NCBI RefSeq assembly: GCF_003366055.1
Contig: NZ_CP025544.1
Location: 477,278 to 541,277 of the forward strand
Origin: Candidatus Chromulinivorax destructor
GTDB taxonomy: Bacteria; Babelota; Babeliae; Babelales; Chromulinivoraceae
DNA length: 64,000 nucleotides
Direction of reading: 5' to 3'
A program made the translations under genes and the position numbers. The notes beneath the pieces were generated by a model. That model saw only the letters and a list, made by a program, of their open reading frames with translations, was not told the origin of the DNA and searched no databases. This document shows, one piece after another, positions 1 to 64,000 of the stretch. Position 1 is the stretch's first letter. The number at the start of each line of letters is the position of its first letter.

Positions 1-1
1 T

Positions 2-544
2 GGCCGATTAATTCAAGATACACTTGAACGTGGCATATCATTACAATGCGCAGAAGAACTTAAAAAAGTGATTATGCAAAGAAATAGTAACATTCGTGTG
101 ATTTTAACACGAGTTCCTGGAGAGACAATACAACCATTACAAAATGCATCATTTGCTAATAGGTTACAAGTCGATTTTTATATGAGTATATATTTTTATG
201 AAGAACAAAACACCCCTGCCTATATTACACTGTACCACTATCTTGAAAACCCAATAAACGACTATTGGTACAAACCACTCCAACTTTGTTTTTATCAAAC
301 AAATCAAGCACATCTCATGCATCTTGCAACAACAAAAAAATGGGGTATTGCGATGCTGGATGTTTTACAAAACAAACAGTCACAAAAATACTTTCAGCCT
401 CTTGGGTTTTTTGGCATTCCATTTCAGCCACTTGTTGGAGTTCAAGCGCCAGCAATTGCAGTTGAAATTGGATTAAAAAACAAACAAGATTGGCGCCATG
501 TTATTGAGCCATTAGTTCAAGCGATAGAAAGAATCATACAATGA
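2..544 (+). CDS. N-acetylmuramoyl-L-alanine amidase (Amidase_3 family), 5'-truncated by window start; reading frame is open back to nt 2
   Basis: C-terminal region resembles AmiA/AmiC: VILTR...ANRLQVDFYMSIYF...AYITLY...GIPFQPLVGVQAPAIAVEIG...; no stop codon between nt 2 and the ORF-track start at 68. Confidence 0.45.
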   Translation, partial: GRLIQDTLERGISLQCAEELKKVIMQRNSNIRVILTRVPGETIQPLQNASFANRLQVDFYMSIYFYEEQNTPAYITLYHYLENPINDYWYKPLQLCFYQTNQAHLMHLATTKKWGIAMLDVLQNKQSQKYFQPLGFFGIPFQPLVGVQAPAIAVEIGLKNKQDWRHVIEPLVQAIERIIQ

Positions 545-1080
545 AATATTTTACAACTGCTTGCCTTGTTATAGTTTCATGTATTGCTGGAGTTATTCTC
601 TATGCATATCAAAAAGAATGGATCATTATAGTACCTCCATATCAGACAGCTGTTTACCAGCCTGAAGATACTGATGAACATCTCGAGCACCGCACGATTT
701 CATTATTTTTCTTTAAACATCATCAATGGTCTAAAGAAGATATCACAATTATCTGGTCATCAGATGCATCATACAATGTAAAAACTATTTTAAATAGTTG
801 GTTTATGCTCCTGGAAGACGAAAAAATTATCGATAAAGATATCCAAGTCGTATCAGCAATTATATCACCTGCAAAAGAACTTTTTATATCACTCAGCAAA
901 GAACCTTTTAATAAACAAGATGCAACCTATATAAAGCTAATGATTGTACAAGGTTTACTTAAAACACTGTATGAAAATAAAGTGCCCGTACAATCTGTAC
1001 GTTTTTTAATTCATCACCAGCCGCTTCTTGATGATCATTTAAATTTTTCAATTTCATGGCCGTTATCTGGCTTTTTATAA
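541..1080 (+). CDS. lipoprotein of unknown function (start overlaps upstream stop, ATGA coupling)
   Basis: N-terminal signal/lipobox-like MKYFTTACLVIVSCIAG; translational coupling with the amidase gene. Confidence 0.4.
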   Translation: MKYFTTACLVIVSCIAGVILYAYQKEWIIIVPPYQTAVYQPEDTDEHLEHRTISLFFFKHHQWSKEDITIIWSSDASYNVKTILNSWFMLLEDEKIIDKDIQVVSAIISPAKELFISLSKEPFNKQDATYIKLMIVQGLLKTLYENKVPVQSVRFLIHHQPLLDDHLNFSISWPLSGFL

Positions 1081-1140
1081 AAAAAGGTGTTTATGTAGAC
1101 TTTTACAAGTTACCTAAACACCCCATTACATCACTGTATG

Positions 1141-2538
1141 TTAATTTGATTGTTTATTGTTAAGTAGATGTTGTAATTCTATAGATGATATGATTCCTTT
1201 TTTGCGCAATAAATCGACAATACAGATAATATCTGACTTGTTCTCTGAAATATAAATGAACGTTTTTATATAACAATCTTTTAATATAAGTTCAATTTGT
1301 TGATGTATTACATTTTCATCAAGTTCATCTTGATCCTTAATTAAAAGCCTTGCTGCTGTGCGAGCTTGCTCTAAATCACTAAAAGCTCCATTTCGCTCTA
1401 ATAAATCTAAAAATCCAGCATCCATATCATCAAATATTATTTGTGTAGGAAATCCAAATACTTGCTCACTAACTCCTCCCGCTAAATACATCATAATATC
1501 ATGCTCTAATTGAAGATCATTTTGAGTTATATCTTTGTAATGTTCTTGCATAGAAACCATTCCATTATAAAAAATTCTTGGTAGAACTGTAACATATGAA
1601 ACTGATCTTCCTGTATCTTTTTTCATTGCAAGTAATGTATGCCCAGCCTCATGATACATAGTTAATTCATTGTCTCTATATACTAATTTTTTTAAGTTTA
1701 AAATCCATTGAAAATCATTTTTTTTGTGAGCCAATGCCTGATACAGATGTTTTAAATCTATAGAATCTGAATTATCTTTCAATGCAATATGCTGAGCATT
1801 GTGTATAAAATCTATATAATTGACTAATGAAAAAGGTTGCTCACTATAAAATTCAAGCATTAAATTATATACCATAGAAGCATCTATATGATCTGCAAAT
1901 TTTATATGCTGAAAAACATTTTCAAGATATTTTTTAGTATCATCATCACTCAAATCAGCTTCATTTTTTAATAAATACATTTGATTTTTGTCATCATTAC
2001 TTACGTTAAACGCATCAACAAGTCGTTCATCCAGGAAAATTATATGTCCTGATTCTTGTAAATGCTGAATTTTTTGTAAAAAGTAATTTTGCAATAGAAT
2101 TTGTTCAGACTCCAAAGTAGCTCCATCATTCATGGTATCTGACATAATAAGACAAGGTGTAATCGACTGTGCTTTTTCAAAAACTTTATCTATTCGCTTT
2201 TTTCTATTATCAAAAAAAATTCCTTTATCTATTAATTTTGCTGTTTGCACACGAATAATAGAACAATTTATATCATTCTGTAATAATGGATTAAAAAATC
2301 GTTGCTCTGCAACTGGAGATGTTTTTTTACTTGTATTTTTATGATAATTTGTAACAGAATGAGAAACTGTATAAACATCTGTTTTCATATTATCGGTTAA
2401 CTGCAACGTACCTATTACTCCTAAATATGCGCATGCCGAGAATGCTACTTTATTAAAAGCTCCTGCTTGCACTTGGTCACATGGATAACCAAAAAATCTA
2501 ATTAATAGCAATATTATAAAGCATTGATAAATCTTCAT
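1141..2538 (-). CDS. secreted FtsH-like (M41) zinc metallopeptidase-domain protein without AAA module
   Basis: signal peptide MKIYQCFIILLLIRFFG; HEAGH zinc motif (MYHEAGHTLLAM) followed by LAGGVSEQVFG and SDLEQARTAARLLI, matching the FtsH protease-domain layout; no Walker motifs. Confidence 0.55.
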   Translation of the reverse strand: MKIYQCFIILLLIRFFGYPCDQVQAGAFNKVAFSACAYLGVIGTLQLTDNMKTDVYTVSHSVTNYHKNTSKKTSPVAEQRFFNPLLQNDINCSIIRVQTAKLIDKGIFFDNRKKRIDKVFEKAQSITPCLIMSDTMNDGATLESEQILLQNYFLQKIQHLQESGHIIFLDERLVDAFNVSNDDKNQMYLLKNEADLSDDDTKKYLENVFQHIKFADHIDASMVYNLMLEFYSEQPFSLVNYIDFIHNAQHIALKDNSDSIDLKHLYQALAHKKNDFQWILNLKKLVYRDNELTMYHEAGHTLLAMKKDTGRSVSYVTVLPRIFYNGMVSMQEHYKDITQNDLQLEHDIMMYLAGGVSEQVFGFPTQIIFDDMDAGFLDLLERNGAFSDLEQARTAARLLIKDQDELDENVIHQQIELILKDCYIKTFIYISENKSDIICIVDLLRKKGIISSIELQHLLNNKQSN

Positions 2539-2621
2539 ATATTTTTAACCTTCACTGAAACATTTAAATAGGTGTTTTATATAACGAGGTTGTTTCAACC
2601 AAATTTTAACTCTAAAGATTT

Positions 2622-2795
2622 ATCCTACATTTTCTACGAAAACTCCGGGAATTTGCTGACCAGTTAACCTCATGCACTATTTTTTAAACTAAAAAAGCGT
2701 AAAGTGGCCACCGCCACTCCTATTTTCGGAGAGGAGCGAAGCTATATCGTAGGTTTTTATCAACATGTAAATTTGGTTCACACAGCATAATAGTA
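2622..2795 (+). repeat. structured intergenic repeat, copy A (GC-rich core gtggccaccgccac...cggagaggagcgaagc)
   Basis: near-identical to 25878-26060 and related to 3688-3860 and inverted 21245-21425. Confidence 0.65.
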
Positions 2796-2947
2796 ACATA
2801 TCTAATTTTTATATTAAAAAGGTGAATCATTTTTTAAATTACATTCTTAATTTTTAATATAATTTTTTCTACAAAATGTATTCAATTAATCATTGATTTT
2901 ATATTTTATTTTTTAGTATTGTTAGAAATATAGAAAAAGGAATATAT

Positions 2948-3637
2948 ATGTTTCATAATCGATTAACGTACCAACAATTATCAGATTTTTTTCATTTGAC
3001 CACTTTTATAGGGTTAGTAAACCTTTTATGTAAAGTGCTGCAAATTTATTACGTTCCTGATGCTACAAGGCTGAGCATTATCATTGATAATATAAGCAAT
3101 GCTACCTTCTTTACGACAACGATTATTATTGTTGGGCTTGCTCTTAAATTTTTTCTCAAAGATTATAAAAGCTTTACAAAAAAACATAAAATTCTTGCCT
3201 TAAGTATTATGGCATGCATTGTTACGTTTATTGTATGGATTGTCATAACAAATAAAATCTTGAAATTTTACTTGTTTGCCATCAAAGATATGCATGATAA
3301 AAAAGCTGTATATCTTTTTGCTTTTATTATATGCATGCTCATTTTTGATAGTTATTATGCTTATAAAGACCATAGCAAAATAGGCGAGGCTGCTCTTATT
3401 AAAAGTATATTTAAAAGTTTTAGACTTTTACTCTATAAATATTTAGTAATAGGTCTTTCGTATGCAGGGCTTTTGCACATGACAGAATTACATAGATTTG
3501 CAGAAACAAGTGTCCCTATTATACAATATACAACGCTGTGGTTTGCATCTGTTTTAGGATTACTACTCGTATCAATTTGGACCATATATTTTTTATATTA
3601 TGTGCTAAAAAATATATTATATCATCAAGACAAATAA
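2948..3637 (+). CDS. polytopic membrane protein, unknown function (flanked by repeat copies A and B)
   Basis: ORF with SD aaaaaggaa upstream; multiple hydrophobic segments. Confidence 0.5.
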   Translation: MFHNRLTYQQLSDFFHLTTFIGLVNLLCKVLQIYYVPDATRLSIIIDNISNATFFTTTIIIVGLALKFFLKDYKSFTKKHKILALSIMACIVTFIVWIVITNKILKFYLFAIKDMHDKKAVYLFAFIICMLIFDSYYAYKDHSKIGEAALIKSIFKSFRLLLYKYLVIGLSYAGLLHMTELHRFAETSVPIIQYTTLWFASVLGLLLVSIWTIYFLYYVLKNILYHQDK

Positions 3638-3687
3638 TAAATTACCTAGATTGAGTGAATCAAATTTTTACAAGAGAGTTTTCCCCT

Positions 3688-3860
3688 CCCTTTTCTGTGA
3701 AAACTCCGCGAATTTGCTTGCCAGTGTGCCTGATGCACTATTTTTTAAACTAAAAAAGCGTAAAGTTGCAGTCGCTGCTATGCTTGCAAAGATAAGCGTA
3801 GCGATATCGCAGGCTTGTATTTTAATTTTTAAGTTTGCTTTACACAGCCTAAATAATTAA
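3688..3860 (+). repeat. structured intergenic repeat, copy B (more diverged)
   Basis: shares gaaaactccgcgaatttgct...gatgcactattttttaaactaaaaaagcgtaaagt...gcgatatcgcagg with copy A. Confidence 0.55.
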
Positions 3861-3885
3861 TGTTACTATAAAAAAGGAAAGTTAT

Positions 3886-4107
3886 ATGTTTCAAAATTCA
3901 ATAAAAAATATGAGTAATGAATCTAAAGGAATGCTTGCTTCTATTTTAGGACTGATTTTAATTTTAGGTACCCTTGGAAAATTACAAATACTGCAAAGTA
4001 TCTTAAACTCAATTATGTTGCTCACTGGTCTTGCTCTTCTCTTTTGGGGGATTAACGTCAGCAACAGTTATAAAAAAATAACAACGTATCTTCATAAGAA
4101 AAAATAA
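3886..4107 (+). CDS. small membrane protein (73 aa)
   Basis: SD aaaaaaggaaag 6 nt upstream; two hydrophobic helices. Confidence 0.4.
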   Translation: MFQNSIKNMSNESKGMLASILGLILILGTLGKLQILQSILNSIMLLTGLALLFWGINVSNSYKKITTYLHKKK

Positions 4108-4122
4108 ACTTTATCAATTTAT

Positions 4123-4167
4123 AAAAAAGGCGCTCTTGATTATGAACAATCAAGAGCGCCTTTTTTA
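4123..4167. terminator. bidirectional rho-independent terminator (ggcgctcttgat...atcaagagcgcc flanked by A/T runs)
   Basis: perfect 12-bp stem between convergent genes ending 4107 (+) and 4181 (-). Confidence 0.6.
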
Positions 4168-4180
4168 TCTCAAAATAATA

Positions 4181-7100
4181 CTATTTCATCGTAATTTGCA
4201 TAACAGGCTGAGCAACAGAAATTCCATGTGCTTTTAAGTGTATGACAATCGCTAGACGAATATCACTTGCAATTTTCCATTGATTAAGAGTATTTGTAGA
4301 ACTAATATAGCCTCGCACCATAAAGGTATATCCCTTATCGTTAAAATCATCTAAACGAATTAGTGGTTCAGGTACTTTTAATACATCATGATTTTCATCA
4401 AGCACTTGGTGTAAAATATTCTTAACTTGCTCTGGATCGCTATCAAACGGCACAGAAAAAACAATATCATCAAAAGCAATATACCCGCGAGTATAATTCC
4501 AATTATAAATAGGTGATTTTAAGATTTGTGAGTTAGGAACTACAATTGTTACTGAATTTTTTCTGCGTAAAATTACAGCACGTGGTCCGATTTTTTTTAC
4601 AACACCCAAAACATGGTCATCAATTTTAATAAAATCACCTACTTTAACTTGTCGTTGCACTAATATAAAAAAGTAAGCTACAACGTCGGCAAATAGATCT
4701 TTAAACGTCCAACCAAAAGTTACTAACCCGATCCCTAAAATATAGCCTACTAAAAAGCCTAAGCCCTCTAATTCAAGCATAATAAAAATAGTTGCGCTCA
4801 TAATAACATAACGAGAGATTGTCATAACCGTATCTTGCACACCAGGATCTACATACTGAATGTCAAATACTCTTTGTAGCACATACCGTCTAAATAAAAA
4901 TGCTAAAAAAGCACCAATTATTGGAGAAAATAATAATCGAATACAACCTGCAACTCGAATAAATTCTAATTTAGAGCCTGCAGAACCATAATAAATATGA
5001 TAATTTAAAAATTTATCTATTTGATCTAAGGCTATTGGGTAACCCCAAATTTGAGCGATTAAAAGAATTGTTAACGCTATAAATAAAAAGAATAAAATAA
5101 CAACAAATATTGCATACCATGTTTTAGCGTAATCAAATCGTTCTTTTTTGACAAATTCACCAGTATCTTTAAAAAATATCAGTGACGATATTGTTTTAAT
5201 TGCATTGTGAATCAAATACATGGTTGCAAGTAAAATAAGAGTCATGGTGATATTTAAAATCATGTACCACATTAAATGACCGTAACCTCCAAGATATGGG
5301 TCACTTAAAATCAACATAACAATGCAAAATAGTGATAAAATATAATAGTATCTATCAACTAATTTTGAAAACTCTTCAAAATATATATTTGTTTTTGGAA
5401 TTAAATTTAACAGTTCATCTTTTTCGATTGAAAAAACAACTGAAATAAAAATCACGACATGGTATAACCGAAGCAAAATAATAGGAAACTCTGACTGCTG
5501 ATACATCATGACGAGCATGAACATTTTTCTAAAAAATAAAATTGTAATAGTCGAAATTGAAAAAAATGAAAATATCCATCGAAATCGATTTTGAAACGAT
5601 TCGCCCAAAAGTAAATATCCAATAGATTTATTAAAATCTAATAGATAAACCAAAAATGATCGTGATAAATAGGTTAAAAGGACAATAGAAAATGCATAAA
5701 ACATCAAAACAAAGACGATCGAGTAATGACAAATACTCAATGACATAAAGAGTAAAATCCATATATAAATCAACCCTAAATATTCTTGTATAAATCCACA
5801 CAGAACAGCGAACATTCTACTCAATAAAAAAATGTTATGCATGTCTGGACTGATCTGCATAAATGAATTATATAAAGCAGGAAGCATAATTAAAAGACAC
5901 AAATAAATAATATAGAGAAAGATACCAAGTAATATATAGGTAAAAAACTGTGATGTAGAGGTTGTAATAAAATTATAAGCATCATCAAAGAAATTGAAAT
6001 GAATGATATAATCTTGCACCATTCCGTAAATATTATGAACAAAGGTAATGAGATTTGGAATAATTTCTTTAATCCCATTGAGCGTAACTGCACGGTTTGA
6101 TCGATGCCAAACGCCAATTAAATCAAGCTCTTGTAGCATAAAATTCGTCAGGATCAGCGATTCTTCTTTCAACTCAATTAACGATGCATACTGCTCACTT
6201 AATTTAAGATAGACATCTGCCTGGCGCTCAACAGCTTTTAATGATTTTGTTAGTAAAGTTATACTTTCATTATACTTTCTTTGATTTTCAGCAATATCAT
6301 TTGATGGATACGACTTTAATCGTTCTTGATATTTTTTTATATTTTGTAATTTTTTATGCTGAGATTTTATTAACATATGCAATTCGCCTGTGCGATCTTG
6401 ATATGATTTAATCATATTTTGTATAGAATTTTTCGTATCTTTATAATGATTACGTAAGGTTTCTAAATGATCATTATCATGAAATTTAGATTGAGTAATT
6501 GCATACAAAGACTGGACTGCATCTTCTAATGCTTGCGCATGAAATATTTTTGCATCTTGCATCAACAATTCAATACGAATTTTTTCAATTTTTTGATCAA
6601 TAAAAGCTACATTTAAATATGCTAATGAAACAGAAATTGCTTGGAAGTCTTCTTGAATTGTATCAAATGAAACATCCCAATCTTCTACTTGACGAATGTT
6701 GGATAATGAAATTTTATAACGATCACTTAATTTTTCAAGCTCTTCTTGCATGTAAGATTTTTGATTTGCTAGATCAGTTCGATCTTTCATTAAATTAATT
6801 TTACTTGCTTGAACTTCTGACTTTATTTCATTATTTTTTTGCTGATAAAATAACACATCCTGTTTATCAACTTTCATGCGACGTCGAACTTGCACTAAAC
6901 TTGCTTCTAGTTTAATTTTTTTCTGCGCAGTAACAAACATCTGGGATGTTATAAATTCAACGCTTCTGACATGCTCTTCAACACGTAAAGCATCTAATTC
7001 ACGTTCTTGCATCAGCACTTCTTTTTCAAGATTGTATAATGCTACCTGATTTTTGACATCAGCATGATTTGATTTTTTTAATGATTCTATGTAATCATTA

Positions 7101-7726
7101 ATAGCTTTTATTTCTTTATCTTTTGTTGTAATAAAATTTTCAGAACGAGCAACAACCGATTCTTCATTTTCTTTTTTAATTTGTAAACGAGATAAAGCTT
7201 CTTGCTCAAGCATAATTTTATGAGTTAAAATCTGTAAATCAGAAAATGCATATAAAGATTTTTCTTCTATCTCATCATTTGGCTCATCAAGAGATTGAAA
7301 ATATTTATCAAGATATTCAATGTGCTGTTTCATATATTCAGCTATTTGCTGACGAGTTTCACGAACATCAGGAAGAAGTTGATATTTATTATTTAATAAA
7401 TTAAGTTTTTTTGATAAATATTCATTATTCCCATTGGCAGGAGTTGTCTTTAAATTATCTATCTCTTTTTTTACCAAAATCATCTGCTTTTCGATTGCAT
7501 CTGATTGTAACTTTGATTTTTCAAGTAATGCTTTATATTCAACTTTTAACGTTTCAAGCATATTTTGTTTTTGGGCTGCATCTTCACCAATAAAAAACTT
7601 TAGGCCAGTATTTGGCATAACTGAATCTTTTAAAGCATCAAAACCAACAGGTTGCAAATGAAGTGCAAATCCAGAAACAGAACTCATCAACAAACAGAAT
7701 AATGCTTTATGCATATATTTTTTCAT
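4181..7726 (-). CDS. MscK/KefA-like mechanosensitive channel: signal peptide, ~550 aa periplasmic coiled-coil, ~11 TM helices, C-terminal MscS domain
   Basis: C-terminal MscS beta-domain motif GDFIKIDDHVLGVVKKIGPRAVILRRKNSVTIVVPNSQI; long heptad-rich N-terminus; many TM segments. Confidence 0.7.
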   Translation of the reverse strand: MKKYMHKALFCLLMSSVSGFALHLQPVGFDALKDSVMPNTGLKFFIGEDAAQKQNMLETLKVEYKALLEKSKLQSDAIEKQMILVKKEIDNLKTTPANGNNEYLSKKLNLLNNKYQLLPDVRETRQQIAEYMKQHIEYLDKYFQSLDEPNDEIEEKSLYAFSDLQILTHKIMLEQEALSRLQIKKENEESVVARSENFITTKDKEIKAINDYIESLKKSNHADVKNQVALYNLEKEVLMQERELDALRVEEHVRSVEFITSQMFVTAQKKIKLEASLVQVRRRMKVDKQDVLFYQQKNNEIKSEVQASKINLMKDRTDLANQKSYMQEELEKLSDRYKISLSNIRQVEDWDVSFDTIQEDFQAISVSLAYLNVAFIDQKIEKIRIELLMQDAKIFHAQALEDAVQSLYAITQSKFHDNDHLETLRNHYKDTKNSIQNMIKSYQDRTGELHMLIKSQHKKLQNIKKYQERLKSYPSNDIAENQRKYNESITLLTKSLKAVERQADVYLKLSEQYASLIELKEESLILTNFMLQELDLIGVWHRSNRAVTLNGIKEIIPNLITFVHNIYGMVQDYIIHFNFFDDAYNFITTSTSQFFTYILLGIFLYIIYLCLLIMLPALYNSFMQISPDMHNIFLLSRMFAVLCGFIQEYLGLIYIWILLFMSLSICHYSIVFVLMFYAFSIVLLTYLSRSFLVYLLDFNKSIGYLLLGESFQNRFRWIFSFFSISTITILFFRKMFMLVMMYQQSEFPIILLRLYHVVIFISVVFSIEKDELLNLIPKTNIYFEEFSKLVDRYYYILSLFCIVMLILSDPYLGGYGHLMWYMILNITMTLILLATMYLIHNAIKTISSLIFFKDTGEFVKKERFDYAKTWYAIFVVILFFLFIALTILLIAQIWGYPIALDQIDKFLNYHIYYGSAGSKLEFIRVAGCIRLLFSPIIGAFLAFLFRRYVLQRVFDIQYVDPGVQDTVMTISRYVIMSATIFIMLELEGLGFLVGYILGIGLVTFGWTFKDLFADVVAYFFILVQRQVKVGDFIKIDDHVLGVVKKIGPRAVILRRKNSVTIVVPNSQILKSPIYNWNYTRGYIAFDDIVFSVPFDSDPEQVKNILHQVLDENHDVLKVPEPLIRLDDFNDKGYTFMVRGYISSTNTLNQWKIASDIRLAIVIHLKAHGISVAQPVMQITMK

Positions 7727-7982
7727 AACAATCCTTACTCACTACTCTTCAATTTTTTTATGTATAATGAACAACAACTATAACGAGCATACTATGATGC
7801 TTCATGCGATGCATGGTATTTATTGTCATAGCGTATCTTGCTACTATAATACAAGAATTATTATGGTAAATAATACATATATTTACCATAAGTTGCGACC
7901 TTAATATTTTAAATTTTAACAGACGCTTTATACATGAGCTTGTGCGAATTAAATTTTATAGAGATTGTTCTGGCCTACGTTT

Positions 7983-8510
7983 TTATATTTGATCACTCGA
8001 CCAGCAATAATGAAGTGCTTTATAAAGAATTTGATCAATATTATCAATATCAACTCGATAACCTTGCACAACAATTTGATACAGTAATCTGTCTTCAGGA
8101 AATATTCCTAAATACAAAAAGAGCTTTAATAGATGTATTTTTTTTTGCTCACTAGTAACTGATTCTAAATTTTGATAAATCTCAAGAATTAAAGTGAAAA
8201 TATCTTGCATCATAATTTGCCATGGTGCAAAATTTAAACATATTTTTAAAATGTCATGCACAAAATAAAGGTCATAGGTATCAGGATTAAATGGAATAAA
8301 ATAAACATCAAGAAAATCGCACTGATAGGATGATTCTTTCTTTTTTATATCACAAAAAATTAATGATCCATTACAAAGTTTTGATGCTTCATGTTTTTCC
8401 GTAATAAATAAATTTATTTTTCCAAACTGCTCGTGCAAAATCGTAACTTTATTTTTCTTGGGAAACCAGTTTTTTAAAACAATTGCATGACTGATCAAAA
8501 AATGCTCCAT
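7983..8510 (-). CDS. hypothetical protein, weak resemblance to RecO N-terminal OB-fold region
   Basis: AIVLKNWFPKKNKVTILHEQFGKINLFI pattern; only 175 aa and no zinc-finger region, so possibly truncated or unrelated. Confidence 0.25.
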   Translation of the reverse strand: MEHFLISHAIVLKNWFPKKNKVTILHEQFGKINLFITEKHEASKLCNGSLIFCDIKKKESSYQCDFLDVYFIPFNPDTYDLYFVHDILKICLNFAPWQIMMQDIFTLILEIYQNLESVTSEQKKIHLLKLFLYLGIFPEDRLLYQIVVQGYRVDIDNIDQILYKALHYCWSSDQI

Positions 8511-8618
8511 GATAAAAATATTTGTTGTTATGATTGTACAATTTTAGCATAATCGGTACTATTACAAAAATATAATTTTAAAATTAAAATAATCACACTG
8601 TATGGAAGGTAAATTGGT

Positions 8619-8915
8619 ATGAAATTTTTATACGTTATTGCTTGCTGCATGTTATTTTTTTTACCTAATTTGTGCCATGCATCTGAAATTGAAACAAAAA
8701 ATTCAATCTCAGATTCTGATTGGCTTATTGCTGATAAAGAAGGCAATTCAGAAGAAGTAGAAAAACCTGCCCCAGCAGTCCATGAAGATCAAGAATTTAA
8801 CCCAGATGCGCACATTATTGCAGAAGTTGATGCAATAGCAAAGTCTATGTGTGATGATGCTCTTGCAATCTGGAGCTCTGTTCTATCTTTATTTACCGAT
8901 GATGATAATCTATAA
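8619..8915 (+). CDS. small secreted acidic protein (98 aa)
   Basis: SD ggaagg; signal peptide MKFLYVIACCMLFFLPNLCHA; D/E-rich. Confidence 0.4.
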   Translation: MKFLYVIACCMLFFLPNLCHASEIETKNSISDSDWLIADKEGNSEEVEKPAPAVHEDQEFNPDAHIIAEVDAIAKSMCDDALAIWSSVLSLFTDDDNL

Positions 8916-9130
8916 AACTTTACAATAGTTAATTTTGTAAAAGCTTTTGTCAAAAATCTCTGGCACCATTTCTATAATTGAAAAGTTTTGAATATAATAA
9001 ATTTACAAACATCACTATTAATTCATTTCGATAGCAAATAATAGATTTTAATTAGTAAAATAGGTATTCTAAAAGAAACATAATTTTTTAGAGTACCTAG
9101 AATTTTTATCAAATAAGGAAAACTTAGACG

Positions 9131-10936
9131 ATGGATCAATCAAAGATACGTAACGTTGCTATTATAGCACACGTTGATCACGGTAAAACAACTATGGTTG
9201 ACGAAATATTCAAGCAAAGTGATTCTATGCAAGCGCATCATGTTATTGAAGAGCGTTTGATGGATTCAATTGATCTTGAAAAAGAGCGTGGAATTACCAT
9301 TAAATCAAAAAATGGTTCTTGCATGTACAAAGACTATTTTATTAACATCATCGACACACCTGGTCACGCTGACTTTGGTGGAGAAGTTGAACGCGTGCTT
9401 AAAATGGCTGACGGTGTTCTTTTCCTTGTTGATGCTGCAGAAGGCCCAATGCCTCAGTCTTTCTTCGTATTGAAAAAAGCTGTTGCATTAAACTTACCTG
9501 TAGTTGTTGTTGTAAACAAAATCGACAAAGAAACAGCTCGTATTGAATGGGTTATTGACCAAGTTTTCGATCTTCTTGTAGGTCTTAATGCTCCTGATGA
9601 AATCTTAGATTTCAAAGTTGTATACGCATCAGCAAGAAACGGTTGGGCAACAACTGACTATAACGTTAAAACTGATAACATCAAAGCTATTTTTGAAGCG
9701 ATTGTAAACTACATCCCTGCACCTAAAGGTGACCCAAACGGTCCTTTCCAAATGCTTGTAAGTTCAATTGATCATTCAGCTTTCATGGGTCGTTTAGCAA
9801 TTGGTAAAGTTACTTCTGGTTCAATAGCTTTAGCTAACAGCGTAGTTGCTGCATCAGAAAACTTTATGAGTCAGCCTATCCGTGTAACAAAATTATACAG
9901 ATTTGAACGTAATAAACATATGGAAATCGAAACAGCTTCAGTTGGTGAAATCATCGCTGTTGCAGGTTTTAAAGATATTTTAGTAGGTCAAACTGTTACG
10001 AGTGCATCAAACCCAATTCCACTACCTTCATTCAAAATTGATCCACCAACAGTTGCTATTAAATTCTTACCAAACGACTCTCCATTGTCAGGTCAAGAAG
10101 GCGATTTCATTACAAGTCGTCAATTGCATGATCGTTTACACCGTGAACCACTTTCAGACATTGCTATGCAAGTTGAAGATGATGGTATCGGATTTAAAGT
10201 TTCTGGCCGTGGCGAATTACATCTTTCAATCTTTATTGAAAAATTACGTCGTGAAGGTTATGAATTCCAAGTATCTCGTCCTGAAGTAGTTTTCCAAGTT
10301 ATTGATGGCAAAAAAATGGAACCGTACGAAACGGTAACTATCGACGTTGCAACTCAATACATTGGTAAAATTATTGAAGCTATGGGTACACGTAAAGGTC
10401 AAATGACTGATATGAGAGAAGATGGTCCTATGACTCGTCTTATCTATGAAATCCCAACTCGTGGTATTTTAGGATACCAAGCTGACTTCATGATGGATAC
10501 TAAAGGTATGGGTATCATGAGTTCTGCTTTTGACAAATACGGTCCATACATTGGTGAAATCAGACTTCGTCAAAATGGTGTGATGATTGCTATGGAAAGT
10601 GGCAAAACAACTTCATACGCACTTGAAGGTCTTGAAGACCGTGGTGTATTGATTATGGGTTCTGGCCAAACTGTGTACGAAGGTCAAATCGTTGGTAAAC
10701 ATTCACGCGATAACGACTTAACAGTTAATGCTTGTAAAGGCAAAAAACTAACGAACATGCGTGCATCTGGTTCTGATGATTCAACAGCATTACAACCGCA
10801 TCTACAAATGACGTTAGAACAATGTCTATCGTTCATTATGGATGATGAGTTGATCGAATTCACTCCAAAATCAATTCGCTTAAGAAAAATGATTTTAAAC
10901 GAAGGTGAACGTAAACGTAGTGGTAAAAAAAGCTAA
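9131..10936 (+). CDS. typA: translational GTPase TypA/BipA
   Basis: G-domain motifs AHVDHGKTT, DTPGHADF, NKID; EF-G-like domains; C-terminal BipA-type domain. Confidence 0.9.
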   Translation: MDQSKIRNVAIIAHVDHGKTTMVDEIFKQSDSMQAHHVIEERLMDSIDLEKERGITIKSKNGSCMYKDYFINIIDTPGHADFGGEVERVLKMADGVLFLVDAAEGPMPQSFFVLKKAVALNLPVVVVVNKIDKETARIEWVIDQVFDLLVGLNAPDEILDFKVVYASARNGWATTDYNVKTDNIKAIFEAIVNYIPAPKGDPNGPFQMLVSSIDHSAFMGRLAIGKVTSGSIALANSVVAASENFMSQPIRVTKLYRFERNKHMEIETASVGEIIAVAGFKDILVGQTVTSASNPIPLPSFKIDPPTVAIKFLPNDSPLSGQEGDFITSRQLHDRLHREPLSDIAMQVEDDGIGFKVSGRGELHLSIFIEKLRREGYEFQVSRPEVVFQVIDGKKMEPYETVTIDVATQYIGKIIEAMGTRKGQMTDMREDGPMTRLIYEIPTRGILGYQADFMMDTKGMGIMSSAFDKYGPYIGEIRLRQNGVMIAMESGKTTSYALEGLEDRGVLIMGSGQTVYEGQIVGKHSRDNDLTVNACKGKKLTNMRASGSDDSTALQPHLQMTLEQCLSFIMDDELIEFTPKSIRLRKMILNEGERKRSGKKS

Positions 10937-10997
10937 ACTTTACCGTTTAATTTTTGATCAAATACAAAAGAAGGGAATCTTTACAGATTCCCTTCTT
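10720..10997 (+). repeat. direct repeat 1 (278 bp): last ~217 nt of typA plus its terminator
   Basis: near-identical copy at 11675-11952 (a handful of substitutions plus a loop flip). Confidence 0.85.
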
Positions 10998-11000
10998 GCT
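10968..11000 (+). terminator. typA terminator hairpin aagggaatc-tttaca-gattccctt followed by T-run
   Basis: perfect 9-bp stem. Confidence 0.6.
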
Positions 11001-11111
11001 TTTATATAGTAAATATACACATAAAAAATTATGCGCATGAGCCAACTCCATGAGCAGCCTATACTTCATTCTAGATCGAATTTTTTATTCACCGCTAAAA
11101 TCATATACTTT

Positions 11112-11438
11112 TTATTTTCTGGCCATTGATTCTGCTAAATCGGCATCACTTGTAGCAGCAAGTTCAGCTAAAATATTTTCATTTGCGCCATTACTCATTA
11201 ACAAGAATTTTTTCATAGCACTCAATTCCAACTTATCTCTTTTTGTAATATCACTACCATCAATTAATTTATTTAATACGATAATAATTGATGGTATAAT
11301 TTTATCATTTATATCATCGCGCATAGAATTTACCTTAGAGTTTAATGACTTAAAATCTTGTGGTACTTGAGATCCTTGCATTGTATGACTGATTGCTAAA
11401 AGCATCATCGGTAAAACTATAAATTTAAACTGTTTCAT
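11112..11438 (-). CDS. small secreted protein (108 aa) carried on the insert between the typA 3' repeats
   Basis: start ATG at 11438 preceded by SD aggag; signal peptide MKQFKFIVLPMMLLAISHT; the track ORF extends further 5' but without SD. Confidence 0.5.
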   Translation of the reverse strand: MKQFKFIVLPMMLLAISHTMQGSQVPQDFKSLNSKVNSMRDDINDKIIPSIIIVLNKLIDGSDITKRDKLELSAMKKFLLMSNGANENILAELAATSDADLAESMARK

Positions 11439-11674
11439 AATCACTCTCCTTTTTATTTTATAAATCACAACAAAAAAACTGTAGCAAAAAGATAGTTTAA
11501 AAGTCAATAAAATTTCAATTTGAATATAAAAAAGCCGAGAGATTGCTCTACATTCGCATAAAAAATTATTCGCATGTACCATTTTCATGGTCGTCTTTAT
11601 TGCATTTTCAACAAGATTCTTGCTCATTTGGCCTATCCTGTACAAAAACATTAACTTTATTCTTTGGGTAATCA

Positions 11675-11952
11675 AACAGTTAATGCTTGTAAAGGCAAAA
11701 AACTAACGAACATGCGTGCATCTGGTTCTAATGATTCAACAGCATTGCAACCGCATCTACAAATGACGTTAGAACAATGTCTATCGTTCATTATGGATGA
11801 TGAGTTGATCGAATTCACTCCAAAATCAATTCGCTTAAGAAAAATGATTCTTAACGAAGGTGAACGTAAACGTAGTGGTAAAAAAAGCTAAACTTTACCG
11901 TTTAATTTTTGATCAAATACAAAAGAAGGGAATCTGTAAAGATTCCCTTCTT
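11675..11952 (+). repeat. direct repeat 2 (278 bp): copy of typA 3' end plus terminator
   Basis: see 10720-10997; hairpin loop reads tgtaaa (reverse complement of tttaca in copy 1). Confidence 0.85.
11676..11891 (+). pseudogene. TypA C-terminal gene fragment (72 codons in frame, no SD or start of its own)
   Basis: translates to NACKGKKLTNMRASGS(N)DSTALQPHLQMTLEQCLSFIMDDELIEFTPKSIRLRKMILNEGERKRSGKKS, identical to the typA C-terminus except D->N. Confidence 0.7.
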
Positions 11953-11976
11953 CATTACTATAGATACAAATATTTA

Positions 11977-12204
11977 TTACGCAGGTTTATCTTGGCATGT
12001 TTTATTGTTACCGGTTGAACAATATCCTGATTGACAATCATTATTATTTCCTTTGCAGGGATGCCCGTTTTTTATTTTAGTGCTCCCCTTTTGAACCACA
12101 ACCCCACTTTGATCAGAATTTTGAGCATACCAACAAACAGCCAAATATGCTCCCGCAATCAGAACAATTGCACTCAAAATAATTTTTAAATTTTTATTCA
12201 ACAT
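11977..12204 (-). CDS. small membrane-anchored Cys-rich protein (75 aa)
   Basis: N-terminal TM helix, then GHPCKGNNNDCQSGYCSTGNNKTCQDKP (6 Cys). Confidence 0.4.
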   Translation of the reverse strand: MLNKNLKIILSAIVLIAGAYLAVCWYAQNSDQSGVVVQKGSTKIKNGHPCKGNNNDCQSGYCSTGNNKTCQDKPA

Positions 12205-12556
12205 TGTACATTTCCCTTTTTATTTTTTTAGACTCATCTATATCTGACGTTACTACATCAAATATCTAAAAATGAAGTCTTTTTCAATAAACAGAGAAAC
12301 CTGCAATATTACTATGCTCATTTCATGTTTTACACTAATTCTACCGCGTTATAATTTTAATAATGCTTCTGCTCAATACAAACTATTGGGATAGGTATTG
12401 CCTTAAACGTAAAAACAAAGTCAGCCTTTTGCGTGAATGAACGATACAATGTATGCTTACAAAAGATAAAAAATAGATAGAGCTTAAACTCTGCTCTGGT
12501 ATGATTAATAGTATAAATATATAAAAACAGTTTTACCCTCCGCTTGGATTTTAAAT

Positions 12557-13477
12557 ATGAACAAACAATCTGCACGTAATCTTATGCTCATAATAAGTAT
12601 GATTGCATCAATTGACCACCTGCTTGCAGCTCCAAAAAAGCCAAATAAAAATTCGAATCAAAATCAACCTCCAGTAAAAAAACCTATTAAAATTGATACC
12701 GAATTACCTTTGCAAATTTTTTATCCTGGCGATATCAAAACTAAATTTACTGACATAGCAGGTCTTGATATTGCAAAATCTTGCATGCTCGATATTATTT
12801 CGTACCTGAAAGATTCTTCAAAATATGATGCTATTGGGGCAAAAATAACCAAAGGTATTTTATTTGACGGAAGCACGGGAAATGGAAAGACGATGCTTGC
12901 TCGAGCTTTTGCAGGTGAAGTTAATTGCCCATTTATTAGTATGAATGGAGCATCATTTGTAGAAATGTATGTTGGTGTTGGGCCATCTCGAGTACGAGAA
13001 CTTTTTTTAATTGCTCGCAAGCTGGCTCCTTGCATTGTTTTTATTGACGAAATTGATGCATTACTTGCAGCACGCGGATCAGATAAAGAGTATAGCAATA
13101 CGGTCAATGCATTTTTAACAGAAATGGATGGTTTATTTAACGATAACACGACAATAATTATTATTGGTGCTACCAATAGAATTAATGCACTTGATGAAGC
13201 TGCAATTCGACCAGGAAGATTTGATCGTAAAATATATATTACCAAGCCAACACTTGAAGCTCGTGTGCAACTTTTAGAAAATCAATTTAAAAAAGTGAAG
13301 CATGCACCAGGTTTAGATATTTATTACATTGCGCAAATGACGACTGGTTTTTCATGTGCAGAATTAACAAATCTAGTCAATGAAGCTGCAATTATTGCCG
13401 TTAACACCAATTCTTTATGGGTTGAAATGACGCACATTCGACAAGCATTTGATAGAATGAGAAATCATAGAAGTTAA
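12557..13477 (+). CDS. stand-alone FtsH-type AAA+ ATPase domain protein with N-terminal signal/anchor, no peptidase domain
   Basis: Walker A GSTGNGKT, Walker B IVFIDEIDAL, SRH/Arg-finger RPGRFDR; sequence tracks FtsH AAA module (FVEMYVGVGPSRVRELF); ends after the AAA lid. Confidence 0.65.
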   Translation: MNKQSARNLMLIISMIASIDHLLAAPKKPNKNSNQNQPPVKKPIKIDTELPLQIFYPGDIKTKFTDIAGLDIAKSCMLDIISYLKDSSKYDAIGAKITKGILFDGSTGNGKTMLARAFAGEVNCPFISMNGASFVEMYVGVGPSRVRELFLIARKLAPCIVFIDEIDALLAARGSDKEYSNTVNAFLTEMDGLFNDNTTIIIIGATNRINALDEAAIRPGRFDRKIYITKPTLEARVQLLENQFKKVKHAPGLDIYYIAQMTTGFSCAELTNLVNEAAIIAVNTNSLWVEMTHIRQAFDRMRNHRS

Positions 13478-13554
13478 AAAAATCAGCTTTTAAATTCTTA
13501 TCATCATAAGGACGTTATGCAAATACATAACGTCCTTATTTAAAAAAAGGCATC

Positions 13555-14391
13555 ATGTTCTCTCGTAAAAAATTTTTTATACTTCTTATCATATTTACCC
13601 ATATAAACTTATTAGCACAAAGATCAAAAAAAGATCATACGATAACGGTATTTGTCCATGAAACATTTCCTATGCGCAGGCTTTTGCACCATACCCCAGC
13701 AAAATCACTTCTGTATACAGAGCAAGGGCTTTGCTTGGCAAAAAATCTTCCAAATCATTACCATTTTTATAAAATAGCTCAGGGATGCATAAAACTTAAT
13801 AGCCATGATTATGGCTGGGATAGATTTTACATCTTTGGGTGGAAATCTGAAAAAATATTAAATAGCTCCAGAAAAAATGCTGCCAAAGATTTAGTTACTG
13901 CTCTTGCACAAGTTGTTGATAGTTATTACATCCAACATGGAGTTCACCCTTCTATTCGACTTATTGGCTTTTCACATGGTGGCAATGTTGTTTTACACAC
14001 AGCAAATTACTTACCTTTAGTGCATAATACAATACCAATAGATGTCCAAGCATGGATTTTTGGGACTCCTATACAGCAAGCTAACCACGATTGCGTTAAT
14101 CAAGGAAAATTTACACAATGTTATTCATTTTATTCAGAAAAAGATTGGATTCAACGAATTGATCCTCAAGGTCTTTGTAATAAAAAAATAAGAAAAGATC
14201 ATTTTTGGTCTGATAGAACTTTTGATAAAGATGCATCATGCATTCAAGTGAAATTTACCGTCAATGATAAATCGATCAGTCACATCTATTATCGCAGTGT
14301 ATTTAAATATTTTCCGATTATTGAACAGATCACTCAATCACAATCAGATGGTTTACAATCAGGTATGATAGCAGTTGATGTAAAAATTTAA
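13555..14391 (+). CDS. secreted alpha/beta-hydrolase (lipase/esterase-like), paralog 1
   Basis: signal peptide; VFVHETFP oxyanion-type motif; GxSxG = GFSHGG; ~65-70% identical to 15219-16073 over the C-terminal half. Confidence 0.6.
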   Translation: MFSRKKFFILLIIFTHINLLAQRSKKDHTITVFVHETFPMRRLLHHTPAKSLLYTEQGLCLAKNLPNHYHFYKIAQGCIKLNSHDYGWDRFYIFGWKSEKILNSSRKNAAKDLVTALAQVVDSYYIQHGVHPSIRLIGFSHGGNVVLHTANYLPLVHNTIPIDVQAWIFGTPIQQANHDCVNQGKFTQCYSFYSEKDWIQRIDPQGLCNKKIRKDHFWSDRTFDKDASCIQVKFTVNDKSISHIYYRSVFKYFPIIEQITQSQSDGLQSGMIAVDVKI

Positions 14392-14506
14392 AAAACAAGG
14401 TTGAGCGGTTGCCCAAAACATACAACATGCTAATCTCATATTGTATTAAAATTGAAAGCAAGGAAGTTTGAACGTTACACATATAAAATAAAATAAAGGT
14501 GTTACT

Positions 14507-15166
14507 ATGCAAAAAAAATTATTATTCATTTGCCTATTATTAAGTTCACCATGCATGATGTTTGGACAAAAAGATTATAAAAAAGATAGTTACTACCAAA
14601 ATCTTACCGATCTTAAAAAACTTAATTATGCAATTGAAGAATCAGATATTCCAACTATTACCACATTACTTACAAAAGTAGATATAAACTCTCAAGATAC
14701 AAGTGGCAGCACGCCATTACATAATGCTATTGCAGATGGAAATTTAAAAATTATACAATTGCTCGTTAATTCAGGTGCAAATATTAATGCGAAAGATAAA
14801 AAAGGATACACGCCTTTATATGAAGTTTTTAATTCACTTATTGAATCAATTGTCATGATTTATTGTGATAGCATTGAAACAGACCAATCAATATTACAAG
14901 ACATAATAGATGGATATGCTTTAAAATATATTACAATAGCTCAATATTTAGTTACTTCAGGTGCAGATACTACATTACAATACGATACTGATGATAATTG
15001 GTATGAAATAATTCCTCAAAATAAATATCTAACACTTTTAGATATTATCACTGAAGTACAATCAGCTTTTACTGAAGAATTAACAAAAAATAATTATGAT
15101 GCAACAGCGTTAAAAGCATGTATCAAACATTTTGATACATTTAAATCAATTTTACAGCGTCAATAA
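14507..15166 (+). CDS. secreted ankyrin-repeat protein
   Basis: signal peptide; ANK consensus TPLHNAIADGNLKIIQLLVNSGANINAKDKKGYTPL. Confidence 0.7.
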   Translation: MQKKLLFICLLLSSPCMMFGQKDYKKDSYYQNLTDLKKLNYAIEESDIPTITTLLTKVDINSQDTSGSTPLHNAIADGNLKIIQLLVNSGANINAKDKKGYTPLYEVFNSLIESIVMIYCDSIETDQSILQDIIDGYALKYITIAQYLVTSGADTTLQYDTDDNWYEIIPQNKYLTLLDIITEVQSAFTEELTKNNYDATALKACIKHFDTFKSILQRQ

Positions 15167-15177
15167 ATAACTAACAT

Positions 15178-15218
15178 AGAACAACCCCGAATAAACATTC
15201 GGGGTTGTTCTATACTTC
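15178..15218 (+). terminator. rho-independent terminator gaacaaccccgaa-taaac-ttcggggttgttc
   Basis: 13-bp perfect stem directly after stop of ankyrin gene. Confidence 0.6.
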
Positions 15219-16073
15219 ATGAAAGGTAATCATCTCATAATGAAAAAATATTTTGTCATATTACTATCATGTATTTTCAATATCTCTCTATCAGCTTTGC
15301 AACAAACAACAGCTGATCATGCTATTACGGTTTTTGTCCATGGCACGTACCCAATTCCTAAAATTTTACGCAATTCTCCTTTTCGTAAATTAATGTATTG
15401 CCCACAAGGCCTCTCACTAGCAAAAAAACTGCCTGCAGATTATCATTTCCATACCATTGCACAAGGATGCGTTGATCTTAATCCTTCATTGTATTCACTT
15501 GATCAATTTTATGTTTTTGGATGGCCTTCAGAAAAAATTTATGACAGCGTTAGACAACAAGCAGCATCTGACCTTGCCAACGCTCTGAAAACAACTGTTA
15601 CAAACTACTATGCTCAACATGGAATACAACCAAAAATACGATTAATTGGATTTTCTCATGGAGGAAATGTGGTCTTAAATACTGCAAATTTCTTAACTCA
15701 ATTAGTACAAGAACAAAAAATCACCACTGAAATTTGGATTTTTGGAACACCGGTACAACAGATTAACCATAATTTGATACAGAGTAAGAATTTTCATAAA
15801 GTGTACTCAATTTTTTCTCAAACTGATTGGCTTCAACGAATGGATCCGCAAGGATTATATAACAAAGATATACGACATGAATATTTTTGGTCTGACCGAA
15901 TGTTTGATAAAGATGCATCGTGCATTCAAATAAATTTCACGGTCAATAACAAATCAATTAGCCATAGTTATTACCGCCATATTTTTAAATATTTTCCTAT
16001 AATTCAAAAATCTATTGAAAATCAATCTCAAGATTTGCAATCAGGCATAATAAGCGTAGATTTAAAAATCTAA
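15219..16073 (+). CDS. secreted alpha/beta-hydrolase (lipase/esterase-like), paralog 2
   Basis: VFVHGTYP, GFSHGG; C-terminus FWSDRMFDKDASCIQINFTVNNKSISHSYYRHIFKYFPII nearly identical to paralog 1. Confidence 0.6.
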   Translation: MKGNHLIMKKYFVILLSCIFNISLSALQQTTADHAITVFVHGTYPIPKILRNSPFRKLMYCPQGLSLAKKLPADYHFHTIAQGCVDLNPSLYSLDQFYVFGWPSEKIYDSVRQQAASDLANALKTTVTNYYAQHGIQPKIRLIGFSHGGNVVLNTANFLTQLVQEQKITTEIWIFGTPVQQINHNLIQSKNFHKVYSIFSQTDWLQRMDPQGLYNKDIRHEYFWSDRMFDKDASCIQINFTVNNKSISHSYYRHIFKYFPIIQKSIENQSQDLQSGIISVDLKI

Positions 16074-16078
16074 AAATT

Positions 16079-16110
16079 AAAAGGGAATCTATCACGATTC
16101 CCTTTTTTAT
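16079..16110. terminator. bidirectional terminator aagggaatc-tatcac-gattccctt + T-run (same stem as typA terminator)
   Basis: between convergent 15219-16073 (+) and 16128-18194 (-). Confidence 0.6.
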
Positions 16111-16127
16111 GATTTCTCAAAAATATT

Positions 16128-18194
16128 TTACGACTGCAATGAATCTATCAAAGCTTTTTTAGTTACCGTAGAGCCAAGCAATAATTCAACCAACTTTTGC
16201 GGATCTTGACTACCACCATGACACAACAAAGCTTGATACAATTTTTGGCCTACTTCATTGTCAGTAATGCCATGTTTTGTTATGTATTCAAAGAGTCCTG
16301 CTGCCAAAACTTTTGACCAGACATATCCGTAATAATGTGAACCGTAAGCTATCAGATGTTCAAATCCAGTTTCAAAATGATCTTGTGGGCAGTACTCAAC
16401 ATCAGTTCTTACTTGTCTATAGAGCTTTTCAACAATATCATGAGGTTGAATTTTTTCAGCATCTTTTCCAAATTCAAGTGATATCAATGACAATAAACAT
16501 TGTCGAGATAACAAACTTGCTCGGCCAAATTTTTCTGCAGCAACTATTTTTTGTACCATTGCATCAGATAACTTTTCTTGAGTGATGTAATGCTGACTAA
16601 ACTGCTTGATCATAGAAGGATTATCCATCCACATTTCAAACAATTGCGACGGCACCTCTAAAAAGTCACGTGGTCCATGAGAGCCTGCAATATCAACAAA
16701 ATCAGTAGCCCCAAAAAGTTCTTGTAAAGCATGGCCAAATTCATGGAACAATGTTTTAACATCATGAAACTCAAGCAATGTTTTTTTACCATCTTGAGCT
16801 TTATTAAAATTCGTAATAATTGTTGAAAGACCGCTACATGCAAAACTACAATCATCTTGAATTGTAGGAATGACACTCATCTGGCATGCTTGTTCAGATT
16901 TTCCAGGGCGAGCATAAAGGTCAAAAACAAGATACCCAAGAATTTCATTTGTTTTTAAAAGCCTTACCTGAAAACAGATAAGATCTTTATGCCATAATCC
17001 ATGACAAGGAACCTGGTCAAATGATAATGCAAAAAATTGTCCAAATTGTTTAGTTAATTGATTGATAACATTATCAATAGGAAAATATTGCGCAAGAGCA
17101 GTTGCATCAATATCAAAATGACTTTTTCTATAGGTAGATCGCACAAAAGCTTCATCAAAAGGTTGTAATTTACCTGTCAAAGATAAAACAACTGATTCAG
17201 GTAAATTTTTTGTTAATTGCACAAATTCTTCATCAACAATGGTATTTGTTGATGCTACAATTTCCATAATAAAATCTTGTGCACGTTGAACGCTTCCAAC
17301 CATTTGCAATGCACACTCATACTCTGCAAAATTTTTATACCCAACTAAGCGAGCATACTCATTACGTTTATAAATAAGTTTTTTAAGCACATCTTCATTT
17401 TTTGGATACACTCGTCGATTAAACTCTAAAAATATTTTTTTACGAGTTGCAGCTATGGTACAATTTTCTAAAATCGTAAAAAATGCATCATAGGTTAAAG
17501 GGATAGTATAACCGCGTTTTGTTTGATGCAAGTTTGTAAGGTATAAAGCAGGAACTCCAACAAGTTCATCTTTGGTACAAACAATGGATTTAGCATGATT
17601 TACTATATAAGAACCAAATTCAGCTTCTAATTTTTTGATGTCTTTTGATAATTTATTTAATCGAGTAAGAATTGCTGAGGATAGATGAGCTCCTTCATGC
17701 TCTAATTTATTAATCGATTTTTGTAAAAAAGTTCGAACAGAGATTGTTTTGCTTGGATCATCATGACCGTATTGAGCATAATCTTGAAATGCATGTAACA
17801 ATATTGGGTTACGCACTAACTTGTCTGCTTGGTACTGTTGAAGTTCTGTAACCGCATGATTTGCACAAGAACGAAGTGAGGGATCACTATCTAGCATAGA
17901 TACAGTTGAGAGTATCTGTAAATTCATAATAAATTTAAATTTTGCATTATCATACAAACGAATGCTGTTATAAAAATTTCTATGTTGTGGCTCTTGAGAC
18001 TCTAATGTTTTTAACATAGTATCAATTACTGCAATAGCTTTGTGCTTCATTGCTCCTATTTGTTGTTCATTTTTTGGAAACATCGTAACAATTGATTGCC
18101 AATCAAGTCTGCTACATAAGCGCATTTCAGGACTTTTAACATAGTGACACCCTGAAAAAATCAGTAGTAATAATAATCCGTACAAGCGCTTCAT
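16128..18194 (-). CDS. M3-family zinc oligopeptidase (oligopeptidase A/Dcp-like), lipoprotein
   Basis: HEXXH as FHEFGHALQ with downstream E; length ~690 aa; N-terminal MKRLYGLLLLLIFSGC lipobox. Confidence 0.75.
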   Translation of the reverse strand: MKRLYGLLLLLIFSGCHYVKSPEMRLCSRLDWQSIVTMFPKNEQQIGAMKHKAIAVIDTMLKTLESQEPQHRNFYNSIRLYDNAKFKFIMNLQILSTVSMLDSDPSLRSCANHAVTELQQYQADKLVRNPILLHAFQDYAQYGHDDPSKTISVRTFLQKSINKLEHEGAHLSSAILTRLNKLSKDIKKLEAEFGSYIVNHAKSIVCTKDELVGVPALYLTNLHQTKRGYTIPLTYDAFFTILENCTIAATRKKIFLEFNRRVYPKNEDVLKKLIYKRNEYARLVGYKNFAEYECALQMVGSVQRAQDFIMEIVASTNTIVDEEFVQLTKNLPESVVLSLTGKLQPFDEAFVRSTYRKSHFDIDATALAQYFPIDNVINQLTKQFGQFFALSFDQVPCHGLWHKDLICFQVRLLKTNEILGYLVFDLYARPGKSEQACQMSVIPTIQDDCSFACSGLSTIITNFNKAQDGKKTLLEFHDVKTLFHEFGHALQELFGATDFVDIAGSHGPRDFLEVPSQLFEMWMDNPSMIKQFSQHYITQEKLSDAMVQKIVAAEKFGRASLLSRQCLLSLISLEFGKDAEKIQPHDIVEKLYRQVRTDVEYCPQDHFETGFEHLIAYGSHYYGYVWSKVLAAGLFEYITKHGITDNEVGQKLYQALLCHGGSQDPQKLVELLLGSTVTKKALIDSLQS

Positions 18195-18837
18195 TTTTTT
18201 ATCCTTACTATTAAAACATACATTCTAGCAATTCGATATCATATATATTTTTAAAAATACAGCTTAAAAACTAATAAAAGTCTTTATTTTTGCTTTAAAA
18301 ATATTAGGCACAGCGTATCATAACTCCATTGATTATCTCAATAATTTTCAAACTCGATTTCTAAAATTTCAAACTGGATTAATATATAAATCTCATCATG
18401 TCTTTGCGCAAGAGAACAATATCAATGATTTTATAATTTTTCTTGCAATATTACCCAAAATAAAAATATTATAATAATAAGAAAAAAGAATACAAAGTAA
18501 TAAGGAAAATCTATATGAAAACCAAAATTATTTTGTATACAAGTTGAATTAAAATCACTAAAAAAGAGGATATAAGGGGCACGCAATGACAATCAAATTA
18601 ACACTACTCATAAAACTATTATTAACTACATCAATCTGCTATGTCATTGAAAAACAGTTTCATGAGAGCCCCCAAGAAAAAACTCTTCATCAAATTCAAA
18701 AAAAGCTATCTGCATAGGTTATGTTGATTTTTAATGTAACTTTAAAATCATTTTCGATTCACCTCCTGAATCGTCATGACAGCGGGAACTATTCGTTTTT
18801 TAAAAAAATTAAGCGATTGACCCCCACTGGGGTCTCA

Positions 18838-18915
18838 TTTTCCTGAGTTTTGTAAAAAACGTAGGATGTTGTAACTTTTTTCAAAAACTCAAGGGAACCT
18901 CATCTGCAAGCTTTT
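18838..18915. repeat. fragment of the structured repeat family (an inverted terminal-repeat-like end followed by an element 5' end)
   Basis: gttttgtaaaaaacgtaggatg resembles the reverse complement of the element start; ...caaaaactcaagggaacctcatctgcaagc resembles the element 5' region. Confidence 0.3.
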
Positions 18916-18999
18916 AAAATATTCTCTATTTTCTTGCATTTATATGTCTCTACAATTTATGATGCAACTATATTATTTTCTTAAAAAAGGAATGTTGTT

Positions 19000-20409
19000 A
19001 TGAAAAATATGAAAATTTTATTTCTACTTTTTATAAGCTATTCACAGATGAAAGCATCAGAAGAATCAGCTGAATTTGTAGTTAATGCAGCAGATAGCAT
19101 ACAAACTTCAAAAGCTTTACAAAAAATTGCCGATGCACAACCAAAAAAATCTACTACCTATGGAAGTTCATTTGTAGCTTTCTTTAATCCAAACTCATGG
19201 TCAAAGCAAGCTGATCAAAATAATCCAGCGGTACAATATCTAAATAAAATAGAAGCCGCAATTCAAGATTACTATGACAATAGTAAATGGTTTAATAAAT
19301 CAACAGGAAATACTAAAAAACAAAATGATGCAAAAACTGAAATAGAAAGCCTTGTAGCTGAATATCGTAGAAAGCTTAATGGAAAAGATGAAGATTTTGT
19401 AGCATACAAAGCAACATTTGAAGATCTTATACAAAATGCTCAAGATCAATTTAGTCATCTTCAACTAAAAGAAGAAAATGAACCACTATTTAAAGATTTC
19501 TCAGATTTGCTTCGTCAATTAAATCCATTTAGCAGCAAGCAAGAATCAACTGAATTGAATAATCCAGCATCAAAGCTGATGGACGAGATGGAAGAAGCGC
19601 TTTCAATGTATTATAAAAATACAACCCATCCAATCCAATATTTGTACCAAGCAAAAGACGTGACTGAAGCAAAAAATAAAAACAAAGCAGAAGCTCTAGC
19701 TAAATTTAAACAATTAGCAGAACAATACCAAGCACATAAAGATGATAAAGATTTTGCTCCAAGACATGATGAATTTAAAGAATTATTTGCTCGAGCTGAA
19801 GATGAATTTAGCAATGAAAATAGTTCTAGTAAAAAGCAAAATTCACCAGAACCAGATTCAATGTACTCTCAACTATCTAAATATATGAATAGTTTTTTTG
19901 CTCCTCATGAAAAAAAAGAAGAAGAAAAATCTTTTGGGCCTTCAAATGAAGATGAATCAAAAGCTCAGGATGCTCAAGCATTATTAACAAAAATGGAACA
20001 AAATATTAAAGATCTCCAAGATAAAAAGCCTCAACTTGATAACCCTAAAAATGGGTTCAATCAATTTAAAAAAGAAAAAATGACCAATGAAGTTTTAAGT
20101 ATTAAAGAAGAACTTATTGCAAATGTGCAACAATACATAAAGAATAATGGTTTATTATTGGAATCTCAAAAAAACCTATTGGGTGGCTATAAAATAGAGC
20201 AAATTATTACAAGCAAAGATAAAAACAAAGTAATTGCTAATGATAGTCAACTACGGACAGTATTAAATAATGCTTATAAATTATTTGGTGATGATATAAA
20301 GATAAAATTACCTTTAACAAAAATTGATGGCTCCCAATCAAGCTTTGAAGGTACTTTCGATGCAATATCAGAAAGAGTAAAAGAAGACACTCAAGAAGAA
20401 ACAAACTAA
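19000..20409 (+). CDS. secreted K/E-rich predicted coiled-coil protein (469 aa), unknown function
   Basis: SD aaaaaaggaa; signal peptide MKNMKILFLLFISYSQMKA; low-complexity charged helical sequence. Confidence 0.5.
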   Translation: MKNMKILFLLFISYSQMKASEESAEFVVNAADSIQTSKALQKIADAQPKKSTTYGSSFVAFFNPNSWSKQADQNNPAVQYLNKIEAAIQDYYDNSKWFNKSTGNTKKQNDAKTEIESLVAEYRRKLNGKDEDFVAYKATFEDLIQNAQDQFSHLQLKEENEPLFKDFSDLLRQLNPFSSKQESTELNNPASKLMDEMEEALSMYYKNTTHPIQYLYQAKDVTEAKNKNKAEALAKFKQLAEQYQAHKDDKDFAPRHDEFKELFARAEDEFSNENSSSKKQNSPEPDSMYSQLSKYMNSFFAPHEKKEEEKSFGPSNEDESKAQDAQALLTKMEQNIKDLQDKKPQLDNPKNGFNQFKKEKMTNEVLSIKEELIANVQQYIKNNGLLLESQKNLLGGYKIEQIITSKDKNKVIANDSQLRTVLNNAYKLFGDDIKIKLPLTKIDGSQSSFEGTFDAISERVKEDTQEETN

Positions 20410-20618
20410 ACATTAATCTTTTTCTAAAAAATAAGCCGCTATATTTTCATAGCGGCTTATTTTTATTTATTCTCGATACAACTGATCAGATCTTATCTCT
20501 CATAAAATAGAGCTTTTTTATCCATACTTTTTTGATAAATATACCTTTTTGTTTTCTATGTTTCACATTATAATATTTACAATATTACTATTCGTTTCAA
20601 ACCAAAAAGGATTCCTCT

Positions 20619-21176
20619 GTGAAAACTATCAAAAATCTTCTTATGATTGCGTGTTTAGCATCTGTGCACATGTCATACACAGCACAAGATTCTAACAACG
20701 ATTACGGTATTATCTTAACCGACAAAGAAACTCAATTAATCAAAACAAATAGAGTTCTTGAAAAATTAAGCTCAATTTTAAAGTCTGTAGAAAAAGCTAA
20801 AGATTGGTCAGCTCGTAACGAAGCGACAACTCCAAGTAAATCACAAGCTATCCAAATCGCAGCTCCGTTATTTGTTCAAGCTTTAGAAGAAATCATTGCT
20901 CAATACGCTACATGTTACGATGCTACTGTAACTGCAGCTTTTGGTTTATCAACTATGCAAGAATTTCATATCGTAGATAACAAAGCTTCAGATATAAAAA
21001 TTATCAGCAATGCTCAATTCATGAACTTGTTAGAAAAAGCTATTAAGTTTTTTGAAAAAGAAACAGTTTCAGCACCTTTTGTAGAGTATTCAGCTAAGTT
21101 TTTAGTGGAAGTATCTCCATCAAAAAAACTTACTTTACATGAAGTTAAAGATGCTATTGTAAGAGCAATTGCGTAA
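20619..21176 (+). CDS. secreted protein (185 aa), unknown function
   Basis: signal peptide; followed by a strong terminator at 21203-21240 (ggcgtacaac-ttgaat-gttgtacgcc-T9). Confidence 0.5.
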   Translation: MKTIKNLLMIACLASVHMSYTAQDSNNDYGIILTDKETQLIKTNRVLEKLSSILKSVEKAKDWSARNEATTPSKSQAIQIAAPLFVQALEEIIAQYATCYDATVTAAFGLSTMQEFHIVDNKASDIKIISNAQFMNLLEKAIKFFEKETVSAPFVEYSAKFLVEVSPSKKLTLHEVKDAIVRAIA

Positions 21177-21244
21177 TTTCTAACATAAATTTTATGTTTT
21201 TAGGGGCGTACAACTTGAATGTTGTACGCCGCTTTTTTTATAAT

Positions 21245-21425
21245 GCTAGCTAAACTGGGTAAACCAAATTTTAAAATTAAAATAAAAGCCTTCGATATCG
21301 CTGCGCTCATCTCCGGAAACAGTGGTGGCGGCGGCCACTATACGCTTTTTTAATTCAAAAAAAGAGTGCATCAGGCCCATGGGCATCCAGATCTCCAAAG
21401 TTTTTATAAAAAACATAGGGTTATG
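21245..21425 (-). repeat. structured intergenic repeat, copy D (inverted orientation)
   Basis: its reverse complement reads ccctatgttttttataaaaac...gggcctgatgcactc...aaaaaagcgtatagtggccgccgccaccactgtttccggagatgagcgcagcgatatcgaagg, matching copy C. Confidence 0.65.
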
Positions 21426-21448
21426 AAAAAGACCTGATCTACTATTTT

Positions 21449-23419
21449 TTATAATTTAGATTTAAGTAATTGCCACTGCTGACGCAAGGCAATTGCCGTT
21501 TCAAAATCTAATTTTTGAGCTGCTTGCTGCATTGCAATTTCAAGCTCAACAATCTGATACTGCATTTCTTGTGCCGTTAACTTAATCTCTTTTTTAGCCT
21601 GTTTTTGTAAATACTTTGATGACTTAGCAATATCTGCAGATAATGACGAAATCGAAGTTGTTACATCACGAATAACTGTTGTCGGTATAATTCCATGTTC
21701 TTGGTTATATGTATCTTGAATTTCGCGTCGACGCGCTGTCTCTTTGATTGCAAAATCCATCGATGGCGTAACTTTATCTGCGTATAGGCGAACAATACTT
21801 TCGGTGTTTCGCGCTGCTCGACCTATAATCTGAATCAATGATCGACGATCTCGCAAGAAGCCTTCTATGTCAGCATCCATAACAGCAACAAAAGCTACTT
21901 CTGGTAAATCTAAACCTTCCCGTAATAAATTAACACCCACAAGGCAGTCAAAAATGCCAAGTCGAAGTTTTTGTAGCAAATCAGTTCTCTGCGGAGTTTT
22001 TAAATCACAATGCAAATAACAAACTTTAATCTGCTTTTCTTCAAGAAAAAATGCTAACTCTTCAGCCATTTTTTTGGTTAACACCGTAACAAGTGTTCGA
22101 AAACCTTTGGCGCTTGTTGCATTAATTTGCTCAACCAAGTTTTGTATCTGATTGGTTCGTGAATGCAAATCTATAATTGGATCAAGCAAACCAGTTGGAC
22201 GAATAATTTGTTCAACAATTTGAGCACTATGCTCAGCTTCATATTTACCAGGGGTTGCAGAAACATAGATAACATTTTTTAAAAAACGTTCAGATTCTTC
22301 AAACTTTAAAGGCCTATTATCATACGCCGATGGTAAACGAAAGCCAAAATCAATTAATGATTTTTTACGAGCTTTATCACCCTTGTACATTGCGCCCATT
22401 TGGGGTATAGCAATATGAGATTCATCAATAACTAATAAAAATCCATCTTCATTAAAGAAATCAAATAAACAGTACGGTGCTTGACCAGATACTCGACCAT
22501 CAAAATGGGTTGAATAATTTTCAATACCCGGACATGTACCTGTCTGCTCAAGCATCTCGATATCATAAGCAACACGCTGCTGTATGCGGTCGGCATACTG
22601 TTGATTTTCTAAGGTTGCAACATACTCTTGTAATTCTTGTTTGATTGACGTAATTGCTGTTCGTTTTTTAGCTTCTGTGGTAACAAAGTTTTTTGCAGGA
22701 AAAATAACTTCTTGGTCGACAAGATTCAAAACATTATTATTAATTTTATCAATCCAAGAAATAGATTCTATTTCATCACCAAAAAGCTCAATTCGTAACT
22801 TTTTTTTCTTTTGATACGGAACATGAATCTCGATGCTATTGCCATACACCTGAAATGTCCCACTTCGTTTATCAACTTCGTTCCGAGTGTAAAGGATTGA
22901 TAACAATTTATTGATAAGCTCTTTGCGACCTATTTTAACACCCACCGATAAAGATATTGCCATTTCTTTAAAATCTTGAGGATTACCTAAAGAATAAATA
23001 CAAGAAATTGATGCAATAATAATAACATCTTTTCTTTGCATAATACTTGCTGCAGCTTCAACACGAAGACGTTCTATCTCGTCATTAATTTTTGTTTCTT
23101 TAGCTATATAAATGTCTTGCGCAGGGAGATATGACTCTGGTTGATAATAATCATAATAACTGACAAAATAACAAACTTTATTTTCTGGAAAAAACAGAGA
23201 AAATTCTTCATACAATTGCCCTGCAAGCGTTTTATTTGGTGATAAAACAATCACAGGTTTATCTTGCGCGGCAATCACGTTTGCAATGGTAAAAGTTTTA
23301 CCTGACCCGGTTACTCCAAGTAATGTTGATGGTTTACCAAGTCCTTGTTGTAATTTTTCAATAGCTGCTGGTTGATCGCCTGATGGTTGAAATGGAAGAT
23401 GCAATTTAAAAACACTCAT
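21449..23419 (-). CDS. uvrB: excinuclease ABC subunit B
   Basis: Walker A GVTGSGKTFTIANVI; helicase motifs; C-terminal UvrB/UvrC interaction helix (AIALRQQWQLL). Confidence 0.9.
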   Translation of the reverse strand: MSVFKLHLPFQPSGDQPAAIEKLQQGLGKPSTLLGVTGSGKTFTIANVIAAQDKPVIVLSPNKTLAGQLYEEFSLFFPENKVCYFVSYYDYYQPESYLPAQDIYIAKETKINDEIERLRVEAAASIMQRKDVIIIASISCIYSLGNPQDFKEMAISLSVGVKIGRKELINKLLSILYTRNEVDKRSGTFQVYGNSIEIHVPYQKKKKLRIELFGDEIESISWIDKINNNVLNLVDQEVIFPAKNFVTTEAKKRTAITSIKQELQEYVATLENQQYADRIQQRVAYDIEMLEQTGTCPGIENYSTHFDGRVSGQAPYCLFDFFNEDGFLLVIDESHIAIPQMGAMYKGDKARKKSLIDFGFRLPSAYDNRPLKFEESERFLKNVIYVSATPGKYEAEHSAQIVEQIIRPTGLLDPIIDLHSRTNQIQNLVEQINATSAKGFRTLVTVLTKKMAEELAFFLEEKQIKVCYLHCDLKTPQRTDLLQKLRLGIFDCLVGVNLLREGLDLPEVAFVAVMDADIEGFLRDRRSLIQIIGRAARNTESIVRLYADKVTPSMDFAIKETARRREIQDTYNQEHGIIPTTVIRDVTTSISSLSADIAKSSKYLQKQAKKEIKLTAQEMQYQIVELEIAMQQAAQKLDFETAIALRQQWQLLKSKL

Positions 23420-23579
23420 ACAAAAATCCTATTTTAAATTTCGCTTTATACATGCTGTAACTAGATGTCATCATATTTTTTCACATCATAGCTTATATCA
23501 ATTTTTATAGAGCAAAGTTATGAAAATCCAATGTAAAAGCTTCCTACAAAACTTTAATTATATACCTTTATAAAATTTA

Positions 23580-24056
23580 TCATGAAGTTTTCTTCTCAAA
23601 TAAAATGTGTATAGATCTATGAACACCAGCTAAGATTCTTTGTAATTTCTCGCGCTCTTTTTTTTCTTCTTCTGGATTAAACATTCCATACATACGTAGA
23701 TCAGCTGTGGTATACTTTTTACGATAAGTCAAAATTGGCTTATAAAAATTCAAATCCCAATCATCAGAAGAATTACGCTGCATTTTTTCAGGAACAAGAA
23801 CATCTCTATACGAATAAATAGCTACACCTGTCCAATCAACAACTTTAAAATCTAAAGGGTCTTGTGAATAAGAATCAGTTGTATGATCCGCGCATGAATC
23901 ATTAGTTGCAATGCTTCTGACGGTATAACCAGCATCTAAATTTGATACTTTTTTATGAAGAGCTACAACAGGAACTTTAACATGTATTTTATTTTCATGC
24001 ATGCTAACGACATACATATGCAAAAATACAAGGCTACAAAAAATTATTTTTTTCAT
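23580..24056 (-). CDS. secreted protein (158 aa), unknown
   Basis: signal peptide MKKIIFCSLVFLHMYVVSM. Confidence 0.45.
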   Translation of the reverse strand: MKKIIFCSLVFLHMYVVSMHENKIHVKVPVVALHKKVSNLDAGYTVRSIATNDSCADHTTDSYSQDPLDFKVVDWTGVAIYSYRDVLVPEKMQRNSSDDWDLNFYKPILTYRKKYTTADLRMYGMFNPEEEKKEREKLQRILAGVHRSIHILFEKKTS

Positions 24057-24172
24057 TTTCCATCCTTACCTAAAAGTTATTAATTCCTTACCAGAAATAA
24101 TAACGATTATTCTTTTACTATATTTCATATCGTTATCACTTTGCTTTTTATCTGATAACATAGGTAACTATT

Positions 24173-25231
24173 TTATTTTTTACGACGTCTTTGACGACGA
24201 GTTTTTTGAGTAGGCTTAGAATCTTTAACTGACTGATCCCATCGCACAGACTTACTGGAATTGCTATGCGCTGAAATATCAGAATTATTTCGACATTCTA
24301 TTGCTCTTGCCAATCTTTGAACAAGTTTCTTTTTTTCATATTCTAAATTTTTATCTATAGCAATTAACTCATTATTTAATTTTGCAATAGTACTGGAATA
24401 GCGATATTCAGATGACAAAAATATAAGCTTATCTACAACATCTAAACTCATACCTTCATGAAAAGTAAATTTATTAACAAAAGAAGGAATAACTGAAGAA
24501 CATAAAGCACTTGCTGGTACACTTTCTTTTGATCTATCAGATAGATCTATTTCTTGATGTACCATCAAACCTTCATCAATAAAATAATTTTGCAAATCAG
24601 CCAATAATTTTGAAGTCATATCATTGTTATCAGAATCATCTTCAAATGCATCTGATTGATCATCAAGCTTAAAAGGTGGTAGGAGTTGATTACATTCTGG
24701 ATATAATGTATTACGATTTCTTCTATCAGTTCTATCTTGCAGCAACTTCCAATACAACTGACCTGCTTGTTGATTATTTTTATTAAATGGATTGAGATAT
24801 AAAAGAATATTTTTTTTACGCAGTATATATTTTTGACGATCTTCATCTAATGCTTTTTGTAATTTGCCATTTTTACAATCTAAAAGTTTTTCTTGTTGCA
24901 ATATCATTGCTACTGATGCATAGGCAAATTCTTCTTTATTTCCCACCGCATGATGTAATGCGCTCACGGCAGATACTTGTTTACCAGAAGTTACAACTTC
25001 AACTAAATATTCTAAATCTTGTGTAGAAAATCGATCATACAAAAGCTCTTGAAATAGTTTTCCAGTTTTATCAAAATTTTTGGCCGTACAAGCATGCTGC
25101 TGTAAGTTTTCAATAAGATTTTCTGGAGGACAAACTGCAAACGTATAATCTAAGAGTAAAGGCCGTTGCAATTCCATTGAACACATCAAAGCAGGCGAAC
25201 AAATCAAAATATAAAATAGTATTTTTTTCAT
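24173..25231 (-). CDS. secreted protein (352 aa) with C-terminal arginine-rich tail KTRRQRRRKK
   Basis: signal peptide MKKILFYILICSPALMCSM; acidic central region; basic Tat-like tail. Confidence 0.5.
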   Translation of the reverse strand: MKKILFYILICSPALMCSMELQRPLLLDYTFAVCPPENLIENLQQHACTAKNFDKTGKLFQELLYDRFSTQDLEYLVEVVTSGKQVSAVSALHHAVGNKEEFAYASVAMILQQEKLLDCKNGKLQKALDEDRQKYILRKKNILLYLNPFNKNNQQAGQLYWKLLQDRTDRRNRNTLYPECNQLLPPFKLDDQSDAFEDDSDNNDMTSKLLADLQNYFIDEGLMVHQEIDLSDRSKESVPASALCSSVIPSFVNKFTFHEGMSLDVVDKLIFLSSEYRYSSTIAKLNNELIAIDKNLEYEKKKLVQRLARAIECRNNSDISAHSNSSKSVRWDQSVKDSKPTQKTRRQRRRKK

Positions 25232-25243
25232 ATAACAATAACT

Positions 25244-25747
25244 TTATTTACGATAACCACTGTAACTATTATATGATGCATGATTTTTATATACATCTTG
25301 TTGCATAATATCAAGTTGGTTATGAGATTTTTTAGTAGATTTATGATTATCATCAAGTATGATTTCGTGATAATTTTTACGCTTGCAACTATACGCCGAT
25401 GTTACCATAACTGCTTCTCTGTTACTTGTAACATGCATAGTATCTTTATGTTCAGTATCTTTTTTAAAACTTGGAACAGTCAATTTTTTTCTGTCTGCTA
25501 TTTCTTCTAATGTTATTCCCAAACCTGAAGAGCCACGTAAACTTAACTGCGATGAACTTGTTTGCTTGCTACCTAATAACTCAAAAGACATGCTTTCATC
25601 AAAATACAATCCAAGCTCATGAGCTGATGAATCAGAATCATAATTCACATTTTCAAAAGATACCGATGATAGCTCTGCTGCAAAGCTTATGTTTGATGAA
25701 AAAATAACTATCAACAAAAGAATCATTTTACAAACCACCATATGCAC
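25244..25747 (-). CDS. secreted protein (167 aa), unknown
   Basis: signal peptide; first gene of a 3-gene same-strand run ending at uvrB. Confidence 0.45.
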   Translation of the reverse strand: MHMVVCKMILLLIVIFSSNISFAAELSSVSFENVNYDSDSSAHELGLYFDESMSFELLGSKQTSSSQLSLRGSSGLGITLEEIADRKKLTVPSFKKDTEHKDTMHVTSNREAVMVTSAYSCKRKNYHEIILDDNHKSTKKSHNQLDIMQQDVYKNHASYNSYSGYRK

Positions 25748-25877
25748 AACCTTATAATAATCTATTTGAAATATTGAGAAAACATGAGACTGCTTGCAAC
25801 AAATTTAAAATAAGCATACTAATCTAGAATACAGCTCTGCTTATGTTTAAAAACAGCGCAGCGGCTATTCTAAAAAT

Positions 25878-26098
25878 TTACCCTACGTTTTCTACAAAAA
25901 CTCAGGGAATTTGCTGGCCGGTGGGCCTCATGCACTATTTATTTACATAAAAAAAGCGTAACGTGGCCGCCGCCACCACTGTTTCCGGAGATGAGCGAAG
26001 CGATATCGTAGGTTTTTGTGCACATGTAAATTTGGTTTACATAGCATAGGGTAACCTGCTTGCAAACCCCAAGACTTTTTATAAAAAACGCAGGACTA
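25878..26098 (+). repeat. structured intergenic repeat, copy C, with ~20-bp imperfect terminal inverted repeats
   Basis: 5' end ccctacgttttctacaaaaac vs 3' end gtttttataaaaaacgcagg (reverse complement cctgcgttttttataaaaac); GC-rich core gtggccgccgccaccactgtttccggagatgagcgaagcgatatcg. Confidence 0.7.
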
Positions 26099-26216
26099 AG
26101 TTTCATAATACAAATTTAGTTTACATAGTCAAAATAAGCGATTTTTTAATAATGCGATATATATAATTATAACAGAATAAGAACAAATAGAAAATGACAC
26201 ACAGATAATTTGCACA

Positions 26217-26253
26217 TCAAAAAGCGCCTAGAAAAGTTAATTCCTAGGCGCTT
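26217..26253 (-). terminator. leuS terminator agcgcctag-N12-ctaggcgct + T-run on minus strand
   Basis: 9-bp stem immediately 3' of leuS stop. Confidence 0.55.
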
Positions 26254-26276
26254 ATACATGACATGTGCTATAAATT

Positions 26277-28724
26277 TTATCTTACAACAAAACTAATCAT
26301 TTTATGCTGTATATAAATAATTTTAACAATTTCTTTATCTTCAAACCACTTAGCTTGCTGATCGCGTGCAGCTTGCTCAATATCAACCTGATTCATCTGT
26401 AAGTCAACATGCAAAGTGCCTCGCATTTTGCCATTAATCTGGATCGCTATAGTAGCATTTTCAACTTCAATAAGACTTTCATCCGCGACAGGCCACACAC
26501 AATTTTCAAGCTTTACCTGCAATAATGATTCTAATAATTCAGAACCCATGTGCGGTGCAACTGTGGAAAACAGTACTAAAATCTGTTCCATGGAAGATCG
26601 ACTCAAACGCATATTTTGCTTAGTTGCATCATTCAACCATTCCATGAATGCTGCAATCATCGTATTTGGCTTAAATAAATCTAAACGATTCTGTACCGTT
26701 TTAATTAACTGATGTAAACGCTTAGTAACATCTTTATCTTCTAATGTAGCATTATCAAGCATTGTTGTAGGATTTGTCAGGTACGTATACAATCTGTGCA
26801 CAAATCTATTAATACCTTCAATACCAGCATCTTGCCACTCACAATCTAATTCAGGTGGTCCCATAAATAAAATGTACATACGCAAGACATCTGATCCGTA
26901 CTTTGCAATAATATCATCTGGATTAACAACATTACCTTTTGATTTTGACATTTTTTCTACTGCGCCAGAAATCTCTGATCGCTTACACACCATCCCTTGA
27001 TTAAACAAATTGGTGAATGGTTCATCAAAATTAATAAACCCTGCTTGATGTAAAAACTTAACATAAAAGCGTGCATACAATAAATGCAAGATCGCATGCT
27101 CAACACCACCAACATACAAGTCAACCGGCATCCAATAGGCCATGTCTTTATCATCAAAGGGTTTATCAGATACGTTTGGATTTGGATATCGTAAGAAATA
27201 CCAACATGACCCTGCCCATTGAGGCATCGTATTTGTTTCACGCTTTGCAGGACCATGACACGTTGGGCATGTCGTGTTTACAAATGAATCAATACCAGCT
27301 AATGGAGACTCCCCTGTACCAGTTGGTTCGTACGATTCAACATCAGGCAGAAGTACCGGCAACTGATCTTGCGGAACTGCAACCACGCCACATGAACCAC
27401 AATGAATCAATGGAATTGGCTCACCCCAATAACGTTGACGAGAGAAAACCCAATCACGTAAACGGTAGGTAGTTTTTTCTTCTGCTAAACCTTTTTCAAC
27501 AAGATAATCGATCATTGCTTGGCGAGAATCTGCAGCATTTTTGCCTGCAAACTGTGATGGGTGTAACAAAATTCCATGTTTTGCATCGGTAAAACAAACT
27601 TGCTGTGATAATACGTGTTCTTCCAGGTCTGGATTACCAAACGGTACCATGCCAACTTTTAACGGAATGTTATATTTTTTTGCAAATGCAAAATCACGCT
27701 CATCATGAGCTGAACATTTTACAATGCCGGTGCCATAATTTGCAAGAGCAAAACTTGCAATCCAAATTGGTAAATCACCATTTCCAAGTGGATCGACCGT
27801 ATAACGGCCAGTAAATATACCTTCAACTTCTTTATCATCTTTTCTATCAGCAGAACGTTTTGCAACCATAGCAGCTGCTTGTTGTAAAATTTCTTCTTTG
27901 TTTGCAAGCCCATCAAGCAATGTTGGTAATAATTGGTGATCTGGAGCAATAACAACAAATGTGTCGGCATAACAAGCTTCAAAATGAGCTGAAAAAGTTT
28001 GAATTGTCAGGTTGGTATCTTTAACCGGTGATGTAAAAATTAAACCTTTGCTTTTTCCAATCCAGTTGCGTTGCATTAATTTAACTTTTTCTGGCCAATC
28101 AAGTGTATCAAGGCCGTCAAGAAGCTGTTCTGCATAATCAGTAATTTTTAAAATCCATTGACGAACTTTGCGTTGTTCAACTTTTGTACCACAACGGTCA
28201 CAACCATCATGAACAACTTCTTCATTTGCAAGACCTGTTAAACATGACGGGCACCAGTTAATCGCAGTCATCGCTTCGTACGCAAGACCACGATTAAACA
28301 TTTCTACAAAAATCCATTGCGTCCATTTGTAATAGTCAGGATCAGTGGTATTAACTTCTTTTGACCAATCATACACCGCACCAATTTGTTTTAACTGATC
28401 TTTGAAAATTGCGACATTTTTTGCAGTGTTAATCGCAGGGTGCTTACCTTCTTTGATTGCAGCGTTTTCTGCAGGTAAACCAAAAGCATCCCATCCCATT
28501 GGATGTAAAACATTATAACCTTGTAAGAGTTTGACTCGAGCATACACATCAGATAGAACATATCCTCTCCAGTGCCCTACGTGTAAACCAGATGCTGAAG
28601 GATACGGGAACATATCTAAACAGTAATATTTTTTTCCATTACCTGTGTCTTTAGCTTTTCCATATGGATTTTGCTCCCATATATTTTGCCACTTGTGCTC
28701 AACGGCTTTAAAGTCGTAGCTCAT
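26277..28724 (-). CDS. leuS: leucyl-tRNA synthetase (start at MSYDFKAVEHKWQ; track ORF has a 19-codon upstream extension)
   Basis: HIGH motif as HVGHWRGY, KMSKS motif present (VEKMSKSKGN); length ~815 aa. Confidence 0.9.
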   Translation of the reverse strand: MSYDFKAVEHKWQNIWEQNPYGKAKDTGNGKKYYCLDMFPYPSASGLHVGHWRGYVLSDVYARVKLLQGYNVLHPMGWDAFGLPAENAAIKEGKHPAINTAKNVAIFKDQLKQIGAVYDWSKEVNTTDPDYYKWTQWIFVEMFNRGLAYEAMTAINWCPSCLTGLANEEVVHDGCDRCGTKVEQRKVRQWILKITDYAEQLLDGLDTLDWPEKVKLMQRNWIGKSKGLIFTSPVKDTNLTIQTFSAHFEACYADTFVVIAPDHQLLPTLLDGLANKEEILQQAAAMVAKRSADRKDDKEVEGIFTGRYTVDPLGNGDLPIWIASFALANYGTGIVKCSAHDERDFAFAKKYNIPLKVGMVPFGNPDLEEHVLSQQVCFTDAKHGILLHPSQFAGKNAADSRQAMIDYLVEKGLAEEKTTYRLRDWVFSRQRYWGEPIPLIHCGSCGVVAVPQDQLPVLLPDVESYEPTGTGESPLAGIDSFVNTTCPTCHGPAKRETNTMPQWAGSCWYFLRYPNPNVSDKPFDDKDMAYWMPVDLYVGGVEHAILHLLYARFYVKFLHQAGFINFDEPFTNLFNQGMVCKRSEISGAVEKMSKSKGNVVNPDDIIAKYGSDVLRMYILFMGPPELDCEWQDAGIEGINRFVHRLYTYLTNPTTMLDNATLEDKDVTKRLHQLIKTVQNRLDLFKPNTMIAAFMEWLNDATKQNMRLSRSSMEQILVLFSTVAPHMGSELLESLLQVKLENCVWPVADESLIEVENATIAIQINGKMRGTLHVDLQMNQVDIEQAARDQQAKWFEDKEIVKIIYIQHKMISFVVR

Positions 28725-28875
28725 AATCAACCTCTCATGATAAAAACTAATCTTAGTCATAAAAATATACCATAAGATCACTATTTTACTAAAAATTTAT
28801 ACAGCATAGGTCGTAAAAAAAGGCCTATGACGAGCATAAACCTTTACAATGATTACATAACAAGAACTCTATATA

Positions 28876-29364
28876 TTATTTTTTTGCAGCATAATACGCT
28901 AATCCGCCAGTTATAAGACCCATCGCAAGAGGCCTTAGATCAACTAGAAGAGCTGCACCAACTTCTTCTGAACCATTGTCATGATGTTGTTTTGCAAAGG
29001 AATTTATCAATACTATAGGGGTTTTAAATGTGCATACTTTTTTGTTTGTAAATCGAGCAATATCATAAAAACCATTATCGCAATCTGATAATTTTTGTTG
29101 TGCATATTTTTCATATATATATGCGCAAGCACCCATACTTTGTACTCCGAGCAGATCAAACTTTTCTCCATTTTCTTCTTGAGTAAAATGTACTAATGGA
29201 TTTACATTACACCCACTTAAAACCTGATACCCAAGGTTTCCAACAACATACCCTATAACCGCATGCGTTACAGGACTCTGAATTATAGTTTCTGACAAAG
29301 TTGATGCTTGAATATTGATACTGGATAATGCAATCAAAAAAATTGCTAACAAATTTTTCTTCAT
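28876..29364 (-). CDS. secreted protein (162 aa), unknown
   Basis: signal peptide MKKNLLAIFLIALSSINIQA. Confidence 0.45.
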   Translation of the reverse strand: MKKNLLAIFLIALSSINIQASTLSETIIQSPVTHAVIGYVVGNLGYQVLSGCNVNPLVHFTQEENGEKFDLLGVQSMGACAYIYEKYAQQKLSDCDNGFYDIARFTNKKVCTFKTPIVLINSFAKQHHDNGSEEVGAALLVDLRPLAMGLITGGLAYYAAKK

Positions 29365-29509
29365 GATAAAATTTTTTATTTAAAAAATATACATAGGTAA
29401 TCTCATTAACAAAATACCAACTACAATAAAAAAATCAAAAAAAATCCCACCTTTTGCAAGATGGGATTTAAAAATTCAAATTTTAAACTTGAGTTTTATA
29501 GAACGTTGA

Positions 29510-29830
29510 TTACCAACGACGGCTGCTGCCAGCTCCGCCAGTGTTACCACCGCGAGAGAAACCACCTGTGTTACCAGCTGGACGTTCTGTGCGTGGACGA
29601 GCTTCGTTAACTGTCAATTTACGACCGTTAAATTCAGCGCCGTTCAAAGCTGTCATAGCTGCTTCAGCTGTTGATTTGCTCAACATTTCTACAAAAGCGA
29701 AACCTTTAGATCTGCCTGTATCTCTATCTGTAATGATATTTACAGAAGCAACGTCTCCGAACTCTTCAAATCTTGCTCTTAAATCGCCTTCTGATGTGTC
29801 AAAGCTCAAGTTGCCAACGTACATTTTCAT
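29510..29830 (-). CDS. RRM-type RNA-binding protein with Gly-rich C-terminus (start likely MKMYVGNL, SD aggaag)
   Basis: RNP2 MYVGNL, RNP1 KGFAFVEM; C-terminal GGFSRGGNTGGAGSSRRW. Confidence 0.75.
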   Translation of the reverse strand: MKMYVGNLSFDTSEGDLRARFEEFGDVASVNIITDRDTGRSKGFAFVEMLSKSTAEAAMTALNGAEFNGRKLTVNEARPRTERPAGNTGGFSRGGNTGGAGSSRRW

Positions 29831-30149
29831 ACTGTTCTTCCTCATCCATTATTAAAATAACATCTTAAGTTTTTTAAGATTTAATTACTTTAATAACTAA
29901 AATTAATTAATATATCTCCATCATCATATCAAAAAGATTTTATGATAGCAATCTATCTTCAATGCTTTTTTACAATTTTCTTAAAATAAATTAAGACAAT
30001 AAAATATATTTATCGTAAAACCAGCTAAGGCAAACAATTCCCAAAAAAAACCTGTTCTCAAAGATATTTTTTACAAACACAACTTGATCAGTCACATCAT
30101 AAAACGTATGCTTCTAAAAAAATAAATTTTTATTTTCCAAGGAAATATA

Positions 30150-30761
30150 ATGAACGCTGCTCCTCATCAACCAGTACTTTTAACCGAATCAATTTTAGTT
30201 GTTAAGCAAGATACTTTATTTAAAGAGTTTCCAGCATGGCATGGCATCTCTCTTGATGCACTTCACCCACTTCTTACTGCAATCGTACAACATCAAGAGT
30301 CTTTGCCTCGACACCTTGCTGAAAAAGATGCTTCATACAAACAAATTATTTCATACATGATATTTACCTTTGATAGCAAAATATTTGTTATGCAAAGAAA
30401 AAATAAATTAAACGAACAGAATCTTGCAAACAAGTTATCAGTTGGTATTGGTGGACACATGACTCAAGAAGATATTCAAGGCGAAACTTTATTCGATTGG
30501 ATTAGTCGTGAATTTGAGGAAGAAGTTTCTTATGAAGGCAACCTTGCAATGCATACGCTTGGTTTTTTAAACGATGACAGCAATGAAGTTGGTAAAAAAC
30601 ATATTGGACTTGTTGTGCTTTTAAAAGGTGATAACGGCAACATTACCATTAAAGGCGATGAGCATAAAAGCGGTCAATTAATGTCGATGGAAGAATGTTT
30701 TGATACATTTGAGCAATTTGAAAGTTGGAGTCAATTAATTTTAAAGGCGCTTGTTGAATAA
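30150..30761 (+). CDS. Nudix-family hydrolase (probable)
   Basis: Nudix-box-like GGHMTQEDIQGETLFDWISREFEEEVS. Confidence 0.5.
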   Translation: MNAAPHQPVLLTESILVVKQDTLFKEFPAWHGISLDALHPLLTAIVQHQESLPRHLAEKDASYKQIISYMIFTFDSKIFVMQRKNKLNEQNLANKLSVGIGGHMTQEDIQGETLFDWISREFEEEVSYEGNLAMHTLGFLNDDSNEVGKKHIGLVVLLKGDNGNITIKGDEHKSGQLMSMEECFDTFEQFESWSQLILKALVE

Positions 30762-30789
30762 ATAAGCTGGTAATCAATACCAGGTAAAT

Positions 30790-30822
30790 AAAAAAGGATG
30801 TATTTTGTACATCCTTTTTTTA
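30790..30822. terminator. bidirectional terminator aaaaaggatgta-ttttg-tacatcctttttt
   Basis: between convergent Nudix (+) and RRM (-) genes. Confidence 0.55.
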
Positions 30823-30840
30823 TGACTAACTTTAAAAGTC

Positions 30841-31074
30841 TTAAAAACGAGCTTGTTTTACTGACCACCAACAACCATTAAATTCTAATCTATCTAACCC
30901 AGTAATTGCTGCTTGAGCTTCAATATCATTTGGCATATCAACAATTGCATACCCTTGAGATTTTCCGCCACTTTTGATGATTTTAACAGAAACAACTTGT
31001 CCAAAACGCTCAAATTTTCTAATTAATGCTGATTCCATAGTATCAGCTGTTAAATTTCCAACATATATTTTCAT
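30841..31074 (-). CDS. short RRM-type RNA-binding protein (77 aa)
   Basis: RNP2 IYVGNL, RNP1-like QGYAIVDM. Confidence 0.65.
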   Translation of the reverse strand: MKIYVGNLTADTMESALIRKFERFGQVVSVKIIKSGGKSQGYAIVDMPNDIEAQAAITGLDRLEFNGCWWSVKQARF

Positions 31075-31190
31075 ATTTTATTCCTTAGGGTATATACAAG
31101 AACATCAAGAATCATTGCTATTCGCAGTTTCAATTTGATATTATTAACATTGATAAATATAGCAAAATTTTCTAAAAAAGGAGATAAAAA

Positions 31191-31436
31191 ATGAAATATC
31201 TACGACAAATCGGTATGCTTATGCTGATGTTTATTCTTGGCGCTGCAGGTTATATGGCTGCACAGCGTTATTGTGCTCATCAAGAAGATGTTAAAGTTCA
31301 ACTTTTAGATAATATGTTTGGTGGCGATCGCTCAGATAGTGATCACAATCATCGCCGTCGTAACGCAAGTTATAACGAAGGTTATCAAGACGGTTTACAT
31401 GATGGCCAAAAAAATTGTCACCGTGATAGATCATAA
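31191..31436 (+). CDS. small membrane-anchored His/Arg/Asp-rich protein (81 aa)
   Basis: N-terminal TM helix; terminator tggagtgc...gcactcca at 31455-31488. Confidence 0.35.
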   Translation: MKYLRQIGMLMLMFILGAAGYMAAQRYCAHQEDVKVQLLDNMFGGDRSDSDHNHRRRNASYNEGYQDGLHDGQKNCHRDRS

Positions 31437-31498
31437 TCACAAATTGCAATAGATAAAAAATGGAGTGCTATATGCACTCCATTTTTTATACGTAATTC

Positions 31499-32503
31499 TT
31501 ACTTTTGTTTTTCATCAATATTTTTAAATAATTCTTTCATTGATGCCAATGAGCCCATTAACGCTGATGATTCGTACGGCACTACAATTAATTTATTATT
31601 CTGCCCTTCCATCATCTGTGGTAATGTCTGCATGTACTTCATTGCGATTAAATATTGTGCTGGATCAGTATTTGGCATAGCTGATTGCAACATTTCAAAA
31701 GCTTTTGCTTCTGCTGCTGCAACTTTTAATCGAGCTTGTGCTTGTCCTTCTGCCTCAATAATAGCTGCATCTGCTTGACCTTTTGCACGCAACACTTGTG
31801 ACTGCTGTACCCCTTCAGCATCAAGAATCATAGCAAATTTACTACCTTCAGCTTCTAAGATCGTTGCACGACGAGAGCGTTCAGCACGCATTTGTTTTTC
31901 CATAGCTGCACGAATATCATGCGGTGGATTAACTTCTTGTAATTCAACTCGATTTATCTTAACACCCCATTTATCAGTTGCTTCATCTAAAATAAGACGA
32001 AGGCGTTCGTTGATAACATCTCGTGAAGTTAATGATGTATCAAGATCCATTGACCCAATAACGTTTCTCAATGTTGTTTGTGTTAATTTTTCAATCGCTT
32101 CTGGTAAATTTGAAACTTCGTACATTGCAGCTTTTACATCAGTAATTTGATAATACAATAATGCGTTAATTTCCATGGTCACGTTATCTTTGGTAATAAC
32201 ATTTTGTTTAGGAAAATCGTACAATGCTTCACGCAAATCAATTCGGTATAATGTTTTAGATATTCTCACATAATCATGATTATGATCAACAAATACAAAC
32301 GTCCAAATAGCACTACGTTTTTGATCTATAAAAGGAACAATTGCATGCAACCCTGGTCCTAAAATTCTATGAAATCGGCCAAGCCTTTCAATAACAATCG
32401 TTTCTGCTTGATGAACTAAAATAACACTTGATAACAAAAAGCTTATCAAAAATAGTATTGGTACTAAGAAAAATGCGTACATCATTACCATGTTGTCAAT
32501 CAT
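31499..32503 (-). CDS. SPFH/band-7 (stomatin/prohibitin-like) membrane protein
   Basis: N-terminal TM, SPFH core, C-terminal Ala/Glu-rich coiled coil (AAIIEAEGQAQARLKVAAAEAKA). Confidence 0.8.
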   Translation of the reverse strand: MIDNMVMMYAFFLVPILFLISFLLSSVILVHQAETIVIERLGRFHRILGPGLHAIVPFIDQKRSAIWTFVFVDHNHDYVRISKTLYRIDLREALYDFPKQNVITKDNVTMEINALLYYQITDVKAAMYEVSNLPEAIEKLTQTTLRNVIGSMDLDTSLTSRDVINERLRLILDEATDKWGVKINRVELQEVNPPHDIRAAMEKQMRAERSRRATILEAEGSKFAMILDAEGVQQSQVLRAKGQADAAIIEAEGQAQARLKVAAAEAKAFEMLQSAMPNTDPAQYLIAMKYMQTLPQMMEGQNNKLIVVPYESSALMGSLASMKELFKNIDEKQK

Positions 32504-32528
32504 AGGATGACCTTTCTTTTTTATATAA

Positions 32529-32975
32529 TTAAACTAATCTCTCTACTCGTAAATGACAACCTTGCACACCACGAATAATAACGAATTGACCATCTACAAA
32601 AGATTCATTTCGTAGATTCTTAACGACCCACACCTGACCGTATATTTTTGCAAGCCATACATCGTGATGCTCACTAGCTTTATAAATCATCACCTTTTGA
32701 CCAATTAAAGCATCATTATTTGACCGATGAGACGGTGATAACAGTTGGCTATTATTTCTATGCATATAATAATACGCACAACAAAGAGCGATCGTTGTGG
32801 TAACTAAAAAAACTGCCAACTGGTAAAAAATATTTGATGTATAAAAAGTTGTAAGATAAGAACAGAAAGAACCACACGAAAAAGCTAAAAAATAGAATAA
32901 TCCTGGATGCCCCATTTCTAGAAAAAGAAATAAGAAACAAAGGCTAAACCATACTAATTGATGAGTATCGATCAT
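32529..32975 (-). CDS. NfeD-like membrane protein (partner of SPFH)
   Basis: 3 TM helices plus C-terminal OB-fold-like beta domain; immediately upstream of the SPFH gene on the same strand. Confidence 0.6.
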   Translation of the reverse strand: MIDTHQLVWFSLCFLFLFLEMGHPGLFYFLAFSCGSFCSYLTTFYTSNIFYQLAVFLVTTTIALCCAYYYMHRNNSQLLSPSHRSNNDALIGQKVMIYKASEHHDVWLAKIYGQVWVVKNLRNESFVDGQFVIIRGVQGCHLRVERLV

Positions 32976-33159
32976 ATGATTTCCTTTCTTAGATAAAAAG
33001 AGATGAACTAACTGTCTTTATGTACCATACCAAAAAAATAGTTAATTTACCATGTGCAAAACAGGTCACGCATGTGTCATAAAAAAATTCTCTTTTCTTA
33101 CATATAGCAAGAAAAGAGAATGTATAATCTATACCTATATACCACGCTCAAGCAACTGC

Positions 33160-33738
33160 TCAAGAACTGACAGAATTACCTTGAATGTTTTTTTGTGTTT
33201 CATCTGTTACTGGTAATAATTTAATATTTGATAATGCTAAAATCTGAAAATTTCCTTGTGGATCGATTCTTACACCAATCTCACCTTGAGCACCAGTCTT
33301 TATCATATAGCGAACATGAGTCTTTTTTTCATCACTGACATCAGGATACTCAAGCCACATAGAAAGATAATACGGGCCATGAAAACCTGCAGGAACTTGG
33401 CCACTTACTCGACCTTCATCTTTCATATAAATTGGCAAAAATGAGCCTTTTACACACTGTAAGCATAATTTTTCATCTTGTTGTAAAAACATTTCTCCAG
33501 CTTGCAGCGTCAAAATAGATCGAGGAGTAATTAATCCAAGGCAATCACTATTTGAGTAATACAATTTAAATGAACAGTTGACCGTTTGATTTTCAATAAG
33601 CCTTAACGATAAACGGTTGGTAAAATTTATAAAGTTTCCTTCTTCTGCATAACCTGCACAAAGCATGCCACTAAATAAAATGCCGTACGTAAACAATAAT
33701 TTTTTTATATTCATTATCTCCCTTTTATTTGATGACAT
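33160..33738 (-). CDS. secreted protein (192 aa), unknown
   Basis: signal peptide. Confidence 0.45.
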   Translation of the reverse strand: MSSNKREIMNIKKLLFTYGILFSGMLCAGYAEEGNFINFTNRLSLRLIENQTVNCSFKLYYSNSDCLGLITPRSILTLQAGEMFLQQDEKLCLQCVKGSFLPIYMKDEGRVSGQVPAGFHGPYYLSMWLEYPDVSDEKKTHVRYMIKTGAQGEIGVRIDPQGNFQILALSNIKLLPVTDETQKNIQGNSVSS

Positions 33739-33854
33739 AGTATCAAACTAAAAATATTATTTACAATATTTAGTTTATTTAAGTTTGCACTGGGCAGAAA
33801 AATAATAGATTGTATACTAAATAATGAACCTAAAGTAGATATCCTCGTTATCTT

Positions 33855-34589
33855 ATGAAAGAAAAATATGAACAAAAAATTAGGCTGTTTTATATCTCTT
33901 TTTTATTATTAACCAACTCTTTACTACTCTCAAATCCTATGCAAATTAATCGCGGTTTTTTATTTTCTATTGAAGGCACTGAAGGTTGTGGAAAATCAAC
34001 TCTCATTACGAAACTTGCTCAAAAATTATCCGATGTTCAATTAAACGTGGTAACAACACGAGAACCAGGAGCGACTGAACTTGGTAAAAGTTTGCGAACG
34101 CTATTAATGAATAAAACAGCCCCAACTTGTACACTTGCAGAATTTTTATTATTTGCAGCAGATCGTGCTCAACATTTCCACGAAATTATTATGCCTTCTT
34201 TAAACAAAAATCAGATTGTTATTTGTGACCGCATGGCAGACTCATCGCTGGTGTATCAAGGCTATGTAAAAGGGCTTGATCAATCAAAAATGGCATTTAT
34301 TAATCAATGGGCAATGCAAGATCAGCAACCAGATATCGTTTTTTATTTACAGATAGATTCTGAAAGTGCGTTGGCAAGAGTTACCCAAAGAAACAAGCAC
34401 CACAACGAAGAATCAGTTGCTTTTGAAAAAGAAATTTTAGAAAAAAAACAACAATTGATTGATGGTTTTGATACAATACTACAAGGCCGCTCAAACGTTT
34501 TTGTTATAGATGCTACTGCACCTGCTGATGAAATCGCAGAGCAAGCATTTCAAGTAGTTATGTGTTACCTTGAAAACAACAATGAATAG
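33855..34589 (+). CDS. tmk: thymidylate kinase (alternative start at 33939, MQINRGFLFSIEG)
   Basis: P-loop FSIEGTEGCGKST; DRxxDSSLVYQG motif (DRMADSSLVYQG). Confidence 0.8.
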   Translation: MKEKYEQKIRLFYISFLLLTNSLLLSNPMQINRGFLFSIEGTEGCGKSTLITKLAQKLSDVQLNVVTTREPGATELGKSLRTLLMNKTAPTCTLAEFLLFAADRAQHFHEIIMPSLNKNQIVICDRMADSSLVYQGYVKGLDQSKMAFINQWAMQDQQPDIVFYLQIDSESALARVTQRNKHHNEESVAFEKEILEKKQQLIDGFDTILQGRSNVFVIDATAPADEIAEQAFQVVMCYLENNNE

Positions 34590-35334
34590 ACCTGCACATC
34601 ATCCAACTCATTTATGGATAAGTGACCCGCAAACTCTTCAAGCTGAAGTCATAAGCCTTATACAAAGCAAGCTGTGCGCGCATCAAGCTTGTCAGCAATG
34701 TGTAACATGCAGGCAAATTAAAGACAAAGAACATCCGTGGGTTATTTGGCTTACGCCTGAACGTTCATATTCACTCGATCAAATTGATGAAATTCTACAT
34801 ACTGCATCATTTAAACTCGATCAAGGTGAGTATCGCTTTTTTATATTACAACAAGCAGAACGACTTACTGATCATTGCTCTAATCGACTATTAAAAACAG
34901 TTGAAGAACCATTTGAAGGGTATAATTTCTTCTTTTTAACAGACCGCCCAGAGATGCTGCCATTAACCATTCAGTCTCGCTGTGTTGTTAAAAAATTTCA
35001 GTCTCAAGTTGATGATACATACAAGAATTTATTGCATTCATTCTTCACGTTACAATTTAATGACCCGATCAATTTTATTAAACAAGTTGATTCTCTTGAC
35101 ATTAAAGAACAAGAATCTAGAAAATTAACTGACGATCTTTATAACTATTGGGCAACTGAATTAAAAAGAGATCTACATAACCAAGATATTCAAGAACACA
35201 AAGCCCAAGGAATGGTCAACGTTTTGCAATGGGCTATAAAAAATCCTGCTATGACAGGCGGATCAAAAATATTTTGGAAAAATTTATATCTTTCTGCTGA
35301 TTATGCGACAAAAACTAAAAAAGCTCTGGACTAG
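34570..35334 (+). CDS. holB: DNA polymerase III delta-prime subunit
   Basis: RFFILQQAERLTDHCSNRLLKTVEEP ... LTIQSRC (delta-prime sensor motifs); overlaps tmk stop as in many genomes. Confidence 0.7.
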   Translation: MKTTMNRPAHHPTHLWISDPQTLQAEVISLIQSKLCAHQACQQCVTCRQIKDKEHPWVIWLTPERSYSLDQIDEILHTASFKLDQGEYRFFILQQAERLTDHCSNRLLKTVEEPFEGYNFFFLTDRPEMLPLTIQSRCVVKKFQSQVDDTYKNLLHSFFTLQFNDPINFIKQVDSLDIKEQESRKLTDDLYNYWATELKRDLHNQDIQEHKAQGMVNVLQWAIKNPAMTGGSKIFWKNLYLSADYATKTKKALD

Positions 35335-36025
35335 TTTTTTATTTTTCTTAGAACTGCAACTCTTAATTTCTGTGGTGATGCTTCCTATTTTAATTGCATG
35401 GGGACTTTCTATATCAGTTATGACGATTGTAGGAAATCTTGTTTTTGCACAATTTTTAACTGTATTTATTTTTGTATCAGCTGTTATATTTACCTGTGAT
35501 ATTTTTGGTATTCCCAATTCATTGGCTACCGGATTACTTGAATGGGTAACCAATATTTGGGACTATTTTTTATCTTTTGGATCAGTCAACTGGCTTGTTG
35601 GGTACCCAAACTATTTATTTCCACTTTCTGTTCTTGCAGCAATTGTAGCTTGTATGCTCTATAGCAAAAAAAAATACACACAAAACCAACGTATATTTTT
35701 TTTGACATGCTTATATCTATGCATACCTCTTGCCAAAGTCACTTTAAAAAAGAAATATAGTCACTCAGTTATCATGCAAGGAAATCAAAACTTCTATCTT
35801 ATTGAAAAAAATGGAGTTATCTATGCATTTGATTGCGGGGCTTTAGGAGCTCGTCCTTCAAGTCAATCATGGATAGAATATACACTTGCATCTCATATGA
35901 TCAAAACTTTTGGAGCAACTCATATCGATATGCTGTTTTTGTGTAAATCTAATTCCAGAACCACTGCAGCTGCACAAGCGCTTCAAGAACATATCCCTGT
36001 CAGGCGTACAGTTTTAATTTCATAA
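35303..36025 (+). CDS. polytopic membrane protein; weak resemblance to ComEC/Rec2 (TM core plus a degenerate start of metallo-beta-lactamase domain)
   Basis: FYLIEKNGVIYAFDCGALGARPSS...IKTFGATHIDMLFLCKSNSRTT resembles the ComEC MBL-domain start but lacks HxHxDH. Confidence 0.3.
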   Translation: MRQKLKKLWTSFLFFLELQLLISVVMLPILIAWGLSISVMTIVGNLVFAQFLTVFIFVSAVIFTCDIFGIPNSLATGLLEWVTNIWDYFLSFGSVNWLVGYPNYLFPLSVLAAIVACMLYSKKKYTQNQRIFFLTCLYLCIPLAKVTLKKKYSHSVIMQGNQNFYLIEKNGVIYAFDCGALGARPSSQSWIEYTLASHMIKTFGATHIDMLFLCKSNSRTTAAAQALQEHIPVRRTVLIS

Positions 36026-36124
36026 TTACAGTTATTTTAAAAATCATTGTATTCAAATATTTGACCTTGATAACTTATTCTTACAAAGAAATAAAAAATA
36101 TTGTTACACAAAAAGGAAAAACTT

Positions 36125-36424
36125 ATGAAAAAACTATATGCAGCAACTCTATCAATGCTTTTTATCAGTTGTGCAACCGTACAAACAGGAGAGTCTGATG
36201 TGCCTGCAAAATCAATGTCTCCTCAAGCAGCAAAATTTGCAAGCATGGACAAACAAGAAAAAAAAGCAATGATGCAAAAAATGAGTCCTGATGAACGAGC
36301 AGCTTTTAAATCTCAGTTAACTCCAGAACAACAAAAAAAGCTTACAGAACAGCAACAAAAACAAAAGCAAATGCCACGAAGAATGGCTCGTAGACAAGCT
36401 CGTAGATCAGGTAATCAAGGCTAA
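36125..36424 (+). CDS. small basic lipoprotein (K/Q-rich), paralog family member 1
   Basis: SD aaaggaaaa; MKKLYAATLSMLFISC lipobox; followed by terminator ggtgatgtttaacacaatgaaacatcacc. Confidence 0.5.
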   Translation: MKKLYAATLSMLFISCATVQTGESDVPAKSMSPQAAKFASMDKQEKKAMMQKMSPDERAAFKSQLTPEQQKKLTEQQQKQKQMPRRMARRQARRSGNQG

Positions 36425-36631
36425 AATTATATTTTGATCATAGTAAGGTGATGTTTAACACAATGAAACATCACCTTTTTTTAACGTCAAAATTCAGTCA
36501 GCAATCATTAATCATTCAAATAAAACAACTGAACAAAATAACAAAACTGTTGATTTTAAAGCAAATAATCTGATAAGTTATTCATATAGAAATTACTTAT
36601 CGTAAGTAATACTACAAAAAAAGGAACTGTT

Positions 36632-37042
36632 ATGAAAAAATTACAATTATTAGCATTATCAATGCTTCTTTCAACATCAATGGTTATGATGTCTAAAAAT
36701 ACAACAAGAGTACAAAATGCAGATGGATCAATCACAACGACAACCTGTAAAGGTAATTCTTGTACCATTCGCGAAAACTCTAGAAATCATAAAAAGTGCA
36801 CAAGTAATAGCTGTCTACGCCATCAACCACATGTTGTGATAGAAGAAGTTATTCCTACAACTGTTGTGGTAGAAGAAATAGCTCCTGTAAGAACAACACG
36901 AACTTCAACAGTACGTAGTTCAAATTTCCCTGGCACTCGCTCTAAAAAAGTAACTGAATACAGAACAACGCGCCCTGCACTACTAACAAACTCAGATGAT
37001 GTTGTTACGACAACAGAAACAACGACAGTTATTCAGGATTAA
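36632..37042 (+). CDS. small secreted Thr-rich, Cys-containing protein, paralog family member 2
   Basis: SD aaaaaggaa; MKKLQLLALSMLLSTSMVMM; CKGNSCT...CTSNSC; T/V-rich repeats. Confidence 0.5.
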   Translation: MKKLQLLALSMLLSTSMVMMSKNTTRVQNADGSITTTTCKGNSCTIRENSRNHKKCTSNSCLRHQPHVVIEEVIPTTVVVEEIAPVRTTRTSTVRSSNFPGTRSKKVTEYRTTRPALLTNSDDVVTTTETTTVIQD

Positions 37043-37080
37043 ATTATTAAACTCTTGTACTCATAAAAAAAGGAATTATT

Positions 37081-37521
37081 ATGAAAAATTTAAAATTTTT
37101 AGCGTTATCATTACTTCTTTCAACTTCTGCATGCATGATGAACGCAAGCGTTGTAGAAGAAACTACGACAACGACAACGACGTCAGACATGGTCACAGTT
37201 GAGCCAGTTGCTGCGCCAGCTGTTGTGACTGAAACAACTGAAAAAAAGTGTGATGGTTCTCATTGCTCACACAAAACTACAACAAAAAAATGTCAGGGTT
37301 CAAGTTGTTCAAGAAGATCTATGTTAACTGAAGAAGACGAAGGTACAACAAGAAGAACACGACGAAATAGTGGAATGACATCTGAGCAACGAGCTGAACG
37401 CAGGTCAACATGGCAAAATATGACACCACAAGATCGTGTAGAAAGATCTTCATGGAAATCAACACGTCAAGTAAAACCAAATGGTAATGTGGTTACAACT
37501 GAAACATCTGTTGTAAGCTAA
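37081..37521 (+). CDS. small secreted Thr-rich, Cys-containing protein, paralog family member 3
   Basis: SD aaaaaggaa; MKNLKFLALSLLLSTSACMM; CDGSHCSHKTTTKKCQGSSCS; terminator gaggtgcactg...cagtgcacctc. Confidence 0.5.
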   Translation: MKNLKFLALSLLLSTSACMMNASVVEETTTTTTTSDMVTVEPVAAPAVVTETTEKKCDGSHCSHKTTTKKCQGSSCSRRSMLTEEDEGTTRRTRRNSGMTSEQRAERRSTWQNMTPQDRVERSSWKSTRQVKPNGNVVTTETSVVS

Positions 37522-37703
37522 ATTGATAATGTTTAGATACTAAACATAAAAAAAGAGGTGCACTGTTTTTACAATGCACCTCTTTTCACGTCAAAAAAAT
37601 CACAAAAGTCATAAATTTAATCAAAAAATTATTGATTAAAGCAATATAAATACTGTATTATTATTTCATATAGACAATAAAAACCAAATCAAAAAGAAAT
37701 AAT

Positions 37704-38516
37704 ATGTTTAAAATTAATTATACATCATTTCATAAATATATATTTTTTCTTGTATTAGTTCCTATAAATACAGATTTCTTTTCATACTTAGATGCTTGCG
37801 CAGCACATACGTTACTGCGAGCAAGTTCAAAACATATTCCAAATTTAATTTCTCAAACAGATGCTCATGCAAAAGAAAAAGTGTACCCTTCCCTTTTCTA
37901 TATGACCCCAGATTCTCAGGTAGCAAAACCAACAATAGTTCAACCTTTTTTAAAAAAAATAGAATATAAAAAAGATGCTTCTTACATAGAAAATAGTGCA
38001 TCTAAATTTGATACAAAGATGCAAGTTTTGCAGACAAAATTTAAGAATGAAACTGAACTTTTTACTGTAAAGCTATCAGAAATTTTAACAACTCTTGAAG
38101 AAACATTTAATGAATTGACCTTGAAAATTTTAGAGCAAAAAACAGATGAACCGAGGGCAAGGACAACAAAAGATTTGCATCCTCAACAACTCACTCGAGA
38201 GCAAGCCCTTATTGAAATTAAAAATGTTGTAGAAAAAATCTTTGACCCCAATGATCAACGCCCTTTGTCTGTGTATCTACAAGAAGCAAATTCATTCAGT
38301 CAATATCTTGATACGCAAACAGATAAACAAATTATTGAGGGTCTTACATTCTTACAAGAGCATCAGCACAGAAAAAGTCTGCTATGGGATACTCTTTTTT
38401 GGATGCAAGCAATACAAGAAAGAAAGCTGAATGAAATTCCAGCAAAGCTCAATCTTAAAAATTTTCCTAAAGAAATCGTAATTGCTGAGTTAACAAAAAA
38501 ATCTAATTTAGAATAA
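37704..38516 (+). CDS. hypothetical protein (270 aa)
   Basis: ORF only. Confidence 0.4.
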   Translation: MFKINYTSFHKYIFFLVLVPINTDFFSYLDACAAHTLLRASSKHIPNLISQTDAHAKEKVYPSLFYMTPDSQVAKPTIVQPFLKKIEYKKDASYIENSASKFDTKMQVLQTKFKNETELFTVKLSEILTTLEETFNELTLKILEQKTDEPRARTTKDLHPQQLTREQALIEIKNVVEKIFDPNDQRPLSVYLQEANSFSQYLDTQTDKQIIEGLTFLQEHQHRKSLLWDTLFWMQAIQERKLNEIPAKLNLKNFPKEIVIAELTKKSNLE

Positions 38517-38529
38517 TTTTACAAGTAAG

Positions 38530-38565
38530 CAAAAAGGCCTCTTGAAATCAAGAGGCCTTTTTGTA
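38530..38565. terminator. bidirectional terminator aggcctcttga-aa-tcaagaggcct
   Basis: 11-bp stem between convergent genes. Confidence 0.6.
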
Positions 38566-38569
38566 TTTT

Positions 38570-39568
38570 TTACTCTTCCCAATCAAGCGAACCAGCTGCC
38601 TGGTATTCAGTCACACGAGTTTCAAAGAAATTCTTTTCTTTGCTTAAATCTGTTGCTTGCGACATCCAAGGAAATGGATTTTCTACATGATAAATACTTT
38701 GCAATCCAATACGCTCTAAACGACGATCGGCAATATGTTGCACATAATCAACAAATTGCTGGCTTGTTATTCCAAGTAAACCATCTGGACAAGCACTGAT
38801 TGCATACGCAATTTCAAGCTCAACTGCTTGTTTAATTAATGAAACAATCTCTTGCTGGAAAGCTACTGTCCAAATTTCAGGATTTTCTGTACGAATTGTG
38901 TTAATCAAATCACAACCAAATGCTAAATGAATACTTTCATCACGCATAATATATTCAAACTGCTCACCAATGCCTACCATTTTATTATGACGGCGCAATG
39001 ACAACATCATTGCAAAACCAGCATAAAAGAATATTCCTTCCATGATCACGTAATACCCTACAAGATCATGGACAAATTGTTGTGTTGTCTTGGCATCAAC
39101 AATATCAAAGTTAGGGTCAAAAATAGATTTTGTTAAATTAACAACGAAATCATCTTTTGCCTTAATAACATCAACGCTTTCATACATGTTGTAAATCATA
39201 TCTGGATCAAGGCCAAGTGTATCGCAACAATAAATAAACGTATCGGTATGCACAGCTTCTTCAAATGCCTGTCGTAATAAATATTGACGACACTCAGGAT
39301 TTGTTACATGACGATACACTGCAAGCACAAGGTTGTTTGCCGTTAATGACTCGGCAGTTGAAAAAAAACCAAGGTTTAAAAGAACTAAATGGCGCTCTTG
39401 AGGAGTCAGCGCTGTTGCAGATTTCCATTGTTCAACATCTCGTTGCATTGAAACTTCTTCAGGAGTCCAATTATTAGCAATTCCACCTTGATAATATTTT
39501 CTTGCCCATAAATATCTCATTGGTAAAATTTTATTAGGATCTGTTTTTGAATCTCGAATTATTCCCAT
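38570..39568 (-). CDS. nrdB: ribonucleotide reductase class Ia beta subunit
   Basis: di-iron ligand helices (EAVHTDTF, E..H motifs), characteristic C-terminal tail ...SLDWEE. Confidence 0.85.
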   Translation of the reverse strand: MGIIRDSKTDPNKILPMRYLWARKYYQGGIANNWTPEEVSMQRDVEQWKSATALTPQERHLVLLNLGFFSTAESLTANNLVLAVYRHVTNPECRQYLLRQAFEEAVHTDTFIYCCDTLGLDPDMIYNMYESVDVIKAKDDFVVNLTKSIFDPNFDIVDAKTTQQFVHDLVGYYVIMEGIFFYAGFAMMLSLRRHNKMVGIGEQFEYIMRDESIHLAFGCDLINTIRTENPEIWTVAFQQEIVSLIKQAVELEIAYAISACPDGLLGITSQQFVDYVQHIADRRLERIGLQSIYHVENPFPWMSQATDLSKEKNFFETRVTEYQAAGSLDWEE

Positions 39569-39580
39569 ACTATTCCTTTT

Positions 39581-42097
39581 TTACTGGCATGAATCACAGC
39601 TTGGATCTATCAAGCGACATGATTTTTTTGCTACTTCTTCTATTTCTTGATTTTCATCTGTTGGTGCATTATCTTGCGACGCTGATACAACTGGTGCAGT
39701 TGTACTATCTTTGTACTCACGCATTTGAGTAAATCCATATTTTTGCGCATCAAGTGTTGATTTTTCTACCTGACTAACCGCAAGTGTTCGTAAATAGTAA
39801 AAAGTTTTCAAACCAAGCTTCCAACCTGCCATGTAGACATCATGTAGTTTTTTACCTGAAACTCCTTGCATAAAAACGTTATGAGATTGAGACTGATCAA
39901 TCCATTTTCCACGAGCAGCTGTCATTTTAACCATCCACTCTGGATCAATTTCAAAAGCTGTTTTATACAACGAACGAATATCAGCAGGAATTTCTTCAAT
40001 CTGTTGAATACTTCCATCATAATATTTAATACGATCTCGCATCTGCTCATTCCACAGATTTAACTTCTTAAGATCATCAACAAGATAACTATTTAAAACT
40101 GCAAACTCTCCACTTGAGTTTGCTTTTGCATATAAATTTTTATAAATCGGTTCAATACACGGAAACGAGCCTGAAATATTTGAAATTGTTGCTGTCGGTG
40201 CAATCGCCATGGTATTAGAATTCCTCATGCCATATTTTTGCACAGCCTGACGAACTACAGACCAATCTTTTGTCTCTTTACCAAGCAAAGGAATCTGCAT
40301 GCCACGTTCTTTTGATAATAAAGCAATCGTATCGATAGGGAATATATTTCGATCCCACTTAGAGCCTTTAAACGAAGCATACTGACCACGCTCTTGCGCT
40401 AACTGTGATGAAGCTAAAATTGCATAGTATGAAACCATTTCAATAAGTTGGTCTGAGTAATCCATAGCTTCCTGAGAATCGAAAGGAACACGAAGCTGAA
40501 ATAATGCATCTTGTAATCCCATCACCCCAAGCCCTACTGGACGGTGGCGTTGGTTTGCAACTTGCCCTTCAATAGTAGGATAAAAATTAATATCAATAAC
40601 GTTATCAAGCATACGCATTGCTATTTTTACTGCATCGGCTAACGCAACTTCATTGATTTCTCCATTTTTAATAAACTTCGCTAAGTTTAATGAACCAATA
40701 TTGCAAACCGCAGTTTCTTCACGACTGGTATTCAATGTTATTTCGGTACATAAATTTGATGAATGAATAACACCAACATGATCTTGTGGCGATCGAACAT
40801 TACATGCATCTTTAAATGTTGGCCATGGATGACCAGTTTCAAAAAGCCTTGTCAGTAATTTACGCCATAACTGTTTTGCTGGCATTTTTTTAAATAGCTT
40901 AATTTTACCTTCTTCAGCCATTTGCTCATACATAACATACTGCTCTTCAAATTTCTTACCATAAATTTCATGAAGGTCTGGTGTTTCTTCTGGTGAGAAC
41001 AATGTCCATTGGGCATCTTCTTCAATTCGCTTCATAAACAGGTCAGGAATCCATGCTGCTGTATTCATGTCATGTGTACGACGACGTTCGTCACCGGTAT
41101 TACGACGTAAATCTAAGAAATCTTCAAAATCATAATGCCATGATTCAAGATAAGCGCACACTGCACCACGACGGCTACCACTACGATTAATAGCAGCTGT
41201 TGTGCTGTTTGCAACATTTAAAAATGGAATAACACCCTGTGAACAGGTGTTAATCGAAGTAACCATTGCCCCTGTTCCACGCAAAGCAGTCCAGTCATTT
41301 GCAACTCCGCCAGACCATTTGGACATTTGAGCGTTATCACCAATGCATTTGAATATATGATGTAAGTCATCATCAACAAAGGTAATGTAGCAAGAGCTTA
41401 ATTGTGCTTTATTTTGTCCTGCATGCAAAAGAGTTGGTGTTGATGAAACAAAGAGCATCTTTGATAAAAGATCATAAAATTCTACGGCTTTTTTATTTTT
41501 ATCTTGTTCATTCATAGCAAGACCCATAGCAATACGCATCCAAAAAGCCTGAGGAAGCTCAAAGCGAACATCGTCAAATTTTTGTAAATATCCTGCATAT
41601 ATAGTTTTTAAACCTAAATACCCAAATAAGTCATCGCGGTCAGTTTGCAATGCCTGAGCAAGATACGCAAGGTCATAACTTAAAAGAGCTGCATCAAACA
41701 ACCCAACATCAATTCCTCGATGAATTCCTTGCATGAATGCTGACTGATAAACAGATTGGTAGGTTGCTTCATCATATGATTGTCCTGTAACTTCATACAA
41801 TATTGCATGATTTAATAAACGAGCTGCAACAAAACTGTATGCTTGATCAAGCTCTGAAAATGGTACAGTTGCCAAAACAATAACATTATTAAAATCTTTC
41901 ATACTCATAAAATCGAACATGCTTTGTCGTGCTGTTGCAACGATTTTATCAATATCAACCTGTAGCTCATATCCAAGAGCTGCTCTTGCAACAAGCTTTT
42001 TAATGTCTGAAGAGCTGAAAGATACCGTTGTCATGTCTTTGAGAGTTACATAAAAATTTTTATCAAATAACTTTGTATTTTGGTTTACCACTTTCAA
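39581..42097 (-). CDS. nrdA: ribonucleotide reductase class Ia alpha subunit (first in-frame codon is TTG; a GTG 2 codons in with SD gggag spaced 6 nt is a plausible true start)
   Basis: N-terminal ATP-cone-like region, catalytic Cys/Asn/Glu region (SNLCTEI), C-terminal CxxC tail (CDSCQ). Confidence 0.9.
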   Translation of the reverse strand: MKVVNQNTKLFDKNFYVTLKDMTTVSFSSSDIKKLVARAALGYELQVDIDKIVATARQSMFDFMSMKDFNNVIVLATVPFSELDQAYSFVAARLLNHAILYEVTGQSYDEATYQSVYQSAFMQGIHRGIDVGLFDAALLSYDLAYLAQALQTDRDDLFGYLGLKTIYAGYLQKFDDVRFELPQAFWMRIAMGLAMNEQDKNKKAVEFYDLLSKMLFVSSTPTLLHAGQNKAQLSSCYITFVDDDLHHIFKCIGDNAQMSKWSGGVANDWTALRGTGAMVTSINTCSQGVIPFLNVANSTTAAINRSGSRRGAVCAYLESWHYDFEDFLDLRRNTGDERRRTHDMNTAAWIPDLFMKRIEEDAQWTLFSPEETPDLHEIYGKKFEEQYVMYEQMAEEGKIKLFKKMPAKQLWRKLLTRLFETGHPWPTFKDACNVRSPQDHVGVIHSSNLCTEITLNTSREETAVCNIGSLNLAKFIKNGEINEVALADAVKIAMRMLDNVIDINFYPTIEGQVANQRHRPVGLGVMGLQDALFQLRVPFDSQEAMDYSDQLIEMVSYYAILASSQLAQERGQYASFKGSKWDRNIFPIDTIALLSKERGMQIPLLGKETKDWSVVRQAVQKYGMRNSNTMAIAPTATISNISGSFPCIEPIYKNLYAKANSSGEFAVLNSYLVDDLKKLNLWNEQMRDRIKYYDGSIQQIEEIPADIRSLYKTAFEIDPEWMVKMTAARGKWIDQSQSHNVFMQGVSGKKLHDVYMAGWKLGLKTFYYLRTLAVSQVEKSTLDAQKYGFTQMREYKDSTTAPVVSASQDNAPTDENQEIEEVAKKSCRLIDPSCDSCQ

Positions 42098-42448
42098 CTC
42101 CCGCTCGTCAATGCTTAAATTACATATTGAATTTTTATTACGGTAAAAACTAAATTTGCACGTACTTATAATTACAATAGAAAAAAAGATTATTTAAAAA
42201 ATAATTTTAATCACGTAAATATTCTTAAGTAAGCGCTTTTTTAGCATTTTTATTAAGTAGATTACCTAATTTACGAGTGCTAATCAAGCGATATTTTTTA
42301 ATTTTTTTACAAAAAATAATTCATAAAAAATGTGTTGATTTTATATTTTTTTTCAGGAAGAAAACTTTTTATAAATTATAAAAACAACTCTTTGCATGCA
42401 CCAAAAAGCATCATTTGAATTGTTTATTATAGTTACAAATTCAAAACA

Positions 42449-42479
42449 TTGACAAACAGGCATTTGATCTTGGTATAAT
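42449..42479 (+). promoter_or_regulatory. sigma70-type promoter: TTGACA-17 nt-TGgTATAAT (extended -10)
   Basis: ttgacaaacaggcatttgatcttggtataat, ~45 nt upstream of the 42526 start. Confidence 0.5.
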
Positions 42480-42525
42480 AAAATCAGAAAAAGAGAAAAA
42501 AATAAGTAAACCAAAGGGGGATATC

Positions 42526-43182
42526 ATGAGTTTATATAAAAAAAATCTACTTGCATGCGTCATGCTCATTTCATCAACATTATTTAGCTGTCGTCATGAA
42601 CTAGATCATGGAATCACTGAAATCAAAACTCAAACTGAATTACAAAATATTTTAACAAAAAGCCAAGGTCCAGTTGTAATTTCGTTATCCATGCAAAATT
42701 GTGGATGGTGTCACAAAATGGCTCCCATTATTGAAAAAGCTGCTCATAATAAAAAATTTGAGAATATCGCTTTTTATAAAGCCGATGCTCACGCATTAAC
42801 CCCAGATGAGGGAAAAGAATCTATCCCAACTGAAGATATTGTTGTTCATGCCCTTGCAGGTCAATTAGGTAACAATGATGAAGTAAAAGTACAATTATTA
42901 AAAAATACAAAAAAATCTGATAAAAATGAGCAAGGCGATACAATTATCACCCATGTTCCAGGCTATCCTTTTATCATATTTATAAATAACGGAAAATGTG
43001 TTGGAAAACAAGTTGGTGGAATAGTAAGAACTCAAGAACAAATAAATAAAAAAATATCTGAGGAACAAGTTTTTGCTGACAAACTATCAGCTATCTTTCC
43101 TAATTCAATTGATAACGATACAAAGCAAAATAAATTTAACTTGATACAGCGTAATACACAAAGAACTCAAGTAGGTGCATAA
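42526..43182 (+). CDS. thioredoxin-fold lipoprotein (CxxC = CGWC)
   Basis: lipobox LFSC; VVISLSMQNCGWCHKMAP thioredoxin-like active site. Confidence 0.6.
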   Translation: MSLYKKNLLACVMLISSTLFSCRHELDHGITEIKTQTELQNILTKSQGPVVISLSMQNCGWCHKMAPIIEKAAHNKKFENIAFYKADAHALTPDEGKESIPTEDIVVHALAGQLGNNDEVKVQLLKNTKKSDKNEQGDTIITHVPGYPFIIFINNGKCVGKQVGGIVRTQEQINKKISEEQVFADKLSAIFPNSIDNDTKQNKFNLIQRNTQRTQVGA

Positions 43183-43184
43183 TG

Positions 43185-43216
43185 AAAAAGGGCGGAGTTT
43201 AATCCGCCCTTTTCTA
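43185..43216. terminator. bidirectional terminator aagggcgga-gtttaa-tccgccctt
   Basis: between convergent 42526 (+) and hppA (-). Confidence 0.55.
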
Positions 43217-43233
43217 TACTCTATAATTAAAGT

Positions 43234-45204
43234 TTATGAAACAAGTAGCAATGCTACAACTGACATAAGTTTAATCAAAATGTTTAATGCTGGACCAGAT
43301 GTATCCTTGAAAGGATCTCCAACTGTATCACCAACAATAGCCGCTTTGTGTGCATCAGAACCTTTGCCACCTAATTCACCAGATTCGATGAATTTTTTAG
43401 CATTATCCCATGCTCCACCGCCATTTGCCATCATTAATGCTAGCAATACACCTACAACAGTCGCACCAACCAGTAAACCACCTAAAGCATGTACGCCTAG
43501 AAGGTAGAAAACTACGATTGGAGCTAGAATTGATAATACACCAGGTAAAACCATTTCTTGCAATGCTGCTTTGGTTGCAATTGCGATACAGCTTTCGTAA
43601 TCAGGATCTGTTGTACCTTCAGCTAAGCCTGCAATTTCTTTAAATTGACGACGAACTTCAACAACCATTTTTAATGCTGCATCACCAACTGAACGCATAG
43701 TTAATGCTGAAATTAAAAATGGCATAACTCCGCCAATAAATACGCCTGCTAATACCGTAGGATCAATAACGTTAATTGCATCAATGCCTGCTTGTTGAGC
43801 AAACGCGTTGAATAGAGCAACTGATGTCATTAACGCTGAACCAATAGCAAAACCTTTACCCATAGCTGCTGTTGTGTTACCAAGAGCATCTAAACCGTCA
43901 GTGATTTTACGAACTGATTTATCAAAACCAGCCATTTCTGCAATACCGCCTGCGTTATCCGCAATAGGCCCGTACGCATCAACAGTCATCGTGATACCAA
44001 CTGTTGCAAGCATACCAACTGCAGCGATTGATACACCAAATAAACCACCGCCGTAAGTAAATGCTAATAGAGTTGCACCAGACAAGAATAAAACAGGGAA
44101 TACAGTTGATTCCATACCTACAGATAAACCGTAAATAATGTTGGTAGCTGCACCAGAAATTGAGCTGCGAGCAACATCAACCATTGGTTTTCCGCCTGTA
44201 TAATATTCAGTGATCATACCAATAGCTACACCTGAAATACACCCAATGATAACTGCTACAAAGTAGTTCATATCAATTGCCATGTAATTCATATATGCGT
44301 ATGCAAGAGATAAGAAAACAACCATTGCAAAGTATGTTGCATTACGCAATAACGCTGCTGGAGATTGTTTGATTACATAACCAAAGAAAATACCGCACGC
44401 AGAACCAAAAAGTCCCAATGCTGATAAAACTAATGGTAATGAAACAAGATCAAAAGAGTAGCCAGCGCTTAATGCTAAAATAATCGCTGAAATCATTGCA
44501 CCAACATATGATTCAAAAATATCTGCACCCATACCAGCAGTATCACCAACACAATCACCAACGTTATCTGCAATAACTGCAGGGTTTCTTGGATCATCTT
44601 CAGGAATACCTAGTTCTAATTTACCAACTAAATCAGCACCAACGTCAGCAGACTTAGTATAAATACCGCCACCAACACGAGCAAAGAAAGCTACTAAGCT
44701 TGAACCTGCTGCAAATGCAGTTAACACTTGAACAAAATGAGATAATTCAGAAGTAAAAAAGAAAACAACCCCAAGACCTAAAAGCCCAAAACTTGCTACT
44801 GCAAATCCCATAACTCCGCCGCCAAAGAAAGCTGTTAACAAAGCCGCTGATTCACCTAAGTCTTTTGCAGCAATTGTTGTTCTTACGTTTGCGCCTGTTG
44901 CAGCACGCATACCGATAAAACCAACAAACATAGAAATTGCACAGGACAATAAAAATGCTGCAGGAACATAGAAATCATGAGTTGCATAAACTAATAATGC
45001 TGCAACTGCTAGAGCTACACCACTAATAATTTTATACTCTTCTCGTAAAAATATCATCGCACCACTACGAATAGCTAACGCAATTTTAGCAGCCTTGATA
45101 TCATTAACCTTAATAGATGCTATGCGCATATTAAGGAAAAGAATAACAAGAAAGCCTAAAATCGATGCGCCAGCAATTATTGCGTATAAACAATCACTTG
45201 TCAT
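43234..45204 (-). CDS. hppA: membrane-bound proton-translocating pyrophosphatase (likely K+-dependent subtype: GNTTAA rather than GNTTKA)
   Basis: [54 protein letters not shown]; ~16 TM helices. Confidence 0.9.
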
Positions 45205-45265
45205 AGCTAAACCACCTTTGAATTTATTGAAATTAAACTGACATTATAGTAAAAAAATACCTTTT

Positions 45266-46717
45266 TTACAGGCTTTTGTAAAGACTATCTTCTCTCAAAA
45301 AGGGCCGAATGATCGCTCTTTCCTTAAATGGGAACGTCAAGTGCCCAACAATTTGGTATTCATCACGACCTTTTCCAAGCACAGCAATCACACTACCTTG
45401 TCGCGATAATTGATACGCAAGTTCAATAGCTTTCGTTCTATTCAACTCTCGAATGTGCTCAAATTCTCTCATTCCCGTAAATCCTGCAACAATATCGTCT
45501 GCAATCGCTGCTGCTGATTCATCACGAGGATTATCTGATGTCACAATCGCAATATCAGAATATTTTTCTACAATTGCTCCCATCATAGGCCGTTTACTCC
45601 GATCACGAGCACCACCTGCACCAAAAACGACAACTAAGTGGTCGGTCATTTGGCGTAACGTTGAAAGAACCGCTTCATAGGAAGAAGGGTTATGAGCATA
45701 ATCAATAAAGCAAGTTGCCCCATTTTTTAATGGGTACTGCTCCATGCGACCAGGAATTTGCGCCAGTGAAGCTGTTGTAGGTTCTATTGATGCAAAAGAA
45801 AAACCAAGACTGTGCATCACAATAATTGCGGATAATAAATTATACGCATTAAATTTACCAACAAGATTTGCATGAAATGCATACATATTTTCATCATGCT
45901 TAAGTTGCAATAAAATTGATCGTGATGAAAGCGTCGCTAATGCATATCTTGTAGCTGTTGGATTTTCTAACGAAAAAGAACTATACAAAGGATATTGATA
46001 AAGTAATTGAGCTCCTGATGGATCTTGCGCATTAATAAACATATGAGCTGGATCTTTTACCATGCTAAAAAAAGTAACCTTAGCATCCAAATATTCTTGC
46101 ATATCTTTATAAAATTCAAGATGCTCTAACGAAAAATTAGTAAAGACTCCTGCGTCAAACTCAAGTCCATATACACGATATAAACTTAATGATTGAGCTG
46201 AGACTTCCATCACAACATATTCCATTTCTTGCTGCACACACAAATCAAAAAACATATGTAAATGTTCAGGTAAAGGTGTTGTTAAGTTTACTGCAACAAG
46301 CTGAGAACCTATTATTTTTTCAGCAGTGCTGACAAGGGCTACTTTTTTTCCTTGTTCTTTGAGCAAATGGTAGATCATGTAGGAAGTTGATGTTTTACCT
46401 TTTGTCCCAGTTATTCCAATTAATTTTAATTTTTTTGCAGGATGATTGAGTGCTTGCGCTATCATCTCAGCTAAAGCTTTACGGCAATTTTCAACATAGA
46501 TACATGAAATATGAGATCGAATCATGTCGTCAATAACATCACTTGGCAACACAACACCCTGCTGCACAACAATAGTTGTCGCACCTTTTTCAAGAGCTAA
46601 ACGAATGTAGGCAGCGCCGTTTTCTTTTGTACCTGGAATCGCTACAAAAGTAGAACCAGCCCCCACGTTGTCCGTGTGGCTGGTTACAGGATATATTTTT
46701 GGTAATTCTAACTTCAT
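45266..46717 (-). CDS. murE: UDP-N-acetylmuramoyl-tripeptide ligase MurE (start at MKLELPKIY; track ORF has a spurious 64-codon N-extension overlapping the upstream gene)
   Basis: P-loop GITGTKGKTST; DNPR motif (VTSDNPRDE) diagnostic of MurE; DYAHNP. Confidence 0.8.
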   Translation of the reverse strand: MKLELPKIYPVTSHTDNVGAGSTFVAIPGTKENGAAYIRLALEKGATTIVVQQGVVLPSDVIDDMIRSHISCIYVENCRKALAEMIAQALNHPAKKLKLIGITGTKGKTSTSYMIYHLLKEQGKKVALVSTAEKIIGSQLVAVNLTTPLPEHLHMFFDLCVQQEMEYVVMEVSAQSLSLYRVYGLEFDAGVFTNFSLEHLEFYKDMQEYLDAKVTFFSMVKDPAHMFINAQDPSGAQLLYQYPLYSSFSLENPTATRYALATLSSRSILLQLKHDENMYAFHANLVGKFNAYNLLSAIIVMHSLGFSFASIEPTTASLAQIPGRMEQYPLKNGATCFIDYAHNPSSYEAVLSTLRQMTDHLVVVFGAGGARDRSKRPMMGAIVEKYSDIAIVTSDNPRDESAAAIADDIVAGFTGMREFEHIRELNRTKAIELAYQLSRQGSVIAVLGKGRDEYQIVGHLTFPFKERAIIRPFLREDSLYKSL

Positions 46718-46719
46718 GG

Positions 46720-48069
46720 TTATACGCGTTGACTTTCGTAAGTAGTAAGACCTTTTTTCACCACGGCAATAAACCAAAGAACACCGACGATGTTTACAAT
46801 AAATAGACCTGCATTGACCAAATCTGCAATATTTAAAATGAGGTATACATCCATATACGTTCCAAAGAAAGCACTTGCTGCGTATAATAATGGAAAAATG
46901 TACATACATTTACCGCCAGTTAAAAAGCTCCAACAAATTCTGCCAAGATATGCATATGAAACTAAAACGCTCACCCCAAAATTAATAACTAAGAACGAGA
47001 TAATCCAGCCGCCAAACCAACCAAATACAGTTTCGTATGCTGAGATAACCATAGCTGAACTGGTTTCACCGCTACCGTTATTCCAAACACCACTTGAAAG
47101 CAATGATAACGCGATCATTAAACAAACAATGTGGGTGTTAATATAAACACTCAACATAGATAAAACACTGTCTTTAACTGCATGCTCACCCGTTGTAGCA
47201 CCAAATGCAACCGCTGCTGTCCCTAAACCTGCCTCATGAATTAAAATGCCACGTTGAAAGCCAACTGCTATTGATTTTTGTAAAGCATAGCCAAAAGAAC
47301 CACCAATGAAAGCTTGCGGATTGAAAGCTCCATCAAATATCAAATAAAATGCATGTGGGATCATTTGATAGTGATACATTAAAACTATTAATGATGAACC
47401 AACAAAAAGAGCAACTTTAAAAGGAACTAAAAGATCTAAATATGAAACAATACGCTGCGCACCACCAATTAAAACATACCCAATAAAAGCTAAAGCAAAA
47501 TAAGCAGTAATATAAGGATCAATCCCCCATGTTTTTTGTAATGCAAGGCCAACAGTATTACACTGAATCATATTGCCACCAAACAATGCATAACCTAAAC
47601 AAAATATAGCAAATGCATATGATAAGAAAATTCCCATTGGCAACAAGCTTAAATAGAGCATTGGTCCGCCTTTAGCACTTCCAAATCTATACTTGCCAAT
47701 AAAAGCCATTCCTAAATATACTTCTGCATACCGAAGGGCTACTGCACATGTTGAAGCTACTAAAAGCCAAAATACTGCACCTGGTCCACCAATACATATT
47801 GCAGCTGGAACGCCTGATAAACTACCATTTCCAATATTTGCACCAAGCGTATTAATAAATGCTTGAAATGCTGTTAATTCGCCACTTTTTTTAGTCGCAG
47901 AAACATCTACCTGTGGAGAAAAAATCATGCCAATAGCACTAAAAAAATGCCGAAATTGAACAAAGCGTAATTGAAGCGTCACAAAGACAGAGACTCCAAA
48001 AATACCAATTAACAAAGGAAAGCTCCATATATTTTGAGCCGCAATGGTAATAATAGATGAAATATCCAT
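46720..48069 (-). CDS. sodium:alanine symporter family (AGCS) transporter
   Basis: GGPGAVFWLLV signature, ~11 TM; SD aaggaa; 2-nt gap to murE. Confidence 0.8.
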   Translation of the reverse strand: MDISSIITIAAQNIWSFPLLIGIFGVSVFVTLQLRFVQFRHFFSAIGMIFSPQVDVSATKKSGELTAFQAFINTLGANIGNGSLSGVPAAICIGGPGAVFWLLVASTCAVALRYAEVYLGMAFIGKYRFGSAKGGPMLYLSLLPMGIFLSYAFAIFCLGYALFGGNMIQCNTVGLALQKTWGIDPYITAYFALAFIGYVLIGGAQRIVSYLDLLVPFKVALFVGSSLIVLMYHYQMIPHAFYLIFDGAFNPQAFIGGSFGYALQKSIAVGFQRGILIHEAGLGTAAVAFGATTGEHAVKDSVLSMLSVYINTHIVCLMIALSLLSSGVWNNGSGETSSAMVISAYETVFGWFGGWIISFLVINFGVSVLVSYAYLGRICWSFLTGGKCMYIFPLLYAASAFFGTYMDVYLILNIADLVNAGLFIVNIVGVLWFIAVVKKGLTTYESQRV

Positions 48070-48192
48070 AGTATTCCTTAATTAAAGAGCGATTATGTGG
48101 TATATCTGTTTATTAGCATACATAAAAACTTAAAAGAATCACGCAAAAAATAGCTGATTTGCGATCGAATTTTAATTCAAAAAGGATGTCCC

Positions 48193-48600
48193 ATGAGAAT
48201 TATGGCTCTTGATCTTGGTGATGCATGGGTAGGAACTGCTTTAACAGATCAACTAAGATTTTTTGTTAAACCATATAAAACTGTTGCTGCAGCAGACCTT
48301 GAAATATTTTTAACACAAGCGCTTGTACAAGAAAAAGTTTCTGAAGTTGTTGTTGGCTATCCAAAAACAATGCAAGGAACCGAAAGCGATCAAACTCGCT
48401 TAGTTGTTGCAACCAAAGAAAGATTACAGGACATGTTCCCTTTAATAAAATGGGTTTTATGGGACGAACGATTAACAAGCAAACAAGCACAAAAAATTCG
48501 TAGCCCGAAAAATAAAGAAGAAAAACTTGCACAACACTCAATCGCTGCTGCTATAATACTTGAATCGTATTTACCTTTTAGCAATCAATCAATTTCTTGA
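48193..48600 (+). CDS. ruvX: YqgF/RuvX putative pre-16S rRNA nuclease / Holliday-junction resolvase-like
   Basis: N-terminal MRIMALDLGDAWVGTALTD (RNase H-like fold). Confidence 0.8.
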   Translation: MRIMALDLGDAWVGTALTDQLRFFVKPYKTVAAADLEIFLTQALVQEKVSEVVVGYPKTMQGTESDQTRLVVATKERLQDMFPLIKWVLWDERLTSKQAQKIRSPKNKEEKLAQHSIAAAIILESYLPFSNQSIS

Positions 48601-48676
48601 CATTAATAAGCATCTTTATTTAAAGTCTTTTAATAAAAAGAACATGCAACATTATTAAAATGAAAATGGAGTAATA

Positions 48677-48850
48677 ATGAAGTGTAGAAAGTGCTCAGGT
48701 CTCATGATTCAGCAATCTTTTTTCGATCACTTTTTAAGCTTTGAAGGATGGAAATGCTTAAATTGCGGAAAGGTCTCTTTAAAAAAAGAAAAAACATTAG
48801 AGTTTGACCACTTTGGAATATTTTTACAACAACAAAAAGTTAAGAAATAA
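48677..48850 (+). CDS. small zinc-ribbon protein (57 aa; below ORF-track cutoff)
   Basis: SD aatggag; CxxC...CxxC (CRKCSG...CLNCGK); ends 10 nt before tsaB. Confidence 0.3.
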   Translation: MKCRKCSGLMIQQSFFDHFLSFEGWKCLNCGKVSLKKEKTLEFDHFGIFLQQQKVKK

Positions 48851-48859
48851 ATAGGCTTC

Positions 48860-49507
48860 ATGTCATACATCATAACTATTCAGTACCCATACCAGTATCT
48901 TGAAGTGAGTATTGCATGCAATTCAATTACACTTGAAACAGTGGTGGTACCAAAAATACAAGCTGTTGGATTAATAATTCCAACGCTTGCACAACTGCTA
49001 ACAAACCATGGTCTGATTTTATCAGACATTGCATGCATTGGAATCAATACAGGACCTGGTCCATTTAATACCTTACGAGCAATTATTGCAACAGCAAATG
49101 GAATTTCGTTTGCTCAAAAAACTCCTTTAATTGATTGTAATGGCTTAGAACTTCTTTTGCAGGAAAATAAACAAGAACATCAAGTCGCAATTCTTGACGC
49201 CTTTGGTAACGATGTTTATTTTGCAATAAAATCATCTGGGCAACAAGGCTATACATCTATTTGCAATCTGGTTGAAATGCTTAATAACACGTATAAAAAT
49301 CAGTCATTATTATTTGTAGGCAACGGATCAGTTAAGCATCAATTGTATATTTCTCAAAAATTTGCGGGCAATGCACACATTGACCAAGAACTACTCTTTG
49401 CAAGTTCAACTGCACTGCTGAATCAAACCTATAAAAAATATCGTGAAAACAACACAGCTACAGAAATTTTTCCCTTGTACTTTCAAAGCCCTGTTACCAA
49501 ATCTTAA
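48860..49507 (+). CDS. tsaB: tRNA t6A37 modification protein TsaB (YeaZ-like)
   Basis: ASKHA-fold motifs DIACIGINTGPGPFNTLRAIIATANGISFAQKTPL. Confidence 0.65.
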   Translation: MSYIITIQYPYQYLEVSIACNSITLETVVVPKIQAVGLIIPTLAQLLTNHGLILSDIACIGINTGPGPFNTLRAIIATANGISFAQKTPLIDCNGLELLLQENKQEHQVAILDAFGNDVYFAIKSSGQQGYTSICNLVEMLNNTYKNQSLLFVGNGSVKHQLYISQKFAGNAHIDQELLFASSTALLNQTYKKYRENNTATEIFPLYFQSPVTKS

Positions 49508-49588
49508 AAACTATTTTCTATGCAAAAATTAAAAGAGACTTTTTAGCTCACACCTCAAAGTCTCTTAATGTATTTTTAGTTTATGAAA

Positions 49589-50302
49589 CTATTTTGGATT
49601 CTGTTGTATAAAATCTAGAATTTTACGAGCTCCATCATCAGGAGTACCTTGTGAATTATCAATCCACAGGTCATAATTATTACCTTCATGCACAGAATAA
49701 TAATGACTTGCAGCATGTCCAATAGGACTTGTACTGCGAGCTTGTTCACGAGCTTGCAAAATATCAAGCGGGACTGTTACACCAATAAGATAGACGGGAC
49801 AACCTTGTAACTGTTTGAGCAAATCTTTTATCCATGCTTGCTCATACATAATGTAATCAACCACAACATTATTACCTGCTTTTGCATACCCAGCTATAGC
49901 TGCATGCATACCTTTGATAATTTTTTGACCAGATTGCCCAACATGTAAAGAGACAATATTATTTTCGATCGTTACACATCTTAAATCATTTCCAAAATCA
50001 GCATCAGCTTTTACCCCTAATGTTCCATGCTCATCAGGAAACAGATCATTAAAAAAATTATCAATACCAATGGCAAGGTAGGGAACAGCTGCTAAGCGCT
50101 GAATACTTTTTTGCAAACTTGATTTACCTGCAGCAGAGGGACCATTAAGAATAATAACAATACCAAATGTATCTGTTTTAATGTTTGTTCTAGATTGCTT
50201 ATACATAAAAAAACTCAAGGCTACAAAGAAAACAAATGCAATTATTTTATACATCAATATATACTCCATGCATTTTTTATATAATAAAAACAAAACTGAC
50301 AA
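49589..50302 (-). CDS. membrane-anchored P-loop kinase, chloramphenicol-phosphotransferase (CPT)-like family
   Basis: N-terminal TM; ILNGPSAAGKSSL resembles CPT P-loop (NGGSSAGKSS). Confidence 0.45.
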   Translation of the reverse strand: MSVLFLLYKKCMEYILMYKIIAFVFFVALSFFMYKQSRTNIKTDTFGIVIILNGPSAAGKSSLQKSIQRLAAVPYLAIGIDNFFNDLFPDEHGTLGVKADADFGNDLRCVTIENNIVSLHVGQSGQKIIKGMHAAIAGYAKAGNNVVVDYIMYEQAWIKDLLKQLQGCPVYLIGVTVPLDILQAREQARSTSPIGHAASHYYSVHEGNNYDLWIDNSQGTPDDGARKILDFIQQNPK

Positions 50303-50405
50303 TGAAAAAATTTAAAATCTTACAATTCAAACTGAAATTATTGTAAACTGATGCTATACAAAAATAATATCACAATATAAGCATACAACAAAATAAGGTT
50401 GAAAG

Positions 50406-51209
50406 ATGAAATATAATTTTAAAATAGTTTTAATTATGATGATCTCTTTTCAATGGAACGAAATTGAATCGATGGTTACCTCATATAACAAATCAGATGA
50501 TCACGTATCAGCGAGCAATGAATATGAAGATATGTATGCTTCTATAAGCCCTACCAAACCAGAGCATATCGCCAAAAAAAGCAATGGTAATTTTTATGAG
50601 AATGTAGTTGATGCGTTAGATCATTATTTTACAACACCTATAAACGAGATTGAAAATAAAATTGATACGACACCTGAAGTGACATCCTTTATAGGTTCTC
50701 AAGATACTAAAAACAGTGTGTATGATTACCTATTTGAAGATGAAGAAAAAAAAGAAAAAACAACCGATACGTTGACTCAACTAACAGAACAAAGCGTACA
50801 TCCTATTTTATTATCCGCAATTAATAGTCCAGACAAAGGCATGCAAGCTGCTATAAACTTTGTACTGAGCGAATCAAACGTTAATAATCAAAACAATCCA
50901 ACAGAAACCAGTCCATTACATTTTGCAATCAAATATAATGCCTATAACTTAGCAGCACTTCTTATTGGTGCAGGAGCAAACGTCAATGCACAAGACATAG
51001 ATGGTTACACTCCGTTACATAGTGCAGTGATATATCATCACAATGAGGATACTACCAATGATTCTATAAAAGCATTACTCAAGGCTGGAGCTAACTTGTA
51101 TATACAAGACAAAGAGGGAAAAACTGCTGCAAAAATAGCACGAGAACTCAATATGATGCCACTTTATGACTTAATTGAGCAAGCTGCTGTCTATCGACTT
51201 ATTAACTAA
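50406..51209 (+). CDS. ankyrin-repeat protein (267 aa) with N-terminal signal/anchor
   Basis: ANK repeats TSPLHFAIKYNAYNLAALLIGAGANVNAQDIDGYTPLHSAV. Confidence 0.7.
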   Translation: MKYNFKIVLIMMISFQWNEIESMVTSYNKSDDHVSASNEYEDMYASISPTKPEHIAKKSNGNFYENVVDALDHYFTTPINEIENKIDTTPEVTSFIGSQDTKNSVYDYLFEDEEKKEKTTDTLTQLTEQSVHPILLSAINSPDKGMQAAINFVLSESNVNNQNNPTETSPLHFAIKYNAYNLAALLIGAGANVNAQDIDGYTPLHSAVIYHHNEDTTNDSIKALLKAGANLYIQDKEGKTAAKIARELNMMPLYDLIEQAAVYRLIN

Positions 51210-51341
51210 AAAGCATACAAAAAACACTCGTTTCAAATTGTAATAATTTGCAACAAAGAACCCCACCCCTTGCATTTCACGCTGAAAATAAACTACTATT
51301 ATACATGCAAATAAAACATACTTTTAAAAAAGGAATTTATT

Positions 51342-52517
51342 ATGAAATATACATATAGATTACTATTCATGTTATCACTCTTACCAGCAAGCTTACAACT
51401 AGAAGCAAGACATTATGGTGATTTTTTGCATGAAAAAGGAAATGACGTGCATGAAGATTCTGTAAATCATGATTTTAATTCATTAGCAGATGTCATGAAA
51501 ATGATAGCACAACATAAAGCTCAAGGAACTTATGACGGTAGCACTCCATTACATTATTTAGCAAATGGTGATGAAAGTGATGCAGTTGAATTACAAATTG
51601 CTAAAGAATTAATGCAATCTCATCCTGAATTTATTAATGATCAAAATAATGAGAATCAGGAAAGCCCATTACATGTAGCTGCAGATTCAGAAAATTTTGA
51701 ACTAATAAAAGCTCTTATTAACGCTGGTGCAAAAGTAAATGCTCAAGATGTCAATGGTAGAACAGCTTTACATTATATTGCTTTTGGAGACACTGAGAAT
51801 GATGCTAACAATTTAAAAATAGCTCGATTTTTGATTGATCATGGAGCAGATCTGTCTATTATAGATGCTGTGCAACATGAAGAAGATGGAACTATTTTTG
51901 GAGGCCTAACAGCTGCTGATATAGCTGCTAAGTACAACACTGATTTAAAAATGAAAAAATTACTTGCTGATGCCTTAGCAAGTGAAAAAGGAAATGACGT
52001 GGATGAAGATTCTGGAAGTTTTGATTTTAATTCATTAGCAGATGTCATGAAAATGATAGCAAAACATAAAGCTCAAGGAACTTATGATGGTAGCACTCCG
52101 TTACATTATTTAGCAGAAGGTGACAACAATGATCAAGTTAATTTAAAACTTGTTAAAGAGTTGATACAATCTCACCCTGAATTTATTAATGATCAAAATA
52201 ATGAGAATCGTGAAAGCCCATTGCATGTTGCTGTAGATTTAGAACATTTTGAACTCGTAGAGCTTCTTATTAACGCTGGAGCAAAGGTAAACGCTCAAGA
52301 TCTAGGTGGTCGCACACCTTTACATTATATTGTCTTTGAAAACTATCACGCAGGTGATGCTAACAATTTAAAAATAGCTCAATTTTTAATTAAGCATGGT
52401 GCTGATGTATCTCTGAAAGATAACGATGGAAAAAATGTTCGCGATATAGCAATTGAACAAAAAGCTGAACCTGCGTTACGGTCACTTCTGTCAACTTTAA
52501 AAAATTTAAATATGTAA
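51342..52517 (+). CDS. secreted ankyrin-repeat protein (391 aa) built from two ~184-aa tandem copies
   Basis: signal peptide; ANK repeats; unit 1 EKGNDVHEDS...GADLS and unit 2 EKGNDVDEDS...GADVS ~80% identical. Confidence 0.75.
   Translation: MKYTYRLLFMLSLLPASLQLEARHYGDFLHEKGNDVHEDSVNHDFNSLADVMKMIAQHKAQGTYDGSTPLHYLANGDESDAVELQIAKELMQSHPEFINDQNNENQESPLHVAADSENFELIKALINAGAKVNAQDVNGRTALHYIAFGDTENDANNLKIARFLIDHGADLSIIDAVQHEEDGTIFGGLTAADIAAKYNTDLKMKKLLADALASEKGNDVDEDSGSFDFNSLADVMKMIAKHKAQGTYDGSTPLHYLAEGDNNDQVNLKLVKELIQSHPEFINDQNNENRESPLHVAVDLEHFELVELLINAGAKVNAQDLGGRTPLHYIVFENYHAGDANNLKIAQFLIKHGADVSLKDNDGKNVRDIAIEQKAEPALRSLLSTLKNLNM
51432..52517 (+). repeat. intragenic tandem duplication, period 552 bp (unit 1 51432-51983; unit 2 from 51984)
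   Basis: gaaaaaggaaatgacgtg(c/g)atgaagattctg... recurs exactly 552 nt later, in frame. Confidence 0.7.
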
Positions 52518-52585
52518 ATTTAAATTAAAATAATCGGCTAAGAATAAAATATTCTCAGCCGATTATTTTGTATAGTATCATAATT

Positions 52586-53362
52586 CTACAATCTAAACAA
52601 ACCAGAGACTAGACTAATTGCTCGCGTTGATCGAAGCACCGTGGGGGTTAGTAAACAAGCTACAAAGCCTGTTTGCTTGGTCAACTGCTTTTCAACATCA
52701 GTTAAATCACCTTCTGGACCAACTAATAGATAGTAGCTTTCGTGCATATCAATCGGACTATACCATGAAGAAAATGGCACACCCGTGACATCAAAATGAA
52801 ATTTCTTGCCTGCAGTAGGAGTTTTTAACCAATCAGTAAGTTCTACTGGTGGCAAAATAGTTGGATAAGAAAAATCTTTTGACTGCTCTGCTGCTGCAAT
52901 AGCAACGCGTTCTAATTTTTCTAATAATTTTGACGTGCAAGGTGTTTGGGTCTTTTCAGTTGAGAGTAACTGAATCGTCGTGATTCCAACTTCAGTTAAA
53001 GAATAAATAGCATCAGAAAGTGCATCAATTTTTAATAATGGAAGTAAAAAAGTTATTGCTGGCATAACTTTACTGTTAACTTTTCTATCTTTCCAAATAC
53101 CGACAACTTTATTCTTACCTTCGCATCGCAAAAATAAAAATGAAATATTATGCTCTTTATCAAAAAGTATAACAGAATCACCTGGTTTTATACGAACAAC
53201 ATGCTTAAAGCGATGATACAGTTCATCAGAAGTGAACGTAATATCACCTGGATCTGTATCATGCGTAAAAGCTGAAACATCATTGCAATAAAATGCAAAT
53301 TCATGTTTGTTTTCTTGTGATTTTTTTTTCTTATTCAGCATATTTTGATTTAAACCATTCAA
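52586..53362 (-). CDS. rsmE: 16S rRNA (uracil1498-N3)-methyltransferase RsmE
   Basis: N-terminal PUA-like plus SPOUT C-terminal region (GPEGDLTDVE); start codon choice uncertain (overlaps next gene). Confidence 0.65.
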   Translation of the reverse strand: MNGLNQNMLNKKKKSQENKHEFAFYCNDVSAFTHDTDPGDITFTSDELYHRFKHVVRIKPGDSVILFDKEHNISFLFLRCEGKNKVVGIWKDRKVNSKVMPAITFLLPLLKIDALSDAIYSLTEVGITTIQLLSTEKTQTPCTSKLLEKLERVAIAAAEQSKDFSYPTILPPVELTDWLKTPTAGKKFHFDVTGVPFSSWYSPIDMHESYYLLVGPEGDLTDVEKQLTKQTGFVACLLTPTVLRSTRAISLVSGLFRL

Positions 53363-53969
53363 GAGTAGAATTATATGTTTGCGTTACCTGCATTTGTCCA
53401 TACGCCCATGCAACATACGAAAGAAGTACCATAGTTTCATAATACGATAACTCCCTTGGCTCAGCTATTTGTTTGTTGCAATCAACAATAGGAAGATCAC
53501 TATTTTCAATGTCGGCCCAATCATCGTCATCATCATCTCCAAAAAGATCATACAACATATCATCTTGCTGGAAATCAGGATTATCTATAAAAAAACTATT
53601 TTTTACTATAATAATTTTTACAATCTGAAAATCAGAATCTATTTGAAAATTAATGTATAAACCCTCTTGTTCTTGGCAGATAATCTCATGACAATTTATT
53701 TGCGAAATAACATCATCAACAGATTGTTGTAAAGATTGCATGTTTATCATTTTTTGTGACATATCTTGTTGAGTATACTCAATTTTATTATCTTGAAATA
53801 TAGATGAGCCAACAATATGCTCATTTCCATCTGTGTCACAAGAAAAAAGAATAAAAGAATTTTCGATACATACATCACGAAGAGGTATTGCTACTGTTTG
53901 TATGTACGCGTAAGCATCAAACGACCACATAATACTGCATATTGCAATAATTCTAAGCTTTTCAAACAT
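53331..53969 (-). CDS. secreted Asp-rich protein (212 aa), unknown
   Basis: signal peptide; acidic DDDDDDWADIENSD tract. Confidence 0.4.
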   Translation of the reverse strand: MFEKLRIIAICSIMWSFDAYAYIQTVAIPLRDVCIENSFILFSCDTDGNEHIVGSSIFQDNKIEYTQQDMSQKMINMQSLQQSVDDVISQINCHEIICQEQEGLYINFQIDSDFQIVKIIIVKNSFFIDNPDFQQDDMLYDLFGDDDDDDWADIENSDLPIVDCNKQIAEPRELSYYETMVLLSYVAWAYGQMQVTQTYNSTLEWFKSKYAE

Positions 53970-54131
53970 ATATTTCCTTTTTATTAAAATCTAAAATCGA
54001 TATATACTTTGACTATACATATCTGATGAATTTAAATTCAATGAATCCAATGTATATCAGTTTTTATAAAATTTTAATCACTTTTCAATGGTTTAAAAAA
54101 CCTCATGAATATTAAACACTTGAGGATCAAC

Positions 54132-55604
54132 ATGTCATCGGCACCCGTGAATATTTTAATTATTCTTGATGGCCTTGGAATATCTGAGCAGAACTATTAT
54201 AATGCTTTTTTTAAAGCATCTACTCCTCATCTTGATAGATGGAAATTTGAACATTCTTACACAACTTTACAAGCTGCTGGAACATTTGTTGGCTTGCCTG
54301 ATGGCTATAATGGAAATTCTGAAGTTGGTCATTTTGCTTTAGGGTCAGGTAGAATTATGAAGCAAACTTCAACATTATTAAATCACTCTATGCAACAATC
54401 TATATTACAGAACTCTGACATCATAGCAAATCTATTAAAAAAATTCAATACAAACAGGACTGTACATCTCTTGGGACTCGCATCCAATGGGAATATTCAT
54501 AGCAATATTGATCATCTTAAAGCTTTGATATTTGTATTAAAATCTCATGACATCACTAATATTTTAGTCCACGCAATTCTTGATGGTCGAGACACAGCCC
54601 CACAATCAGCTCAACAGTTTCTTGATGCTATTGCAACTGATTTAGAAAAATATAAATGCGGAAAAATTGCATCAATACATGGAAGATTTTATGCCATGGA
54701 CAGAAATAATAACATGGATAGAACGCAAGCAAGCTTTTCAATTTTAACTCAAGAACAAACATCCAAAACATCTTATACGGATAAAATAAATCAAAGTTAT
54801 GATCAAAATATAACTGATGAATTCATACAGCCAACTGCATGCATAGAAAATCATACGATTCAACAAGGTGATGGGGTTATTTTCTTTAATTTTAGGCCAG
54901 ACCGCGCAATTCAACTGACTCAAAAAATTTTAGAACTTGATCTATCTTTTTTTGTAACCCCTGTGCTATACCACGCATCACTTGCAACAACGCCATTAAT
55001 TACAGCTGCAAAAGCAGATAACACCCTGCTTGAAGTTATATCTGCTCACAACAAATCCATTTTTACCATCGCAGAAACTGAAAAATATGCACATGTTACC
55101 TATTTTTTTAATGGACATAAAGATATCAGACTGCAAGGTGAAGTACGAGTCTTAGTTCCATCTTTAACTGATGCTGATATTAAAAAAAATCCATGCATGC
55201 AAGCTGAAAAAATAACTGCTCATGTTCTAGAATCTTTACACACAAATCCATCTGATTTTTATCTGATCAACTATGCAAATGCAGACATGATTGGTCATTC
55301 TGGAAATTTAGATGCAACTATTGCAGCAATTGAATGCTTAGACAGAGAATTAGGACAATTATATGAAGAGGTTGTTACAAAGCGCAACGGGATTATGTAC
55401 ATAACAGCTGATCATGGTAATGCTGAAGTTATGCACGATACAATAACAGCACAACCATGCACAAGTCATACAAGTAATCCTGTACCTTTTTACATGTTAT
55501 CATCAAACAACAAAGAAGATTTAACACTCACATCTCTTGCAGATGTAGCGCCCTTTATTTTAGAAAACATGAATATTACTGTTCCTGATGAAATGAAAAA
55601 ATAA
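54132..55604 (+). CDS. gpmI: 2,3-bisphosphoglycerate-independent phosphoglycerate mutase (start at MSSAPVNILI, SD gagga)
   Basis: N-terminal ILDGLG, catalytic Ser region, metal-binding DHGN and HSG motifs. Confidence 0.85.
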   Translation: MSSAPVNILIILDGLGISEQNYYNAFFKASTPHLDRWKFEHSYTTLQAAGTFVGLPDGYNGNSEVGHFALGSGRIMKQTSTLLNHSMQQSILQNSDIIANLLKKFNTNRTVHLLGLASNGNIHSNIDHLKALIFVLKSHDITNILVHAILDGRDTAPQSAQQFLDAIATDLEKYKCGKIASIHGRFYAMDRNNNMDRTQASFSILTQEQTSKTSYTDKINQSYDQNITDEFIQPTACIENHTIQQGDGVIFFNFRPDRAIQLTQKILELDLSFFVTPVLYHASLATTPLITAAKADNTLLEVISAHNKSIFTIAETEKYAHVTYFFNGHKDIRLQGEVRVLVPSLTDADIKKNPCMQAEKITAHVLESLHTNPSDFYLINYANADMIGHSGNLDATIAAIECLDRELGQLYEEVVTKRNGIMYITADHGNAEVMHDTITAQPCTSHTSNPVPFYMLSSNNKEDLTLTSLADVAPFILENMNITVPDEMKK

Positions 55605-55625
55605 AGACTAGCGCTGATTTTTGTC

Positions 55626-56033
55626 CTAATTACCTACTTGATAAAAATCAAATATTTCCTGGGCTTGACTGTAATCAACTTGATACTGTTGCTTAAAAAT
55701 TTCATCAAAATTTGTGCGCTCTAGCATAACCGATATTGATCCTTGTTCTCCATGTACAATTGCTATAACAGGATTGTATTTAAAAAACGATGCATGTAAA
55801 CATTGCATAGCTTTGCGTTCAGTATATGAGGCTGCAATTACTCCATTGATTGCATGGCAAGCAGTACGTTGAGGATAGCTTTCATCATGCTTGCATAACA
55901 ATGCGATTTCTGCACGCAAAGCTGCTTCATTAAGCATTTTACAATATTTTTGTTCATCAAAAGATGCATAGCAAATTTGAAAAAACATACAAAGTGAACT
56001 TACTAAAAAGATGTATTTATTAATTGTATGCAT
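55626..56033 (-). CDS. secreted protein (135 aa), unknown
   Basis: signal peptide. Confidence 0.4.
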   Translation of the reverse strand: MHTINKYIFLVSSLCMFFQICYASFDEQKYCKMLNEAALRAEIALLCKHDESYPQRTACHAINGVIAASYTERKAMQCLHASFFKYNPVIAIVHGEQGSISVMLERTNFDEIFKQQYQVDYSQAQEIFDFYQVGN

Positions 56034-56198
56034 GGGGTTTCTTTCTAAAAAAATACTAATAATTTTAAAATTTCTTATGTAGAACTGTGTTTAATCTACC
56101 TTAAGAAATAGTAAATTCAAAATAACTTTTACAAAAAAAGCTTATGACAAAGAAATCTCTTTGTCATAAGCTTTTTTAAATTTTATTAACCAAATCTT

Positions 56199-56876
56199 TT
56201 ACAAATTTCTAACTTGCTGAAGTCTTCCATAATTAACTGCATGTTTGTCATAACGTAATGCAGCTGAATTTATAGCTTTATCATGATCATCTACATTTTT
56301 TTTAGCTGGATACCAGACTAAATCCATATATTTATCTTGATAATGAGCAATATCTTTAAAACCAAACTTACCTTCATATAATGCACGAGCTTTTGTATTA
56401 GCTAAACGAGTAAAAATAGTAATCTTTGCAGCACCACGAGCAATCATATCATCAATAACAAATTGAAGCATTTTTGTTGCATACCCTTTTTTGCGATGAT
56501 CTTTATCAACTGCTAAAAATAGTAAATGCCACCAATATAATGATTTTGGATAATATGCAAGAAAACCAATAGTTTGGCCACGCTCACGCAACACTTTTAA
56601 TACCAGCTTATCAGATTTTGTATGCTGTGTTTCGCTGCGATTATCAAGCATAAAATCAACTGAATAGGTATTCATGCTTTCATCACTAATAAGCATTTTC
56701 CATTCATCAGCAAATATTTTTTTTATTGCTGCTTTATCTCGTGATTCAACATAGTCAACAATACCATTGTCATAAAAAAACCATGAGTATGCAAAAAATA
56801 GTCCCAGAAGACATGTAAGTATGCCTATAATTTTTTTCATGTTAGAGCCATAATGCCTAAAAAATTTTATCATCAA
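56199..56876 (-). CDS. membrane-anchored GNAT-family N-acetyltransferase
   Basis: N-terminal TM; acetyl-CoA-binding motif region RKKGYATKMLQFVIDDMIARGAAKITI; SD aaggaag. Confidence 0.6.
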   Translation of the reverse strand: MMIKFFRHYGSNMKKIIGILTCLLGLFFAYSWFFYDNGIVDYVESRDKAAIKKIFADEWKMLISDESMNTYSVDFMLDNRSETQHTKSDKLVLKVLRERGQTIGFLAYYPKSLYWWHLLFLAVDKDHRKKGYATKMLQFVIDDMIARGAAKITIFTRLANTKARALYEGKFGFKDIAHYQDKYMDLVWYPAKKNVDDHDKAINSAALRYDKHAVNYGRLQQVRNL

Positions 56877-56955
56877 ACTTCCTTTAAATATGAGCTAAAA
56901 ATTTGTAAGTAAACTTATAAAATAAGATAGAGTAAACGGTCACAAAAATATAGAT

Positions 56956-57708
56956 CTAAAGAACTTGTGACTCGTAGACGATCTCATACAAAAGTAATCC
57001 TTTTGATGGAGAATTAGGAAGAGTTTGCTCAGAATTTTTTGCATCTAATGCAGCTTGAACATCATGATGAGAAAGGTCATCTCGCGAAGCAACCGTTAAA
57101 CAAGCTCCAACGATACGACGAATCATATAACGAAGAAATCCCCGGCCTTTCACCACAATCACATGAGCCTGCATAGCATCGTCAAATTCTAAATGAATAG
57201 AATGAACGGTGCGAATCGTACTTTTCATATCATAGCCGGTGCAAAAAGAACGAAAATCATGTTCCCCTACTAAAAGTTGAAGGGCTTTATTAAGCTCATC
57301 AAAATCTAATGGTCGTTTAAAATACCAGCCACAATGCTGAAATAAAGGCATTGGTCGTTGAACAAAAAAGAAATATTTATATGTTTTGAGAAAAACATTA
57401 TGACGAGGATTAAAACCCTCAGGAACAATTGCTATGTCTCTGATTAAAATATCATCAGGTAAAGCATTATTCCATGCAAATTTTAAAGTTTCAGGTGCGA
57501 TCTGCATAGCCAATGTAAAAGTTGCAACTTGCCCAAGGGCATGCACTCCTGCATCGGTACGAGACGCACCTGAAATAGTAATCTTCTGTTTAAAAACAGA
57601 CTCGAAACAATCCTGCAAAATTTGCACGACAGTAATATTATGGTTTTGAAATTGCCACCCGTGATACGCAGTGCCATCATACGCAACTATAATTTTATAC
57701 GCTGTCAT
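56956..57708 (-). CDS. truA: tRNA pseudouridine(38-40) synthase
   Basis: catalytic Asp motif SGASRTDAGVHALGQV. Confidence 0.85.
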   Translation of the reverse strand: MTAYKIIVAYDGTAYHGWQFQNHNITVVQILQDCFESVFKQKITISGASRTDAGVHALGQVATFTLAMQIAPETLKFAWNNALPDDILIRDIAIVPEGFNPRHNVFLKTYKYFFFVQRPMPLFQHCGWYFKRPLDFDELNKALQLLVGEHDFRSFCTGYDMKSTIRTVHSIHLEFDDAMQAHVIVVKGRGFLRYMIRRIVGACLTVASRDDLSHHDVQAALDAKNSEQTLPNSPSKGLLLYEIVYESQVL

Positions 57709-57723
57709 ACAAAAAATTCGCTT

Positions 57724-58011
57724 CTAGTAAAGAGTTGCGCAGTATGGTAATAATGCCATAATACGAGCTTTTTTAATCTCTTTAGAAACCATTTTTTGAT
57801 ATTTACAAGTGTTACCAGAAATACGAGCTGGTAAAATTTTACCACGTTCTGTTAAGAATTTACGTAAGAAACCAGCGTTTTTGTAATCGATTTCTGAAAC
57901 TAGTCCAGGGTTGTTACAAAATCTACAGTGTTTAGCACCGCCTGAAGAATCTTTGCGTAGTTTTTTCTTTAAAAGACGCGCACTGATTTTTAATTTAATT
58001 TTTTTAGTCAT
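57724..58011 (-). CDS. rpsR: 30S ribosomal protein S18
   Basis: conserved CRFC...[24 protein letters not shown]. Confidence 0.85.
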
Positions 58012-58020
58012 AGCTTAATC

Positions 58021-58551
58021 CTACTCGTTATGATCTTCGAAATCTTCTTCATCTTCTTCATCAAAATTTACTGAAGAAGTTGCAGCTTTACCAGCTACTC
58101 CACCAACAATAGATTTTTCTTCAGGTTTTCTGCCTTTAAAGCCACCACGTGGTTTTAACAAGCCTTCCATGTCATTTTTTTTCAAAAATGAATCTACATC
58201 AGTCGGAGTATCTTCGAGAGATTCAGGACGTTTGTATTCTAAAGAAGTACCTTCTAAACGATGAATCATGTTTTTCATAATCAAAGTGTTAAATTTGAAA
58301 ATGTAAGAAGCACGAATATCTTTTAACAATGCATCACGGTTTTCTAAAGCAACTTCAAAACGTGCTAAGAAATAAACACCGTAATCATTTTTTTTAACTG
58401 GATAAGCCAGTCTGTACTTGCCCCAACGCTCAAAAGAAAGCATTTCGCCTTGAGCTGAACGAACAGCTTTCAGGAAGTAAGACTTAATTGACTCAGTTTC
58501 ATCCCCAGTAATCTCAGGGATAGTCAGAAATAACATTTCGTAACGTAACAT
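58021..58551 (-). CDS. rpsF: 30S ribosomal protein S6 with long acidic C-terminal extension
   Basis: N-terminal MLRYEMLFLTIPE (S6 signature), tail EEDEEDFEDHNE; immediately upstream of rpsR. Confidence 0.8.
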   Translation of the reverse strand: MLRYEMLFLTIPEITGDETESIKSYFLKAVRSAQGEMLSFERWGKYRLAYPVKKNDYGVYFLARFEVALENRDALLKDIRASYIFKFNTLIMKNMIHRLEGTSLEYKRPESLEDTPTDVDSFLKKNDMEGLLKPRGGFKGRKPEEKSIVGGVAGKAATSSVNFDEEDEEDFEDHNE

Positions 58552-58748
58552 ACGCGCCCTATATGGATACTATACCCTGTAGATGATTACAGGCTATAAT
58601 AGGTTAAACAAACAGTATTTAATATAAAAAGTGTATCAGAACCATAGTATTTTACTAGTTTTGATACACTTTTCATGTATTTCAAAATGAAAAAAGTAAG
58701 CAAACCTGATTATATAAAGATATACAAAGAGGTTTCACTTGTGCAATC

Positions 58749-59429
58749 TTACGCTAATCTTTGAATTCTTTGAACAACACGCCCAATAATTCTAAAATGA
58801 TCTTTACCGCGTACTAAAGCTACTGGAGCTTCTTTATGGTTAACAGATTCAAGAACGATAAAATCGTCTGTGTATGTTACACGCATAATAGCTTTTACTG
58901 GAATATCGTTACCAAATTCTACAGCACCAATATCACCTGAACGAGTCCAAACCTCAGGAGAGATAATTAAAAAATCACCTTTTGTAAATGTTGGGAACAA
59001 GTTATTGTTATCGATTGATAATGCAAACATAGCATTATCAGATGTGTTTAATACTGGAACAAAAACTTCTTTAAATCCAGTTGTGATTTGCATTAATTGA
59101 TTGTTGTATGGAGACGGGTTTGATGGAACATCGCCAACCACTGGAACAACTTGAATTTTAAGACTTACATCAGAAGTTTCTGGTAAGCTAACATTGTTGT
59201 CAATATTATCAGTTCTTTTGCGACGCTGAGCGAACAGCTCTAAAGGACTTAGCTCGAATGCATTTGCTAATTTTCTTAGCGAATCTTCATTCCAACGTCT
59301 TGTGCCATTTTTAATATGAGTTAAATAACTTTCAGACATTCCTGTTTTTTCAGCTAAAACTTTAGTCGTCCAGCCTTTTTCACGCAATAATTCTTTTACT
59401 CTTAGCTCTGTAGATGTTGAAAAAGACAT
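58749..59429 (-). CDS. XRE-type HTH regulator with C-terminal S24 (LexA/CI-like) peptidase-fold domain
   Basis: SD gggagg; HTH LREKGWTTKVLAEKTGMSESYLTHIKNG; C-terminal beta-rich domain with KGDFLIISPE...RIIGRVV reminiscent of LexA/CI autocleavage domain. Confidence 0.5.
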   Translation of the reverse strand: MSFSTSTELRVKELLREKGWTTKVLAEKTGMSESYLTHIKNGTRRWNEDSLRKLANAFELSPLELFAQRRKRTDNIDNNVSLPETSDVSLKIQVVPVVGDVPSNPSPYNNQLMQITTGFKEVFVPVLNTSDNAMFALSIDNNNLFPTFTKGDFLIISPEVWTRSGDIGAVEFGNDIPVKAIMRVTYTDDFIVLESVNHKEAPVALVRGKDHFRIIGRVVQRIQRLA

Positions 59430-59538
59430 TTCTTTCCTCCCGGTATCGGAAAATTTTTGGTAGTATAATAAATAAAAACAACTTATTACTATAAAGAGTA
59501 TCTACAGGCAATTATTTGTCAAATGAAATAATTTCACA

Positions 59539-60234
59539 ATGAAAGAAAAAAATATAAAAACGCAAGAAAACAATCCTATTCTATTTGAACTGGAACAAGG
59601 ATATTGGCGTGAAAATAAAATTATTTGCGGTATTGATGAAGTTGGCAGAGGTTCTTTAGCTGGGCCTATTGTGACTGCTGCCGTCATTTTAAACCCCCAT
59701 GCTATAAACGTTTTTTTAAAAGATTCAAAGCTCATGACAAAAGTTCAGCTTGAAATTATTTCAAAGTGGATCATGATGAACAGCACTTACAACATTGGTA
59801 TAAGTAACAGCAGAATCATTGATCAAAAGAATATTTATGCTGCAACACAAATAACTATGAAAAAAGCACTATTTCATCTGTTGCAATCAACTGAAAAACA
59901 GCCTGATCTCATAGCAATTGATGCCATGCCACTCCCGTTAATTAATACACCCTATGAAAAAATCCCTGTTGCCTCATGGACGCAAGGTGAATCAAAATCA
60001 GCATCTATAGCAGCTGCATCAATTCTTGCAAAAGTAACTCGTGACAATATTATGAAAATTATGCATAACTCTTTTCCAGGCTATGGATTAGAAAAACATA
60101 AAGGATATGGAACAGCTGCTCACATACAAGCGCTTAAAAGTAATAAGGCTTGCGTTGTACATCGCTCAACATTTATCAAAAACTTTAAAGGAAAATCTGA
60201 TGAAACAGCAAAACAACAAAGCCTCTTCAGTTAA
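59539..60234 (+). CDS. rnhB: ribonuclease HII
   Basis: ICGIDEVGRGSLAGPIV (DEVGRG catalytic motif), HKGYG. Confidence 0.85.
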   Translation: MKEKNIKTQENNPILFELEQGYWRENKIICGIDEVGRGSLAGPIVTAAVILNPHAINVFLKDSKLMTKVQLEIISKWIMMNSTYNIGISNSRIIDQKNIYAATQITMKKALFHLLQSTEKQPDLIAIDAMPLPLINTPYEKIPVASWTQGESKSASIAAASILAKVTRDNIMKIMHNSFPGYGLEKHKGYGTAAHIQALKSNKACVVHRSTFIKNFKGKSDETAKQQSLFS

Positions 60235-60853
60235 AACAGACGAAACTTTTTTTGCTGAAATTCTTGAAAGCAACATTACCAACTGGCAAGCTCAAAGTTG
60301 GAAGTGGGATGCCATTCCTGAATTTGGTTCACTTGTCATTGCAACATCTGACAATCGTACGTTATTTGGTATTATTTATGACATTACAACAGGCCCTATT
60401 GACCCAATACGACAACCAGTTGCTTATCAAAAAACTCAAGAAGAACTCTTACAAGAACAACCACAAATTTTTGAATTTTTGACAACTTCTTTTTCGTGTC
60501 TTTCAATTGGTTATCAAGAAAATAATCAATTTTTTTATAACTTACCGCCACAGCCACCAAAAATGCATACATTTGTAGGCAATGCGACAACAGAACAGTA
60601 TGCAACATGTTTTTCACATGAGCATTTTTTACACCTTATATTTAATACAACAGAACAGATCAACAGAGAAGAACTTTTACTTGCAATCATACGGCATCAA
60701 TTACAACACAACGTATTAACCAAAAAACGACTCAATAAATTTATTGAATCGTTTTTTATGCTTAACAGGAATAATTACTTGCAAACAAAAATGTTTTTAC
60801 CTCGTTTGCAAAAACTTTTAGAATCTACTGCTGGCTGGCAGGAGCTGGCATAA
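60200..60853 (+). CDS. hypothetical protein (217 aa; start MKQQNNK with SD aaagga, overlaps rnhB 3' end)
   Basis: ORF; track start at 60107 lacks SD. Confidence 0.4.
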   Translation: MKQQNNKASSVKTDETFFAEILESNITNWQAQSWKWDAIPEFGSLVIATSDNRTLFGIIYDITTGPIDPIRQPVAYQKTQEELLQEQPQIFEFLTTSFSCLSIGYQENNQFFYNLPPQPPKMHTFVGNATTEQYATCFSHEHFLHLIFNTTEQINREELLLAIIRHQLQHNVLTKKRLNKFIESFFMLNRNNYLQTKMFLPRLQKLLESTAGWQELA

Positions 60854-61409
60854 CAATAATTTGTGGCCGAGTTTGTTGCTGCTTACCAAAAGAACCAAGT
60901 GCATACCCCCCAGTAGCACCAAGAACAACTCCAACCATTGCAACTCTTTTTTGGCCGCCTTCTTTTAACCACGTAAAAAAGCATTCAGAAAAACTTTTTG
61001 ACCCATGGTGATTAATTTGCACGTTTTCAATAACAACCGACTCCGCTTTTCCAAACAAACCTGATTTATTCATATGAATCGACTTGCGAGAGCCATCTTT
61101 TAATGAATCTTGTATCATAGGCTCAATAACTTCTGCCTGCTGGACGGTATCTTTTAAAGAATCTTCCAGCTGAGTTTTTAATTTTTGCATATCATACGTC
61201 TTTATCTTTTCTGCAAAAGATGTTGCTTGGGTCTGAACTTTCTGAGATATCTGCTTTGAATAAACCGCCAAACGACTAAGATACGAAGCCTGTAATCCAT
61301 TACAAAAACAAATTATTACTCCAAAAACAATGCAATACAATTTTTTAATCATGATAAAAACCTTTTTTAATATGTATATAATTAAAGATACCAGTCGATG
61401 TCTTTGCAC
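60825..61409 (-). CDS. secreted/membrane-anchored protein (194 aa), unknown
   Basis: N-terminal hydrophobic segment. Confidence 0.4.
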   Translation of the reverse strand: MQRHRLVSLIIYILKKVFIMIKKLYCIVFGVIICFCNGLQASYLSRLAVYSKQISQKVQTQATSFAEKIKTYDMQKLKTQLEDSLKDTVQQAEVIEPMIQDSLKDGSRKSIHMNKSGLFGKAESVVIENVQINHHGSKSFSECFFTWLKEGGQKRVAMVGVVLGATGGYALGSFGKQQQTRPQIIVMPAPASQQ

Positions 61410-61575
61410 GCAAACGGTGATAGGTATATTTAATGGTTCTGACTATCACATCTTTTTTGCACAATTATAAACAAAGTGCTTTGCGAAAATATTTTTCTTT
61501 GTGATACTTAATTAAAATAAAATGAGTCATTTTATAAGAGAAAATAACTCACCAAAAAAATTTAAAGGGTTATCT

Positions 61576-62493
61576 ATGTTTGGCTTTATTAAAAATACAT
61601 TACAAAAAATCTATAGTGCTGTTACTTCTCATTTCGTCTCTATATTTGCACAAAAAAAAATATCTCCAGAAACTTTAACTGAAATTGAAAAAATTTTAAT
61701 TACTGCTGACACCGGTATTACCACAACAAAAGTAATTATTTCTTCACTTGAAAAACAGTATGCTGCAGGTACGATTGTCGATGGTAAGCAGCTTCAACTA
61801 GCTTTAGAAAAAGAGCTTCTTGCAACCCTTGCACAAGCTCAAACAGCTCCAAAAAACTCTTCAATTTTCTTGCTTATTGGCATTAATGGCAGCGGCAAAA
61901 CAACATTTGCAGGCAAACTTGCATATTCATTTGTAAGCAAAGGTAAAACATGTATTCTTGCTGCCGCTGATACCTTTCGTGCAGCAGCTCCTGAACAACT
62001 CAAGTCATGGGCAACTGCGAGCGGTGCTGATATTTTTATGGGCAGCGCTCACCAAGACCCTGCTGCAATAGCCTTTGGAGCAACAGAAAAATTTAAACAG
62101 TCGCAAGCTGATGTTTTAATTATCGACACTGCGGGCAGACTGCAAACCAAAGAAAATTTAATGCGAGAAATCGAAAAAATAAAACGAGTTATTCAAAAAC
62201 AACTTCCAAATGCAACAATTCATACACTTTTAACTGTCGATGCTATGCTTGGGCAAAATTCATTTCAACAAGCAAAAATATTTCATGAAGCAGTAAAAAT
62301 TGATGGCATTGTCTTAACTAAAATTGATGGAACTGGTAAAGGCGGCATCATATTTTCTATCACACAAAATTTAAACATCCCGGTAGAATATATTTCATAC
62401 GGTGAAAAAATGGGCGATATGAAGCTGTTTAACTCGCAAGAATACGTCACCAGTCTCTTAGGATCATTTACTGATAAACAAACTCATGAATAA
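61576..62493 (+). CDS. ftsY: signal recognition particle receptor FtsY (short form: NG domain only; start MFGFIKN with SD aaaggg)
   Basis: G1 GINGSGKTT, DTAGR, TKIDG motifs; no M-domain, hence FtsY not Ffh. Confidence 0.85.
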   Translation: MFGFIKNTLQKIYSAVTSHFVSIFAQKKISPETLTEIEKILITADTGITTTKVIISSLEKQYAAGTIVDGKQLQLALEKELLATLAQAQTAPKNSSIFLLIGINGSGKTTFAGKLAYSFVSKGKTCILAAADTFRAAAPEQLKSWATASGADIFMGSAHQDPAAIAFGATEKFKQSQADVLIIDTAGRLQTKENLMREIEKIKRVIQKQLPNATIHTLLTVDAMLGQNSFQQAKIFHEAVKIDGIVLTKIDGTGKGGIIFSITQNLNIPVEYISYGEKMGDMKLFNSQEYVTSLLGSFTDKQTHE

Positions 62494-63316
62494 GCTCATT
62501 TTACAAATTACCCAAGCTACCAGCTTATCAACACAGCAAGCCTGGTGGTTGCTGGAACATGTTACAAAAAAAAACAGAACCCAACTTGAGTATAATCCCC
62601 ATGAGTTATCAGACGATGAGCAAGCTCAACTTGCTCATTACGTTCAAGAAGTCGCAGTTAAGCACAAACCACTTGCTTATATTCTTGGCTTTGTACCTTT
62701 TTTAGATCTTGAACTTATCGTACAGCCTCCTACGTTAATACCACGCCCAGAAACTGAGGCATGGGTACATGAAGTTATCTGTATGTTGAAAGAAACAAAT
62801 ATAGAAAATTTACGCATATTAGACCTTGGGACAGGTTCTGGCTGCATAGGGTTATCTCTTGCACAAGCACTTCCCTTAGCTCAAGTTTACTGCCTTGATA
62901 TTGCTCAATCAGCAGTAGATCTTGCTGCAAAAAATGCTCAAAAAAACAATATCTTGAACGTTAGATTTTTACAATCTGATCTTTTTGCACAACTGCCGCA
63001 AGGGTTAGAGTTTGATTTGATAGTTTCAAATCCGCCTTACATTGACCCTGCTGTTCAACTGGACAAATCAGTTGCAGCATGGGAAGATCATGGAGCGCTC
63101 TTTGCAATAAACAAAGGTATACAGATTATTGAGCAAATTATACAACAGGCTCATCATCACTTGAAAAAAAATGATGCACTTAATTACCAATTGATTATGG
63201 AAATCGATGCATCTCAAGGTGATATCGTACAAAAATTATTAGAAACTTATAATTTTAAAAATATACAGATCAAAAAAGATCAATTTGATCGTGATCGTAC
63301 TGCATGGGCTCAATAA
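62486..63316 (+). CDS. prmC: release-factor glutamine N5-methyltransferase PrmC/HemK
   Basis: SAM motif LDLGTGSGCI, catalytic NPPY (VSNPPYI). Confidence 0.8.
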   Translation: MNKLILQITQATSLSTQQAWWLLEHVTKKNRTQLEYNPHELSDDEQAQLAHYVQEVAVKHKPLAYILGFVPFLDLELIVQPPTLIPRPETEAWVHEVICMLKETNIENLRILDLGTGSGCIGLSLAQALPLAQVYCLDIAQSAVDLAAKNAQKNNILNVRFLQSDLFAQLPQGLEFDLIVSNPPYIDPAVQLDKSVAAWEDHGALFAINKGIQIIEQIIQQAHHHLKKNDALNYQLIMEIDASQGDIVQKLLETYNFKNIQIKKDQFDRDRTAWAQ

Positions 63317-63350
63317 AAAAGCTTCATGTTTTATGATGAAGCTTTTTTAT
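63315..63350 (+). terminator. terminator aaaagcttcat-gttttat-gatgaagctttt
   Basis: 10-bp stem + T-run after prmC. Confidence 0.55.
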
Positions 63351-63368
63351 TTTTAAAATTTCAGTGGC

Positions 63369-63767
63369 TTAAAACCAAGATGAAGATTTTTGTTTTTCTT
63401 CAACTTTTGGCTTTTCTTGAGATTTCTCCATTTCTTCATATTTATAAGCCGCATACAAAGCTGCGTATAATGATGCACAAGCTCCTGTTGCAACAGTGCC
63501 TCTATTTGGTAAATCCTTTGTTGCTTCAAATGATCCTAAACCATAATTAACTACATAACTGCACGTACCAACGACCAATGCAACATCAACACTTTTTAAA
63601 ATTATATCAGTAGATGCAATCGATGCTTTTTGTAAAGGCGTCCCATGCTTTGCTACATGCTTGCGGGCATCACTATATTCACGTAGAAACTTTTCAAACT
63701 CAGATTCAGGCTTTGCTACAACTAACGAGCTCATCATCAACAAGCTTATAAAAAATAATTTTTTCAT
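63369..63767 (-). CDS. secreted protein (132 aa), tandem paralog 1
   Basis: signal peptide MKKLFFISLLMMSSLVVA; C-term YKYEEMEKSQEK. Confidence 0.45.
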   Translation of the reverse strand: MKKLFFISLLMMSSLVVAKPESEFEKFLREYSDARKHVAKHGTPLQKASIASTDIILKSVDVALVVGTCSYVVNYGLGSFEATKDLPNRGTVATGACASLYAALYAAYKYEEMEKSQEKPKVEEKQKSSSWF

Positions 63768-63797
63768 TTTTTGATTTCGATTTATTTAATACAAAAT

Positions 63798-64000
63798 TAA
63801 GATTTTTTTTCTTCTTCAGATTTCTGCATTTCTTCATACTTATAAGATATGTACAAAATAGTCAATACTGATAAAGATGTTATTACTGCAATATTTCCTC
63901 TATCTGGCATGTCTTTTGTTGCATCAAAAGATGCTAAAATAGAATCAACAACACAACTACATCCACCTACAGTAAGTGCTACAGGAACAGCATCTAAAAC
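63798..64000 (-). CDS. secreted protein, tandem paralog 2 (3' part; 5' end beyond window)
   Basis: translates ...YKYEEMQKSEEEKKS* ; nucleotide similarity to 63400-63600. Confidence 0.4.

Follow-up and report, generated by a model that had tools for sequence, protein, structure and literature searches.

Two FtsH paralogues with complementary losses of activity in Candidatus Chromulinivorax destructor: an M41 peptidase whose ATPase module is dead and an AAA module without a protease

Candidatus Chromulinivorax destructor (Dependentiae), an energy parasite that lives obligately inside cells of the flagellate Spumella, encodes two FtsH paralogues that have each lost one of the two activities of the family. 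Both lie in the window, the 64,000-nt stretch of DNA analyzed here, and no other FtsH-like genes were found in it. ORF A (1141..2538, minus strand; 465 aa; AXK60590.1, annotated 'hypothetical protein') combines a dead ATPase module with an intact M41 zinc site, according to profile searches, hhalign, and Foldseek. ORF B (12557..13477, plus strand; 306 aa; AXK60600.1, annotated 'AAA family ATPase') is an FtsH-type AAA module alone, without M41, as seen in profile searches, an orthologue alignment, and a tree. A first-pass annotation had placed both ORFs at these positions, where both are annotated genes, and had rightly seen that each protein lacks one activity: the ATPase motifs in ORF A and M41 in ORF B.

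The explanation that we favor, with some confidence, is that the two are paralogues that decayed in complementary ways, ORF A probably being held in the membrane by a hairpin and ORF B being a predicted exported motor that could run on host ATP.

RESULTS

ORF A retains its zinc site behind a decayed AAA module

Profile search and alignment assigned residues 286-465 of ORF A (1144..1683, minus strand) to Peptidase_M41. The Pfam match (PF01434) scored 44.6 bits (E 1.9e-11), above the gathering threshold of 29.9 bits, and spans only profile positions 7-79 of 191; the remainder of the domain was recovered through hhalign and a structural model. The FtsH protease hallmarks that had been read from the sequence are there: HEAGH at residues 296-300 (1639-1653) and SDLEQARTAARLLI at residues 387-400 (1339-1380, minus strand), which holds D388 (1375-1377), the third zinc ligand. 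Residues H296, E297, H300, E358, and D388 are nearly invariant among 36 aligned homologues, and the domain has a dN/dS of 0.32.

Upstream of this domain, some 300 aa had been taken for unrelated sequence. This does not hold, because residues 74-285 (1684..2319, minus strand) form a degenerate FtsH AAA α/β and lid module, recognized by hhalign, an AF2 model, and Foldseek. Residues 74-462 aligned with short FtsH-like paralogues at 99.6% probability (hhalign, E 9e-25). The AF2 model had an overall pLDDT of 73.5, with about 70-89 in the AAA and lid region, and its Foldseek matches, with E values of roughly 1e-14 to 1e-10 across some 400-440 columns, were FtsH, Yme1, AFG3L2, and FtsHi, with Ycf2-FtsHi motor complexes also among them. 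The nucleotide motifs have gone: in the hhalign alignment SPVAEQRF stands where Walker A would have GxxGxGKT, Walker B reads DT instead of DE (PCLIMSDTMN) and so lacks its glutamate, and the second region of homology (SRH) no longer has its arginine fingers, RPGRFDR. Searches of ORF A with the Pfam AAA (PF00004) and AAA_lid_3 profiles gave no match. The earlier statement that ORF A has no ATPase is correct as far as these lost motifs go, but it overlooked the decayed module that is still in place.

The core of this pseudo-AAA module has a dN/dS of 0.30, residues 191-285 about 1.6, and ORF A overall an elevated 0.41, a value also compatible with relaxed constraint. Four relatives at 30-35% identity (P0126, P0128, P0129, and P0132) are likewise ATPase-dead, so this state is old and has been retained. 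In another relative, P0130, a signal-only N-terminus, a pseudo-AAA module, and M41 are followed by ankyrin repeats at the C-terminus. Many relatives that have M41 alone likewise begin with a signal and no further hydrophobic segment.

ORF B is a complete AAA module that ends at the protease boundary

The description of ORF B as a bona fide FtsH-type AAA module is borne out by a Pfam AAA (PF00004) score of 133.3 bits (cut-off 21.2), an AAA_lid_3 score of 35.6 bits (cut-off 27.2), and a best NCBIfam family of FtsH_fam, at 310.4 bits over profile positions 156-402 of 598. Profile search and orthologue alignment placed the AAA α/β domain at residues 53-235 (12713..13261, plus strand). All motifs could be located on the same strand: Walker A GSTGNGKT (12869-12892), the pore loop FVEMYVGVG (12956-12982), Walker B FIDEID (13031-13057), sensor-1 ATNR (13166-13180), and the arginine fingers of the SRH, RPGRFDR (13208-13228); the five are invariant in seven orthologues. 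The lid occupies residues 236-306 (13262..13474, plus strand; profile searches), and with it the protein stops at the AAA/protease boundary. Pfam and NCBIfam profile searches found no M41 domain in ORF B, in keeping with the earlier reading that it has no protease. With a dN/dS of 0.15 over the whole protein, 0.10-0.13 in the AAA domain, and 0.12 in the lid, ORF B is, on these substitution rates, under strong purifying selection.

One could read both ORFs as functionless decaying remnants, since half of the FtsH activities has gone from each and residues 191-285 of ORF A evolve at the high rate given above. This is scarcely tenable. No orthologue, even at 65% identity, has a broken reading frame for either, and neither the zinc site nor the ATPase motifs vary. 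ORF B (0.15), like the pseudo-AAA core and M41 domain of ORF A (about 0.3), is under purifying selection; this conservation already contradicts the remnant reading.

Two paralogues rather than one split gene

In a neighbor-joining tree, ORF B and its orthologues form a clade with 100% bootstrap, whose sister (78%) is P0013, a protein with a decayed M41 domain (HEXXH replaced by TQAAI) whose gene forms a tandem pair with a complete FtsH-like one. Tandem or nearby pairs of FtsH-like paralogues occur in relatives, and the ancestral layout of the family has TM1 and TM2, with a short loop separating them, ahead of a cytoplasmic AAA-M41 part. The idea that an FtsH had been split into two genes fails here: ORF A keeps a decayed AAA module and the sister of ORF B keeps a decayed M41, and the two are therefore independent paralogues that decayed in complementary ways. 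For both, the homology, the state of the motifs, the selective constraint, and the phylogenetic origin are established. So is the organism: UvrB of the window is 100% identical to that of Ca. Chromulinivorax destructor, and both proteins have NCBI entries.

In the scenario that we favor, a short FtsH-like gene without FtsH_ext, coding for a signal-like TM1, a short loop, TM2, AAA, and M41, would have duplicated in this lineage, and the duplicates would then have decayed in complementary ways. ORF A would have become a pseudo-ATPase M41 metallopeptidase with a complete zinc site and no nucleotide-binding or hydrolysis motifs. Lacking these motifs, it would cut without ATP-driven unfolding of its own, and its substrates may be peptides, unfolded chains, or items passed on by a partner. 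ORF B, having lost TM2 and M41, would be a competent AAA motor, an unfoldase or translocase without its own protease.

The complementary activities would suit a two-component FtsH working in trans, in which a ring of ORF B would dock on a protease ring of ORF A and feed it, as ClpX does ClpP. Orthologues of the two co-occur in one metagenome sample at the same divergence (both 79% identity), and the identities of their successive orthologues keep pace with each other (96/79/65% for ORF A and 95/79-80/65% for ORF B). However, in that sample they lie on separate contigs, which agrees with the first-pass statement that the genes are unlinked; the lineage of P0011 has ORF B and lacks ORF A at the syntenic spot, and orthologues of ORF B occur in 7 clusters, against 3 for ORF A. 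Moreover, ORF A still has a dead AAA ring of its own, which, lying on the membrane side of the protease chamber, would fill the docking face, and the predicted topologies of the two proteins are unlike. We regard an in-trans FtsH as very improbable.

N-termini and predicted topology

For topology, energy source, and substrates we infer what follows from the N-termini, the charges, and the biology of the organism. Both proteins begin with signal- or anchor-like segments, as had been noted; these resemble roughly 20 other secretome-type N-termini of the window, and no such N-termini were found on its housekeeping cytoplasmic proteins. They were judged by hand, with hydropathy, against the criteria for a Sec signal: a positive n-region, an h-region of 7-15 residues, a polar c-region, small residues at -1 and -3, and no downstream stop-transfer segment.

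In ORF A, hydropathy and alignment identified a signal-peptide-like first hydrophobic segment at residues 1-25 (2464..2538, minus strand) that, taken by itself, fits these criteria and ends in DQVQA/G (-3 V, -1 A), a motif invariant in four orthologues. The cleavable-looking signal peptide of the first-pass annotation is thus half of the picture, because a second hydrophobic segment, VAFSACAYLGVIGTLQL, follows at residues 31-47 (2398..2448, minus strand; hydropathy), about 10 aa away, and is a candidate TM2 or stop-transfer. Both segments are weak. The pair resembles the FtsH hairpin, and on this ground the catalytic part is probably on the cytoplasmic side; the N-terminus would be either such a hairpin or a cleaved signal followed by a stop-transfer anchor. 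The hydrophobicity of the second segment is moderate at most (KD 1.3, simple Hessa sum +5.6), and for that reason ORF A might be fully exported; in P0129 and P0132, both distant relatives, the segment is more hydrophobic; the architecture of P0130 points the same way.

In ORF B, the Sec-signal-like N-terminus comprises residues 1-25 (12557..12631, plus strand), with the n-region MNKQSAR, an h-region of 11-12 aa, the c-region SIDH, and the site LLA/A. The n/h/c pattern fits the Sec criteria in all seven orthologues (7/7), though identity there is 38-48%. A Lys/Pro/Asn/Gln-rich linker of variable length follows at residues 26-52 (12632..12712, plus strand; alignment and hydropathy), and hydropathy found no second hydrophobic segment in ORF B. 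Since this N-terminus is like those of the other predicted secretome proteins of the window, export across the inner membrane is plausible. The first 24 residues behind the h-region, however, have a net charge of +4, more than in any other of the 23 signal-like proteins of the window. Such early positive charge hampers Sec export in E. coli, and in ORF B it could instead keep the AAA domain in the cytoplasm.

This charge bears on a doubtful but serious alternative, in which both proteins would face the cytoplasm on uncleaved anchors, as partners or subunits of hetero-oligomeric complexes with complete short FtsH-like paralogues from the same genome, comparable to chloroplast FtsH/FtsHi or mitochondrial m-AAA subunits. 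The +4 linker, which would hold the AAA domain of ORF B inside, fits the positive-inside rule, the ancestral layout puts AAA-M41 in the cytoplasm, ORF A has its candidate TM2, the protease-dead P0013, closest to ORF B, is in tandem with a complete paralogue, and the Ycf2-FtsHi complexes appeared among the fold matches. But ORF B, whose N-terminus is positive and whose only h-region is 11-12 residues long, cannot keep both ends cytoplasmic as a normal TM protein, and the FtsH derivatives that keep TM2 alone differ from it in having uncharged N-termini. Hexamerization of FtsH is driven by the M41 domain, which ORF B lacks; and because ORF A has no arginine fingers, alternating rings of the two could not hydrolyze ATP.

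Host ATP and the secretome

According to the genome paper, the organism replicates in the host cytoplasm, import from the host is its sole source of ATP, 44% of its CDS carry signal peptides, M41 is listed among the 'secreted proteinases', and outer membrane vesicles were seen; the listing of M41 peptidases as secreted predates the present analysis. ATP/ADP translocases and components of type II secretion (T2SS) are present in Dependentiae. The objection that the periplasm is free of ATP is weak here, as all ATP is imported from the host. The ATP that is used crosses the periplasm, and ORF B could for this reason run on host ATP outside the inner membrane.

Under the paralogue explanation that we favor, ORF B would be exported over the inner membrane by its signal-like N-terminus, with no stop-transfer, and be powered by host ATP; such a start means that the ATPase may act outside the bacterial cytoplasm. 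There it could plausibly feed exported peptidases or remodel host or envelope proteins. To our knowledge, no extracytoplasmic AAA+ ATPase has been established in any diderm bacterium, and we propose only tentatively that ORF B is an AAA+ unfoldase outside the cytoplasm (in the periplasm or beyond) of a diderm, fuelled by passing host ATP. If this were true, ORF B and the signal-bearing, ATPase-less M41 peptidases would make up a modular extracytoplasmic FtsH-derived system that degrades or imports host proteins.

A step further, and as the first-pass annotation had it, both proteins could be effectors delivered into the host, ORF A cutting host proteins and ORF B remodeling host complexes with host ATP. 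Proteins of the ankyrin-repeat secretome have signal-like N-termini too, and P0130, the signal-only M41 relatives, the secreted proteinases and vesicles of the genome paper, and the predicted host-facing AAA+/FtsH proteins of phytoplasmas would all suit this. In the window, ORF B also adjoins signal-bearing ankyrin and lipase-like genes. This adjacency, however, is not conserved (it is absent in L005). In a conserved BipA-ORF B-M3 neighborhood, ORF B evolves like a housekeeping enzyme (dN/dS 0.15). ORF A has its second hydrophobic segment, and no route across the outer membrane is evident for either protein. Delivery into the host is improbable.

DISCUSSION

Comparison with known systems

The AAA module of ORF B and the M41 domain of ORF A are clear homologues of canonical FtsH (TIGR01241), and ORF A keeps the AAA-lid-M41 order and fold. 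As whole proteins they scored 40.6 bits (ORF A) and 310.4 bits (ORF B) against TIGR01241, both under the equivalog cut-off of 600 bits. Canonical FtsH has two TM helices around a periplasmic FtsH_ext domain, which a profile search (PF06480) did not find in ORF A or ORF B. It also unites both activities, whereas ORF A lacks the ATPase motifs and ORF B the protease, with a single hydrophobic segment.

Chloroplast FtsHi and Ycf2-FtsHi are, like ORF A and ORF B, FtsH paralogues that were retained after losing one activity. The FtsHi route, an active ATPase with a dead or absent protease, is that of ORF B and its sister P0013, which has lost HEXXH, except that in ORF B M41 has been deleted outright. 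In ORF A the situation is reversed: the protease site is intact and the ATPase dead. We know of no described FtsH of this kind, and our literature search found no paper on an ATPase-dead, protease-intact form.

Phytoplasmas have AAA+ ATPases and multiple FtsH/HflB paralogues, according to Jollard 2019 (PMC6981957) and Seemuller 2013 as cited there. Like Ca. Chromulinivorax destructor, they are obligately intracellular with an expanded FtsH family, and the topology of these proteins is likewise predicted; none of them is reported to be an ATPase-dead protease. They differ in having a single membrane that touches the host cytoplasm, while Ca. Chromulinivorax destructor is a diderm.

Two analogues lie outside this family. 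The first, the LonC-type Lon-like proteases, are ATP-independent and keep an AAA-like module without nucleotide motifs before an active protease chamber; ORF A may be their functional analogue, although the families differ (Ser-Lys Lon versus zinc M41). The second, Msp1/ATAD1, is a eukaryotic, N-terminally anchored single-AAA extractase oriented N-out/C-in. Like ORF B, it has no protease, and a linker connects its one hydrophobic segment, at the N-terminus, to its only AAA module, which is of the classical clade, but the N-terminus of ORF B resembles a cleavable Sec signal, and by phylogeny ORF B is a derivative of FtsH.

Organism and genomic setting

The window is a low-GC (~32%) segment of a bacterial chromosome in which ankyrin-repeat genes and signal-like N-termini are abundant. 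The UvrB encoded here matches the protein of Candidatus Chromulinivorax destructor at 100% identity. This organism, also published as Chromulinavorax destructans SeV1 (C. destructans), has a genome of 1,174,272 bp. It is a lytic, diderm, obligate intracellular pathogen whose host is the flagellate Spumella elongata; within the host cytoplasm it multiplies enwrapped by the host mitochondrion, and it lacks complete metabolic pathways and has import from the host as its sole source of ATP (PMC6561590). Signal peptides were assigned by Phobius to 44% of its CDS, and a single line of the genome paper states that "secreted proteinases include M3, M15, M23, M41, M48..." (PMC6561590). The paper holds no discussion of FtsH or AAA proteins, and the accessible part of its supplement has no M41, FtsH, or AAA entries. 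A search of the literature gave no paper on FtsH in Dependentiae or Babela.

Two FtsH-derived genes were found in the 64-kb window, and no others. ORF A (1141-2538, minus strand; 465 aa) and ORF B (12557-13477, plus strand; 306 aa) are exact matches to the C. destructans proteins AXK60590.1, annotated as "hypothetical protein" (in UniRef, Peptidase M41 domain-containing protein), and AXK60600.1, annotated as "AAA family ATPase". Scans of GTDB genome contigs with the alignments of both families gave no relatives.

ORF A retains the protease site and a degenerate ATPase

FtsH is normally one polypeptide, an ATP-coupled protease that faces the cytoplasm. The first-pass annotation had proposed that ORF A and ORF B are an FtsH split into two secreted modules, and the motifs on which it relied are real and have solid statistical support. 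ORF A matched Pfam Peptidase_M41 (44.6 bits, E 1.9e-11), with HEAGH at aa 296-300 and SDLEQARTAARLLI at aa 387-400. ORF B matched Pfam AAA (133 bits) and AAA_lid_3, and its best NCBIfam family was FtsH_fam (310 bits), followed by proteasome-activating nucleotidase (PAN, 212) and CDC48 (169). The zinc site of ORF A is complete, and H296, E297, H300, E358, and D388 were nearly invariant in a 36-sequence alignment.

ORF A had been described as peptidase-only, and this has to be corrected. The profile of ORF A and three orthologues aligned with that of the short FtsH-like paralogues of related metagenomic bacteria (probability 99.6%, E 9e-25) over ORF A residues 74-462, which comprise the AAA alpha/beta domain, the lid, and M41. 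In this remnant SPVAEQRF stands in place of the GxxGxGKT of Walker A, DT replaces the DE pair of Walker B, and the arginine-finger motif RPGRFDR is missing. The AlphaFold2 model of ORF A (pLDDT 73.5 overall, ~70-89 in the pseudo-AAA core) matched whole cytosolic chains of FtsH, Yme1, AFG3L2, and FtsHi in Foldseek (E ~1e-14 to 1e-10; ~400-440 columns), a fold match that is supportive and not independent because the input alignment of the model contained FtsH sequences.

Older ATPase-dead relatives were recovered by an exhaustive phmmer search, among them one from a Candidatus Chromulinivorax MAG and two encoded as a tandem pair. Since these relatives stand at 30-35% identity, the pseudo-ATPase state of the ORF A lineage is old and retained. 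Against a 79%-identical orthologue, dN/dS (Nei-Gojobori) was 0.30 in the pseudo-AAA core and 0.32 in M41.

Compared with the copy at 10001-11395 of L001, a contig of a relative, ORF A had a dS of 0.27 and an ordinary dN; the neighbours on the same pair of contigs had a dS of 1.1-1.5. Between the window and L001, residues 191-285 gave a dN/dS of ~1.6. A recent exchange, constraint at the nucleotide level, or positive selection on the pseudo-lid are possible explanations of these values.

ORF B and the origin of the two genes

ORF B has Walker A, the pore loop, Walker B, sensor-1, and both arginine fingers, and every one of these motifs is invariant across seven orthologues. The orthologues (305-344 aa) form seven 90%-identity clusters, every one AAA-only. 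The dN/dS of 0.10-0.13 over AAA and lid indicates that the ATPase is in use. We rejected the possibility that ORF A and ORF B are pseudogenes, as both are conserved with dN/dS well below 1.

The phylogeny of the fragments was made for the AAA modules, as a neighbour-joining tree bootstrapped with a fast distance method. The ORF B clade had 100% bootstrap, and its sister (78%) was P0013, a 534-aa homologue with an intact ATPase and an M41 HEXXH mutated to TQAAI, whose gene lies in tandem with a complete FtsH-like gene. The next relatives were complete short FtsH-like proteins of ~535 aa, consisting of a signal-like TM1, a loop of 20-35 aa, TM2, AAA, and M41 with HEAGH; FtsH_ext is absent from them. 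This series from complete through protease-dead to protease-deleted forms argues for stepwise decay after duplication and not for the fission of a single gene. The fission of one ftsH is also rejected by the AAA remnant in ORF A and the M41 remnant in P0013. ORF A and ORF B are FtsH paralogues that have decayed independently of each other.

Predicted topology

Topology was judged by Kyte-Doolittle hydropathy and by comparison of N-terminal patterns. Over 19 residues, the canonical FtsH TM helices in the comparison had means of 2.2-2.8. ORF A, ORF B, and their relatives have short h-regions, and the means of their N-terminal segments reached only 1.3-1.5. Because TM1 of the short FtsH-like family closes with an AxA-type motif (VQA/G, VHAQA/N, ELHA/E, and similar), it resembles a cleavable Sec signal, after which the complete members have a stop-transfer TM2. 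A second segment (aa 31-47) is kept in ORF A, moderately hydrophobic there and clearly hydrophobic in the distant relatives P0129 and P0132. As this segment is retained, an FtsH-like layout in which the catalytic part is cytoplasmic is favoured for ORF A, and its export appears less plausible than that of ORF B.

The second hydrophobic segment is absent from ORF B. Its N-terminus has an n-region with 2-3 positive charges, an h-region of 11-12 residues, a polar c-region, and small residues at -1/-3, a pattern found in all orthologues despite 38-48% identity over the segment and followed by a Lys/Pro/Asn/Gln-rich linker of variable length. A mis-called start that masks an upstream TM was rejected: the called frame is the longest possible one, and the orthologues share its start. 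The N-termini of TM2-only FtsH derivatives, which would be N-out/C-in, are uncharged, unlike that of ORF B. About 20 other secretome-type proteins of the window have an N-terminus of the ORF B type, including ankyrin proteins and two lipobox proteins. No comparable N-terminus occurs on the housekeeping cytoplasmic proteins of the window (among them BipA, UvrB, LeuRS, ribonucleotide reductase (RNR), and ribosomal proteins), and for this reason an artefact of AT-rich composition was rejected. Against export, the early mature region of ORF B has a net charge of +4, the highest in the set compared. Export of the ORF B AAA domain is predicted at close to even chances and slightly favoured; this part of the earlier claim is plausible for ORF B, and less so for ORF A. 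A resemblance of the ORF B N-terminus and linker to an NLS or a mitochondrial signal anchor was set aside as too speculative, the spacing being variable among orthologues. The hydrophobic N-terminal extensions of a thymidylate kinase and a CPT-like kinase are probably over-extended ORF calls and were excluded as evidence.

Other enzymes of the window also have signal-like or hydrophobic N-termini. The M3 oligopeptidase (16128-18194, minus strand) and a thioredoxin-fold protein (42526-43182, plus strand) start with the lipobox-like signals LIFSGC and TLFSC, which suggests that enzymes kept in the cytoplasm by many bacteria are exported here as lipoproteins. A GNAT acetyltransferase (56199-56876, minus strand), with the strongly hydrophobic N-terminal segment MKKIIGILTCLLGLFFAYSWFF, is a further cofactor-dependent enzyme with a predicted membrane or export signal.

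ATP supply and comparison with known FtsH forms

Bacterial periplasmic processes are as a rule ATP-independent, and an exported AAA module had been thought to make little sense in an ATP-free periplasm. This premise does not suit C. destructans. Since it takes all its ATP from the host, and ATP/ADP translocases occur in Dependentiae, we infer that host ATP must be present in its periplasm, and this would make an extracytoplasmic AAA motor energetically conceivable. That ORF B is such a motor is a tentative and rather doubtful reading. It would have a parallel in the models put forward for phytoplasmas, whose expanded FtsH families and membrane AAA+ proteins without the protease domain have members predicted to face the host (PMC6981957).

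The closest known kinds are FtsH, the FtsHi-type dead paralogues, and the phytoplasma AAA+/FtsH expansions; LonC and Msp1 are close to the ORF A and ORF B pair by analogy only. ORF A is the mirror image of plant FtsHi, its protease site being intact and its ATPase dead. Such an FtsH form appears to be new, as does, in a diderm energy parasite, a conserved AAA-only form with a putative signal. In this lineage the FtsH family has been dismantled in several ways, as a protease with a dead ATPase, a motor without protease, and an M41-only radiation with signals. If the ORF B motor does work outside the cytoplasm, it would break the rule of the ATP-independent periplasm, and this exception would be linked to energy parasitism. 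Whether or not it does, ORF A is a natural experiment on the role of the AAA ring beyond ATP hydrolysis. The FtsH-derived genes of this lineage are candidates for the digestion or manipulation of protist hosts by Dependentiae.

The wider M41 family

ORF A was matched by 101 representatives, ~65 of which lack Walker A yet have HEXXH, mostly with a signal-like N-terminus. This ATPase-less, signal-bearing M41 radiation (homologues P0130-P0152 and others; 200-726 aa) probably corresponds to the secreted M41 peptidases of the genome paper. In P0130, a signal-only N-terminus is joined to a pseudo-AAA, M41, and, at the C-terminus, ankyrin repeats. C. destructans itself encodes at least one further member outside the window, the M41-only protein AXK60357.1 (P0358) of the P0137 cluster. 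A C-terminal P-L-Y-D-F-E-type motif (KPLYDFEQGPLP-like) without a Pfam match was present in at least 20 ATPase-less M41 proteins.

Walker A and HEAGH are both present in the FtsH-like homologue P0005, a 509-aa protein of a Candidatus Dependentiae bacterium. Its pore-1 loop is apparently deleted, with GADFASGPSRIKK where FVEMYVGVGxxRVR is expected, and it appears to be a further partial degeneration in this family.

Linkage and neighbourhood

Orthologues of ORF A and ORF B occurred in one metagenome sample (SRR22387936), each with 79% identity and on separate contigs. The BipA-ORF B-M3 peptidase neighbourhood is conserved. In the P0011 lineage, ORF A is absent from the syntenic position, and the window's ankyrin and lipase-like neighbours of ORF B are not conserved. 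These neighbours (13555-14391, 14507-15166, and 15219-16073, 3' of ORF B) are two paralogous lipase-like genes on either side of an ankyrin gene, all signal-bearing, the lipase-like ones with weak DUF726/Lipase_3 matches only. One lipase-like copy is found in the relative L002 and none of the three genes in L005.

A GC-rich palindromic hairpin of 30 nt, AAGAAGGGAATCTTTACAGATTCCCTTCTT, occurs twice (10968-10997 and 11922-11953), on either side of ~0.9 kb between BipA and ORF B that hold a small signal-bearing ORF (11112-11675, minus strand). Because the BipA-ORF B gap is only ~280 bp in L005, this stretch has the look of an insertion with terminator-like repeats at its borders.

FtsH-derived genes of the relatives are often tandem or near-tandem pairs (L009 14-3303; L003 8800-11434; L007 5359-9605). 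Among these pairs are the protease-dead P0013 and a complete paralogue, the ATPase-dead P0128 and P0129, and two complete paralogues with an ankyrin gene between them.

ORF A adjoins a 229-aa multi-pass membrane protein (2948-3637, plus strand) that has three tandem paralogues in a relative (L001 7640-9789). With 31% identity and a dN/dS of 0.44 against the copy at L001 9076-9789, it is a fast-evolving neighbour of ORF A.

Follow-up and report, generated by a model that had tools for sequence, protein, structure and literature searches.

A structured intergenic repeat in Candidatus Chromulinivorax destructor with a conserved multi-hairpin fold, most likely a small selfish mobile element

The DNA analyzed for repeat copies is a 64-kb stretch (hereafter the window) of the 1.17-Mb genome of Candidatus Chromulinivorax destructor (Dependentiae), a parasite of protists. 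A covariance model (CM) detects five copies of an intergenic repeat in it, together with partial arms (Table 1). Copy A adjoins a divergent 465-aa M41-like gene on one side and a 229-aa gene on the other, copy B is placed between 229-aa and 73-aa genes, copy C lies on the uvrB strand between the uvrB stop codon and a pre-existing bidirectional terminator, and copy D is antisense to both of its neighbors, downstream of the conserved promoter-like stretch of a 167-aa gene. Copy A has a degenerate P4 hairpin (helix names are given below), a lineage-specific left arm (about 2583-2622), a 3' extension to about 2795 and an outer inverted repeat, AACCAAATTT/AAATTTGGTT. Copy B, whose 3' extension runs to about 3860, is partly decayed, with mismatches in P1, P3, P4 and P6, and copy F retains its 5' arm and P4 hairpin (GACCCC-AGT-GGGGTC) with P6 and the 3' motif decayed. 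The partial 5' arm stands head-to-head with copy F; the truncated copy stands tail-to-tail with copy D, whose 3' extension reaches about 26043. The remnant on the other side of copy D corresponds, with similarity judged by eye, to an intact copy in a 98% strain (L030:55-189).

Table 1. Copies and partial copies of the repeat in the window.
Feature	Position	Strand	Evidence
Copy A core	2623-2757	+	CM 98.5 bits
Copy B core	3684-3817	+	CM 88.4 bits
Copy F, complete but degenerate	18735-18866	-	CM 48.5 bits
Partial 5' arm (…TTTTTTCAAAAACTCAAGGGAA…)	18868-18915	+	Direct sequence reading; CM 16 bits in overlapping stretch
Whole inserted segment around copy C, about 200 bp	21245-21444	-	Flanking direct repeats
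Copy C core	21285-21420	-	CM 109.6 bits
Remnant of another copy (its 3' part with extension)	25787-25866	-	Weak, E about 1e-3
Copy D core	25881-26016	+	CM 116.8 bits, best-preserved of the window
Truncated inverted copy, 5' half only	26044-26115	-	nhmmer model 5-77, E 5.5e-5

The four main copies score 88-117 bits with covariance model R1 (E 1e-21 to 3e-29), and 414 kb of unrelated metagenomic DNA gave zero further matches to it; the repeat is therefore far beyond chance. A sequence-only reading of this DNA had placed four copies at 2622-2795, 3688-3860, 21245-21425 and 25878-26098, and all are present by sequence, by nhmmer (E-values 1e-57 to 8e-63) and by CM. The unit of ~170-220 bp that it described is a genuine repeat but not of that length, since the core shared across species is ~130-136 nt and the rest is lineage-specific extension, giving about 200-230 bp with such arms; the ~40-nt 3' extension (AAATTTGGTTYACACAGCNTAG) was found only in the C. 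destructor lineage. What had been taken for a fragment at 18838-18915 is there in sequence but consists of the 5' end of the complete, degenerate copy F plus the abutting partial arm. Similarly, ~20-bp terminal inverted repeats do exist at the 25878-26098 copy but are not a family-wide feature: the right one (26073-26098) belongs to the truncated inverted copy at 26044-26115, as its 5' arm, and is not a family terminus. The earlier description of a GC-rich core with internal palindromes was confirmed (about 45-50% G+C in the core, about 31% in the surroundings), and a multi-copy, non-coding, structured and intergenic family is supported.

Beyond the window, a metagenome scan recovered about 60 non-redundant further copies on about 40 metagenome/Logan contigs of Chromulinivorax-like bacteria. 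Across these copies similarity has sharp limits, CCCTACG at the start and CGTAGG at the end, which enclose a conserved unit of ~130 nt. This core reads CCCTACG-GTTTTC.TAC.GAAAAC-CTCCGGGAA ... AGGCC.GGCG.GGCCT ... CGCTTTTT/AAAAAGCG ... GTGGC.CGCC.GCCAC ... TTTCCGGAG-ATGAAGCGATAGCGAAAT-CGTAGG; the 3' stretch GGAGATG..AGCGAAATCGTAGG is nearly invariant. Within the core, the 5' arm repeats the 3' arm imperfectly and in inverted orientation. The outer arms beyond CCCTACG and CGTAGG vary among sub-lineages, and their inversion is significant in copies A and F alone, whose score was reached by 3/200 shuffles, compared with 23-77/200 for copies B, C and D. One locus, L068, has up to 13 CM matches on both strands, at roughly 8 distinct sites, in 10 kb. 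Phage and plasmid records contain no match to the repeat, and Rfam 15 returned zero matches for the window at gathering thresholds, for the copies within 2550-3900 at E<=10, and for 10 loci with canonical copies at E<=5. The repeat is not confined to the window copies, and the match to a known Rfam or IS family that the sequence-only reading had named as speaking against a novel element was not encountered.

As a single strand, the repeat is predicted to fold into two long-range helices, P1 and P3, enclosing three or four local hairpins (Pa, P4, P5 and P6), and compensatory changes support the two long-range helices and three hairpins. In a MAFFT alignment of 28 copies, paired cells amount to 86%, compared with 29-53% when partners are slid; double-sided changes number 47, compared with 17+-3 in shuffles (0/500 reach 47), and Pa, P4 and P6 each show several Watson-Crick pair types. 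Pairing and compensatory change were found again with 62 copies, bearing out the pairing-preserving differences hinted at earlier. The divergent L068 copies preserve P3 via CUCCGGCGA/UCGCCGGAG, and Pa and P4 with other sequences. On the + strand of the long-range helices, G.U outnumbers A.C by 110 to 32 cells among the 62 copies (cells, not independent events), a bias that is absent from the local hairpins. Hairpins of variable length are inserted at fixed places in L125, L132, L086 and L054, and in L052 and L055. The best-conserved part of the repeat comprises the internal core and a stretch drawn unpaired, rather than the termini; such internal conservation is unusual for a miniature inverted-repeat element (MITE) and typical of functional RNA.

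Copies of the repeat are gained, lost and flipped among strains that differ by 2-5% in protein sequence. Copy C is missing in L024, L026 and L028 (88-93% UvrB identity), which have about 65 bp instead, with the empty site AAATTATAAAAAAA and the terminator directly after it. In the window, the inserted segment is flanked by an 11-bp direct repeat, TTTTTTATAAT (ATTATAAAAAA on the element strand; 21234-21244 and 21445-21455), and comparison with the empty sites of relatives identifies it as duplicated empty-site sequence. In a 97% strain (L029) the repeat has the opposite orientation at the site of copy C and apparently also at that of copy D, of which the start of the contig shows just the 3' extension. 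Copies A and B are missing at the syntenic place in L138 (95% MscS identity) and L139 (81%), both of which have a 239/241-aa gene in place of copy B, and L138 carries a copy at a place that is empty in the window. In addition, the contigs of close strains end inside repeat copies, partial, nested, head-to-head and tandem copies all occur, and the 3' module with the P6 hairpin forms core-only tandem arrays in L068.

The repeat is thus small (<300 bp), non-coding and multi-copy, like a MITE, and its presence at orthologous sites is polymorphic (copies A, B and C and the extra L138 copy). It lacks the fixed-length target-site duplication of a MITE: direct repeats of 21, 15 and 14 bp flank copies in L125, L035 and L086, respectively, flanking duplications range over 8-21 bp, and the majority of copies are at background level. 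This variability does not fit a classical DDE transposase of fixed stagger, and an HUH/Y1 enzyme, which makes no duplication, fits no better. No mobilizing enzyme was found in the 64 kb of the 1.17-Mb genome that was covered. The earlier statement that the window encodes no transposase holds for the 25 Pfam families (of its 83) that were listed, which also include no RAYT, and no recurrent protein family, transposase or RAYT occurs among the neighboring ORFs (169 ORFs at 37 loci) or beside about 40 related loci; transposases go unmentioned in the C. destructor genome paper.

Taken together, the conserved multi-hairpin fold and the gain and loss of copies between close strains indicate that this undescribed, intergenic, ~130-base repeat is not a gene but most likely a selfish mobile element of small size. 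On balance, we favor reading it as a family of structured, non-autonomous repeats of the MITE/REP/BOX type that is new and specific to the lineage of Chromulinivorax-like Dependentiae, and we think it probably belongs to the same class as MITEs, REP/REPIN, BOX, Correia and Rickettsia palindromic elements. Further support for a selfish rather than genic nature comes from the placement of copies, all of them intergenic (0/48 lie within ORFs), in both orientations and closer to gene 3' ends (median 53 nt) than to 5' ends (119 nt; p=0.003), and from the partial and nested copies, the lack of a recurrent neighboring protein family and of a conserved promoter, and the neutral drift of one orthologous pair (figures below). 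The sequence-only reading had left the choice between a MITE-like element and a structured RNA gene; the polymorphism and the 11-bp duplication uphold mobility, and the RNA-gene option is weakened.

That option would make the copies paralogous small structured RNA genes, each with a transcript of its own and a trans-acting role such as that of a regulatory or protein-binding sRNA, in which the invariant GGAGAUG..AGCGAAAUCGUAGG stretch would be the functional site. The compensatory changes in a multi-helix fold, the hairpins of variable length at fixed places, which resemble the variable arms of RNAs, the segment drawn unpaired yet nearly invariant, the one-strand excess of G.U over A.C in P1 and P3, and the T-rich stretch after the closing stem are all in line with this, and the window encodes two RRM-domain proteins. 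However, the 60 nt that precede the repeat contain no conserved promoter in an alignment of 33 copies, with information content <=0.28 bit at each position bar the last four, and the copies have neither the fixed-distance promoter nor the conserved position among relatives of an independent sRNA gene, with gain, loss and inversion breaking synteny between strains at 95-98% protein identity. Moreover, copy C and its ortholog L030b share 74.8% identity, compared with 73.8% at uvrB fourfold sites (one pair, 111 nt), and this pair drifts at the neutral rate; copies B, F and L030a are visibly decayed. Partial arms and core-only tandem arrays, single-sequence folding z-scores that are modest and alike on both strands, and the lack of a preferred orientation to neighbors (11 sense, 11 antisense, 6 convergent and 4 divergent) likewise argue against RNA genes, which we consider unlikely.

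An origin as a mobile element followed by retention for cis effects on transcripts, with copies acting as bidirectional terminators or 3'-end stabilizers of neighboring genes, would parallel roles proposed for REP, BOX, ERIC and Correia elements. Half of the copy-facing gene 3' ends, but 4/39 of the 5' ends, are within 50 nt of a copy. The palindromic layout folds stably in both orientations; in antisense, copies A, C and D present the P6 hairpin, then ACGC and T6-7, an arrangement that scores terminator-like (shuffles of the region give 0.2-0.7 such sites), and the sense strand has a mirror arrangement of P4, then AATTCGC and T5. The T-runs, however, begin 4-7 nt past the stems, a spacing ill suited to intrinsic termination, and proximity to 3' ends is equally explained if insertions are tolerated there or if they target A/T tracts next to terminators. 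Copy C precedes an intact, older terminator that relatives use without the element, and it is therefore dispensable there; the neutral drift of that orthologous copy (one pair, 111 nt) also argues against retention. Unbiased orientations do not match the layout of a cis-regulatory leader, sense and upstream of the regulated gene. Retention for terminator or stabilizer effects in cis seems improbable to us.

Descent from, and movement by, an IS630/Tc1-mariner-type transposase as a classical MITE is very unlikely: an IS630-type transposase pseudogene in L026 (88% UvrB identity; HTH_Tnp_IS630 and DDE_3, positions 14-906) does stop 48 bp short of a degenerate copy (954-1081), but its left IS end is cut off where the contig ends, no such transposase occurs among those 25 listed Pfam families of the window (of 83) or beside any other of the ~40 loci, the conserved part of the repeat is internal and not terminal, and copy C has junctions AAAAAA/TAG...CTAG/CATTAT with the 11-bp duplication in place of the expected TA.

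Known repeats and a small-RNA family offer several parallels to the Chromulinivorax repeat. BOX elements of Streptococcus pneumoniae (boxA-boxB(n)-boxC) are likewise modular, intergenic, present in many copies and without an encoded protein; their outer modules pair into a stable stem-loop, the middle varies in length, and partial or rearranged versions occur. In the Chromulinivorax repeat, in contrast, it is the 3' module, containing the P6 hairpin, that is invariant; its host is a Dependentiae parasite of protists, and the sequences are not known to be related. Rickettsia palindromic elements are similar in being palindromic repeats of about 100-150 bp in the reduced genome of an obligate intracellular bacterium, with conserved secondary structure, no known transposase, and lineage-specific spread and decay, but they often lie in frame within coding genes, unlike the Chromulinivorax copies; we know of no sequence similarity between the two. 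The REP/BIME/REPIN elements associated with RAYT (Y1 HUH) share conserved hairpins, two inverted arms, a location at gene 3' ends and a GTAG-containing motif, which the Chromulinivorax repeat carries inverted at both termini, starting with CCTACG and ending with CGTAGG. They differ as single palindromes of 20-40 nt rather than a multi-branched unit of about 130 nt with five helices, and HUH enzymes make none of the flanking duplications seen at some Chromulinivorax copies. Correia (NEMIS) elements of Neisseria, RUP, ERIC and Nezha are also non-coding intergenic repeats (100-250 bp) in both orientations, with insertion polymorphism among strains and possible promoter or terminator side effects, but their hallmarks are terminal inverted repeats that are conserved and a short duplication of fixed length (TA in Correia and RUP), unlike the Chromulinivorax repeat, with termini that vary by sub-lineage beyond CCCTACG/CGTAGG and duplications that are long and variable. 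Bartonella Brt1-9 sRNAs are several structured intergenic paralogs of about 150-200 nt in an intracellular bacterium. Brt genes carry a promoter and a terminator of their own and lie upstream of a fixed partner gene; Chromulinivorax copies have no conserved promoter, fixed neighbor or conserved position.

For a mobile element of this kind, the fold and the 3' motif may be conserved family-wide because a trans-acting mobilizing enzyme encoded elsewhere in the genome needs to recognize them, and their conservation would then not reflect a cellular function of each copy. The enzyme would probably recognize single-stranded nucleic acid, ssDNA or RNA, given that the covarying parts are local hairpins and not simple terminal repeats; single-strand recognition as in the REP/RAYT system would explain these covarying hairpins. 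Side effects on transcripts, through termination and 3'-end stability, and on genome rearrangement would be likely.

All four copies of the intergenic repeat described in the sequence-only reading are present in the window and clearly related, and an nhmmer profile built from them matches at E 1e-57 to 8e-63. A fifth, degenerate copy (F), scored with R1, a covariance model of the repeat core, is also matched, more weakly, by this profile (~18750-18870), and reverse-strand echoes in the same scan arise because the repeat is itself an imperfect palindrome. The right terminal inverted repeat formerly read at copy D is an arm of a truncated inverted half-copy. Copies are confined to the first 26 kb of the window and have a G+C content of 41-48%, compared with 29-38% for the window; copies B and F and the copy L030a from a close strain are visibly decayed. 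Scaling up from the window and four unselected relative loci predicts roughly 60-80 copies in the complete 1.17-Mb chromosome. No tRNA or Rfam family was found above threshold anywhere in the window.

Coordinates of repeat copies and other features in the window
Feature	Coordinates	Strand	R1 (bits)	Remark
Copy A	2623-2757	+	98	
Copy B	3684-3817	+	88	
Copy C	21285-21420	-	110	
Copy D	25881-26016	+	117	
Copy F	18735-18866	-	48	degenerate
Partial 5' arm	~18868-18915			head-to-head with copy F
Truncated inverted half-copy	26044-26115			tail-to-tail with copy D
Remnant of repeat	25787-25866			found by nhmmer
uvrB	21449-23419			
ATTATAAAAAA	21445-21455 and 21234-21244			both sides of insert with copy C
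Antisense terminator-like site, copy A	2701-2720			
Antisense terminator-like site, copy C	21322-21341			
Antisense terminator-like site, copy D	25958-25976			
465-aa ORF	1141-2538	-		
Place of L138 copy	8916-9130			no copy in window
leuS-uvrB interval	23580-25747			
278-bp direct repeat	10720-10997 and 11675-11952			
RRM_1 genes	29510-29845 and 30841-31074			probable, by synteny with L024:3082-3315 and 4297-4614
Three small ORFs	36101-37521			
Paralogous gene pair	13555-14391 and 15219-16073			entry spans 14053-16076
Gene with internal duplication	51342-52517			

Alignment of 28 full-length members revealed sharp edges of similarity, starting with CCCTACG and ending with CGTAGG, and a core consensus of CCCTACGTTTTCTACGAAAACTCCGGGAATCTTGAGGCCGGCGGGCCTAATTCGCTTTTTAAAAAGCGTTTAGTGGCCGCCGCCACCATGTTTCCGGAGATGAAGCGATAGCGAAATCGTAGG. 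The 3' extension AAATTTGGTTYACACAGCNTAG noted earlier is limited to the C. destructor lineage; it is carried by copies A-D and by the close strains L029 (97%) and L030 (98%), with an altered form upstream of a partial copy in L138, a relative with 95% MscS identity. Outer arms differ in other sub-lineages, for example YTGTATTAATYCRTTTTYAAAATG, and some members have extra hairpins inserted at two fixed places. Lenient blastn searches of the flanks did not locate outer boundaries, the alignments running on through AT-rich DNA. Units consisting of the core alone occur at the divergent locus L068, some of them in a tandem array of 3.6 copies with a period of 100. In this array (contig Ga0222654_1000057, 35-394; 3.6 units of 100 bp) the unit comprises only the 3' module (A-run, P6 hairpin, CCGGAGAT..AGCGAAGTCGTAGG) and a 35-nt spacer, and one or two more copies occupy most intergenic regions of the next 7 kb.

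A first pattern scan (ATGCACTNTTTN{5,14}AAAAAGCGTA) of a species-level genome collection, outside which the window's species falls, returned chance matches only. Recurrent matches in a Saprospiraceae MAG were rejected as family members, as they belong to another palindromic repeat whose resemblance in a short motif is due to chance. That unrelated repeat (L004, L008, L013, L019, L020; MAG-358, JAEUUP01) has at least five copies in one MAG; it starts with ACTGATGTTACGCA, ends with TGCGTAACATCAGT and forms a long hairpin at its centre, GACCGAAGTTNATTTTTCAATCGC..GCGATTGAAAAATNAACTTCGGTC. Conserved blocks of the family were picked out from contigs with close UvrB homologues, and a metagenome collection scanned with the 3'-block pattern GGAGANGN{0,1}AGCN{2,3}AGCNANATCGNAG yielded 105 loci, ~40 of which hold true members by nhmmer and covariance model; the remaining 68 loci (414 kb), serving as a negative control, gave no R1 match except a duplicate of L026. 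L068, among the most divergent carriers, has a gene for a trigger factor that shows 77% identity to a counterpart labelled Candidatus Chromulinivorax sp., and the family therefore spans Chromulinivorax-like bacteria. Nothing similar was found in phage, plasmid and viral-contig collections beyond one chance pattern match of 12 bits, and no Rfam 15 model matches canonical copies even at E<=5.

The UvrB encoded in the window is 100% identical to that of Ca. Chromulinivorax destructor, which parasitises the chrysophyte Spumella. This species belongs to the Dependentiae (TM6), a large phylum of small-genomed intracellular parasites with almost no cultured members. In the literature that we searched, neither an interspersed repeat family nor a mobile non-coding element is described for this phylum. 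The C. destructor genome paper reports 98 ankyrin-repeat proteins, in line with ankyrin-repeat Pfam matches in three window ORFs, and nowhere mentions transposases, mobile elements or intergenic repeats (PMC6561590).

RNAalifold, run on a gappy MAFFT alignment, predicted the hairpin Pa and no other helix; six helices were therefore specified by hand from the alignment and tested with shuffle and slide controls: P1 (CCTAC/GTAGG), Pa (GTTTTC/GAAAAC), P3 (TCCGGGAA/TTTCCGGA), P4 (AGGCC/GGCCT), P5 (CGC/GCG) and P6 (GTGGC/GCCAC). In the MAFFT alignment, made without reference to structure, standard pairs occupy 86% of cells, compared with 29-53% after the 3' partners have been shifted by 1-3 columns, and double-sided changes occur in 47 cells, compared with 17±3 in shuffles, none of 500 reaching 47. 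Several Watson-Crick pair types are found in each of Pa, P4 and P6, variation in P1 and P3 is mostly through wobble pairs, and support for P5 is weak. Across 62 copies, in a model-made alignment that leans towards structure, pairing is 93% for Pa, 91% for P6, 89% for P4, 85% for P1 and 80% for P3. Moreover, the divergent L068 copies keep P3 as CUCCGGCGA/UCGCCGGAG, and Pa and P4 with other sequences.

P4 may alternatively pair with P6 in a long hairpin, which single-sequence folding often draws; compensatory changes nevertheless fall within each hairpin, and it is thus the local hairpins P4 and P6 that are maintained. Single-sequence folding is not discriminating, with z-scores of +0.2 to -3.9 on the plus strand and similar values on the minus strand. 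To gauge which strand is under selection, G.U pairs were set against A.C mismatches; the ratio is 66 to 38 in total, or 43 to 38 without one conserved wobble column, and about equal by column type; on the plus strand of P1 and P3 the 62 copies give 110 against 32, counted as cells rather than independent events, whereas the hairpins show no such excess. A hammerhead-like reading of GAUGA...GAAA was rejected, as the core C3 and U4 are absent by eye and Rfam is silent too, and an attC/integron-like reading was rejected on account of mixed orientations and no integrase being seen.

None of 48 surveyed copies lies inside an ORF, and orientation relative to neighbouring genes is mixed (11 sense to both, 11 antisense to both, six between convergent and four between divergent genes). 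Copies lie nearer to gene 3' ends, with a median distance of 53 nt and 20/40 within 50 nt, compared with 119 nt and 4/39 for 5' ends (Mann-Whitney p=0.003). The 60 nt upstream of copies hold no position-specific signal, and the first 6 nt downstream are T-rich. Clustering of 169 ORFs from 37 carrier loci gave no protein family in more than two loci, and the 25 Pfam families listed, of 83 for the 66 ORFs of the window, include nothing transposase-like. The sole transposase seen is an IS630-type pseudogene adjoining a degenerate copy in L026; a link to IS630 fails the TA test. This transposase, at the contig end in L026 (contig ERZ27247432 k141_1198946, 14-906) and L027 (1-108), is split in L026 into two ORFs (HTH_Tnp_IS630, 131 aa; DDE_3, 171 aa) with the degenerate copy 48 bp downstream, which shows that Chromulinivorax relatives do carry insertion sequences. 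Within the element, the antisense strand of three copies has terminator-like sites, the P6 hairpin followed by ACGC and T6-7, and the sense strand has the mirror layout (P4, AATTCGC, T5), so that the element's centre resembles two convergent terminators with common A/T runs.

Comparison of close strains documents gain, loss and inversion of copies. In relatives with 88-93% UvrB identity, uvrB is followed within ~65 bp by a bidirectional terminator and then a convergent gene, whereas in the window a 200-bp segment with copy C stands between the uvrB stop codon and this terminator; ATTATAAAAAA, single in the empty sites, is found on both sides of the insert. Copy C is present in the same orientation in the 98% strain (L030/L031) and inverted at the same spot in the 97% strain (L029), whose contig also starts inside the 3' extension at the copy D site, pointing opposite to D, so that this copy appears to be inverted too. 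Copies A and B are missing from L138, which shares its sample of origin with L029, and also from L139 (81% MscS identity). A 239/241-aa gene takes the place of copy B in both, and copy A sits in a window-specific block with a 465-aa M41-like gene that has only a partial Peptidase_M41 (FtsH-like) match. Since L138 and L139 lack this ORF at the corresponding position, a 182-aa gene there directly preceding a 229-aa gene, it is a strain-specific insertion, and copy A lies at its edge. L138, for its part, starts within a copy beside a 99-aa gene where the window has none. Contigs from close strains break off within copies, the usual outcome for a multi-copy repeat. Flanking direct repeats of greater length are seen in L125 (21 bp), L035 (15 bp) and L086 (14 bp), each exceeding the shuffle maxima; most other copies have nothing above background.

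The number of genes in the leuS-uvrB interval, and their sizes, change with every relative (window, 167+352+158 aa; L024, 159+234; L026, 379+211+373; L028, 173+197), and in the window this block is bracketed by the inverted copies D and C (138 nt, 83% complementary); it may be a recombination hot spot. Elsewhere in the window, the 3' end of the BipA/TypA gene is present twice, along with its perfect palindromic terminator (AAGAAGGGAATCT..AGATTCCCTTCTT) and with two BipA_C Pfam matches, as a direct repeat of 278 bp (98% identical, 955 bp apart). The repeat flanks a 187-aa minus-strand ORF, and the arrangement resembles a recent insertion or duplication event that left a very long target duplication. 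Two small RRM_1 (eukaryote-type RNA recognition motif) proteins encoded near leuS are conserved in relatives. Three adjacent small ORFs (107, 136 and 146 aa) have a common repeated start region (ribosome-binding site and first codons), indicating a tandem paralogue family; a further paralogous gene pair matches over 273 nt at 74%, and another gene has an internal 552-bp duplication (300 nt at 87%).

For one orthologous copy, identity between the window and L030 is 74.8% in the element (111 nt), 73.8% at uvrB fourfold sites and 75% in the spacer, so that this copy, taken whole, drifts roughly neutrally. In its P6 stem, GTGGC/GCCAC has nevertheless become ACGGC/GCCGT; this double compensatory change may equally be conversion from another copy, as the same variant is found elsewhere (L065, L093).

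Collectively, five observations fit a mobile repeat that is selfish and non-autonomous: copies are rapidly gained, lost and inverted; an insertion duplicated its target; individual copies decay neutrally; promoter, fixed neighbour and orientation bias are all absent; and fragments, nested copies and tandem copies occur. A multi-copy small RNA is a less probable alternative, favoured by the conserved internal motif and the variable inserted hairpins, although the context and turnover data speak against it. Exaptation of copies as terminators or 3'-end stabilisers is likewise less probable; it would suit their position near gene ends and the terminator-like motifs inside the element, yet copy C stands before an older, sufficient terminator. 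As for the selfish mobile repeat, its target duplications lack the fixed length that a strict definition of MITEs demands, and their variability fits neither a fixed-stagger DDE enzyme nor an HUH enzyme. Conservation in such a family would mirror what being copied requires, and the covariation of local hairpins, rather than plain terminal repeats, suggests that a folded single strand is what is recognised.

We consider it improbable that the core is specifically the structured substrate of an undescribed Dependentiae mobilisation route with a single-stranded RNA or DNA intermediate, of which SINE-like copying through RNA with variable-length target duplications would be an example, or else a functional multi-copy RNA bound via its invariant 3' motif. 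If true, either reading would explain why an internal five-helix fold and an unpaired motif, not the termini, are conserved across the genus, why G.U pairs build up on a single strand of the long-range helices P1 and P3, and why the length of flanking duplications ranges between 8 and 21 bp.

By description of layout and behaviour, rather than by sequence tests, the nearest known families are pneumococcal BOX, Rickettsia palindromic elements, REP/REPIN and Correia-type MITEs, and the support for the fold is unusually good for an element of this kind. The repeat breaks short-read assemblies and so matters for binning and genome comparison in this group, and its copies mark places where close strains have rapidly gained and lost genes, including the leuS-uvrB block and the lost 239-aa gene. 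If transcribed or moved as a single strand, it would provide a handle on an undescribed mobilisation system, together with a ready covariance model for annotating these genomes.

Follow-up and report, generated by a model that had tools for sequence, protein, structure and literature searches.

A displaced typA 3' end beside an orphan gene in Ca. Chromulinavorax destructans SeV1: a probable scar of recombination between strains

Integrative elements insert into the 3' end of tRNA or protein genes and are bounded by attL and attR. Another route to a duplicated gene end is the Campbell-type integration of circular DNA by a single crossover, an insertion-duplication as found with suicide plasmids. 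In the Rhs, CDI and T6SS effector-immunity loci, displacement of the 3' (C-terminal) end has been proposed to proceed by homology-facilitated illegitimate recombination (PMC5361080 and its references b41, b42, b44 and b47). In those loci, as in the one described here, homology to the conserved upstream part of a gene anchors the exchange, incoming DNA supplies a new 3' end together with a downstream gene, the old end is moved downstream as an orphan fragment and no dedicated recombinase is involved. There are also differences. In the present locus the two 3' ends share 98% identity and are those of a housekeeping GTPase for which nothing changes, the payload is a small downstream gene only, there is one displaced fragment rather than an array, and the host is an obligate intracellular bacterium of the Dependentiae.

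The locus lies in a stretch of 64,000 nucleotides, here called the window, from the genome of Ca. Chromulinavorax destructans SeV1, an intracellular member of the Dependentiae. This genome was assembled as one HGAP3 contig from 20-kb PacBio reads at 819x, and it encodes rec and ruv pathways (PMC6561590). A repeat search of the window revealed a direct repeat of 278 nt with 98% identity, at 10720–10997 and 11675–11952, and a repeat so long and so identical cannot arise by chance. The features of the region are the following.

9131–10936, plus strand: typA (BipA), from the open reading frame list; intact, 601 amino acids, with the last 71 codons inside repeat copy 1
10720–10997, plus strand: repeat copy 1 (c1), holding the last 71 codons of typA, the stop codon, the 3' UTR and hairpin HP1
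10968–10997, unstranded: hairpin HP1, with a stem of 13 bp and TTTACA, the flipped and derived state, as its loop region
10998–11013, plus strand: leader of 16 nt, GCTTTTATATAGTAAA, right after HP1
11015–11122, minus strand: X1, stop codon and 3' UTR of the 108-amino-acid gene, containing the imperfect palindrome CACATAAAAAATTATGCG
11112–11438, minus strand: p108, the cargo gene, an orphan of 108 amino acids with a predicted two-helix hairpin behind its hydrophobic N-terminus
11552–11667, minus strand: X2, a diverged duplicate of X1, aligning with it at 75 matches, 29 mismatches and 16 gap columns
11674–11675, unstranded: novel junction, where the end of the cargo, ...GGGTAATCA, meets codon 530 of typA at its third base (AACAGTT...)
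11675–11952, plus strand: repeat copy 2 (c2), the displaced typA 3' end with hairpin HP2
11923–11952, unstranded: hairpin HP2, same stem as HP1, ancestral loop TGTAAA
11953–11975, plus strand: empty-type flank of 23 nt, CATTACTATAGATACAAATATTT, matching the empty site of strain L002 at 21 of 23 positions
11977–12204, minus strand: p75, a small Cys-rich gene convergent on HP2
16079–16106, unstranded: hairpin HP3, same stem, AAAAGGGAATC-N6-GATTCCCTTTT, adjoining the M3 peptidase gene at the distal limit of the variable interval

The initial annotation had called the two copies near-identical, and on realignment they differ at six positions, with both ends of the repeat sharp. The mismatches lie at repeat positions 56, 73, 176, 178, 262 and 265, the last two being a flip of the hairpin loop. 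On the left the repeat ends at an unremarkable point of the typA coding sequence; on the right both copies stop exactly at the last stem base of the 13-bp terminator hairpin, beyond which c1 continues as GCTTTT... and c2 as CATTAC..., and identity is gone. Pfam domains GTP_EFTU, EFG_C and BipA_C were matched on a protein identical to the TypA of the window. Its new 3' end (c1) is continuous with the gene, while the old end (c2) lies downstream, truncated at its 5' side and devoid of a start signal: its first base, 11675, falls inside a codon, and it lacks a Shine-Dalgarno sequence. The second copy had been described as the last 72 amino acids of TypA in frame; the frame is correct and the length is not, since 11676–11891 comprises 71 codons and a stop. 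Left of 11675 there is no similarity between the copies.

Between the copies lies a 677-bp insert with one orphan gene, placing the presumed resident typA end 955 bases downstream. The minus-strand gene noted there earlier, p108, was recovered with a ribosome-binding sequence AAGGAG located 7 nt ahead of its ATG. Its sole match among 5.8 billion proteins is itself (Ca. Chromulinivorax destructor), it has no Pfam match, and an AF2 single-sequence model reached a pLDDT of 69. It is probably a secreted or membrane protein. X1 and X2 align with a Smith-Waterman score of 52, compared with 23 ± 3.9 (maximum 38) for shuffled sequences. The stop codon of X1 has a counterpart at the homologous position of X2, which stops 7 nt short of the junction, and we read X2 as the 3' end of a neighboring gene that was cut off. 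On this reading X2 shows that the cargo was cut from a longer minus-strand gene array. A search ahead of X2 for an older, decayed copy of typA and its hairpin gave only noise. Over 10600–12400 Rfam returned sub-threshold chance matches only and recognized neither a group II intron nor any other element, and a reading of X1 and X2 as integron attC sites was rejected, there being no integrase and no GTT core (RYYYAAC/GTTRRRY ends).

The same site was compared in other strains, using Logan contigs that are short-read assemblies, in which the phase of sites is not assured where more than 31 nt of invariant sequence lie between them. Strain L002 has an empty site, in which typA and the hairpin are followed by CATTAC... 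and a gene p76. In L001, L203, L204 and L206 an unrelated 95-amino-acid gene (p95) is found at the same hairpin base, although the L204 and L206 contigs hold little or none of typA itself. These p95 sites abut p75 directly, with no typA 3' fragment past the cargo. Insertion polymorphism at typA, which the initial annotation had proposed to look for, does exist among the relatives, L002 being empty and L001, L203 and L206 carrying the unrelated gene with no duplication. There is no similarity between p108 and p95 of L001, which have only the 16-nt leader in common. This leader is present at the occupied sites of L001, L203 and L206, and with one mismatch in L204, and is followed by full divergence. 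A second typA fragment was found in 0 of 8 related species. Exact look-ups of the proteins of the window gave no match for p75, the AAA protein, p284, two readings of the c2 reading frame and p108, and a match only in L001 for p98; by these look-ups no second haplotype like that of the window is on record. An exact 28-mer of the typA end had no match in metagenome contigs.

The flanks show that both alleles of the locus are in tandem in the window, because c1 is followed by the cargo-type leader, as in L001 and L203, and c2 by the empty-type 23-mer, as in L002. All the haplotype differences start at the first base past the stem. The hairpin base is a pre-existing point of divergence between cargo-type and empty-type sequences in the population, a boundary older than the event in the window. 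Across the genus the distance from typA to the peptidase gene ranges from 46 nt to 5.2 kb, and this gap is a genus-wide hotspot of gene gain.

The substitutions carry information on the origin of each copy. Compared over 278 bases with the functional typA end of L203, copy c2 has a single difference, at position 56, where D becomes N, and c1 has five, including a two-substitution Leu codon (176/178) at which c1 agrees with L001 and L002. The dead copy is thus nearer to the live typA end of another strain than is c1, which supports a different ancestry for the DNA attached to c1 as judged from these bases. The c1 allele (73A, 176T/178A, flipped loop) is unlike that of every sampled strain. If the resident is taken to have carried the L203 allele, one crossover at 10775–10792 (repeat positions 56–73) assigns all six differences with no later mutation, although with only four independent differences a pattern compatible with a single crossover would arise by chance in about 5/16 of cases. 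The phase of 56G and 73G in L203 is given by single k-mers that span both sites. To the right of c2, 11976–12141 has 1 difference from L203 and about 9 plus an indel from L001; p75 is a mosaic, L203-like over 11976–12141 and L001-like from 12142. All three 2+2 site partitions are present in the AAA gene (5, 1 and 2 sites). From the p75 breakpoint and these partitions, recombination among the strains is evident. At typA site 10696, upstream of the repeat, the window groups with L001 and not with L203. Raised divergence of the 278 nt relative to the rest of typA was considered as evidence of import and rejected, the counts being too small.

We consider the arrangement to be, with fair probability, the scar of a 3'-end displacement, left when two strain haplotypes of a hypervariable locus recombined. 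The resident chromosome would have carried typA with an L203-type 3' end, the hairpin, CATTAC... and p75. The incoming DNA would have come from a related, unsampled strain, presumably during co-infection, bringing its own typA 3' end, the hairpin (with its loop flipped already or later), the 16-nt leader, p108 with its promoter, and the X2 tail. On one side it would have been joined by homologous recombination within typA, and on the other by an illegitimate join at 11674|11675. We infer this illegitimacy, together with the direction of transfer and the form of the incoming DNA. Two routes to the join can be envisaged. The incoming DNA could have circularized first and then entered by a single crossover of the Campbell type, or a linear piece could have been taken in by homology-facilitated illegitimate recombination. 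Either would leave typA completed by the incoming c1, followed by the cargo and then by the resident c2 as a dead fragment, the hairpin of which would still terminate p75. The grouping of site 10696 fits the linear-donor variant and not the simple circle variant. The inferred resident (L203-type end plus empty-type flank) and the p108 donor are both unsampled, and the allele argument rests on few sites.

The comparison with the known systems can now be made. As in 3'-end displacement, the displaced copy is the native one and the attached copy is of another lineage, as judged from few sites. As in Campbell-type insertion-duplication, the homology region is directly repeated on both sides, the arrangement could revert by pop-out, and the differences are partitioned reciprocally around one crossover when the resident is set to the L203 allele; however, no replicon or circular intermediate is known here, and a circle would require end-joining of a 955-bp fragment. 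Integrative elements have in common with the window the direct repeats, an element-borne 3' end that restores the gene and an empty site in relatives, and differ from it in that here there is no integrase, the cargo is 677 bp and the other occupied sites lack a second typA fragment. The initial annotation saw in the duplication flanking foreign DNA a mark of site-specific integration. Its layout of gene, surrogate 3' end, cargo and displaced native end is borne out, and the site-specific integration is not.

The hairpins merit separate consideration. The 30-nt palindromes at 10968–10997 and 11923–11952 are 100% complementary to each other; HP1 and HP2 are predicted to fold with −19 to −20 kcal/mol (z about −6). 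HP1 scores as terminator-like on both strands, and from these predictions it can serve both typA on the plus strand and the 108-amino-acid gene on the minus strand, while HP2 is terminator-like on the minus strand only, which fits the 75-amino-acid gene. In an identical stem, the loop TTTACA of HP1 is the exact reverse complement of the loop TGTAAA of HP2, confirming the flip reported previously. The loop is TGTAAA or TGCAAA in c2, L001, L002, L203, L206, L123 and L124 (the outgroup set for loop polarity also included L179). Since other strains and outgroups have this loop, that of c1 is derived, and the flip is, on this comparison, a derived hairpin-loop inversion in c1. Quasipalindrome template-switch mutations occur in E. 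coli. Small inversions have been described in plastid hairpins (e.g. PMC12928735). Loop inversion, whether through template switching within one molecule or through recombination of the two stem arms, would likewise exchange a loop for its exact reverse complement and leave a perfect stem unchanged; here the hairpin is a bacterial bidirectional terminator, and the inversion is seen once, in one allele.

The palindrome might itself have driven the event, by stalling replication or extruding a cruciform, with template switching or breakage at its base inserting cassettes and flipping the loop. The position of the haplotype differences right after the stem would fit this, as would the loop inversion, the three stem copies in the 5.2-kb variable interval with none elsewhere in the 64 kb, and the single hairpin common to typA and the peptidase gene in L127. 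Yet the peptidase-end hairpin is unrelated to the typA hairpin in four other species, and the stem-base boundary may just mark the limit of selection on a terminator. A motif scan of genome contigs gave more than 120 unrelated matches in many phyla and none overlapping the window, so the stem is a common terminator shape; neither the hairpin nor the X core had a match in viral contigs. The earlier proposal of the hairpin as crossover point was not upheld, as by the allele pattern the homologous crossover falls between repeat positions 56 and 73, about 190 nt upstream, and we regard a hairpin-driven event as unlikely. We are only a little more receptive to duplication in situ, in which the 278-nt end was copied 677 nt downstream within one lineage by slippage, template switching or unequal sister exchange and then acquired point mutations. 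Such a duplication would be small and local, and the copies agree at positions 109, 160 and 225 where both differ from L001 and L002. However, L203 has the same bases at these positions, making them an allele class rather than a signature of the window, and c2 groups with the live L203 end against c1 at codon 176/178. Moreover c2 is followed by other sequence than c1 and so is not a simple tandem duplicate, and the functional copy would need four changes against one in the dead copy, so this origin too is doubtful.

A remnant of an integrase-driven element at the typA 3' end, with the repeats as attL and attR and the integrase and most cargo lost, would account for the direct repeats around the insert, the intact typA and the empty L002 site, and for the more foreign character of the attached copy, as with element-borne surrogate 3' ends. 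We nevertheless consider it quite improbable. The absence of an integrase had been noted at the outset, and no recombinase domain lies within about 10 kb of the insert: Pfam matched none in reading frames of at least 130 amino acids from 68 to 25747, several orphan frames there having no Pfam match at all, and there was none among the called genes of L001 and L002. The insert is just 677 bp with one orphan gene, the left end of the repeat is an unremarkable coding point, the four other occupied sites hold another cargo with no second typA 3' fragment, and none of the eight related species has such a fragment. The attL/attR interpretation is therefore not sustained. The side-by-side position of both allele types could also suggest two co-existing variants stitched in tandem during assembly. 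The single-contig PacBio assembly at 819x and the real substitutions between c1 and c2 make this unlikely, and the junction 11674|11675 has no homology able to mislead an assembler; we give an artefact scarcely any credence. The 3'-end displacement remains our preferred explanation, and on this reading the window holds an ordinary scar of recombination, at a spot that varies between strains, rather than a mobile element. For annotation, 11676–11891 is best labeled a displaced gene fragment instead of a gene, and the 278-nt repeats should not be named att sites.

On the preferred explanation, the locus provides a concrete and datable case in which strains of an obligate intracellular Dependentiae pathogen exchanged DNA. 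An orphan gene, the product of which is probably secreted, would have reached the neighborhood of a housekeeping gene with no mobile-element machinery, in a gap where strain-specific candidate host-interaction genes accumulate. A more speculative possibility, to which we give rather little weight, is that the typA hairpin acts as a recombinase-free point of cassette exchange, at which small orphan secreted-protein genes, all headed by one and the same 16-nt leader at the stem base, are swapped between co-infecting Dependentiae strains, and that insertion after insertion, in some cases with a further copy of the hairpin (HP1, HP2, HP3), widened the interval between typA and the peptidase gene from 46 nt to 5.2 kb. 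If this were true, the gap would be a nursery for new effector genes.

On realignment, the near-identical second typA 3' end seen in the initial annotation is confirmed as a direct repeat of 278 nt with 6 mismatches, comprising copies c1 (10720-10997) and c2 (11675-11952). Identity starts sharply with AACAGTT, at base 3 of typA codon 530, and ends at the final stem base of a 13-bp hairpin, AAGAAGGGAATCT-N4-AGATTCCCTTCTT; c2 retains 71 in-frame typA codons and the stop (11676-11891). The terminator hairpins of c1 (HP1) and c2 (HP2) both have folding energies near -19 to -20 kcal/mol, and their 30-nt palindromes are indeed exact reverse complements of each other, with the loop alone inverted, TTTACA in c1 and TGTAAA in c2. 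For strain SeV1 (CP025544), PacBio 20-kb reads at 819x gave a single contig (PMC6561590), and an assembly artefact is therefore unlikely to have caused the repeat.

The 677-bp spacer between the copies contains a single gene, lying between two related segments:
11015-11122, minus strand: X1, stop codon and 3' UTR of the 108-aa gene
11112-11438, minus strand: p108, 108-aa cargo gene, with AAGGAG 7 nt upstream of the ATG
11552-11667, minus strand: X2, diverged copy of X1, stop codon retained at the homologous place, ending 7 nt short of the junction

Among 5.8 billion proteins p108 matched only itself, from Candidatus Chromulinivorax destructor. SeV1 belongs to the Dependentiae and is a lytic pathogen that infects the flagellate Spumella; 44% of its proteins have signal peptides, and the secreted set is rich in orphan genes (PMC6561590). 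The alignment of X1 with X2 has 75 matching and 29 mismatching positions plus 16 gap columns, scoring 52 against 23 ± 3.9 for shuffles (maximum 38). Since X2 retains the homologous stop and reaches to within 7 nt of the junction, the cargo looks like a fragment of a series of minus-strand genes whose 3' ends resemble one another, cut off at 11674. X1 and X2 form a direct repeat flanking the gene, and in both the palindrome CGCATAAAAAATTATGCG is imperfect, with the mutated arm differing between the copies; it may act as a 3' UTR structure or as a site for protein binding. No Rfam family, group II introns included, matched over 10600-12400.

Five short-read contigs from close relatives were found by exact-protein look-ups, with typA DNA 99.5-99.75% identical to that of the window (measurable in L001 and L002). 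The initial annotation had proposed a comparison with related genomes; the insert is missing from these contigs. Downstream of typA they contain:
L002, empty site: hairpin (TGTAAA), CATTACTATACATAAAAATATTT, 76-aa gene
L001, L203, L204 and L206, occupied sites: hairpin (TGTAAA; in L204 cut short where the contig ends), GCTTTTATATAGTAAA, unrelated 95-aa minus-strand gene, 74/75-aa gene

In all four occupied sites the 95-aa gene abuts the 74/75-aa gene. The 16-nt leader 3' of c1 is the same as at the occupied sites, and past it the two cargoes have nothing in common. The 23-mer 3' of c2 is of the empty type, with 21 of 23 bases as in L002. Because the flank of c1 is occupied-type and that of c2 empty-type, both allele types of the locus stand in succession in the window. 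Each convergent gene pair would now have a bidirectional terminator to itself, with HP1 serving typA and p108, and HP2 serving p75, the 75-aa Cys-rich minus-strand gene after c2. In the empty-type allele (window 11923-11962; L002 2197-2236) CATTACTATA, with no plus-strand T-run, comes after the typA hairpin, and the hairpin scores as a terminator on the minus strand only; the cargo-type leader GCTTTTATAT gives back a plus-strand T-tract. A second strain-level indel lies less than 1 kb from the first, an ankyrin-repeat gene (227-239 aa) between the 74-aa and AAA genes that is present in L001 (8233-8916), L204 and L206 and missing from the window, L002 and L203.

Alleles of the typA 3' end (repeat positions numbered from 10720; loop given apart)
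c1: 56 G, 73 A, 109 A, 160 C, 176 T, 178 A, 225 C; loop flipped
c2: 56 A, 73 G, 109 A, 160 C, 176 C, 178 T, 225 C; loop TGTAAA
L203 (functional typA): 56 G, 73 G, 109 A, 160 C, 176 C, 178 T, 225 C; loop TGTAAA
L001 = L002: 56 G, 73 G, 109 T, 160 T, 176 T, 178 A, 225 T; loop TGTAAA

c2 differs from the live typA end of L203 by one base (Asp to Asn), as expected of a copy released from selection. c1 differs from it by five, including the two-step Leu codon 176/178, where c1 equals L001 and L002. Thus c1 and c2 are not most closely related to one another, a point against simple duplication of the typA end in situ. If the resident allele was exactly that of L203, both copies can be obtained with zero later mutations by a single homologous crossover, located between 56 and 73 (window 10775-10792), with a partner allele that reads AAACTAC at these sites and has the flipped loop. 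Recombination of a linear donor farther upstream is equally economical; it requires one private change in c2, but also accounts for site 10696, which groups the window with L001. This ancestry rests on small numbers, four independent c1/c2 differences, with the phasing caveats of short-read contigs, and chance alone would give a pattern compatible with a crossover in ~5/16 cases.

The crossover of this event maps ~190 nt upstream of the hairpin and is not marked by the flipped loop. Loop inversion is a familiar type of change in perfect hairpins, and as c2, L001, L002, L203, L206, L123 and L124 all have TGTAAA or TGCAAA, TTTACA in c1 is a derived inversion. Beyond c2, the stretch 11976-12141 also resembles L203. 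The 75-aa gene (11976-12212) is a mosaic, L203-like to 12141 and L001-like from 12142, with only 80% DNA identity to the L002 allele; either it evolves fast or it is a hotspot of recombination. In the next gene, AAA, the four strains fall two against two in each of the three possible ways (at 5, 1 and 2 sites), indicating that these strains recombine.

The best-supported reading is displacement of the typA 3' end through recombination of two haplotypes. DNA from a related strain, carrying its own typA end, terminator and leader, p108 and the end of the gene beyond it, would enter and recombine homologously inside typA. An illegitimate join at 11674|11675 would link the far end of this DNA to resident typA, made either beforehand, in a circle that then integrates (Campbell type), or in the course of integration (homology-facilitated illegitimate recombination), and the resident 3' end would be displaced 955 bp downstream. 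SeV1 has rec and ruv genes, and its site-specific recombinases are Xer-type only (PMC6561590). The layout, a typA 3'-end duplication flanking foreign DNA, also fits the attachment-site reading of the initial annotation, but no recombinase domain occurs in ORFs of at least 130 aa over 68-25747 or among the genes called in L001 and L002, and a second typA fragment is absent from the occupied sites of L001, L203, L204 and L206. Nor is one found in eight related species (typA 74-92% identical). Site-specific integration is unsupported.

The order MS channel, p175, typA (plus strand), variable gap, M3 peptidase (minus strand) is conserved genus-wide. The gap is 46 nt in L127, where typA and the peptidase gene have a single hairpin in common, 1.1-1.8 kb in L124, L125, L126 and L179, and 5.2 kb (10936-16128) with seven genes in the window. 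This convergent gap looks like a genus-wide hotspot of gene gain. A further hairpin adjoins the peptidase gene:
16079-16106: third hairpin, AAAAGGGAATC-TATCAC-GATTCCCTTTT, stem same as the typA terminator

It lies 5 nt past a 284-aa gene and 22 nt ahead of the peptidase stop, and no others with this stem occur in the 64-kb window beyond it and the typA pair. Its stem is closer to the L124 typA hairpin than to that of the window. The hairpin may be an old copy from an earlier insertion. A hairpin-anchored hotspot is possible given the shared stem in the window, but unproven, since in other species the peptidase-side hairpin is unrelated to that of typA. Within the gap, paralogous alpha/beta-hydrolase-like genes (13555-14391 and 15219-16073; weak Lipase_3/DUF726 matches) flank an ankyrin gene; as L124 has one copy, this duplication is confined to the window's lineage. 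Elsewhere in the window, an intergenic dispersed repeat of 110-127 nt (64-85% identity) has three copies (2582-2789, 3643-3769 and 25840-26048), 1 kb and 22 kb apart, and a tandem repeat at 51431-52421 (period 552-555 nt, 84-87% identity) apparently represents neighbouring ankyrin-repeat paralogues.

The architecture of the typA locus is one already put forward for Rhs loci, as "C-terminal displacement", and for arrays of T6SS effector-immunity genes (PMC5361080). The interpretation in the initial annotation is supported in part. The scar is a fresh instance of an already known kind of recombination scar, and its chief value is as evidence that strains of an obligate intracellular bacterium exchange DNA and gain orphan genes.
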